This document shows, piece after piece, positions 1-28,597 of a stretch of DNA of 28,597 nucleotides. The notes under the pieces are model-generated. The model saw only the letters and a program-made list of their open reading frames with translations. It was not told where the DNA came from and did no database searches. Made by a program: the position numbers and the translations under genes. Source of the DNA: Nanohaloarchaea archaeon PL-Br10_U2g27 (GTDB lineage Archaea; Nanohalarchaeota; Nanosalinia; Nanosalinales; Nanosalinaceae); NCBI GenBank assembly GCA_001564035.1, contig LKMX01000001.1:1-28597 (forward strand). The letters run 5' to 3'. Every line of letters begins with the position of its first letter. Position 1 is the stretch's first letter.

Positions 1-534
1 AGCAGAATGACGGTCAGCTTGAAGAGCTTACCTGACGCGCTGAGAGGAGCTGCATGGCCGCCGTCAGCTCGTGCCGTGAGGTGTCCGGTTAAGTCCGGTA
101 ACGAGCGAGACCCGCATCTCATGTTGCCCTAGAACCACTTCGGTGGTTTTGGCACTCGTGAGAGACCGCTGGTGATAAACCAGGGGAAGGAGCGGGCCAC
201 GGTAGGTCAGTATGGCCCGAATGCTCTGGGATACACGCGGCCTACAATGGCCGGGACAAAGAGATGCAACCCCGAGAGGGGAAGCTAACCTCCTAAACCC
301 GGTCCTGGTACGGATTGAGGACTGCAACTCGTCCTCATGAAGGCGAAATCGGTAGTAGTCGCTGGTCATTATCCAGCGGCGAATAAGTCCCTGCTCCTTG
401 TACACACTGCCTGTCAAGTCACCCGAGTCAGGTTCAGACGAGTACCTCCATTTGGGGGCGCAAGTCTGAGCTTGGCAAGGGGGGCTAAGTCATAACAAGG
501 TAGCCGTTGGGGAACCAGCGGCTGGATCACCTCC
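1..534 (+). rRNA. rrs: 16S rRNA, 3' part (5' end outside window)
   Basis: Archaeal conserved blocks GCATGGCCGCCGTCAGCTCGT (52-72), GTACACAC (400-407), AAGTC.TAACAAGGTAGCC (487-505) and anti-SD GGATCACCTCC ending at 534. Confidence 0.98.
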
Positions 535-907
535 AAAACAATTCAACACCACAAACCTGGTGTTGTAACTTTACATTTCACTCAGAAATCCCGTTTCTTC
601 CTACAATTCCTTACACTTTCTACAATTTTCTTCCTACAGAACAACTAAAGTATGTTTTACTGCATTCATTTACTGCTTTTTCCGGTCACTCTGATTTATC
701 TGTGACGCTTCTAATCTTCTCAAACATTCTGTCGCCGTTCATTAAGGCCTGTGTTTTTGTTGCAGCGAGTATTATTGTCTCCGGGTCTATTGCTGTTAGA
801 ACTGTTCGTATGAGGTGTTAGGTAAGTCAGAGGGGGAAATTTGTAAGATATATTTAGAAAGAGGGGAGAGGGTTGAAGTTAGGTGTTTGAAGAAAGATGA
901 GGAGGGG

Positions 908-3493
908 TTAGTAGCCTTTGCCGTAGATTTTGTTGGCTATTTTCTTCAAGGCCTCAATGAAGCCCATGGTTGCGAGAGCTCCTCCGATTGTGATCGCCCA
1001 CTCTCTAGGGCCTAGTGGTACGTGTCCGAAGAGGCTTGCTGCTGGCTCCCAGTATATCAGGGTTAGTAGTACTGGAGTGATTGTTGCTATTGATGCTAGG
1101 ACCCATTTGTTGTCGGTTAGACTTATGTCTGTTATTGAGTCTGTCAAGGATCTGAAGTTGAATGTGTGGGCCATGATCATCAGCACGATAGCTGCGAACA
1201 CCATTGTCCTAGCGGTGTCTAAGTTGTCTAGAGGGTTGCCTAGCATGAATACTGTGAACCCTGCTATACCCATGAATACGGCCATGCTTCCTACGAGGAA
1301 TAGGTTTCTCTGATCTAGTAGTTCTTGGTCTGTAGGCCTTGGGTCGCGCTCCATTATGCCCTCGGTTTCTGGATCCAGGCCTAAGGCGATTGCAGGCATT
1401 TCTTGGCCTATTACGTTGAGGAATAGGATTTGCAGCGCGATTAATGGTAGGTATTCGAATCCTAGGAATATTAGGCCTAGTGTGATTATTGATATTTCTG
1501 TGTAGCTTCTTGAGATTAGGTATGTTGTGAATTTTTCTATGTTGTCGTATATTCTTCTTCCTTCGCTTACTGCGGTGACGATTGTTTCGAAGTTGTCGTC
1601 TTGGAGTATCATGTCGGCGCTTTCTTTTGTGACGTCTGTTCCCTTCATTCCCATTCCTATTCCTACATCGGCTTTTTTTACTGCTGGGGCGTCGTTGACT
1701 CCGTCACCGGTCATTGCAACTATTTCTTTGTCCTCTTGCAAGGCCTCAACTATGTGAAGTTTGTGTTGCGGCTGTGTTCTCGCGTATACGTCTACGTCAG
1801 GGACTTTTTCCTCAAGTTCTTCTTCGGTCATTTCCTCGATTTCTGGGCCTGTCAGAACTTTAGGATTTTTTGCTAGGCCTATGTCTTCTGCTATGGCTTT
1901 GGCGGTTGTAGGGTTGTCGCCTGTGACCATTTTTACGTCGATTCCTGCGGTGCGGCATTCGTCTATTGCCTCTGCTACTTCTTCTCTAGCGGGGTCGATC
2001 ATTCCTGCTAGGCCTAGGAAAGTCAGGTTTTGTTCAATGTTTTCGTCGCTGTAAGGTTCTGATACGTTTTCTCGGTAGGCTAGGCCTAGTACTCTTAATG
2101 CGTTTTCTGCGAACTCTTCGTTTTTCTTTAGTATTTCTTCTCTTTTTTCGCTGCTTAACTCTATTTTTTTGCCTTCTATCATGATGTGGCTGCATTTTTC
2201 GAGTATTATTTCTGGAGCGCCTTTAGTGAATGCATGTGTTTCTCCGTCGATGCTATTGATTGTGGTCATCATTTTTCGCTCGGAGGTGAACAGGATTTCT
2301 TTTTCTCTACTGTATTTTTCGTCAATTTCTTCTTTTTCTAGGCCTAGTTTTTCTCCAAGCACTATTAATGCGCCTTCTGTCGGTTCTCCGCTTAGGCTAT
2401 ACTGTGCTTCATCTTTCATGAGTTCTGCGTTGTTACATATTACTGCGGTTTCCGCTGCTTTTCTCAGTGTTTCGGATTCCGGTTCTATTTCTTCTCCGTT
2501 CTCATCGGTTATGGTGCCGTGAGGGATGTATCCTGAACCGGTTACGCCTAGCTCTTGGTTGTCAAGCCACATCTTTTTCACAGTCATCTCGTTCTTCGTC
2601 AACGTACCGGTTTTATCCGTACAAATAACGGTAGTTGAGCCTAGGCCTTCCACGGCAAGCATTTTCTTAACAATTGCTTTTTTCTCAGCCATTTCTCTCA
2701 TCCCTAGTGAAAGAGTTAAAGTTAGTGTAAGAGGCAGAGCTTCAGGGATTGATGCTACTGCAAGTGCAAGTGTGACGATCAAGATCTGGCCAACAGGAGC
2801 GTTTTCCATTAGGCCTAGTCCAAACACTACTAGTGAGACTGCTAAAGCTATTACGCCAAGTTTTTTACCTAGGCCGTCGATTTTTCTTTGAAGAGGTGTA
2901 TCGTCTTCCCCGCCTTGGATTTCCTCTGCTATTTCTCCCAGCTTGGAGTTCATTCCAGTCTTAGTTACTTCTGCTTCGCATCGGCCATGCACTATGGTGG
3001 TGCCAGAATATACTTCGTCGCCGTTTTCCTTGCTTACAGCTTCAGATTCTCCCGTCAGTATTGCCTCGTCGACTCTTATGTCTGTGGATTCGATTATTTC
3101 GGCATCAGCAGGGACTTTATCACCCATCTCAAGTTTTATTACGTCTCCAGGAACCAAGCTCTCGCTTTCTACTTCTGTTATATCTCCATCTCTGTAAACC
3201 TCTACGGTCGGAGAAGTCATGTTTTGAAGCTCTTCCATAGCTTTCTCAGCCTTCCATTCCTGTAAGAATCCCATGGCAGCTATTATTCCGATTATTGCGG
3301 AAATAAAGTAAAATTCAAGCATTTCGCCGACAGCAAAAGAGATTACTGCGGCCACAGCCAAGATCCATATTAAAACGCTTGAAAACTGTCTCTTCAAAAC
3401 ATCTAGCTTAGTTGTAGGGTTCTCCTCTTCCAACTCGTTTTTACCGTATTCTTCAATCTTTTTCGATGCTTCTTCAGATGTAAGGCCTTTCAC
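908..3493 (-). CDS. P-type ATPase, type II (SERCA/PacL-like fold) cation transporter, GTG start
   Basis: TGES actuator motif, DKTGTLT phosphorylation motif, MVTGD, TGDGVNDAP hinge, M4 IPEALP and C-terminal TM helices. Confidence 0.96.
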   Translation of the reverse strand: MKGLTSEEASKKIEEYGKNELEEENPTTKLDVLKRQFSSVLIWILAVAAVISFAVGEMLEFYFISAIIGIIAAMGFLQEWKAEKAMEELQNMTSPTVEVYRDGDITEVESESLVPGDVIKLEMGDKVPADAEIIESTDIRVDEAILTGESEAVSKENGDEVYSGTTIVHGRCEAEVTKTGMNSKLGEIAEEIQGGEDDTPLQRKIDGLGKKLGVIALAVSLVVFGLGLMENAPVGQILIVTLALAVASIPEALPLTLTLTLSLGMREMAEKKAIVKKMLAVEGLGSTTVICTDKTGTLTKNEMTVKKMWLDNQELGVTGSGYIPHGTITDENGEEIEPESETLRKAAETAVICNNAELMKDEAQYSLSGEPTEGALIVLGEKLGLEKEEIDEKYSREKEILFTSERKMMTTINSIDGETHAFTKGAPEIILEKCSHIMIEGKKIELSSEKREEILKKNEEFAENALRVLGLAYRENVSEPYSDENIEQNLTFLGLAGMIDPAREEVAEAIDECRTAGIDVKMVTGDNPTTAKAIAEDIGLAKNPKVLTGPEIEEMTEEELEEKVPDVDVYARTQPQHKLHIVEALQEDKEIVAMTGDGVNDAPAVKKADVGIGMGMKGTDVTKESADMILQDDNFETIVTAVSEGRRIYDNIEKFTTYLISRSYTEISIITLGLIFLGFEYLPLIALQILFLNVIGQEMPAIALGLDPETEGIMERDPRPTDQELLDQRNLFLVGSMAVFMGIAGFTVFMLGNPLDNLDTARTMVFAAIVLMIMAHTFNFRSLTDSITDISLTDNKWVLASIATITPVLLTLIYWEPAASLFGHVPLGPREWAITIGGALATMGFIEALKKIANKIYGKGY

Positions 3494-3631
3494 TAATATA
3501 TTATAGAAAATAACTCGTTGATAAAAGCAAGTGTTTTCCTGAATTCTTTTTTCATCCTTGAAGATTGTTCATTACAACAACACTCTCATATATAGTTTTT
3601 CCAGAGTCTGTAAGACTACAGGTGCATTAAA

Positions 3632-3982
3632 TTGGATAGTTATCAGGCTGATCAAGACGACGCTCAGGTCGCATACGATCTAACACAGCAGATGCTAGAT
3701 GACGTGCCTCCAGAAATTAGGAATATAGGCCTCATGCTCGAAGCAGAATACGACTCGGAAAAAGAAGTGTTTACATATATTTTGCAGCCTCAAGAATGGT
3801 ACAAAGAAATAATGAAGGAAGACTTCTGTGCCATGGGCCAACTATATTTTGCTACCGAACATGAAATAGTGGGGGAAAAAGTTCTGCCAGAAACACTTAA
3901 AGACGAGTTTTCAGAAATGCCCATAAAATACAATGGAGATGTATTAAGAAAATCTTACTCTGATGAACACTGCTGGCAGTAA
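3632..3982 (+). CDS. Hypothetical acidic protein (116 aa, TTG start uncertain)
   Basis: Open frame with D/E-rich composition like the other genes here; no family recognised. Confidence 0.6.
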   Translation: MDSYQADQDDAQVAYDLTQQMLDDVPPEIRNIGLMLEAEYDSEKEVFTYILQPQEWYKEIMKEDFCAMGQLYFATEHEIVGEKVLPETLKDEFSEMPIKYNGDVLRKSYSDEHCWQ

Positions 3983-4010
3983 TCTGCCGAGAAAAATACA
4001 TGATTGGGAG

Positions 4011-4084
4011 TGGACCCTCAGGGATTTGAACCCTGGGCCTTCCGCTTGCAAAGCGGACGTTCTGCCGGACTGAACTAAGGGCCC
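4011..4084 (-). tRNA. tRNA-Ala (TGC)
   Basis: Reverse complement folds as a cloverleaf: acceptor GGGCCCT/AGGGTCC with G3:U70, anticodon arm TCCGC-TTTGCAA-GCGGA, T-loop TTCAAAT; no CCA encoded. Confidence 0.97.
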
Positions 4085-4438
4085 CATATGTCTCTATGAT
4101 TATCTGGTTTGATGTATTCTTTTAAATTGTCTTCAATCAAGTGTTTACCCTATTTAAAGTTTTGACCGGATGTTTGGTTACAGGCCTAGGATGGACGAAA
4201 CAGTCATGTCTGTTTTTAAAGTTTTGAGGCCTGTTTGTTGTATACCGGTTTTACCGGTATCGATAATGTTAGTAGAAGGGCGTCTTAAAACGGTGTCCTA
4301 AGCATGAATCCGTCGCCTGAATCTAGATGTGGGCGATAGTAATGCACCCCTCGATAGAGTATTGTTTTTAGGGGTAAGTAGGATTCGACCAGAATTATCT
4401 GCATTTGACTTGATTTGCTTCAAGTACTTCGCTTGAAA

Positions 4439-4457
4439 ACGGAGCAAATCAAGCCGG
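4439..4457 (+). other. 5' arm of pre-23S bulge-helix-bulge processing stem
   Basis: ACG-GAGC-[AAA]-TCAAGCCGG pairs with CCGGCTTGA-GCTC-[TAA]-CGT at 7430-7448: 4-bp helix flanked by two 3-nt bulges. Confidence 0.85.
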
Positions 4458-4466
4458 ATGCCCGAA

Positions 4467-7420
4467 GCCTGAACCTATTACTCAATGCTGAGTAGTGGAT
4501 GGCTCGGTTCGAGAAGCCGATGAAGGACGTGGTAAGCTGCGATAAGCTTGGGCGAGGCGCATGCAGCCTTGGAGCCCAAGATTTCCGAATGCGACTTCGT
4601 GACCTGTTTCGACAGGTCGACACGCAATGTGTCGGTAACGCGGTGAAGTGAAACATCTCAGTAGCCGTAGGAAAAGAAACCAATAGGGATTCCCTTAGTA
4701 GTGGCGAACGAAAGGGGAATAGCGCAAACTGAAGCTTCTACAGTGATGTAGAAGCGATGTGGTTCGTTCTTCCTTTAGAACTGAATGGGATAGCTTAACT
4801 CCTCTGGAAAGAGGGGCCGTAGAGAGTGATAGCCTCGTAGGCAACTTCCGTGACGTTCATAGGTTGAGCAAGAGTAGCACGGGTTGGAAATCCTGTGTGA
4901 AGATGGGAGGCACATTCTTCCAACGCTAAATACTTCTCGAGTCCGATAGCGCACTAAGTACCGTGAGGGAAAGCTGAAAAGTACCCCTAGAAAGGGGGTT
5001 AAAAGAGCCTCAAACTATTCAGTAATAGGCTAGATATGGCATGAAAGCGTCGATATCTCTGAACGAATCAGTCGAGAGACTTTAGTAGGAACGAGGTGGA
5101 GCGATGTCATATCATCCGTTTTGAAAAACGGGGCAGGGAGTTTGTCACCGTGGCGAAGCTAAGTCGTTTACGCGATGGAGCTGTAGCGAAAGCAAGAAGC
5201 CCGCAACGTCTTTGACGTGAGGGGCCGCGTGTTAACGCGCGTGAAGTCACCGTGACATGATCCGAAACCGGTCGATCCTGGCCTGGCCCGGCTGAAGCGG
5301 CGCGAAAGCTCCGTGGAAGGCCTCACCGGTGCTGTGTTACAAGCGCTCGGGTGAGCTAGGTCAAGGGGTGAAATGTCAATCGAGATCGGTTATCGCTGGT
5401 TCCTCTCCAAATGGATCGAAGTCCAGCCTCAAGCGAGACGGTCTAAGAGGTAAAGCTACTGATTCTGGGTTTCTGGACGCAAGTCCAGGCCTGGAGTCAA
5501 ACTCTGAACTCTTAGACGTTGTAGACCTTGGGAGTGAGGGGCAATGCGTAAGGTATTGTTCCTAGAGGGAAACAACCCAGAGCATGGTTAAGGTCCCATA
5601 ATTCCTGGCTAAGTGTCGTTGAGGATGTCCTGATTCTCAGACAGCGGGAAGGTTAGCTTAGAAGCAGCTACCCTTTAAAGAAAGCGTAACAGCTCACCCG
5701 TTGAGAGTCGGGGCGCCGTAAATGGACGGGGCTCAAGCCAGGAACCGAGACCATGCCGTTCACTTTTGTGGACGGGTAGAGAGGCGGTCTGCATGGACGG
5801 AAGCACGGAGTTGACTTCGTGTGGACCGTGTAGACACGAGAATCCTGCCGGCAGTATCAGCACAAGAACGGTGAGAATCCGTTCCGCCAAAAAAGGAAGG
5901 GTTCCTCTGCAATGTTTATCAGCAGAGGGTTAGTCGGTCCTAACTCCACTCCTAACTGGACGTGGAGGAATAGGGAAGCAGGTTAATATTCCTGCACCTA
6001 CTCACGTTAACTGACATTTCGGGATAACGGAAGCTGCGCCTTCGCGCAGTCTAAACTGTTAATGCATGGCGAGCGTAATGCTTAGAGCCTGCGAATCAGT
6101 GAATGGCCTGGGAAAAATCCCGGGTTTCCGCTATTCTTGGAATCCATGAAAAGGTGTGAGAGACCGTACCCAGAACCAGCACAGGTCCTTTGGCTGAGTA
6201 GGCTAAGGCGTATCGGGTATAACGCAGCTTAGGGAATTCGGCAAATTAGCCCCGTACCTTCGGTAGATGGGGTGCCTATCCACTTGATTGGATAGGTTGC
6301 AATTACCAGGGAAGCTCGACTGTTTACTAAAAACATAGCCGACTGCTAGTTCGAAAGGATTTGTATAGTCGGCGACTCTTGCCCAGTGCCAGCACCTGAA
6401 ACCTCCGTTCAAGGAGAAGAAGGGCTGGTAAACGGCGGCGGTAACTATGACCGTCTTAAGGTAGCGTAGTCCCTTGCCAATTAATTGTTGGCCCGCATCA
6501 ATAGAGTAACGAGGTTTCCACTGTCCCAAGCTGTGGTCCGGTGAACCCGCCATACCGGCGCACAGGCCGGTGACTCCTGGTGGGAAGCGAAGTCCCTGTG
6601 AACCTTCACTGCAGTCTATCGTTGCGGTGGGGTCCCAAGTGTGAAGCGTAGGTAGGAGACATTACAGAGGCGCGGTCGCTAGGCCGTCGCCCAGTCGTCC
6701 ATTGGACACTACCCTCTTGGAACCCCGCTGCTTACTTCTACGGAAGGACAGCGGTAGCTGGGCAGTTTAGCTGGGGCGGCATCCCTCTGATAACACATCA
6801 GAGGGGTCCAAAGGTAGGCTCAACCCGGTCAGAAATCGGGTGTAGAGTACAAAGGCAAAAGCCTGCCTGACTGGAATCCTGATAGTAGGGTTTCCAGGCG
6901 CGAAAGCGTGGCTTAGCGAACGCCTATAGCCAAAATTTTCGTGAGGCTTAGGCCTGACAAGAAAGGTACTCCAGGGATAACTGGATTGTCTGAGGCGCGA
7001 GCTCACATCGACCCTCAGGCTTGTTACTTCGATGTCGGCTCTCCGTATCCTGGCTGTGCAACAGCAGCCAAGGGTGGGGGTGTTCACCCATTAAAACGGA
7101 TCGTGAGCTGGGTTTAGATCGGCGCGAGCCAGATCTGTTGCTATCTGCCAGGAGTGCAGAGTGGTCTGAGAGGAAAGTCCGGACAGTACGAAAGGAACCC
7201 CGGACTGGAGCCTCTGGTGTATCGGTCGTCCGGAAGGGCGGTGCCGAGTAGCTACGCTCCACAGGTGTAAGAGCTGAAAGCATCTAAGCTCGAAAGCTAC
7301 CTCAAAAAGAGACCGCATTTCCCGCGCCCATATAAGATGGGTTGATAGAGTGGCGGTGTAAGTACCAAGGCAACGAGGTATTCAGCCGACCACTACTAAG
7401 AGCGGAACTCGGGTTCAGGC
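4467..7420 (+). rRNA. rrl: 23S rRNA (ends approximate)
   Basis: Conserved GATGAAGGACGTG near the 5' end, GGTAACTATGAC, PTC segments GGGATAAC and TCGATGTCGGC, GAGCTGGGTTTAGA, sarcin-ricin loop AGTACG.AAGGAAC; terminal pairing GCCTGAACC (4467-4475)/GGTTCAGGC (7412-7420). About 2950 nt, no obvious intron. Confidence 0.97.
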
Positions 7421-7429
7421 CGACGGCAA

Positions 7430-7448
7430 CCGGCTTGAGCTCTAACGT
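7430..7448 (+). other. 3' arm of pre-23S bulge-helix-bulge processing stem
   Basis: Complementary to 4439-4457 with 3-nt bulge TAA (7443-7445). Confidence 0.85.
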
Positions 7449-7540
7449 AAAAAACTCAAGTTAACCAAATTCTTGGTCGAATCCTGCTTTTTCCAACTAA
7501 CATTTACTTATTCTTTAACATTTGAATTGATAACTACTGC

Positions 7541-7852
7541 TTGGAGCCGGGAGACAGGTATCCCTTTGTTGAAAAGGGAGGAAAGTCCTGACCGCATTAT
7601 TTGGCAGTGCAGGCGCAAGGCCTGTACTCTGAAAGGAGATGGCTTTTACCGTAACCTCTAACAATTTAGAGGGTAGGGAGAGGCCTGGGTCGCAGAAACG
7701 ACACGTCCTGCGTTAAAGATGATTGCAGTATGAAATGCATGATGTTTCGCAGTTGGATCGGTGAAACGAGGCCTGATCTGTGCGGCAAGCCCTTTGAGGT
7801 GCTTAGTTGAATCCTGTCTACTAACAGAATCAGGCTTACTTACCGGCTCCAA
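7541..7852 (+). ncRNA. rnpB: RNase P RNA
   Basis: P1 TTGGAGCCGG (7541-7550)/CCGGCTCCAA (7843-7852); CR-I GAGGAAAGTCC; CR-II/III-like GCAGAAAC and GGTGAAACG; CR-V AACAGAATCAGGCTTA; P2 GACAGG/CCTGTC; 312 nt. Confidence 0.9.
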
Positions 7853-7924
7853 ACAGTATTTTTGTTTATAGATCTTCACTGTTCAAATTGAATCTTTTTG
7901 AATGTTCCACCTACATAAGTTTGT

Positions 7925-8083
7925 ATGGCGAAGAAAGAAGGAGGAGCTATGCCTTCCAGTATGGGAGGTCTTGTAATGTATTATGAAGAGGATACAGGCA
8001 TAGAGATCGATCCAAAGACTGTTATCGCAATCGGGGTATTTACCGCGATATTCGGGATTGCGCTACAAGCAGGTCTTATCTAA
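7925..8083 (+). CDS. secG: Preprotein translocase subunit Sec61beta (52 aa; absent from ORF track)
   Basis: Own translation MAKKEGGAMPSSMGGLVMYYEEDTGIEIDPKTVIAIGVFTAIFGIALQAGLI matches the archaeal Sec61beta pattern (GL..Y.EE....I.IDP..V followed by one TM helix). Confidence 0.9.
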   Translation: MAKKEGGAMPSSMGGLVMYYEEDTGIEIDPKTVIAIGVFTAIFGIALQAGLI

Positions 8084-8193
8084 GAAATTATTGAGAAAGA
8101 CCTAGCCATCTTTAGGGATCCTTTTTGGTTTTAGTGAGTTGAGGCCTCGTGCCATATATAATAGTAAAGTCACTCGATTATCTTAGGTGGAAA

Positions 8194-8268
8194 GGGCCCG
8201 TAGCTCAGCCCGGACAGAGCAACCGGCTTCTAACCGGTAGGTCGAGGGTTCAAATCCCTCCGGGTCCG
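8194..8268 (+). tRNA. tRNA-Arg (TCT)
   Basis: Acceptor GGGCCCG/CGGGTCC, anticodon arm ACCGG-CTTCTAA-CCGGT, T-arm GAGGG-TTCAAAT-CCCTC; TATA-like ATATATAA at 8154-8161. Confidence 0.97.
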
Positions 8269-8323
8269 TTCTACATATTATACTGCGATTTGATGGCCTT
8301 CAGAAGATCTGAGATCTTCAACG

Positions 8324-8350
8324 GGGTTCAAATCCCTCCGGGTCCGTTCT
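8324..8350 (+). repeat. 27-bp direct repeat of the tRNA-Arg 3' end (att-like)
   Basis: GGGTTCAAATCCCTCCGGGTCCGTTCT is identical at 8246-8272 and 8324-8350. Confidence 0.92.
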
Positions 8351-8447
8351 CCACGACATATCGACTTTGTTTTACTCTTTGGTTTAGCTGTGTAAGCTTT
8401 GTTTGCATGTAACAAAGAGTTTATACCTCCAAAAACCTTTGATAGCC

Positions 8448-8804
8448 ATGACTCTAGTTGATGCTCTAATAGTATTTGGAATAGGCCTATTGATAGGAGC
8501 TATAGGAATTTATATAGGAGGCAGAGTTGTAACAGGTGTAGAAGACTACACATATGCGATAGGAACCGCTTTTATAGGCGCAATAGTTTGGGCAGTGACA
8601 GCATTCTTTATAGGAGGAATACCGGGTATTGGCCCTGCAATAGTGCTGCTGGCTTGGATATGGATACTTAATAGAAGGTATCCTGGAGGATGGGGTAATG
8701 CAGCCATGATAGGCCTAATAGCGTGGGTCACAGTGATACTGGTCTTAGCGGCGTTAGCTTCAGCAGGAATTGGAGACTTTGAAGCCATAGGCGTTCCAGA
8801 CTAG
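8448..8804 (+). CDS. Small multi-pass membrane protein (118 aa), unknown function
   Basis: About four hydrophobic Gly-rich segments, RYPGGW loop; ATG at 8448 preferred over the upstream track start. Confidence 0.8.
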   Translation: MTLVDALIVFGIGLLIGAIGIYIGGRVVTGVEDYTYAIGTAFIGAIVWAVTAFFIGGIPGIGPAIVLLAWIWILNRRYPGGWGNAAMIGLIAWVTVILVLAALASAGIGDFEAIGVPD

Positions 8805-8886
8805 AAAAAAATTCGAGATTGTTTTATTTTTCTACTTATTTTTACTTTGCCCCTGTTATAAAATCATTAGAGACTCTAGCAGGTTT

Positions 8887-9651
8887 ATGCGCACCAATAA
8901 GTTCCAAGATGCTGACGTGCTCGTACAAAAGCTTCCAAGTGATATGGGCATACACAGAAATCCTTGTAAAGGCACGTTAAACGCGCCGCGAAAGATACTG
9001 GAAGGCCTAGAGTTTGACGAAAAGGTCTTGGTTGACGAGGTTTTCCCCGATGAGTTCAGTTTGAAGCAGACGCAGGAGAAAATACTTGCGAATACTCGCG
9101 AGCTCTCAACTTATGGAAGGCCTCTAGTTTCGATTGGCGGCGACCACTCCGTGACGTATCCGGTGGCAAGGGTCTTGAAGCAGAAGCATCCGGAAATGAA
9201 GCTTTTGTGGCTCGATGCCCACCTAGATGTCAAAGAGAAGGTCGGCGATCATGTTTCTCACGATGTTGTGGTTCGCCAGCTTGTGGAGGAGAATGTCTTC
9301 AAACCGGAAGAAGTCTACTTTCTAGGGTTCACTAAGATTGACTGGGACGAAAAAGAGTATGTGGAAGATAAGGGATTCAACTTTGTCAAGCCTGAGGAAT
9401 TAGACCAGTTTCTCTCAAATTTTGAAGAGCCTTCATATCTTTCAGTTGATATTGATGTCTTAATCTCTGAAGTCGCCAGAGGAACAGGTTACCCAGATGG
9501 GGAACTGGACGTTGAAACGGTTCTGGACGTGATAAGAAAGATCAGGCCTTTACATGCGGATCTGGTTGAGGTCGCTCCATGTCTTGATGAGGGAGGTACT
9601 GTTGAGGCCGCTCAAGAGGTTTTACAGGCCTTGCTGAAAAATGTAAGGTAA
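8887..9651 (+). CDS. Arginase/agmatinase-family ureohydrolase
   Basis: GGDHS, DAHLD, SVDID and EVAP Mn-binding motifs all present. Confidence 0.9.
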   Translation: MRTNKFQDADVLVQKLPSDMGIHRNPCKGTLNAPRKILEGLEFDEKVLVDEVFPDEFSLKQTQEKILANTRELSTYGRPLVSIGGDHSVTYPVARVLKQKHPEMKLLWLDAHLDVKEKVGDHVSHDVVVRQLVEENVFKPEEVYFLGFTKIDWDEKEYVEDKGFNFVKPEELDQFLSNFEEPSYLSVDIDVLISEVARGTGYPDGELDVETVLDVIRKIRPLHADLVEVAPCLDEGGTVEAAQEVLQALLKNVR

Positions 9652-9697
9652 TTGATTAAAGTCTAGGATTATAACAGTATTGATAGAAGGCGATAAT

Positions 9698-9904
9698 ATG
9701 GGGGAAGAAGATAATTACTGGATAATTGAGATTTACAACGGAGAAACTGCAAATATTTCCGTTATGAGTAAAGAAGAAGCAGAAGCAACTAGGAAGCTGA
9801 ATGATGACTTTGAAGACTGGCAGATGGAGCCTGTCAGTGAAGCATCAGAAGAAGAAATGATTGAGAGAGCCGAAGAAAAAGGTTACGAACACGATCCGTG
9901 GTAA
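9698..9904 (+). CDS. Hypothetical acidic protein (68 aa)
   Basis: Open frame, strongly D/E-rich; no family recognised. Confidence 0.65.
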   Translation: MGEEDNYWIIEIYNGETANISVMSKEEAEATRKLNDDFEDWQMEPVSEASEEEMIERAEEKGYEHDPW

Positions 9905-9910
9905 CTGGCT

Positions 9911-10131
9911 TTAATCGATTTTCTTATATATTACCGCAACAGAGATGACTAGCGATAAAATGCCGGCTGCGATCCCTAGTAAAAACGCCTCTCCTATTAT
10001 TCCTACGCTTAATACGGTATCAGAATATAGAACCTCTAAATATAGGAATATTGTCGTAACTGCTGAAATAAGCGCTATTATGAGGCCTGATAATATATGG
10101 ATGCCAGATATTTCTTGTATTCGCTAGACAT
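9911..10131 (-). pseudogene. Probable frameshifted two-TM membrane protein gene
   Basis: 70 open hydrophobic codons (10123 down to 9914, TAA at 9913-9911) without ATG/GTG/TTG; an ATG at 10131 is one base out of frame. Confidence 0.45.
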
Positions 10132-10132
10132 A

Positions 10133-10206
10133 TGGCCGAACCCGGATTTGAACCGGGGACAACTCCATCTTCAGTGAAGCGCTCTCCCAGGCTGAGCTAT
10201 TCGGCC
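10133..10206 (-). tRNA. tRNA-Phe (GAA)
   Basis: Acceptor GGCCGAA/TTCGGCC, anticodon arm CTTCA-CTGAAGA-TGGAG, T-arm CCCGG-TTCAAAT-CCGGG. Confidence 0.97.
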
Positions 10207-10312
10207 ATCTCTAGTAAATCAAATCTGTATCTCTAAGCTTTAATAAGTCAATGAAATTCTTGTGAAGATCGCGCGAAAGATTTTATTCCTGTCGATAACT
10301 ATACAATGGTTT

Positions 10313-11248
10313 ATGAAGAAAATTTTTCTAGGCCTCTGCATATTATTACTTGTCTTTACAGCCGCATCTTCTGAGTTTATACTGCTTGAAGACGATAAAG
10401 AAGTTTGGCAGTATTATGCGCCGGAAAAGTCTCTGGAGGCCTCCTCTAACTATTTCAATGTATTAATTGAAGAAAGTGCTGAAGATCTATTAAGGGATCA
10501 GGGCTGGAGAAATGCTAGCGGGACGGAGAGATATGCTTATTTCAACGGTTCTGAAGAAGATAAATGGAAGACGTCGGATCTGCAGCTAGAGAAGGGAAAC
10601 TACCATGGTAACCGGCATCACATCAGAATCTACGAGTCTCCCTGGTCTGACCATGAGCTGATTCAGGCACATTATGAACACTTTAACTGGCTGACGCTCA
10701 GGCACGAAGTAACAAGCAACGAGAAGGCGATGAAACAAGCGAAAAACGATTTGGAGCGCGCAGGCCTTGAACTAGAGAAAAAAGAGAAAGATTTCGGATT
10801 GATGGCTTTGACAGCATCTATGGCATTAGCTCTTGCAGTAACGGTTAAGAGTCAAAAAATCCTGTTCTTCGCAATTTTCCCGGTTATTATAATTGGATCG
10901 CGGGCGACGGGGATAATTTTATCGGAATTTATCTCTAATCCCTACTTTGTGACTGCGCCCATCTACATGCTTATCGTAGCGTCTATCTTTTTCACGATCC
11001 TAAGATACGCTAAAATCTTTGATAAGCTTGAGAGAGGCCTAATAGTAACATCCGCTATTTTGCTTGGTTTTGCGCTTGATGCTGTATATACAGGAGGTAT
11101 TCCGTTGAATGAAATGGTTCAGAAAACAGGCTTTGCGTTTGTGTCAGGCCTTTTAGCATACTTTGCCGATGGTTTAGTTAGAAACAAGTTTTTGGCAGGT
11201 TCTCTATATGTGTTATGGCTTTTGATCGTTTTGACAGGCGCATTTTAG
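10313..11248 (+). CDS. Membrane protein with N-terminal signal, extracellular domain (RHHIRIY...QAHYEHF, LssY-C-like) and several C-terminal TM helices
   Basis: Signal-like MKKIFLGLCILLLVFTAASS, polar domain, then hydrophobic segments; LssY-C resemblance is a motif impression only. Confidence 0.75.
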   Translation: MKKIFLGLCILLLVFTAASSEFILLEDDKEVWQYYAPEKSLEASSNYFNVLIEESAEDLLRDQGWRNASGTERYAYFNGSEEDKWKTSDLQLEKGNYHGNRHHIRIYESPWSDHELIQAHYEHFNWLTLRHEVTSNEKAMKQAKNDLERAGLELEKKEKDFGLMALTASMALALAVTVKSQKILFFAIFPVIIIGSRATGIILSEFISNPYFVTAPIYMLIVASIFFTILRYAKIFDKLERGLIVTSAILLGFALDAVYTGGIPLNEMVQKTGFAFVSGLLAYFADGLVRNKFLAGSLYVLWLLIVLTGAF

Positions 11249-11293
11249 ACTATTTGGTCAACTGTTTAAATGTTGTATGCTGCATCTCTTTGT

Positions 11294-12289
11294 ATGACAG
11301 ACTCTAGGGAAACCCGTGATCACGTTATACCTGGTACGGAGGAACAGCATTTGGGAGAAGAAGTAAAGGGATACGATTTCAGAGGAGAGTTTGATTTTGA
11401 AGAAATGCTGGATGCCTATCAGCACACAGGTTTCCAGGCCTCACATCTAAAAGAAGCTATAGATATAGTGAAGGAGATGAGAGAAGAGAATGCAAAGATA
11501 TTCCTTACTTTCACATCAAATATTGTTAGTTCAGGGTTAAGGGAGGCCATAGCTTATCTGGCCCGCGAGGACTTGGTTGATGTAATGATTACTACTTCGG
11601 GATCGATTACTGAAGACGTGATTAAGACTATGCATCCTTTTAAGATGGGTGAATGGGATGCTGATGAAGCAGAGCTAAGAGAACAGGGAATCAATCGTTT
11701 AGGAAATATTTACGTTGAGTCAGATGGGTATGTCAAGCTTGAATCCTGGCTTAACAATGAGTTTTTCCCAGATTTCTTCGAACAAAAAAAGATCAGGACT
11801 CCGACAGAAGTAGCTCATGAACTGGGAAAAGAAATGGATGACAAAGACTCCATCCTCAACTGGGCATCAAAACACAAAATACCGGTATTCTGCCCAGCAC
11901 TTATAGATGCAGAAATAGGAGACTACATGTTTTACTACCGGCAAGAACAGGACTCAGAAATAGGTATAGAGATACTCGACGACTGGGACAAACTGATACA
12001 TGAGGCAATTGAAGCAGAAAAGACAGGTCTGATATGTGTTGGCGATGGAGTCCCAAAGCATCAAGCAATAATGAGCAACCTTTTCAGAGGAGGAACAGAC
12101 TACGCAGTCTACATATCAACAGGGATGGAGGGCGATGGCAGTCTTTCAGGCGCTCCTCCAAAAGAAGCTGTATCATGGGGTAAAATAAAGCAAGAAGACA
12201 GAAACTATACGCAGATAGAGGCTGAAGCAACACTAGTATTTCCTATTCTTGTCGCAGCATCATTCAAAAATTTTGAGGCCTCAAAATAA
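11294..12289 (+). CDS. dys: Deoxyhypusine synthase
   Basis: GFQASHL, FTSNIVSSGLR, NRLGNI, GGVPKH-like GDGVPKH, DGSLSGA and EAVSWGK with the catalytic Lys. Confidence 0.96.
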   Translation: MTDSRETRDHVIPGTEEQHLGEEVKGYDFRGEFDFEEMLDAYQHTGFQASHLKEAIDIVKEMREENAKIFLTFTSNIVSSGLREAIAYLAREDLVDVMITTSGSITEDVIKTMHPFKMGEWDADEAELREQGINRLGNIYVESDGYVKLESWLNNEFFPDFFEQKKIRTPTEVAHELGKEMDDKDSILNWASKHKIPVFCPALIDAEIGDYMFYYRQEQDSEIGIEILDDWDKLIHEAIEAEKTGLICVGDGVPKHQAIMSNLFRGGTDYAVYISTGMEGDGSLSGAPPKEAVSWGKIKQEDRNYTQIEAEATLVFPILVAASFKNFEASK

Positions 12290-12513
12290 ATCTTTGATTC
12301 AGGCCTCTAAATTGTTCTGGCCTTTTTAAATCAAAATTAAGCGTTTCTGGTCGTATTTAAAGTATTATTGAACTGTAGCACATGTTTAATCTAGCTTCTA
12401 GTCTTTTGCAGTCTTTTTGCCGACCTTAAAACAAAGCTAGCGAGATAAATTATTGAACCAATAGCTATTTAAAGTTTACTTTCCATTAACGGGCTATCGA
12501 GCAGGGTTGAGGG

Positions 12514-12523
12514 TTTAAAGTTT
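12514..12523 (+). promoter_or_regulatory. TATA-like box TTTAAAGTTT upstream of histone gene (second copy 12468-12477)
   Basis: Archaeal TATA-like sequence in the 270-bp intergenic region; position only. Confidence 0.5.
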
Positions 12524-12588
12524 GTTCTCCAACGCTCTATACAAAAACCAAGACAAATATGGCATTCGACATGCCGGAGGAGAGAAAA

Positions 12589-12786
12589 ATGGAGTTTTCA
12601 ATTTCCAAAATGAAGGAAGTAATAAAAGCAGAGACAGACAAACGTGTCTCTAGAGAAGCAGCAGAAGAACTAAGCGCAGATTTAGAACAGCGAGGCAAAG
12701 AAATTACTCAAGAAGCATTAAAGGCTGCAGAACAAAAAGGACGCGTCACAGTCAGAGCTGAAGACATTAAGGAAGCCTTAAACTAA
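12589..12786 (+). CDS. Archaeal histone (HMf-like singlet, 65 aa)
   Basis: Histone-fold pattern MEFSISKMKEVIK...RVSREAAEEL...A...A....RVTVRAEDI; SD GGAGG at 12576-12580, 8 nt before ATG 12589 (track start 12559 is the alternative). Confidence 0.92.
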   Translation: MEFSISKMKEVIKAETDKRVSREAAEELSADLEQRGKEITQEALKAAEQKGRVTVRAEDIKEALN

Positions 12787-12904
12787 TTTTAGTCTTTTAT
12801 TTTCCTCTAGAACTTAACCATATTTCCCTCATATTTTTTCTTAATACTCTCAAAAACTCTTCAAAAAACCGCTGGTATTAAAGAACATGGGTTAAAAACT
12901 AAGA

Positions 12905-13022
12905 TGTGAGTGCCCATTGACAGAGACTTAATGTTTCTTCAATGAGGTAGCATCTGCGGAAGTAGATGCTCAGGAGGCAGTAACGGCCACCATTCATCAA
13001 GTAACCCGTACTGCTTCCCACA
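12905..13022 (+). ncRNA. Putative structured ncRNA, family unassigned
   Basis: Three long hairpins plus a terminal 4-bp stem; the G-U pairs work only on the + strand; GGAA tetraloop; upstream TATTAAAG (12876-12883) and downstream T-run (13027-13030). Confidence 0.6.
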
Positions 13023-13037
13023 CTACTTTTAACCAAA

Positions 13038-13271
13038 CTACTTGCTGAACAACGAGGCTAAAAGTATTACAGAGCCTCCGATAAACAGCGTTAACCCCTG
13101 AGCTTCTGGAGAAATAAGTATTACAGGGATATTAAACCCTAACTCTGCATCAAAAGCAATCTCGCCCTCATTAGTTATCAACGTCAATATGCCTAACAAA
13201 TCCAGAACTGAAGAAACAGCCAAACCCAAATAAAAACTAATACTTCTCATAAAGAAAAAAGATTGACTCAT
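13038..13271 (-). CDS. Small two-TM membrane protein (77 aa), unknown function
   Basis: Two hydrophobic segments with an acidic loop. Confidence 0.6.
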   Translation of the reverse strand: MSQSFFFMRSISFYLGLAVSSVLDLLGILTLITNEGEIAFDAELGFNIPVILISPEAQGLTLFIGGSVILLASLFSK

Positions 13272-13311
13272 TTATTCATAAATTTGTCGACTATTATAGG
13301 TTCTGAGAAAG

Positions 13312-13384
<73 letters not shown>

Positions 13385-13480
13385 CTGTATTAGAGTTGAT
13401 CTGTAAAGAATTTTATAAACTGTAGGCCTCCAACAATTTTTCATGAAGGGTTGTTTTTGTTGAAGGCCTTTCCAGGTTTT

Positions 13481-14611
13481 TTAGTCTAGGAATTCTTCGT
13501 TCTTGATTTTTTCTGGTAGGTAGGTGTTGGCTACGAATTCTAGGCTGTTTGCTGCTAGGGCTTGCTGTTCTACTCTTACGCCTTTTTCGAGCATGAGTTG
13601 TAGCTGGTTTTGCCATTGTTCGTTCTGCATCCATTCGTAGTCCATGACGTCGTGGATTCGTTTGTAGTCTTTTGTGGGGCCTCCGTTGTCTTTGCTTTTT
13701 CCTTTGAGGCCTTCTGTTACGTGGTTTAGGTCGTATTCGTCGATGTCTTCCATTGTCATTCCGATGAGCTTGGCGTCTGGTGTTGCCAATCTGTCGGATT
13801 GGAATGCTAGGCTCATGGAGCCGGATTTGAGTACGGAGTAGATGTAGTATCCCCATGGGTCTCCGTCTGTGAATACGTAGACTGGTAGGTCTAGTTCGTT
13901 GTGCATCATGTTGATTAGTCTTCTGGCTCCTCTTGCGGGTTGTCCTCCTGTTCCGATGATGATGGCGTTGTGGTCTTTGTGGAAGTCTTCTTCGACTAGT
14001 CTGTTAACCATGGCGCTGGTCTCTACTACGAGTATGAAGTCTGCATTGTTTTCCACGAATTCGAAGTGGTCGACGATTGAGTTGATTGCCATTCCGCTGC
14101 TTCCCATGCTCATTCCGTCGATGATGTCGCCAGAGTCTTCGATTTTGATCGGTCCGAAAAGCCTTCCTTTAGGCTCTGCGAAGAGGTGGAGGTCTTCACG
14201 GATGGCGCCTGTAGCGGTTTCTATGTCGACAACAACGTTGTTGGACTCATCTTGGTCTTCGAACGTGTTCTCGTCTAGGCCTGGAACACTGTGCTTTAGT
14301 TGGTAGTAGACCTCTCTGATCGATGCGGTTCTTTTACCTTCTACAAGTTCTTTACATTTTGCTGCGACCATTGTGGTCTGCATGAACTTTCTTGCATGGG
14401 AGATGTTGAGGAATTTTCTTGTGGAATAAGAATCACCTAACTCTAGTTTTTCCGCTTCTTCGTCGTATTCTACGTTTGATTTTGATCTTACCTGGGTTTC
14501 AAACGTCAAGTTGTCAGAGTCTTCGTCTTGAAGCTGTCTGAGCAGTTTTTCTCCCAAGTGTGTCAGTCTGTCAAGTGTCTTTTCGTCGTTTGCTAAGTCT
14601 TTCTTTGGCAT
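13481..14611 (-). CDS. top6A: DNA topoisomerase VI subunit A (Spo11-like)
   Basis: REVYY catalytic Tyr motif, Toprim ILVVE, GGQP and FTDGDPWG; SD AGGTGA supports ATG at 14611. Confidence 0.96.
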   Translation of the reverse strand: MPKKDLANDEKTLDRLTHLGEKLLRQLQDEDSDNLTFETQVRSKSNVEYDEEAEKLELGDSYSTRKFLNISHARKFMQTTMVAAKCKELVEGKRTASIREVYYQLKHSVPGLDENTFEDQDESNNVVVDIETATGAIREDLHLFAEPKGRLFGPIKIEDSGDIIDGMSMGSSGMAINSIVDHFEFVENNADFILVVETSAMVNRLVEEDFHKDHNAIIIGTGGQPARGARRLINMMHNELDLPVYVFTDGDPWGYYIYSVLKSGSMSLAFQSDRLATPDAKLIGMTMEDIDEYDLNHVTEGLKGKSKDNGGPTKDYKRIHDVMDYEWMQNEQWQNQLQLMLEKGVRVEQQALAANSLEFVANTYLPEKIKNEEFLD

Positions 14612-14620
14612 CAAACTCAC

Positions 14621-14722
14621 CTACTGAGTTTGATCAAGTTGAGCTGCGTTCGGCGCTGAGGCCTCAACAGCTCTGTTCTGATCTTGGTTTTGGGTTTCCT
14701 CTACGTCTTCTTTGTATCTCAT
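14621..14722 (-). CDS. Putative 33-aa micro-protein between top6B and top6A
   Basis: MRYKEDVEETQNQDQNRAVEASAPNAAQLDQTQ*, SD GAGGTG (14737-14732) 9 nt upstream, fills the intergenic gap almost exactly. Confidence 0.5.
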   Translation of the reverse strand: MRYKEDVEETQNQDQNRAVEASAPNAAQLDQTQ

Positions 14723-14736
14723 TTTTTGATGCACCT

Positions 14737-16323
14737 CTAAAGTTGTTCTGGGTTGTAGTCGGCCTGAACCATGGCCTCGATTTTCTCCTGGATTTGATCT
14801 GAGTCGCCATCTCCTGCTAACTGTGCTATCGCAGGCCCCATCTCTTTTGCATAAGCTGTTAGCTGGCGCTTCTTCTTTTCCTGGATTGCTCTCCGCTCTT
14901 TTCTTCCTATATAACGCCCTAGCTTTCTACCCGCCTCTTGCAAGGCCAGTTTCATCTCTTTCCTGATAGGATCGTAGTTAGCTACAGCCTCCTTACCTTC
15001 AGATGTGAAAGGAACCCATACAGATGCAATATGCACTAATACGTAGAGCGGGCCTTGAGGCCTTTCTCCGGTCTGTGAAATGTTGTACCGGTTCCATGAA
15101 ACTTCTTCCACAGCCTTCGTGGTCACACACGCTGATTTTTTGTATAGGAGAGGTACTTTGTTAGCGAAACGCAGTTCGTTGTAACTGCCTTCTTCCTTGA
15201 TGTCTCCTCCCCATGCGAGGCCTACTTCTATTTGGAATGGGTTTCCTTTGTATACTGTTGGTTTACGTGTTATTGCTGTTGAGAACTCAGGGTTTAATTC
15301 TTTTTTCAGTCCTTTGAGTATAAGTTCTTCTCCTATAGGGCTTAGGCAGTTGGTTGGCGGGCTCTGAAGTTTTACTCTTTGTGCTGCTTTCAGTAGCTGC
15401 TCGATTTCATCTTTCTCTAGCGTGTTAGGCCTTCTTCCAGTGTCTATTCCTGCTTCGTCACATATTTCGTCTGCGCTCGTTCTACCTACTCTTGTGAACT
15501 CGTTTTGCAGGAATGAGGATATTGTTCTTGCGTTGCTGTTCTCGATCATCCTCATTAGTACTCCTAATTCTACTCCATGCGGATGGGGTTTGATTTCTTT
15601 TGGTGCTGGAGGCAGCTCCCGAGATACGCGCGGGAACTCTACCTTGTTTCCGTCCGGCTCTCTTAGAACTACTCTTGCGTACGGATTCATGATTGCCGTG
15701 TGTTTGAGGTAGTTGTAGACGGAGTGGTGGCCACGAGTATATTTAGCCTCTATATCCATTTCGATTGTAGTCCCGTGATCGAAGTAGTAGTCTTTGTCGC
15801 CTGGGAACTCGTTGCTGTCGGCATCTATTACTTCATCTTTTATTATCTCGGGCTCGTTTTTCTCCGTGTCGATTCTTACGACAAACTTGTGGCAAGGCCT
15901 GCCTTTCTGTTTTGAGTACACTGTTACGGGTTCTCCTGTCGTTAGCTGGGCGTACATTGCTGATGCTGAGATACCGATTCCTTGTTGGCCTCTGCTCTGC
16001 TGTAGCTTGTGGAACTTAGATCCGTACAAGAGTTTTCCGAATACTTTGGGGATTGTTTCTCTGTCTAGGCCTATTGCGTTATCTCTTATTTCTATCCGGC
16101 ATTTTTTGTCTGCTATTTCATCTATTAGTACGTGTATTTCGGGCAGTATTTCGTCTTCTTCGCATGCGTCCAGCGAGTTGTCGACTGCCTCTTTAACTAC
16201 TGTTATTATGGATTTCTGCGCGTTTTCGAATCCAAGGAGGTGTTTGTTCTTTTCGAAGAACTCTGCCACAGATATTTCTCTGTGGTCTCCTTCAACTATT
16301 TCTTCTTCTACTGCGTTAGACAT
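14737..16323 (-). CDS. top6B: DNA topoisomerase VI subunit B
   Basis: ISVAEFFEKN, GHKL motifs KEAVDNSLDAC, DNAIG, LLYGSKF, SRGQQGIGIS, RFANKVPLLY. Confidence 0.97.
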   Translation of the reverse strand: MSNAVEEEIVEGDHREISVAEFFEKNKHLLGFENAQKSIITVVKEAVDNSLDACEEDEILPEIHVLIDEIADKKCRIEIRDNAIGLDRETIPKVFGKLLYGSKFHKLQQSRGQQGIGISASAMYAQLTTGEPVTVYSKQKGRPCHKFVVRIDTEKNEPEIIKDEVIDADSNEFPGDKDYYFDHGTTIEMDIEAKYTRGHHSVYNYLKHTAIMNPYARVVLREPDGNKVEFPRVSRELPPAPKEIKPHPHGVELGVLMRMIENSNARTISSFLQNEFTRVGRTSADEICDEAGIDTGRRPNTLEKDEIEQLLKAAQRVKLQSPPTNCLSPIGEELILKGLKKELNPEFSTAITRKPTVYKGNPFQIEVGLAWGGDIKEEGSYNELRFANKVPLLYKKSACVTTKAVEEVSWNRYNISQTGERPQGPLYVLVHIASVWVPFTSEGKEAVANYDPIRKEMKLALQEAGRKLGRYIGRKERRAIQEKKKRQLTAYAKEMGPAIAQLAGDGDSDQIQEKIEAMVQADYNPEQL

Positions 16324-16391
16324 TTTGAAATCACTTTTCGAAATTTTTCGACTGTGTAAAGTTAAAGTTTTTGTTCATAGTATTGTCTTAC

Positions 16392-16895
16392 CTATTTTTT
16401 GACTTTGTTCTGGTTTCTTTCCAGGTAATCATAGGCTGTAGCATGTGAGCTGCCGTTTAAAAGCATTTTAACTGCTTCTTGGGCTATCTCAATATTTTGG
16501 ATGTGTCCTACAAATCCTACTGTTTTGCCGTAGACTGATATGTCAGTCTCTGTCATTTTCTCAATGTGTTTCCGTGCTTCTCCGTCTTTACCGATTACAC
16601 GACCCTTTAAACGTTCTTGGGATTTTCTAGTGTCGGCGAACCTGTTTATATCAAGCTGGTGAAACTCATAACCTTCCTCTATAAGCTTGAAGGCCTTTTC
16701 AGGGTTAAATCCTCGGCCTATAGCCCTTACAACGTTTTCTGCAATCATTTCATCCAAGGCCTCGCCCTCTATTCGGACGTTATTGTCATTTATCGTTACT
16801 TCACAATCGGTGAACTCTTCTAGGTCGTTTTTAGTCTCTCCGCCTTGGCCTATAAGTACTCCGATCCGCTCCTCAGGCACTCTTAACTCTCTCAC
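16392..16895 (-). CDS. dim2: KH-domain rRNA-processing protein Dim2/Pno1
   Basis: RIGVLIGQGG and GRVIGKDG KH loops, AIGRGF, GSSH; GTG at 16895 with TTATAAAA 24-31 nt upstream; conserved position between rio1 and top6B. Confidence 0.92.
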   Translation of the reverse strand: MRELRVPEERIGVLIGQGGETKNDLEEFTDCEVTINDNNVRIEGEALDEMIAENVVRAIGRGFNPEKAFKLIEEGYEFHQLDINRFADTRKSQERLKGRVIGKDGEARKHIEKMTETDISVYGKTVGFVGHIQNIEIAQEAVKMLLNGSSHATAYDYLERNQNKVKK

Positions 16896-16947
16896 ATTTA
16901 TACTGCCGAGAACAACCTTTTTATAACTTCGAAGCTGTTTACAGGCC

Positions 16948-17706
16948 TTAACTGTTGGAAAAAACATGATCTAACGCGTTCTCAGTTTTTGTTTCAGCGC
17001 CTTGAGAATTAAAGAAGTTCACTACATTTTTCACGTCTCGTTCCAGTAAATTTTCTGCTTCTGGGTGGGACTTGTGCACTCCCTGTGAAAAATCAATCCA
17101 GGCCAGTGAATCTTTCTCGACCAAGATATTGTATTCTGACAGGTCTCCATGCACTATCTCTTCTTGAATCCATAAGGCCTTTATTTTGTCCAGTGTCTGT
17201 TTAAGAGCTGATTCAGGGTTCTCAATGTTCACGTCTTTGAGTTTGGGGTAAGGCCTGAAATCTTCGCCTATGAACTCCATGACTAAGACGTTTTCCTGTA
17301 AACCGTAGACTTCTGGACATCGAACGATGTTTGAGGCCTTTTTCAAGTTTTTGAACTCCTTCTTCGCCCACTCGTTTATTATGTTTCTTCTATCGTTTTT
17401 TAAGTTCCTGAATCTTTTGTCTCCCTTTAGATAACGGTACATTTCTCTGAAGGCGCCGGCGCGTTTCATATAAATCTTGACAGCAGCCAAGCCGTCATCT
17501 GTATCGGCCAGAAGCAGGGCAGACTCTTTACCGGACTCGATTATCCCATGCATCCGGTTTATCAGGCCTCTATCTGCTGCTTTTAACAATGCATCCATGG
17601 TCTGGTCGTCCAAGACATTTTCAATAGCTTTCTGGGCCTCGGAAGAGTCGAACATCTGCCTCTTTTTCTCGTCTTTGCGCCGGGGATACATTTCGTCATC
17701 TTTCAT
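16948..17706 (-). CDS. rio1: RIO1 family Ser/Thr kinase
   Basis: SGKES, AVKIY, WAKKEFKNL, HGDLSEYNIL, IDFSQ. Confidence 0.95.
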   Translation of the reverse strand: MKDDEMYPRRKDEKKRQMFDSSEAQKAIENVLDDQTMDALLKAADRGLINRMHGIIESGKESALLLADTDDGLAAVKIYMKRAGAFREMYRYLKGDKRFRNLKNDRRNIINEWAKKEFKNLKKASNIVRCPEVYGLQENVLVMEFIGEDFRPYPKLKDVNIENPESALKQTLDKIKALWIQEEIVHGDLSEYNILVEKDSLAWIDFSQGVHKSHPEAENLLERDVKNVVNFFNSQGAETKTENALDHVFSNS

Positions 17707-17730
17707 CTGTAAAAACTCTCTCCTTTTTTT

Positions 17731-18042
17731 TTACTTGTTTAACAGTTCTTTGGCGTGTTGTGTAAAGTCTCCGTACTGTATGAGGCCTGCGATTAAACCG
17801 GTTATAGAGGCTGGTAGAAAGTAGTTTGGATGTGTTATGGCTCTGTAAAGGTATTCTCCGGGGCCTATGCATACTGTGGGGGCAGGGCCTTGTTGGAAGT
17901 CTTGTAGTGAGCCGCAGAATTCGAGCCGGAATATTTCGGGGTTGTTGAATATTGTTATTCCTATTATAAAGCCTGTGAAGATTGTTAGGCCTGTCAGAAT
18001 GGGTTTTATTTCGTCTCGTTGTTTTATTTGGTTGCGGTTCAT
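17731..18042 (-). CDS. Two-TM membrane protein (103 aa), unknown function
   Basis: Two hydrophobic segments around a loop with two Cys; co-oriented between aIF1A and rio1. Confidence 0.65.
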   Translation of the reverse strand: MNRNQIKQRDEIKPILTGLTIFTGFIIGITIFNNPEIFRLEFCGSLQDFQQGPAPTVCIGPGEYLYRAITHPNYFLPASITGLIAGLIQYGDFTQHAKELLNK

Positions 18043-18052
18043 GCGGGCGCGT

Positions 18053-18361
18053 TTATAGGAATTCTTTTATCTCGTTTAGGTAGTCTCTGTCTTCTAGCCA
18101 GTCTTGTTGTGCTTGGCTGTATGATTCTACTATGTCTCCTTTTTCATCGCCTTGGATGTCCCATGGGTCTACTAGTACTACTGAATCTCTTTTGACCCAG
18201 AGGCCTCTTTTTTTGCTTCCGGGTATTCTGCAGATTCTTTCTCGGCCGTCGTTACAGTATACTTGGTATTTTCCGCCGCCTACTTTTCTGAGTACTATTC
18301 CTAGGACTTCGTCGCCGCTTGGGGTTCGTACTCGTCTTACTTGTTCTTCATCTTCTGGCAT
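18053..18361 (-). CDS. eif1a: Translation initiation factor aIF-1A
   Basis: GIVLRKVGGG..QVYCNDGRERICRIPG.KK..WVKRDSVVLVDPWDIQ..KGDIV OB-fold signature. Confidence 0.95.
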   Translation of the reverse strand: MPEDEEQVRRVRTPSGDEVLGIVLRKVGGGKYQVYCNDGRERICRIPGSKKRGLWVKRDSVVLVDPWDIQGDEKGDIVESYSQAQQDWLEDRDYLNEIKEFL

Positions 18362-18390
18362 CTGTAGTCAAAATTTGTCGTTCAAGTTTT

Positions 18391-18807
18391 TTAAACAGGC
18401 AGTTTTTCACTTATCATCTGCCATTTGTTTGCTATGAGGGCTGTGGCTGCCATTGATGCTAATAGTCCTGAGTAGATGTAAGGGTCTAGAGTCGGGAAGG
18501 CGTGAAAAATTGGGGATATAATGCTGAAGCCTACTATGACTAGGGATATGATGGTTGAGTACTTTCTGGCAGGTTCGTCATGCCTCCATTTTCCCTGTAG
18601 TTTTGTTTCAATGGTCTGCTGTATTGCAAAAAACATCAGTATTCCGGGAAGGATTAGGTAAGCTAGTGAGCCTGTTGGCTCAGAATAGGAAGGGAAAGAT
18701 ATGGCTACGCCAGCGCTTTATGTGTCGTGATAGCCTAAGGCTGTGAATATAAACGTGTTTAAGGAAGTCAGTAAGATTAGGAGTCTTGAAGATAGTTTGC
18801 GTCTCAT
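18391..18807 (-). pseudogene. Membrane protein gene (138 codons) interrupted by in-frame TAA at 18720-18718
   Basis: ATG 18807 gives MRRKLSSRLLILLTSLNTFIFTALGYHDT* then continues in frame (SAGVAISF...LILPGIL) into the track ORF 18391..18636. Confidence 0.6.
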
Positions 18808-18833
18808 AGATAGGTCATCGTTTTTGACTGTTT

Positions 18834-19514
18834 TTATTTACTAGGTAACCTTACGGATACTACGTTTCTGTAGACTCTTTGACCATCTTTCTCACCTATG
18901 AGCTCATATGAGCGCTTTATCTCGGGGTCAAAGGCCTGTCTCAGTTCCGAAAGTATTTTTTTGTTCATTGCTTCTGTGGACAAATAGAAATCTATGCCGT
19001 GACTATTTTGCTCTATATTTGAAAGGAAGTCTTTCCGATTTCTGTTTGTGAGTTCCGCGGCTTTGTCCACTATAAAGTCTGAGGCCTCTTCCAAGTTTTC
19101 GCCTCGCAACTGTATTTTTGCTTTGTAGAATCCTCCCTGAAACCTGGAGCAGTCGGGGCACTGTTCGTTTACCCAGTCTATTTTGACATCTCCATGGTCT
19201 TCTAAGGCCTCGTCTCTCATGTGCACGCGGACGTAAAACTCTTCGTCTTCTTCCCAGTACTGGAGCTCGAACTCTAGGCCTTCGACCATGTCAGAAAATG
19301 TTTCTGCTAACTGGTCCTCGATGCTGTATGCTTCTATCCAGTTCCGGCCTTTTCTCATTCTTCCGCAGACTGTGCATTTCACTATCTCTGTTTCTCGCGG
19401 CAGATCTGCTAAGTTGTTCCGATCAGTGAAGCATTCCGCGCACAGTTTCTTCGAATCTCCGTAAAGTTCAGATGTCTCTCTTCCACAGGCTGGGCAAAAT
19501 TTTGAAAGCTCCAT
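18834..19514 (-). CDS. nmd3: NMD3-family ribosome biogenesis zinc-finger protein
   Basis: Four CxxC pairs (CPACG, LCAECF, CTVCG, CPDCS), YKAKIQLR, GIDFYLS and the C-terminal G..DGQRVYR..VSVRL pattern. Confidence 0.88.
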   Translation of the reverse strand: MELSKFCPACGRETSELYGDSKKLCAECFTDRNNLADLPRETEIVKCTVCGRMRKGRNWIEAYSIEDQLAETFSDMVEGLEFELQYWEEDEEFYVRVHMRDEALEDHGDVKIDWVNEQCPDCSRFQGGFYKAKIQLRGENLEEASDFIVDKAAELTNRNRKDFLSNIEQNSHGIDFYLSTEAMNKKILSELRQAFDPEIKRSYELIGEKDGQRVYRNVVSVRLPSK

Positions 19515-19548
19515 GTTATGTTAATCTAAGTTTATCGATAAAGCTTCT

Positions 19549-19893
19549 TTAACCTAGAACAAGTTTGTCATTTTTTTCCAGTTCAAGCGGTTCAAAGCTC
19601 TCTAGGAGATACTGGTATTTTTGATTAGGCCTGTAAAGTTTCCAGGTTTTAGGGTTCCAGGCCCAAGGCAAGGCTTTTTCCTTGTGTATAAGTTCTTTAT
19701 CTGAGTTGAAGAAATAGAGATAGAGAGGTTTTGATAAAAACATCATGTCGATTGAGGTCTTCACTGGGAAAGGGAATTTGAAAAGCATTTTTCCTTCTTC
19801 TCTGAATGATAGGCCTTTGGCGCGGTTGAATACGTTGTCAGCGATTTCGACTTCTAGTTCTTTTTTTCCGGCTTTGATTTTTTCGTTTTTCAT
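19549..19893 (-). CDS. DUF192-family protein
   Basis: EVEIADN.FNRAKGLSFR...MLF.F......DM.F..PL pattern. Confidence 0.8.
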   Translation of the reverse strand: MKNEKIKAGKKELEVEIADNVFNRAKGLSFREEGKMLFKFPFPVKTSIDMMFLSKPLYLYFFNSDKELIHKEKALPWAWNPKTWKLYRPNQKYQYLLESFEPLELEKNDKLVLG

Positions 19894-19977
19894 CACGGGT
19901 ACAGTTGTTTAAGTTTGGATGTTTAACTTTTAGTCATAATGCTTGTGAATGCGTATCGCGGTTATCGTTTGAAGATC

Positions 19978-20442
19978 ATGTCTGAACTTAGGCGCGCCTT
20001 CCATGAGGAACATACGCCGCATCAGATAGCATTGAGCTTTTCTATCGGAGTTTTCATCACTGCGCTGCCTACCCTTGGAACAGGATTTATTGTTTTCGCA
20101 GTGCTAATGAAAATGTTTGCCACTATAAGCAAGCTAGCCTTACTATCCAGCGTATTAGTCATGAATCCGTTTATAAAGCCTCTAGTATATCTTGCAAGCA
20201 TAAACCTTGGAGGCCTGATCATTACAAGAAGGCTGGCTTACACTACAGACCCTGAATCTGTTTTGACATTTCTGATCGTAGGCAACCTGATAATAGCAGG
20301 GTTTCTATCGGTTTTAGCATACTTCTTTGCTTTAAGAGCTGTGAAAAAGTACAGAGAGGCAGGCCTAGATGTGGTGGACGAGGTTGAGGGAGTCGTTGAA
20401 AAAGAGATGGACAAAATTGAGGCAGAGTCCCCGACCGGTTAA
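19978..20442 (+). CDS. DUF2062-family membrane protein
   Basis: TPHQIALSFSIGVFI..LP..G and NPF pattern; hydrophobic segments. Confidence 0.8.
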   Translation: MSELRRAFHEEHTPHQIALSFSIGVFITALPTLGTGFIVFAVLMKMFATISKLALLSSVLVMNPFIKPLVYLASINLGGLIITRRLAYTTDPESVLTFLIVGNLIIAGFLSVLAYFFALRAVKKYREAGLDVVDEVEGVVEKEMDKIEAESPTG

Positions 20443-20912
20443 TCCTCGTAAGGGTGTTTGAAAAACTCTGCAGCGTCTTCGAAGCGGTCGGTGCCGGTAA
20501 CTTTTCTTAGAAATTCGCTGAATCTTTCATGCCTGGAAGTTACTAGGCCTAGAGCGGCGAATAAACGCATCAATCTTCCGCCCCGCGCCACCAAGTGAAC
20601 TATTTCCTGTAACAGCTCTCCAACTCTTACTACGCTGTCAACTAGCCTGAAAATCCAGAAAAACGGTATTACTGCTAGTATTTCAAGCCATTCACGTCTC
20701 AGGAATCCTTTCCAGTTCTTCGCCCGCTTAAACTTGAAGGATAGGTCGCCCACAAAAATGGAGATAACTAATACGTCCGCGTAGAAAAAATAGGTCTCAT
20801 AGGTATACTTGAAGTCAGTGAAAAATATGTCGGCTACAACAATCACTACTAGTACCAGCAGCGCTGGCACAATCATTAAATCAAAAAATCTTTCAACTCT
20901 GCTCCAATCCAT
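20439..20912 (-). CDS. Ion-transport-family protein: voltage-sensor-like S1-S4 without a pore domain
   Basis: S2-like YADVLVISIFVGDLSFKF, S3-like WLEILAVIPF, S4-like RGGRLMRLF; no TVGYG filter. Confidence 0.75.
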   Translation of the reverse strand: MDWSRVERFFDLMIVPALLVLVVIVVADIFFTDFKYTYETYFFYADVLVISIFVGDLSFKFKRAKNWKGFLRREWLEILAVIPFFWIFRLVDSVVRVGELLQEIVHLVARGGRLMRLFAALGLVTSRHERFSEFLRKVTGTDRFEDAAEFFKHPYED

Positions 20913-20958
20913 AATTTACAATTCAAACGCCTTAAATAAAAATTAAACGTTTTTAGAT

Positions 20959-21030
20959 CGCCCCCTCAGGGATTTGAACCCTGGATCTGCACCTCCGCAA
21001 GGTGCCGTCTTTCCACTAGACCAAGGGGGC
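20959..21030 (-). tRNA. tRNA-Arg (GCG)
   Basis: Acceptor GCCCCCT/AGGGGGC, anticodon arm GCACC-TTGCGGA-GGTGC, D-loop GGA (A20 Arg identity), T-loop TTCAAAT. Confidence 0.95.
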
Positions 21031-21264
21031 ATTACATATTAGTTGTCTGAAGTTACTGTTTTAACGCGTTTGCTGTCCCTCACCTTTTTTATATAACGAC
21101 GTTAAATCCGTTTTTAGGGTTTTAATATGAAAGATTTAATCAACAAGATAAAAAGCAAGCTGGGCCTAGACTAGGCCGGCTTCTCAAACAGTCAAGGCCT
21201 CTAAGCAGAGGTCAACATGTTTTAACTTTTTCTTTTGAACAACTTTAGTAGGTGTAAAGAAAAA

Positions 21265-21519
21265 ATGGGAGACATAGCTTGTGTATACAAGGTAATGCCA
21301 GAAGACGCTGAAACCGATCTAGAAAAAATAAAAGAACAGTTAAGAGAATTATTGGATGTCGACGACATGGGAGAAGAAAACGTCGCGTTCGGATTAAAAG
21401 CTGTAAAAGTATCCTGTGTCACAACAGATGAAGAAGGCGGCACAGATGCAGTAGAGGAAAAACTCGAACAGTTAGAAGGCGTTCAAAGCTACGAACTAGA
21501 ACACTTCGACAAACTCTAA
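21265..21519 (+). CDS. ef1b: Translation elongation factor aEF-1beta
   Basis: YKVMPED...DLE, VAFGLKA, EGGTDAVEE...LEGVQS; SD AGGTG upstream. Confidence 0.95.
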   Translation: MGDIACVYKVMPEDAETDLEKIKEQLRELLDVDDMGEENVAFGLKAVKVSCVTTDEEGGTDAVEEKLEQLEGVQSYELEHFDKL

Positions 21520-21534
21520 CAGGCCTAACATATT

Positions 21535-21672
21535 CTAGCTTGTTAAAAACTTTTTTTCTCCGCCGTTGCAGGCTCTGCAACCGGTTTCCAGTTTATCTTC
21601 TCTACAAACGTTTGATCCGCATATTTCGCAGCCGATAACAGCTTCCAGGTTCTGACAGTAGTCGCACAGCAT
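21535..21672 (-). CDS. Small Cys-rich zinc-finger protein (45 aa; absent from ORF track)
   Basis: Own translation MLCDYCQNLEAVIGCEICGSNVCREDKLETGCRACNGGEKKFLTS*: C-x2-C-x8-C-x2-C-x4-C-x8-C-x2-C. Confidence 0.8.
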   Translation of the reverse strand: MLCDYCQNLEAVIGCEICGSNVCREDKLETGCRACNGGEKKFLTS

Positions 21673-21712
21673 AGGATACTGTTTAAACTTTCTAGGCCTT
21701 AACGTTTATTCA

Positions 21713-22732
21713 ATGGGAGTAAACCTTACTGATCTGATAGAGCCTGAAGAAATCAAGTTCCAAGACTTGAACGATAAAGTCATAGCCATAGATGCCATGA
21801 ACGCATTATACCAATTTCTCTCAATCATCAGGCAAAGAGACGGCACTCCACTAAAAGACAGTTCAGGAAACATTACTTCTCATCTCTCAGGCCTGTTCTA
21901 CAGGAATATTAATCTTTTGGAGCAGAATGTGAGGCCTGTATATGTTTTTGATGGTTCGATGCCAGATATGAAAGAGAAGGAGACGTCTCAAAGAAGAAAA
22001 AAGAGGGATGAGGCCTTGGAAGAGTGGAAAAAGTTGAAAGAAGACGGTAAGATTTCTGAGGCTTATAGTAAAGCTACGCAGTCTAGCAGGCTTACTTCGG
22101 AAATGGTTCAGCAGTCCAAAGAGTTGTTGGAAGCAATGGGGCTGCCTTATGTTGAGGCTCCGAGCGAGGGTGAGGCTCAGGCAGCATACATGGCTTCTGA
22201 AGGCAGCGTTTATGCTGTGGGGAGCCAGGACTGGGACTGTATGCTTTTCGGCGCGGATGTGATGGTTAGGAACTTGACTTCTCGTAAAACTCGTAAAACT
22301 TCTTCAGGAACACGCAAGAAGATATCGACGGAGAAGATAGAGCTCGAAAAAGTGCTGGGCCAACTAGATATTTCTCGGGAGCAACTTATCTGGCTTGGAA
22401 TGCTTGTAGGCACAGACTTTAATGAAGGTGTTAAGGGAATAGGCCCTAAAACCGGATTGAAGCTTGTCAAACAGTATGACGAGCTTGGAAAGCTAATGGA
22501 TGATGAAAAAGTGGATTGGCGGTCCGAAAACAGCCCTGAAAAAATACTTGATTTCTTCATGAACCCTCCTGTGAAAAACACTGATTTCGAGTTCTCAAGC
22601 CCAGAACCTGAGAAAATCAAACAGATCTTAGTAGAGGATCACGACTTTTCAGAAGACAGGGTAGAAAGCAAGGTAAAAGACCTTGAGAAAGCGATGGAGG
22701 CCCGTCAAAGAGGCCTAGGATCTTTTATCTAG
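21713..22732 (+). CDS. fen: Flap endonuclease 1
   Basis: MGV, AIDAMNALYQFL, GNITSHLSGLFYR, APSEGEAQAA, SQDWDCMLFG, GTDFN.G.KGIGPK and C-terminal PIP-like QRGLGSF; TTTAAA at 21682-21687. Confidence 0.97.
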   Translation: MGVNLTDLIEPEEIKFQDLNDKVIAIDAMNALYQFLSIIRQRDGTPLKDSSGNITSHLSGLFYRNINLLEQNVRPVYVFDGSMPDMKEKETSQRRKKRDEALEEWKKLKEDGKISEAYSKATQSSRLTSEMVQQSKELLEAMGLPYVEAPSEGEAQAAYMASEGSVYAVGSQDWDCMLFGADVMVRNLTSRKTRKTSSGTRKKISTEKIELEKVLGQLDISREQLIWLGMLVGTDFNEGVKGIGPKTGLKLVKQYDELGKLMDDEKVDWRSENSPEKILDFFMNPPVKNTDFEFSSPEPEKIKQILVEDHDFSEDRVESKVKDLEKAMEARQRGLGSFI

Positions 22733-24044
22733 TCTTTAACTCCTCAAGCACAAGCTCCATCATCTCTCCAAGTTCAACATATCCTTCTCTTATATCCTTT
22801 ATCTGCTCCTCTTGGTGCTCTATCTCTGAAACCAAGGCCTTGAAATCATCTCTATCAAGAGAGTCTTCTAACCTGTTGACCCTCATCCGAAGATTTTTCA
22901 TTCCTTTACCTTCAACCCGGTTCAGCCTTTTCTCGACACGGCTGAGCCTTTGACTGCTTTCTCCTTTCTCAAGTCGTTCAATCTTTTTCTTAGATTCTTC
23001 AAAATCATCTATCTTATCTGAGGCCTTTTTCAACTCGTCGTACTCGTCTTTTGAAAGCAGTTTGAGCTGAGCAAGGTCGTCGAAGTCGTTGAAAACCCAT
23101 TTGAAATCAGATACAACGCCTCTAAGATTGTTCACTTGTTCTTTGATTTCTTTATAGTTCTCGGCTGTTTCTGAGGACTCAAGCTTTTCAATTTTCTTCT
23201 CTAAGTTCTCTACGCTAATCAAAAGATCTTCGAAAGCTCTCTTCTCAACATCTGAAACTCTATCGCTAAGATCTGATAGGTCAGACCTAACTTCCTCTAG
23301 TTCAGATGAATCGGTGTCCTCTGATTCAAGAGCATCAATCCGCTTCTCAAGACCTTCAATTTTGGAAATATGGTCTTCAAAGTCGCTTGATGAGTTGTCA
23401 GAAGAATCTTCTAGCTCTTCTATTCTTGACTCTAGCTTGTTAAATTCTTCCTCTAGGCCTTCATAGTGGTCATATCCTTCAGCTTTTTCTTCAATCTCTC
23501 CCAGATCGTTTTCTATGTCTTCTATTTTTGATGTCTTCTCATCAAGTTTACTTATCTTGTCATGGAGTTCTTCGCTGTCCGAATCAGCTAAGTCTTCAAT
23601 CCGTTTTTCAAAATCATCTAGTTTCTCATTAACAGATTCAAGCCTATCAATTTCGTCTTCCAAGGTGCTGAGCCTTTTTTCAAGGCCTGAAGTGTCGGCC
23701 GTTTCAAGGTCGTTTATATCTTTCTTCAGATTGTTTACCAGATCTGTTTTTTCTGCTACTCTGTCTTTCAACATTTCAATAGCTTCGGCGTAATCTAAAT
23801 CGTTTATTTCTGATTCAAGTTCCGATATGCGTTCTTCAATTCTTTCAAAAGATTCATCAGAATTTTCATCTTCTTCAGACTGATCTGTATTGGTTACAAC
23901 ATCGTTTGCGTCATCGGATTCATTATTTTCTTCATCTACCGGCGGTTCGGAGACCTCGGGTTCTTCCTCTTCAGTATCGTTTTTTGAGTCTGCTCCCAGT
24001 TTAGTTTGGTCGTCTTTTCCACCGAAAATCACATTTTCTGACAT
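22725..24044 (-). CDS. Long acidic coiled-coil protein (439 aa), unknown function
   Basis: Repeated heptad segments (LEKRLSTLE, FEKRIEDL, LESRIEELE, LEKRIDALE, LEKKIEKLE, VEKRLNRVE); disordered acidic N-terminus; no TM or signal; SD-like GGAG upstream of ATG 24044. Confidence 0.8.
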   Translation of the reverse strand: MSENVIFGGKDDQTKLGADSKNDTEEEEPEVSEPPVDEENNESDDANDVVTNTDQSEEDENSDESFERIEERISELESEINDLDYAEAIEMLKDRVAEKTDLVNNLKKDINDLETADTSGLEKRLSTLEDEIDRLESVNEKLDDFEKRIEDLADSDSEELHDKISKLDEKTSKIEDIENDLGEIEEKAEGYDHYEGLEEEFNKLESRIEELEDSSDNSSSDFEDHISKIEGLEKRIDALESEDTDSSELEEVRSDLSDLSDRVSDVEKRAFEDLLISVENLEKKIEKLESSETAENYKEIKEQVNNLRGVVSDFKWVFNDFDDLAQLKLLSKDEYDELKKASDKIDDFEESKKKIERLEKGESSQRLSRVEKRLNRVEGKGMKNLRMRVNRLEDSLDRDDFKALVSEIEHQEEQIKDIREGYVELGEMMELVLEELKTR

Positions 24045-24156
24045 TTTAACCCTCTCCGTAGAACAGAAAAGAATCTCAAATGTTAAAAGCATTTTTCACT
24101 AGCCGACAACAACTACTAACAAAATCAATAAATTCCATCCAACAATAATTCTAGAC

Positions 24157-25614
24157 ATGAAGACTCTGCTCGTAGTAATTGATGGACTAGGCCTCCGAAA
24201 AGAAAAAGAAGGAAACGCGTTCAAACAAGCTGAAACACCGAACATCGAAAAATTAATGCAAAAACATGGTTGCCAAGAACTAGAGGCCTCAGGAAAAGCA
24301 GTAGGCCTGCCAGAAGGATACACAGGCAACAGTGAAGTAGGCCACCTCCATATCGGAGCAGGAAGAACAGTGCCCCAACGCCTCACAAGAATAAATAAGG
24401 CTATTGAATCCGGAGAATTAGGAGAGAAGGAAGCTTTGAAACAAGCGTTTTCAAGAGCGGAAGAAAACGGATCCAAAGTCCATTTAGCAGGTATAATCAG
24501 TGACGGAGGAATACACGGCCACATAGAACACTTGAAGGCCTTGATAGAAATATCTCGTGACTATGATGTAGAGCTTGAGATTCACTGCTTCACTGATGGC
24601 CGTGACACCTCGCCAAAATCCGCGGAAAAATATATTTCAGAGCTAGAAAAAGTTCTCGAAAATTCAAAAGGAAGTATCGCAACAGTAATAGGCAGGTTCT
24701 ATGCCATGGATAGGGACAGTAATTGGGAGCGAACTCGCCAGGCCTATGATGCAATGGCTCACGGAAAAGGATATGGTTTCGAAGAGCCAAGAGAAGCAGT
24801 TGAAAAGGCCTACAGCGATGGCGAGTACGACTACTTCATACAGCCATCAGCAAGATCTGATTATGAAGGCATAGGTTTCGATGATGAGCTGATATTTTAC
24901 AACTATAGAGCTGATAGAGAGAGGCAGATAGCAGAAGCATTTATCAAACCTGGATTTAACCATTTTGAGAACAATGTCAGGCCTTCTTTCACCTCGATGT
25001 TTCCATATAGACGGGATTTCGATAATCCTGTTATTTTCGAAAAAATGGTTGTGGAAGATACTGTGGGAGAGAAAATAGAGAAATGGGGTATGTCGCAGTT
25101 AAGGGTTGCCGAGTCTCAAAAAAAGCCGCACGTAACTTATTTCTTCAACGGCCAGCGCGAGCTGGAGTTCGATAATGAAGAGCGCAGATTTATAGAAAGC
25201 GATAAGATCAAGGCCTTCGATGAAAGACCTGAGATGCATGCTGAAGAAATAACTGATATTGTAATTGATGCGGTAGAAAAAGGTGAAAAAGACTTTATCT
25301 TAATGAACTACGCCAACTGCGACTTAGTAGGGCATACTGGCGAGCTCGACGCTACAATTACTGCTGTTGAAACTGTTGACAAAAATATTGGGCGTTTAAC
25401 TGAGGCGGTAGAGGACTCAGAGTATGCCATGATTGTTACTGCTGACCACGGGAACTGCGAGGACATGGGAGGAGAAAAAAGCTCGAACACCTCTCATACG
25501 TTGAATAAAATTCCGTTCATACTGGTCTCTGAAAAACAAGGAGAAGAACGGATTGACTCAATATCTGATGTCTCAAAAGTAGTTGAATCCTTACTCAATA
25601 GGCCTAAAAGCTAA
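24157..25614 (+). CDS. gpmI: 2,3-bisphosphoglycerate-independent phosphoglycerate mutase (bacterial-type iPGM)
   Basis: IDGLG, GNSEVGH (phospho-Ser), SDGGIHGH, FTDGRD, GRFYAMDRD, DLVGHTG, TADHGN. Confidence 0.96.
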   Translation: MKTLLVVIDGLGLRKEKEGNAFKQAETPNIEKLMQKHGCQELEASGKAVGLPEGYTGNSEVGHLHIGAGRTVPQRLTRINKAIESGELGEKEALKQAFSRAEENGSKVHLAGIISDGGIHGHIEHLKALIEISRDYDVELEIHCFTDGRDTSPKSAEKYISELEKVLENSKGSIATVIGRFYAMDRDSNWERTRQAYDAMAHGKGYGFEEPREAVEKAYSDGEYDYFIQPSARSDYEGIGFDDELIFYNYRADRERQIAEAFIKPGFNHFENNVRPSFTSMFPYRRDFDNPVIFEKMVVEDTVGEKIEKWGMSQLRVAESQKKPHVTYFFNGQRELEFDNEERRFIESDKIKAFDERPEMHAEEITDIVIDAVEKGEKDFILMNYANCDLVGHTGELDATITAVETVDKNIGRLTEAVEDSEYAMIVTADHGNCEDMGGEKSSNTSHTLNKIPFILVSEKQGEERIDSISDVSKVVESLLNRPKS

Positions 25615-25865
25615 TCATCTTCTCCACTTTCTTCTCCATTTCCGCCATTGCATTCTGATCTCCAAGAGTCTACGTCTGGACAGTCTGCGTCTTCAGCAGC
25701 TTCATAATTGCATCTGGCTTCATACAGCTCGCAGCTAGATTCATCTGTTTGATCGCCTAAAAATTCGGTGAACTCTGTCGACTCTCCGGCTACCATAAAA
25801 ATTAGTATGCTGGCGATTAAGACCACTACTACTGCAGCCAGCACTACTTCAATGGTTTTATCCAT
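25611..25865 (-). CDS. Small pilin-like membrane-anchored protein (84 aa, 4 Cys)
   Basis: N-terminal hydrophobic helix (TIEVVLAAVVVVLIASILIFM) and acidic Cys-containing head similar to the upstream pilin. Confidence 0.75.
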   Translation of the reverse strand: MDKTIEVVLAAVVVVLIASILIFMVAGESTEFTEFLGDQTDESSCELYEARCNYEAAEDADCPDVDSWRSECNGGNGEESGEDD

Positions 25866-25868
25866 TAT

Positions 25869-26168
25869 TTAGACCTCTGCACAGCTTATTTGGCCGTCAG
25901 GATCATCAGTCGACTGGCTTGCAGGAGGTATTACATTACCTTCGGATATGCAGCTGGAAGGAACGTCAACCTCTGCATTATCGTCTAGGCCTTGGCAGGA
26001 CGCTGATAATGCGGTTTCGCATCCTGTTTCGTCTGCTTCGCCTCCGAAGTCTATCAGGCCTTGCAGCCCTCCTTGCAGCATGAATACCAGTGAGAGTGCT
26101 GCGATCATTAGGACTGATGCGGCTACGATCAGCCAGAGAATTTGGGATAGGCCTTTTCTATTGTTCAT
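25869..26168 (-). CDS. Archaeal type IV pilin-like protein with class III signal peptide (99 aa, 4 Cys)
   Basis: MNNRKG|LSQILWLIVAASVLMIAALSLVFML: basic KG cleavage motif followed by hydrophobic H-domain. Confidence 0.85.
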   Translation of the reverse strand: MNNRKGLSQILWLIVAASVLMIAALSLVFMLQGGLQGLIDFGGEADETGCETALSASCQGLDDNAEVDVPSSCISEGNVIPPASQSTDDPDGQISCAEV

Positions 26169-26250
26169 GTGTATATTGTTTGGAGGCCTGTATAAAAAGT
26201 CTTTCAAAAAGAAAGGAGAGAATGATATGGTTTGATAGTGTTCCTAAAGT

Positions 26251-26535
26251 TTAAGGTTTGTTGAGGTCGATTTGGATGCTGGATACGTTTAGTTCGTCTC
26301 CTTCGTCGGTCTCGATCTCGTCTGTCCCGATTGTGATGTCGTGTACTTTTGCGTCTTCGACGAATCTGTCTTTTACGATTTCTGCTACGTCTACTGCTCT
26401 TGAGATTGCTTTTCCTCTTGCTTTTACGTGTACTGTCTCGTTTCCTTCGCTGAACTGTGTTACTACTGCTAGCACATAGCTCATTGCCGGTTTTGATCCT
26501 ACGTATACTGTGTTGTCGTCTTCTTGTTCTGGCAC
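26251..26535 (-). CDS. albA: DNA/RNA-binding protein Alba
   Basis: [37 protein letters not shown]; SD GGTGA upstream of GTG. Confidence 0.96.
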
Positions 26536-26637
26536 TTTCGTTCACCTTGGTTCTGGTTTAGGGTTTATCTATAAAATACTTTTTTCAGCGGAAGGTCTAA
26601 TCTATAGTTGTGGCTGTTGTTTAGAAGAAGTGTTATT

Positions 26638-27783
26638 TTAGTTGAATTCGTGGGTGTAAGGTTCTACTCTAAACTCTAAGTTTTCGTAGCTGTCATCAAT
26701 AATCACTGACTGCTCCGAATCTCTGATCACCCAGTCCATGTTCACAGAACTTGGCTCTGCTTCCGCCTCAGCGCTGTAACGGTCTCTGCAGGGAGGATCA
26801 TCTTCATCACAGTCATCGCCACAACAGCCGCAAGTTCCTGCGTCCTCCGAAGTTGTGCTTCCTGATCTCTCGACCGAACCAGAATCCAACCGGTCCCATC
26901 CAGCATCAGAAACATAGTATTCTTCGCTCGGATCAGTTACAAGCTCGACAAAACCTCTTCTTGGCTTAGAGTCCAGTCCTGCCTCAATGCTGCTTTCCAC
27001 TGCGTCTTCTAAATCCTCTCTTGCTGACTCTTCTGCAGATTCTTCTGCTGAGGATCTGCTGACACAGCTTGTAGCTGTAGAATCATATTCTTCTCCTGAA
27101 AGCTCGTCAAGCTCCTCTTCAATTGATAAAAAGGCCTCAACGGTCTCGTCCATTAGCTGTGGATATCTATTGTTTGTGGCGTTCGTTTCCGTTGAGTAGA
27201 ATAGGCCTTCGTCGATGTAGAATGTTTCTCCTGAACTACTTTCGCATCTTACTTCTATAGGTTCCGGATCAGGAAGTTGGAAGTCAAAAGGGTCTCCGAA
27301 GTCTACTTCATGTCCGACTGAAAGAGGATTGTCCTTGGTCTCTACTTCAGAATAGTCTGATGATAGAACGCCGTGTTGTATATCTATGTCATAACTGCTG
27401 TCAGGTACTTGGCAATTTCTGCTTTCAGATCCGTCTAAGGTATCCGTTATTTTACGGCTTGAAGCGTCGTTAATATTATCGTTCAGGATCTGGATATTGG
27501 TTTCATAGCTGCTAAGCCAGTTGTTGTTCCAGTTGGATCCGCCGCCACGACTTCCTAGCTCTTGACTGGCATTATTTACTGAGTACTCTGCTGCTAAAGG
27601 CACATAGTTGTAGAAGTAGAAGTCTCCGTAGGCCCTTGTGTCCACAACTCTTTCAATATCGTCTGTGGATTCTCCGACTATCTGTCCAAGGGCCTCAGCA
27701 ATAGGTAGTGACTGTGTAGCCATAGCTATAGATAGTATGAATAGGCCTAGCATTGGTAGAACGCCTTCCATTGATCCTTTCAT
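26638..27783 (-). CDS. Large pilin-like surface protein with class III-like signal (381 aa)
   Basis: MKG|SMEGVLPMLGLFILSIAMA, acidic extracellular body, Cys cluster TCGCCGDDCDEDDPPC. Confidence 0.75.
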   Translation of the reverse strand: MKGSMEGVLPMLGLFILSIAMATQSLPIAEALGQIVGESTDDIERVVDTRAYGDFYFYNYVPLAAEYSVNNASQELGSRGGGSNWNNNWLSSYETNIQILNDNINDASSRKITDTLDGSESRNCQVPDSSYDIDIQHGVLSSDYSEVETKDNPLSVGHEVDFGDPFDFQLPDPEPIEVRCESSSGETFYIDEGLFYSTETNATNNRYPQLMDETVEAFLSIEEELDELSGEEYDSTATSCVSRSSAEESAEESAREDLEDAVESSIEAGLDSKPRRGFVELVTDPSEEYYVSDAGWDRLDSGSVERSGSTTSEDAGTCGCCGDDCDEDDPPCRDRYSAEAEAEPSSVNMDWVIRDSEQSVIIDDSYENLEFRVEPYTHEFN

Positions 27784-28349
27784 TCTACGTCGAATACACC
27801 TCCGGTTCCTCTAAAGTACATTGTTATCTCTCCTACTTCGCCGCCGCTCAACTGGAACGGGAGACTTATCGAGTTCCAGGATCCGTCTCGGCCCTCGTTA
27901 TCAGATACTTCGATGAACTTGCTGCCGTCGCTGTTGGTAATGTTGAGATAGTAATCCTGCTGTTCAGGCCTCTGCGAAAAGCTTTGCTCCATTTTATAAC
28001 TGTAATATGCTTCTAAGTCTTCTTCAACTTTTTCTCTACTGTATTCTTCCCCGTGTATGTCAAGATCGTCGTCAGTTGACAGGTAGTGTGAGGTAAGTTT
28101 TATTGCGGTGAAATTGTAGTACTGTTCTTCAACATCGTCAGCTCTCCAAACGTTATCGTTTAACATTGTTGTAAGGACTGATCGGTCGCTTATTGACTCC
28201 ATACTGCTTTCGATCTCCACTTCTACGTCTTGCTCGAACTCTGCGTCATCAGATGACAGGAAAATGAATATTGCAAAAGCCATGAATATTGCCATTGCAA
28301 AAATTAAAACTTCGGCAATCATTCCCTGGCCTTTAAGGCGAGTATACAT
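27780..28349 (-). CDS. Pilin-like surface protein with class III signal peptide (189 aa)
   Basis: RLKG|QGMIAEVLIFAMAIFMAFAIFIFL; SD GAGGTGA upstream; 4-bp overlap with the next gene. Confidence 0.82.
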   Translation of the reverse strand: MYTRLKGQGMIAEVLIFAMAIFMAFAIFIFLSSDDAEFEQDVEVEIESSMESISDRSVLTTMLNDNVWRADDVEEQYYNFTAIKLTSHYLSTDDDLDIHGEEYSREKVEEDLEAYYSYKMEQSFSQRPEQQDYYLNITNSDGSKFIEVSDNEGRDGSWNSISLPFQLSGGEVGEITMYFRGTGGVFDVE

Positions 28350-28597
28350 GCAGTATCACCTCTAAAGGAGGATTATCCTCTCTTTTAATTAATGCAGGGC
28401 TCCAGACAGAGTCTTGCACTCCTGTAAAGCGGCACTGGATAGTTTCAGGCTCTTCGGCGTACTCGTTCTCATCGCTCAAAACCTGGACTCCGAAAGCAAA
28501 TTCTTCTCCATCAAGGCCTGTAACCTCGCTGATGTAGCAGTTATCGTTCCTAGTGTGGAAACCGGCTTCTCCATCTTCCGGGTCCTCGTTACTCAAC
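28333..28597 (-). CDS. 3' part of an acidic, probably secreted protein (5' end outside window)
   Basis: Frame open to the window edge, acidic with Cys, overlaps the start of the next pilin-like gene. Confidence 0.65.
   Translation of the reverse strand, partial: LSNEDPEDGEAGFHTRNDNCYISEVTGLDGEEFAFGVQVLSDENEYAEEPETIQCRFTGVQDSVWSPALIKREDNPPLEVILHVYSP

Follow-up and report, generated by a model that had tools for sequence, protein, structure and literature searches.

The hexamer AGGCCT is the archaeal case of a "highly iterated palindrome," a counterpart, apparently free of methylation, of those known in cyanobacteria. In the nanohaloarchaeal genome G000 (582 kb), the source of the sequence above, substitutions have become fixed preferentially where they create AGGCCT and less readily where they destroy it, up to ~70% of the positions that the encoded proteins permit. 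Our best guess, which we offer tentatively, is a fixation bias that acts at each site, independently of methylation, through a sequence-specific dimeric DNA-binding or repair factor.

The window, by which we mean the whole stretch of 28,597 nt that was analyzed, contains 97 copies by exact pattern search (1 per 295 bp), compared with 7.57 ± 2.66 and a maximum of 17 in its dinucleotide-preserving shuffles. The copies and the features discussed below are:

1..28597, no strand: 97 copies of AGGCCT, in genes on either strand, all three frames and intergenic DNA (exact pattern search)
1-535: part of the 16S rRNA, no AGGCCT
4475..7419, plus strand: 23S rRNA, three copies at 5318, 5487 and 6950 (Rfam and site list)
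7542..7851, plus strand: RNase P RNA, three copies at 7618, 7681 and 7769 (Rfam alignment with structure line)
13481..16323, minus strand: Topoisomerase VI A and B genes, copies at 14277, 15058, 15218, 15427 and 16067
21195..21699, no strand: intergenic examples at 21195, 21521 and 21694 (site list and ORF list)
745, 4182, 4227, 8142, 12301 and 13424: further intergenic copies (site list and ORF list)
24157..25614, plus strand: gpmI, cofactor-independent phosphoglycerate mutase, nine copies (Pfam and site list)

The enrichment continues at similar density throughout G000, which carries 2095 copies (1 per 278 bp), with 2.5–5 per kb on every sizeable contig. AGGCCT is the most frequent hexamer by a more than 2-fold lead, and against an order-1 Markov null its observed-to-expected ratio (O/E) reaches 15.7. 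Leaving the motif out of the background gives 19.4 at order 1 and 14.3 at order 2; the runner-up among palindromic hexamers reaches 2.2. The hexamer itself is strictly the enriched unit: of the GGCC occurrences in G000, 63% are part of AGGCCT, and the flanking bases carry little information. Coding sequences hold 1703 copies vs 264 ± 13 after a synonymous-codon shuffle that preserved protein sequence and per-gene codon usage, with an excess in all three frames. Intergenic DNA is comparably dense (3.43/kb non-coding, 3.64/kb coding), showing that the force favors the exact hexamer whether the DNA is coding or not, and supporting a lineage-specific force that works on DNA rather than on proteins. 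The initial annotation had read the window in this way: a HIP1-like signature left by a lineage-specific DNA-level force, with the hexamer as its unit, ~97 copies by hand count, nine of them in gpmI, others at the intergenic positions listed above, and a depletion in rRNA. All of these readings stand, and the excess persists under the Markov hexamer census and the codon- and amino acid-preserving null that it had named as tests.

RNA structure counteracts the force. The density in 23S rRNA is ~1.0/kb, compared with 3.6/kb genome-wide, and the 16S part has no copy. In G005, one of two closed genomes that bear the trait (the other is G010), a 3.1-kb stretch at 129.3–132.4 kb with a GC content of 0.515 is free of AGGCCT and is taken to be rRNA. 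All three copies in RNase P RNA fall in helix strands according to the Rfam structure line; copies 2 and 3 lie on opposite strands of one helix, an arrangement to be expected of a self-complementary word.

Sites originate by substitution. They show no association with indels, and an insertional origin was rejected on that ground. The fraction of protein-permitted positions in coding sequence that are occupied is 0.69 in G000 and 0.73 in G005 vs 0.22 in the sister species G003, and it is even across terciles of protein conservation (0.69–0.73). Site-by-site comparison illustrates the process. Several gpmI sites are also AGGCCT in trait-bearing relatives and single-substitution derivatives in G003. 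The five Topoisomerase VI sites read AGGCCT in most trait genomes; G003 has AGACCT, AGGTCT, AGGCCG or AATCCT instead, and G006 and G018, which lack the trait, have unrelated hexamers there.

The trait is lineage-specific, belonging to the genus of G000 and two other genera of the same family. It is strong in g1, G005 and G010, weak in G003, and absent from G016 and from ~12 other genera; loss or replacement within the clade is sporadic, and foreign islands lack the motif. Of the sites common to G000 and G005, 270 are gone from G003 and 52 survive there, against 26 losses in G000. In the decayed sites of G003, C>T changes at the inner C outnumber those at the outer C 2.4-fold (66 vs 27), and AGGTCT is in excess (O/E 1.81), a fossil of former AGGCCT sites. 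The comparison shows that the force has lapsed in G003, where copies decay chiefly via C>T and C>A; that this is true decay is moderately supported. In-frame stops in G003 were considered as pseudogenes or recoding and rejected, as they are N-terminal over-extensions of crude ORF calls.

Across genera, 34% of G000 sites are also AGGCCT in G005, compared with 8.5% for other hexamers. Where both genomes permit the hexamer, they carry it jointly at 322 positions vs 303 expected if independent, so that independent saturation rather than inheritance accounts for most of the positions common to different genera. After this test we no longer took conserved positions to prove that sites are ancient and inherited. 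HIP1 sites have been reported as conserved beyond neutral expectation (Xu et al. 2018, PMC5861425), and the argument from conservation to selection is not directly transferable to AGGCCT because its cross-genus sharing is mostly independent saturation. The general caution for conservation-based claims of function is that saturation alone can yield common motif positions.

Neighboring copies within ~30 bp interfere. Occupancy falls to 0.31 in G000 and 0.59 in G005 at 10–20 bp from another copy and to 0.51 and 0.66 at 20–30 bp, and there are 61 gaps shorter than 30 bp vs 218 expected. A mundane alternative for this short-range exclusion is the 6-bp hairpin into which two self-complementary copies fold when separated by less than 30 nt. 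In G000, copies are spaced more regularly than random (CV 0.83) with too few long gaps, and AGGCCT peaks mildly immediately 3′ of stop codons. Purely intergenic copies have symmetric flank preferences, which in G005 read TTTAG·AGGCCT·CTAAA (position −1 G.44 and T.10, −2 A.47, −3 to −5 T ~.4) and look like a protein footprint.

The initial annotation had asked whether 1-mismatch variants are depleted. None is notably depleted in G000, where O/E runs from 0.85 to 2.5, and in G005 the inner ones are mildly low (0.62–0.98). AGGTCT and AGGCTT, the T-variants, stand at 1.24 and 1.00 in G000 and at 0.90 and 0.78 in G005. Outer-position variants are favored (1.3–2.5 in G000), above all AGGCCC, which reaches 2.5 in G000 and 4.5 in G005 vs 0.7 in the non-trait G018; inner variants mostly lie at 0.6–1.2, with AGGCGT at 1.45 in G000. 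By our own calculation, these values are close to the prediction of a reversible bias over all 18 neighbors, unlike that of a single T:G repair path, and a rough calculation indicates that a drive through only the four deamination-product neighbors cannot sustain a 15-fold excess.

We propose that the factor behind the bias would be sequence-specific and probably dimeric, binding or nicking DNA and recognizing the hexamer together with weak symmetric flanks. It would bias mismatch correction or gene conversion toward the motif-bearing strand without DNA methylation, presumably feeding into a NucS/EndoMS and recombination route. We presume this route since the genomes searched yielded no MutS; NucS belongs to the core genes, and NucS/EndoMS is the sole recognizable mismatch-repair enzyme. 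Near-saturation with no sign of diminishing returns past ~30 bp is more readily reconciled with a molecular bias at each site than with a benefit to the organism. The gene-content contrast of G000 and G005 against G003 (~49 candidates annotated, with ~237 lineage-specific G005 ORFs left out) revealed no gene that tracks the trait among the candidates tested. RadC is truly deleted in G003, beside NucS, but is near-universal elsewhere. VRR-NUC, DUF123, HTH/S-layer-C and DUF460 also occur in non-trait genomes and are not trait-specific, and a second PolB-like gene sits within a foreign island.

Natural selection acting on a binding site is consistent with each of these sequence signatures as well. 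AGGCCT might be the selected site of an abundant chromosomal protein serving architecture, segregation, repair loading or self-marking, with each copy held in mutation–selection balance by a small benefit, an explanation that we consider rather unlikely. The palindromic core, symmetric intergenic flanks, ~30 bp exclusion zone, more-even-than-random spacing with its deficit of long gaps, absence of notable neighbor depletion and motif-free foreign islands all agree with it, and selection and a nucleoid role have been argued for HIP1 (Xu et al. 2018, PMC5861425). Against this, ~70% of permitted positions are filled uniformly across genes, whereas such a benefit should saturate long before 1 per 250 bp, and s > 1/Ne would be needed at each of thousands of sites. 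No trait-specific DNA-binding protein was found in the gene-content contrast, and G003 and G016 appear to manage without the sites. Large-scale periodicity was rejected as a feature, since a 5–200 kb periodogram of one closed genome (G005), a simpler test than that of Xu et al. (2018), showed none that was significant against a gap-permutation null (P = 0.18). More broadly, it strikes us as possible, though doubtful, that ~70% of the permitted positions are filled either by a methylation-independent, sequence-specific drive in repair or gene conversion or by a chromatin protein that has cognate sites in the thousands.

An unrecognized or host-supplied cytosine methyltransferase acting on GGCC or AGGCCT, coupled to repair biased to the methylated motif, is improbable. 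The inner C of AGGCCT is the base methylated by M.HaeIII, and m5C would escape SMRT sequencing; the predominance of inner C to T changes in G003 and the outer lean of one-off variants, as in HIP1, favor such an enzyme. The repair could be VSP-like or follow Elhai's G-meC ratchet, which requires the central GC that AGGCCT has (Elhai 2015, PMC4390886), and nanohaloarchaea have been proposed to exchange methyltransferases with their hosts (PMC11001535). Yet the searches for an orphan methyltransferase and Vsr that the initial annotation had called for gave no match for PF00145 (C5) or PF01555 (N4/N6) in G000, G005 or G010, and neither Vsr nor PF02086 (D12 Dam) in G005 or G010. PF02384 had a strong match only in a motif-poor island of G005. 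PF07669 found different Type IIG-like genes in G005 (with an orthologue only in G013) and G010 (apparently split), and no methylase of either family was found in the genus of G000. We thus rejected γ-class/Type IIG and Type I methylases as the cause, as they differ per genome and sit in motif-poor DNA or look split. PF05063 had no match, which carries no weight as the control genomes were equally silent. The methyltransferase with biased G:T repair that the initial annotation offered first is therefore not supported: no C5, N4 or N6 enzyme common to the trait genomes was found, nor was Vsr, nor the MutS needed by Elhai's model, and the T-variants are not notably depleted. The sole nanohaloarchaeal methylome paper that we found reports only GDGcHC, in a strain that may or may not carry the trait.

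Least probable is a DNA-uptake or recombination signal whose preferred exchange spreads AGGCCT, an idea in the initial annotation that agrees with the excess in all frames and intergenic DNA, the fairly even spacing, the mild peak 3′ of stop codons and the pilin-like genes in the window, but runs against near-saturation and the lack of a ComEC (PF03772) match in G003, G005, G010, G014 and G018, as with 4 copies per kb every fragment has many and any per-site advantage is gone long before 70% occupancy.

Comparison with known systems places AGGCCT closest to HIP1 (GCGATCGC) and the alternate highly iterated palindromes of cyanobacteria (Elhai 2015, PMC4390886; Xu, Lawrence & Durand 2018, PMC5861425). 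Both are short GC-rich palindromes enriched at least 15-fold, occurring once per few hundred bp in spacers and in genes in all frames; both are lineage-specific with sporadic loss, have one-off variants biased to the outer positions, and lack an explained mechanism. They differ in that HIP1 is an octamer and AGGCCT an archaeal hexamer near saturation of its permitted positions, for which no MutS and no cognate or common methyltransferase was found. A methyltransferase specific for the palindrome or its core whenever the palindrome is abundant is the central observation in cyanobacteria (Elhai 2015, PMC4390886), whereas gene searches here found none that the trait genomes share. HIP1 is also reported to be periodic at 10–90 kb (Xu et al. 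2018, PMC5861425), while AGGCCT has no 5–200 kb periodicity in the one closed genome analyzed.

The Dcm/Vsr system of enterobacteria likewise raises the frequency of a short palindrome, CCWGG, through biased repair. It needs a C5 methyltransferase and Vsr, neither of which was found here, and it enriches CCWGG modestly with depletion of the T-variant, unlike the 15-fold excess of AGGCCT. The DUS of Neisseria and USS of Pasteurellaceae are also short words spread by molecular drive over genes and spacers with fairly even spacing, but they are oriented, competence-dependent words of 9–12 nt at ~1 per kb, in contrast to a palindromic hexamer at 3.6–4 per kb. The restriction–modification enzymes StuI (AGG^CCT) and HaeIII/MthTI (GGCC) share the recognition word or its core; their sites are normally avoided, whereas AGGCCT is enriched and gene searches found no matching methyltransferase common to the trait genomes.

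We found no publication of an AGGCCT signature in nanohaloarchaea in the open-access literature, in line with the initial annotation, and the mapping of the trait that it had suggested confined it to three genera. New here are the fill of 69–73% of permitted positions, the substitution origin, the ~30 bp interference, the symmetric flanks in G005, the neighbors without notable depletion, the mostly independent saturation across genera and the lack of a common methyltransferase. How cyanobacterial HIP1 arises has been a standing question for over 20 years (Xu et al. 2018, PMC5861425). A HIP-type signature is now present in a second domain of life, in ~1 Mb genomes with few DNA enzymes, where close relatives offer natural on/off contrasts and the search space is much narrower, and the generality of the methyltransferase model is called into question. 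If a methylation-independent drive or a chromatin protein is indeed responsible, these genomes would become the first tractable system in which to trace how highly iterated palindromes originate, with a lapsed sister species and cultivable relatives. In practice, AGGCCT is a sharp marker of resident vs foreign DNA, useful in binning and island detection, and by skewing the usage of codons and dipeptides it distorts analyses of composition and selection. As for the window itself, it includes a pilin-like gene cluster, and for read-level evidence of nicks or polymorphism its sequence is available only as pre-assembled contigs of a 2012 salt-lake metagenome.

An exact pattern search of the window (28,597 bases) found 97 copies of AGGCCT, compared with 7.57 ± 2.66 (largest 17) in dinucleotide-preserving shuffles, in agreement with the hand count of about 97 in the initial annotation. 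The coordinates reported there were also right, including those of the intergenic copies, as were the nine copies in gpmI and the rRNA counts (none in 535 nt of 16S and three in 2.9 kb of 23S). The window is contig C40 of its genome assembly (G000; 582 kb in 52 contigs, 43% GC, ~79% complete), and the enrichment extends well beyond it, with 2095 copies across the genome, or one per 278 bp. AGGCCT is more than twice as frequent as any other hexamer in G000. Its observed/expected ratio (O/E) is 15.7 under an order-1 Markov null, or 19.4 (order 1) and 14.3 (order 2) when the motif itself is excluded from the background; the second-ranked of the 64 palindromic hexamers reaches 2.2. AGGCCT contains 63% of all GGCC tetramers in G000, and its flanks carry little information there, which bears out the proposal that the unit is the hexamer. 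The enrichment also persists under an amino-acid- and codon-preserving null, in which synonymous codons were shuffled within each gene (using crude gene calls), retaining protein and codon usage: coding sequences contain 1703 copies vs 264 ± 13 expected, with an excess in all three frames. Because the excess survives this shuffle and the density is similar in coding (3.64/kb) and non-coding DNA (3.43/kb), we consider the observation confirmed.

We counted AGGCCT in 30 relatives. Within the genus of the window, which is represented by five genomes, G000, G001, G002, and G004 have 3 to 4.8 copies/kb, and two closed genomes from other genera (G005 and G010) have ~4/kb. Approximately 12 other genera of the family, along with other families, show background levels of 0.04 to 0.6/kb, similar to the reversed-word control. 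The fifth genome of the genus, G003, has 0.95/kb. In a Top6B+GpmI tree, it is the sister of G000 (support 100), within the enriched genus, and G005 and G010 cluster with G016, which is not enriched. The trait is thus restricted to a clade and, in G003 at least, has been weakened or lost. We found no paper mentioning the motif in nanohaloarchaea in the open-access literature, and the sole nanohaloarchaeal methylome paper found reports only GDGcHC methylation, with no AGGCCT or GGCC (PMC11001535).

A lineage-specific, per-site force acting at the DNA level favors the exact hexamer roughly 15- to 20-fold in unconstrained DNA. For G003 (815 kb) and closed G005 (1.046 Mb), assembled from fetched regions, and for G000, we called a position permissive if placing AGGCCT there would leave the encoded protein unaltered. 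The proportion of such positions that hold the motif is 69% in G000, 73% in G005, and 22% in G003. The force is blind to gene identity, and occupancy stays the same (0.69 to 0.73) when proteins are split into terciles by conservation. Sites showed no association with alignment gaps and thus arose by substitution, not insertion. There is a modest effect at the amino acid level: the same orthologues contain 15.9 permissive peptides per 1000 aa in G000 vs 13.0 in G003, and RP dipeptides occur at 1.57 times expectation vs 0.91 for PR.

Between 50% and 71% of the G000 window sites are also AGGCCT at the homologous position in G002, G004, G005, and G010, and 44% are in G001. Across 283 orthologue triplets, sites were classified by presence (1) or absence (0) of AGGCCT.

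Site patterns, with digits in the order G000, G003, G005
111, all three genomes: 52
101, G000 and G005, not G003: 270
011, G003 and G005, not G000: 26
110, G000 and G003, not G005: 111
100, G000 alone: 514
010, G003 alone: 53
001, G005 alone: 567

At the 567 positions permissive in both G000 and G005, joint occupancy was 322, compared with 303 expected under independence. An initial reading of the shared sites as deeply conserved was thus dropped, since near-independent occupancy means that most of the sharing follows from each genome approaching saturation separately and is no proof of inheritance. The robust result is that each trait lineage has a high equilibrium occupancy at a divergence where synonymous sites are saturated (62% nucleotide identity).

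In G003, only 9 of 45 window sites are AGGCCT, and most are single-substitution derivatives. Across the orthologues, C>T and C>A changes at the motif cytosines dominate the G003 derivatives. When the counts are folded onto a single half-site, the inner C changed to T 66 times, to A 21, and to G 11, and the outer C to T 27 times, to A 12, and to G 4, with 13 changes in all at the outer T. AGGTCT is in fossil excess in G003 (O/E 1.81 vs 0.9 to 1.4 in other genomes), and GC content is lower, at 39.4% vs 43.2%. Parsimony on the tree, these derivatives, the AGGTCT excess, and the lower GC together give moderate support to true decay of sites rather than a state never reached.

AGGCCT copies interfere at short range, and the force is opposed both by RNA structure and by a neighboring copy within ~30 bp. 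In G000, gaps below 30 bp number 61, compared with 218 expected (gap CV 0.83). Occupancy of permissive positions drops to 0.31 (G000) and 0.59 (G005) when a second copy lies 10 to 20 bp away and to 0.51 and 0.66 at 20 to 30 bp, vs ~0.7 to 0.8 beyond 30 bp; codons shared by both copies partly confound the 6 to 10 bp bin. Instead of a protein footprint, the interference could have a mundane cause, as two self-complementary copies this close form a 6-bp hairpin. In G005, the flanks of the 512 purely intergenic copies are symmetric: position −1 is G in.44 and T in.10, position −2 is A in.47, and positions −3 to −5 are T in about.4, giving a rough consensus of TTTAG·AGGCCT·CTAAA, which is no codon artifact because the copies are intergenic. 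The intergenic flanks in G000 show solely T (.39) at −3 and −4. The motif also peaks mildly directly past stop codons.

The initial annotation had raised depletion of one-mismatch variants, and none is notably depleted in G000 or G005. In G000, most inner-position variants lie close to an O/E of 1, and in G005 they are mildly reduced (0.62 to 0.98); outer-position variants range from 1.3 to 2.5, and AGGCCC reaches 4.5 in G005 vs 0.7 in the non-trait G018. In a steady-state calculation, a drive through the four C>T neighbors alone yields no 15-fold excess and depletes the neighbors; a bias on all 18 neighbors leaves them at baseline, close to what is observed. Our tentative preference is for a putative sequence-specific, probably dimeric factor, which would tilt mismatch correction or gene conversion in favor of the allele carrying the motif. 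Every signature is also compatible with selection on binding sites at the level of the organism, but we consider this somewhat less likely than a repair or conversion bias because ~70% of permitted positions are occupied and nothing indicates a saturating benefit.

The leading idea of the initial annotation, a cytosine methyltransferase with biased G:T repair, fared poorly, as the force operates without any DNA methyltransferase common to the trait genomes and those present are sporadic. Six-frame profile searches found no match to C5 (PF00145) or N4/N6 (PF01555) methyltransferases in G000, G005, and G010, and neither Vsr nor D12 Dam in G005 and G010. A C5 enzyme lies on a small contig of G004, and a Type I N6 methylase lies at 683.4 to 684.4 kb in a motif-poor island of G005. 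G005 also carries an MmeI/Eco57I-type (Type IIG-like) restriction-modification gene (1236 aa, G005:C1:477082-480792), with a 74% identical orthologue in G013 (C54:3332-7057), a different genus, and none found in the other genomes, including those of the window's genus and G010. It contains just 5 AGGCCT copies and was therefore probably transferred horizontally. G010 has a different, apparently split Eco57I-like gene. A methyltransferase that is unrecognised or supplied by the host seems improbable to us. An uptake signal is the least credible reading, and ComEC had no match in five genomes searched.

The profile searches found no MutS (PF00488) in G003, G004, G005, G010, and G018 (all at least 92% complete), and all five genomes examined for NucS/EndoMS contained it; the family presumably depends on the NucS route for mismatch repair. 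RadC adjoins NucS/EndoMS wherever both were located (G005, G010, and the non-trait G014 and G018). The contrast of genes present in G000 and G005 and absent from G003 gave ~49 candidates, of which RadC, a VRR-NUC nuclease, and an HD-domain protein are truly lost or replaced in G003 by synteny. RadC is cleanly deleted there (G003:C10, ~18.9 to 20.4 kb), with flanking genes 313 bp apart vs 778 bp in G000 (G000:C18:1325-1987). A link from this loss to motif decay and the GC drop to 39.4% is only suggestive, because non-trait genomes also carry RadC. RadC, VRR-NUC, DUF123, DUF460, and an HTH protein were all rejected as the trait factor, as each occurs in non-trait genomes too.

Among known phenomena, the nearest are HIP1 and the alternate HIPs of cyanobacteria, and the likeness first noted in the window holds: in both cases a GC-rich palindrome is hyper-abundant in every context, is specific to a clade but sporadically lost, and has one-off variants skewed towards the outer positions. 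The present case differs in being archaeal, in being a hexamer, in its near saturation of permitted positions, and in that no cognate or shared methyltransferase, Elhai's key association, was found. It also differs in that MutS was not found in the nanohaloarchaeal genomes searched and in showing no significant large-scale periodicity in the one genome tested (G005, 5 to 200 kb, P = 0.18). AGGCCT therefore does not count as a HIP if the term is taken strictly, as linked to a methyltransferase.

Stretches that lack the motif distinguish foreign from resident DNA. Two G000 contigs stand out, the others having 2 to 5 copies/kb each:

C20: 5587 bp, GC 0.369, 0 AGGCCT copies
C24: 5454 bp, GC 0.380, 4 AGGCCT copies

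Recent acquisition, mobility, or mis-binning probably explains both. Some parts of C20 are syntenic with regions of the sister genome G003. In G005, motif-free stretches of 2 to 4 kb, where ~10 to 16 copies would be expected, occur in islands of contig C1 at about 670-692, 836-843, 1031-1041, 168-174, and 298-301 kb. The 670-692 kb island is probably an integrated element, since it holds a family-B polymerase (PolB)-like gene (687.2 to 689.3 kb) beside the Type I methylase.

Structured RNAs may accommodate the self-complementary motif as stem partners. In the RNase P RNA, a single helix has a copy on each of its two strands. Elsewhere in the window, ~3.9 kb (535-4466) separates the 16S gene from the 23S gene.

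7542-7851: RNase P RNA, 310 nt, with three AGGCCT copies that all fall in helix strands
908-3493, minus strand: P-type cation ATPase, 861 aa, antisense, in the 16S-23S spacer
4011-4084, minus strand: tRNA, in the 16S-23S spacer

Follow-up and report, generated by a model that had tools for sequence, protein, structure and literature searches.

Comparative analysis of a 28,597-nt stretch of DNA from Nanohaloarchaea archaeon PL-Br10_U2g27 (contig LKMX01000001.1, positions 1 to 28,597; hereafter, the window) points to a novel gene of about 125 nt encoding a structured non-coding small RNA. The predicted gene appears to be real and conserved within a narrow clade of nanohaloarchaea, and is best described as the founding member of a new RNA family and as a young, clade-restricted gene. 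Its sequence is retained in three lineages at a level of divergence at which neutral sites of a neighbouring gene are saturated, its helices show compensatory changes, and a putative promoter and a likely terminator flank it.

Genomic context and boundaries of the predicted RNA gene

The genome has one copy of the element, which is bordered by a histone gene and a convergent small open reading frame (Table 1). The upstream neighbour had been identified as a histone gene in an earlier note made from the letters of the window, and a match to PF00808 bears this out. The same gene order is common to the three lineages in which the complete element was detected: deoxyhypusine synthase, histone, RNA, small open reading frame on the opposite strand, tRNA-Asn and top6A. 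In all three, sequence conservation sets in exactly at TGTGAG, which is also exactly the predicted transcription start, and ends at TTTTA. The spacer separating the histone gene from the element, of 118-200 nt, is not conserved among the three lineages, and cannot be aligned over its whole length between the window and its Kulunda homologue (L059, see below).

Table 1. Features of the predicted small RNA locus (window coordinates)
Feature	Position	Strand	Remarks
Histone gene, upstream neighbour	12559-12786	+	PF00808
TATA-box-like element TATTAAAG	12876-12883	+	29 nt upstream of the first conserved base (TGTG)
Predicted small RNA gene	12905-13031	+	about 122-127 nt; 5' tail UGUGAG, three hairpins, 3' U-run
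Hairpin 1 (P2)	12911-12949	+	long, bulged; lower stem invariant, apical stem and loop variable
Hairpin 2 (P3)	12950-12969	+	8-bp stem capped by a GNRA tetraloop
Hairpin 3 (P4)	12973-13018	+	10-bp stem, small internal loop, 2 more pairs, large conserved loop
Single-stranded segment CAUUCAUCAAGUA in hairpin 3 loop	12991-13003	+	13 nt, invariant in all three lineages
U-run, likely archaeal transcription stop	13027-13030	+	TTTTA in all three lineages
Convergent small membrane-protein gene	13038-13271	-	70 aa from ATG at 13250; two hydrophobic helices

The earlier note had offered a regulatory element in the 3' region of the histone mRNA as an alternative to an independent RNA gene, and several observations speak against it. 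T-runs directly follow the histone stop codon in all three lineages, implying that the histone mRNA ends well before the element; the intervening spacer is unconserved, and three congeners (G001, G002 and G004), all of which carry the histone gene, lack the element in this spacer, which in G004 spans only 60 nt.

The order tRNA-Phe, deoxyhypusine synthase and histone is kept across the genus (window positions 10132-10207 and 11270-12289 for the first two genes; L035, L037 and L038). Other brine contigs carry closely related deoxyhypusine synthase genes (82-84% identity) followed by unannotated open reading frames on the opposite strand, mostly with a NUDIX gene. This different gene content downstream indicates that the histone linkage is specific to the genus.

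The tRNA-Asn(GUU) gene beside the locus (window 13311-13384, - strand) has no intron. A 16-nt insert after the anticodon loop is present in the tRNA-Asn(GUU) genes of L059 (L059:4717-4806) and G004 (L035:3441-3530), whereas the G002 gene (L038:2995-3190) has a longer one, of about 120 nt, that contains several hairpins; ARAGORN with default settings does not call these interrupted genes. In G004, two copies of CTGAAACGCC about 55 nt apart occur in a G+C-richer stretch of the region separating the small open reading frame from tRNA-Asn (L035:3340-3440).

Homologues and distribution

Of 70 genomes of the order, searched by BLAST and with a first covariance model (R1), one contained a first full homologue: that of Nanohaloarchaea archaeon B1-Br10_U2g21 (G003:C23:2616-2742; LKMP01000020.1, L012). 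This bears out the nanohaloarchaeal affiliation presumed in the earlier note. The second was reached via the contigs encoding the closest homologues of the deoxyhypusine synthase, and lies in two JGI metagenomes of Kulunda soda-lake brine, SL_6KL_011 and SL_5KL_010 (L059/L060). Covariance-model scores amounted to 131-153 bits for the window and G003 and to 119-147 bits for L059, the lower value being that of R1 on L059. The RNA was present in two of the 70 genomes of the order, G003 and that of the window (G000). Searches with R1 and a second model (R2) over the 70 genomes of the order and phylum yielded no further homologue, and collections of genomes, metagenomes and viruses scanned for the pattern added none. 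Nine further neighbourhoods of deoxyhypusine synthase genes (P0005-P0013) presented a different gene order and no element. The hosts are three closely related lineages of soda-lake and salt-lake nanohaloarchaea.

A fourth, divergent copy was detected on a contig of the probable source metagenome, which matches window positions 12950-12989 at 35 of 40 bases, continues with ...CCATCAAGGTAACCCG... and has different flanks. This copy comprises hairpin 2 and the start of hairpin 3, with the 3' part of the hairpin 3 loop segment in the loose end of the contig. The contigs carrying it (2064 nt in run X1 and 5005 nt in run X2) have depths of 22 and 14, versus about 7 and 5 for the contig of the window, and the sequence is hence roughly three-fold more abundant; it probably belongs to an unbinned nanohaloarchaeon living in the same lake at higher abundance.

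Secondary structure

The three hairpins that the earlier note had drawn, including the GNRA loop of the second, coincide exactly with the minimum-free-energy fold. Folded by itself, the + strand of the element in the window reaches -49.5 kcal/mol, versus a mean of -27.9 kcal/mol (sd 3.7) for dinucleotide shuffles, and none of 200 shuffles folded as well (z -5.85); in the folding-energy comparison that the note had named, the structure is thus non-random. The corresponding z-scores for the window, G003 and L059 are -5.9, -4.4 and -6.3. The proposed four-way junction does not hold up. Its closing helix P1 (TGTG/CACA), which forms 4 bp in the computed fold, is present in the window alone, with both G003 and L059 reading CCGACUAA instead. 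Since P1 is not conserved, the conserved architecture is taken to be that of three tandem hairpins with a 6-nt 5' tail and no conserved closing helix.

A covariation analysis, which had also been suggested, revealed that all three hairpins are kept in the two full homologues, with compensatory changes. The apical stem of hairpin 1 has been almost entirely rewritten between lineages (AGAGAC/GUUUCU, GGAGGCC/GGCUUCC and GAAGCC/GGCUUC), with compensatory differences that preserve pairing; in the same hairpin, pair 8-47 changes from G-U to A-U. Hairpin 2 presents one compensatory pair (U-A to C-G) and three one-sided changes, and its loop (GGAA, GAAA and GAAA in the three lineages) conserves the GNRA consensus. 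Hairpin 3 contains a compensatory change from G-C to A-U, together with one-sided changes from G-U to A-U and from U-A to U-G.

The pair-cell counts were obtained on a model-fitted alignment of the three sequences, in which 97.2% of 106 pair cells are canonical; shifting the 3' partners by 1-3 columns lowers this to 35-53%. Both bases have changed in four pairs and a single base in eight. The comparison of the window with G003, on a hand-adjusted alignment, yielded five compensatory pairs, versus about 0.6 expected from randomly placed substitutions (P ~1.5e-4). The full set comprises three complete sequences, all of them from close kin.

Purifying selection and absence of a conserved reading frame

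Over 128 nt, the RNAs of the window and L059 agree at 84% of positions; the other comparisons give identities of 79-81%. For the neighbouring deoxyhypusine synthase gene, the same pair of sequences shares 35% of four-fold degenerate sites and 47% of third codon positions. At 35% identity, four-fold sites are saturated, and conservation of the RNA against this background shows strong purifying selection. About 100 of 127 positions are invariant, including the 5' tail, the lower stem of hairpin 1, the linker and the 13-nt stretch in the loop of hairpin 3.

No open reading frame is conserved across the RNA region in the three lineages. Open reading frames on the - strand (45 aa in the window and 53 aa in G003) were discarded as genes because 2-nt indels between the homologues break them. 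A 41-aa + strand open reading frame called over the RNA by JGI (L059:4194-4319) stops after about nine codons in the window and G003, and is probably spurious, given that the frame is not open in either sequence.

These data bear on the notion that the locus encodes no functional RNA, and that its palindromes arose by chance, serve protein binding at the level of DNA or are left over from a mobile element. The narrow distribution and the location in a variable spacer beside a tRNA-Asn gene would fit such an origin, which we nevertheless deem the least probable of the explanations considered here, in view of the strong purifying selection relative to saturated neutral sites, the compensatory changes in all three helices, and strand-asymmetric G-U pairs (see below) that would make no sense in DNA cruciforms. 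Furthermore, the element is a single-copy sequence lacking repeats or an att-like duplicate, and phage, plasmid and viral collections returned no match other than a chance hit in a tail-fibre gene. A mobile-element or viral origin was accordingly rejected: the seven viral pattern matches correspond to the number expected by chance, and the best of them falls within a 936-aa tail-fibre open reading frame and does not adopt the fold.

Strand of the predicted RNA

Substitutions passing between A-U and G-C pairs leave intermediate states that are informative about the transcribed strand. Between the window and G003, seven pairs have such an intermediate as G-U on the + strand, and one pair has it as G-U on the - strand. 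Counted by pair cells, ten G-U pairs of the + strand turn into A-C mismatches when read on the - strand, with a single case of the reverse. The earlier claim that each arm contains a G-U pair valid only on the + strand is upheld for the window and for G003, which folds at -50.2 (z -4.4) on the + strand versus -37.0 (z -1.9) on the opposite one; it fails for L059, where A-U predominates at these pairs and neither strand folds better than the other.

A function on the - strand was considered as an alternative. The element would then be a structured 3'UTR of the mRNA for the convergent small protein, possibly containing a box C/D-like motif (UGAUGA ... CUGA). The stop codon of that gene immediately precedes it, with no terminator in between in two lineages; T5 and T7 runs come after it on this strand in the window and G003, and good folding of the - strand is seen for the window and L059. 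Weak matches to the C/D sRNA family sR1 were also obtained on this strand in the window and G003, but they reach just 7.5-8.9 bits (E 3-9) versus a threshold of 45 bits. The bias in G-U pairs, the modest - strand z-score of G003, the missing - strand T-run in L059 and the conservation of a + strand TATA box at a fixed distance all argue against this explanation, which we regard as improbable. A box C/D sRNA proper was rejected as well: UGAUGA and CUGA are present on the - strand as one box pair, 20 nt apart, with no complementary flanks to form the stem of a kink-turn and no C'/D' pair.

Comparison with known RNA families

Searches against Rfam with a short stretch of the window produced no credible match at E<=10, and the region itself matched no known family even at this permissive threshold, in line with the earlier expectation of an unassigned RNA. 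Elsewhere in the window, Rfam models matched 23S rRNA, the 3' part of 16S rRNA, RNase P RNA and five tRNAs. No model of a known riboswitch or self-cleaving ribozyme class (Rfam 15) matched; the hits at E<=10 for the element in the window and G003 were noise (a lncRNA, miRNAs, a snoRNA and sR1). The assertion that the element is not a 5S rRNA, an SRP RNA or a tRNA, nor a known riboswitch or ribozyme, is thus borne out by the lack of a match to the respective models at the element.

Among these families, 5S rRNA required particular attention. A 5S match was found in 28 of the 31 genomes searched, 27 of them above the family cut-off and G003 included. No match was returned for the whole genome harbouring the window, despite most relatives having one; its assembly comprises 582 kb in 52 contigs and is 79% complete. 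Since the genome lacks a 5S match, the element was examined as a potential divergent 5S rRNA. Like 5S rRNA (RF00001), it is about 120 nt long, has a predicted promoter of its own and adopts a multi-helix fold. Unlike 5S rRNA, which forms a three-way junction closed by helix I, it has a layout of three tandem hairpins. This candidate was rejected, with no RF00001 match in the region at E<=10, no conservation of the closing helix and, in G003, a normal 5S gene on a different contig from the homologue of the element. The 5S gene is often found downstream of 23S rRNA; at this site, about 120 nt downstream of the 23S rRNA, the window contains the RNase P RNA gene (7542-7851).

Other families were likewise discarded. 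The archaeal SRP RNA (RF01857) of this genome maps to G000:C2:7690-7965 and that of G003 to C2:5795-6075, and hairpin 2, despite its GNRA loop, is devoid of the internal loops that characterize SRP helix 8. Neither ARAGORN nor Rfam called a tRNA at the element. An origin from tRNA-Asn or its intron was rejected too: the local similarity between the element and tRNA-Asn is not significant (score 17, versus 13.2 with sd 2.1 for shuffles; p 0.07), and a search with R1 over L038 did not match the insert in the G002 gene. An H/ACA sRNA was dismissed because the ACA following hairpin 3 is specific to the window, being part of the segment replaced by CCGACUAA in G003 and L059, and the stem of hairpin 3 encloses 26 nt, too little for a pseudouridylation pocket plus an upper stem.

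The remaining possibility in this category is a compact catalytic or ligand-binding RNA of a new type, either a ribozyme or an orphan riboswitch-like aptamer, whose fold would be held together by two contacts, one between the GNRA loop and the invariant bulged stem of hairpin 1, on which it would dock, and one formed by base pairing between the 5' tail and the hairpin 3 loop. The latter contact corresponds to the pseudoknot or switch put forward in the earlier note (GTGAGTG with CATTCAT). Complementarity between tail and loop spans 6-7 bp in all three sequences, the GNRA loop is conserved and the proportion of invariant positions exceeds what structure alone would demand. The pairing itself, however, is no better than expected: at -6.2 kcal/mol it lies within the distribution for shuffled loops (mean -4.5, sd 1.9; 11% reach -7.0 kcal/mol or lower), and it shows no covariation. 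In L059 the seventh pair is lost through a change of G8 to A, and P2 is kept instead. Moreover, the fourth, divergent copy lacks the CAUU part of the supposed pseudoknot partner, no Rfam ribozyme or riboswitch model matches at E<=10, and in the window no + strand gene lies downstream of the element for a riboswitch to control. The pseudoknot can hence be formed but is not supported by these data, and a catalytic or ligand-binding role seems quite improbable, slightly more so than a role on the - strand.

Promoter and terminator signals

The TATA-like box and the downstream T-run described in the earlier note are both present (Table 1), and comparison lends them weight. The box TATTAAAG is found in identical form and at the same distance of 29 nt in L059, and as TTTAAAAAAG at 30 nt in G003, with the sequence between box and start differing among the three lineages. 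It resembles the boxes located upstream of tRNA genes in the window, such as that of tRNA-Phe (TTATTAAAG), and we infer that it functions as a promoter. Termination is likely to occur at the conserved U-run; a second TTTT follows 2 nt further on in G003 and L059. Taken together, covariation, purifying selection, a TATA box at a fixed distance and a T-run provide comparative support for the earlier proposal of an independently transcribed novel non-coding RNA, with transcription being deduced from these signals.

The convergent small membrane-protein gene and a putative antisense role

In the window, 7 nt separate the stop codon of the convergent gene from the 3' end of the RNA; in G003 and L059 the gap is 24-28 nt. 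The three lineages share 60-61% identity in the encoded protein. Identity by codon position, at 0.63-0.68 (first), 0.79 (second) and 0.34-0.38 (third), indicates that the open reading frame is a real gene. A profile search over 5.8 billion proteins recovered the protein in these three lineages only, with no Pfam family and no useful Atlas lead. RNA and small-protein gene hence co-occur strictly in the three full lineages, where a gene for a small hydrophobic protein and a small RNA on the opposite strand are adjacent, an arrangement seen in type I toxin-antitoxin systems.

Any function assigned to the RNA is a guess at this stage. The one we favour, tentatively, is that, provided the RNA is real, it acts as an antisense partner of the 3' end of the small-protein mRNA. 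The RNA would be transcribed from its own TATA-box promoter and end at the U-run. The small-protein mRNA would read through the RNA gene, since two of the three lineages have no U-run to end it after the stop codon and ahead of that gene (no T-run of at least four in the window and L059; a T4 run in G003), and its 3'UTR would then carry the full complement of the small RNA. Base pairing between the two transcripts could in turn alter the stability or yield of the mRNA for the 70-aa protein. Both the transcript overlap and any regulatory effect are projected from the gene arrangement.

This antisense function draws on the convergent placement of the small-protein gene in all three lineages and on the restriction of the protein to them. 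Some bacterial type I toxin-antitoxin pairs have this geometry, with antisense control through overlapping 3' ends, and an archaeal precedent is provided by Methanosarcina mazei, in which small-protein genes are paired with antisense RNAs. The co-occurrence is nevertheless weak evidence, because the three full sequences come from close kin that share everything, and it may reflect common descent. Further observations fit poorly. G004 encodes a two-helix small protein in the same place (21% identical and possibly unrelated) without the RNA, and no small-protein homologue was detected on record for the fourth, divergent copy. The T4 run in G003 could stop the small-protein mRNA before it reaches the RNA gene, L059 folds equally well on both strands, and a 70-aa protein with two helices exceeds typical type I toxins in size. 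Lastly, the 13 loop bases and the 5' tail are invariant, which a cis-antisense RNA would not need, and which points to a target in trans or to a protein partner.

The last observation is central to a different explanation, which we consider nearly as likely as the antisense one: a structured RNA that acts in trans or is bound by a protein and has no functional tie to its neighbours. The invariant 5' UGUGAGU, the UCA linker and the loop CAUUCAUCAAGUA would bind a protein or pair with a distant RNA, with the hairpins and the GNRA loop serving as a scaffold. Loop and tail are unchanged at saturated neutral divergence while the helices covary, the GNRA loop stays GNRA, and hairpin 1 has a lower stem of unvarying sequence, as sites of protein or tertiary contact do. 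The fourth variant, in turn, keeps CAUCAAG.UAACC, the 3' part of the hairpin 3 loop segment, but apparently not the small protein. A search for targets did not reinforce this explanation. The best genome-wide duplex of the loop (-27.5 kcal/mol) falls in a coding region and many others have similar energies, matches to the loop complement in G000 and G003 are about as frequent as those to a reversed control pattern, and pairing with the 5' region of the small-protein mRNA is not significant, all three results being within chance. A distribution limited to three lineages and two of 70 genomes of the order would also be unusually narrow for the RNA of a core ribonucleoprotein. On balance, antisense control of the small-protein mRNA is retained as the most likely of the proposed functions.

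Implications and comparison with known systems

The non-coding RNAs of DPANN archaea are, to our knowledge, almost unexplored, and their cells not yet genetically tractable. A candidate small RNA that combines purifying selection, covariation and a recognisable promoter offers a concrete and testable case, as well as a first look at the promoter and terminator signals of nanohaloarchaeal small RNA genes. Its presence in three lineages limits its general importance. If the link to the small membrane protein were true, it would define an RNA-controlled small-protein module in an ultra-small symbiont. We consider it unlikely, though less so than a - strand function, that the locus will turn out to be a module of the type I toxin-antitoxin or small-protein/antisense-RNA kind in a DPANN archaeon, or else a clade-restricted catalytic or ligand-binding RNA.

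The predicted pair resembles type I toxin-antitoxin pairs in the convergent arrangement of a gene for a small hydrophobic protein and a structured small RNA, whose 3' ends would overlap, and in its inheritance as one lineage-specific module. Typical type I toxins have fewer than 60 aa and one helix. The pair described here differs in its archaeal host, in the 70 aa and two helices of its protein, and in being a module known from sequence alone. We know of no established type I toxin-antitoxin system in the Archaea, and neither protein nor RNA has any sequence relation to a known family.

Closer in phylogenetic terms are the small-protein/antisense-RNA pairs of Methanosarcina mazei, which are proposed to modulate growth under salt stress (bioRxiv 10.1101/2025.10.28.685009). 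These pairs likewise combine an archaeal small-protein gene with a cis-encoded antisense RNA, as proposed here; they belong to a different phylum, the overlap in the present case would involve the 3'UTR only, and the likeness is one of arrangement.

Lastly, metatranscriptomic analysis of Atacama halite communities has reported intergenic small RNAs in a hypersaline setting, including a nanohaloarchaeal one of 266 nt (Gelsinger et al. 2020, PMC7002113). Judged by its description, that RNA is comparable to the one predicted here in being intergenic, nanohaloarchaeal, of conserved predicted structure and outside any Rfam family; it differs in its greater length and in having been seen in transcripts, the present RNA being known from its sequence.
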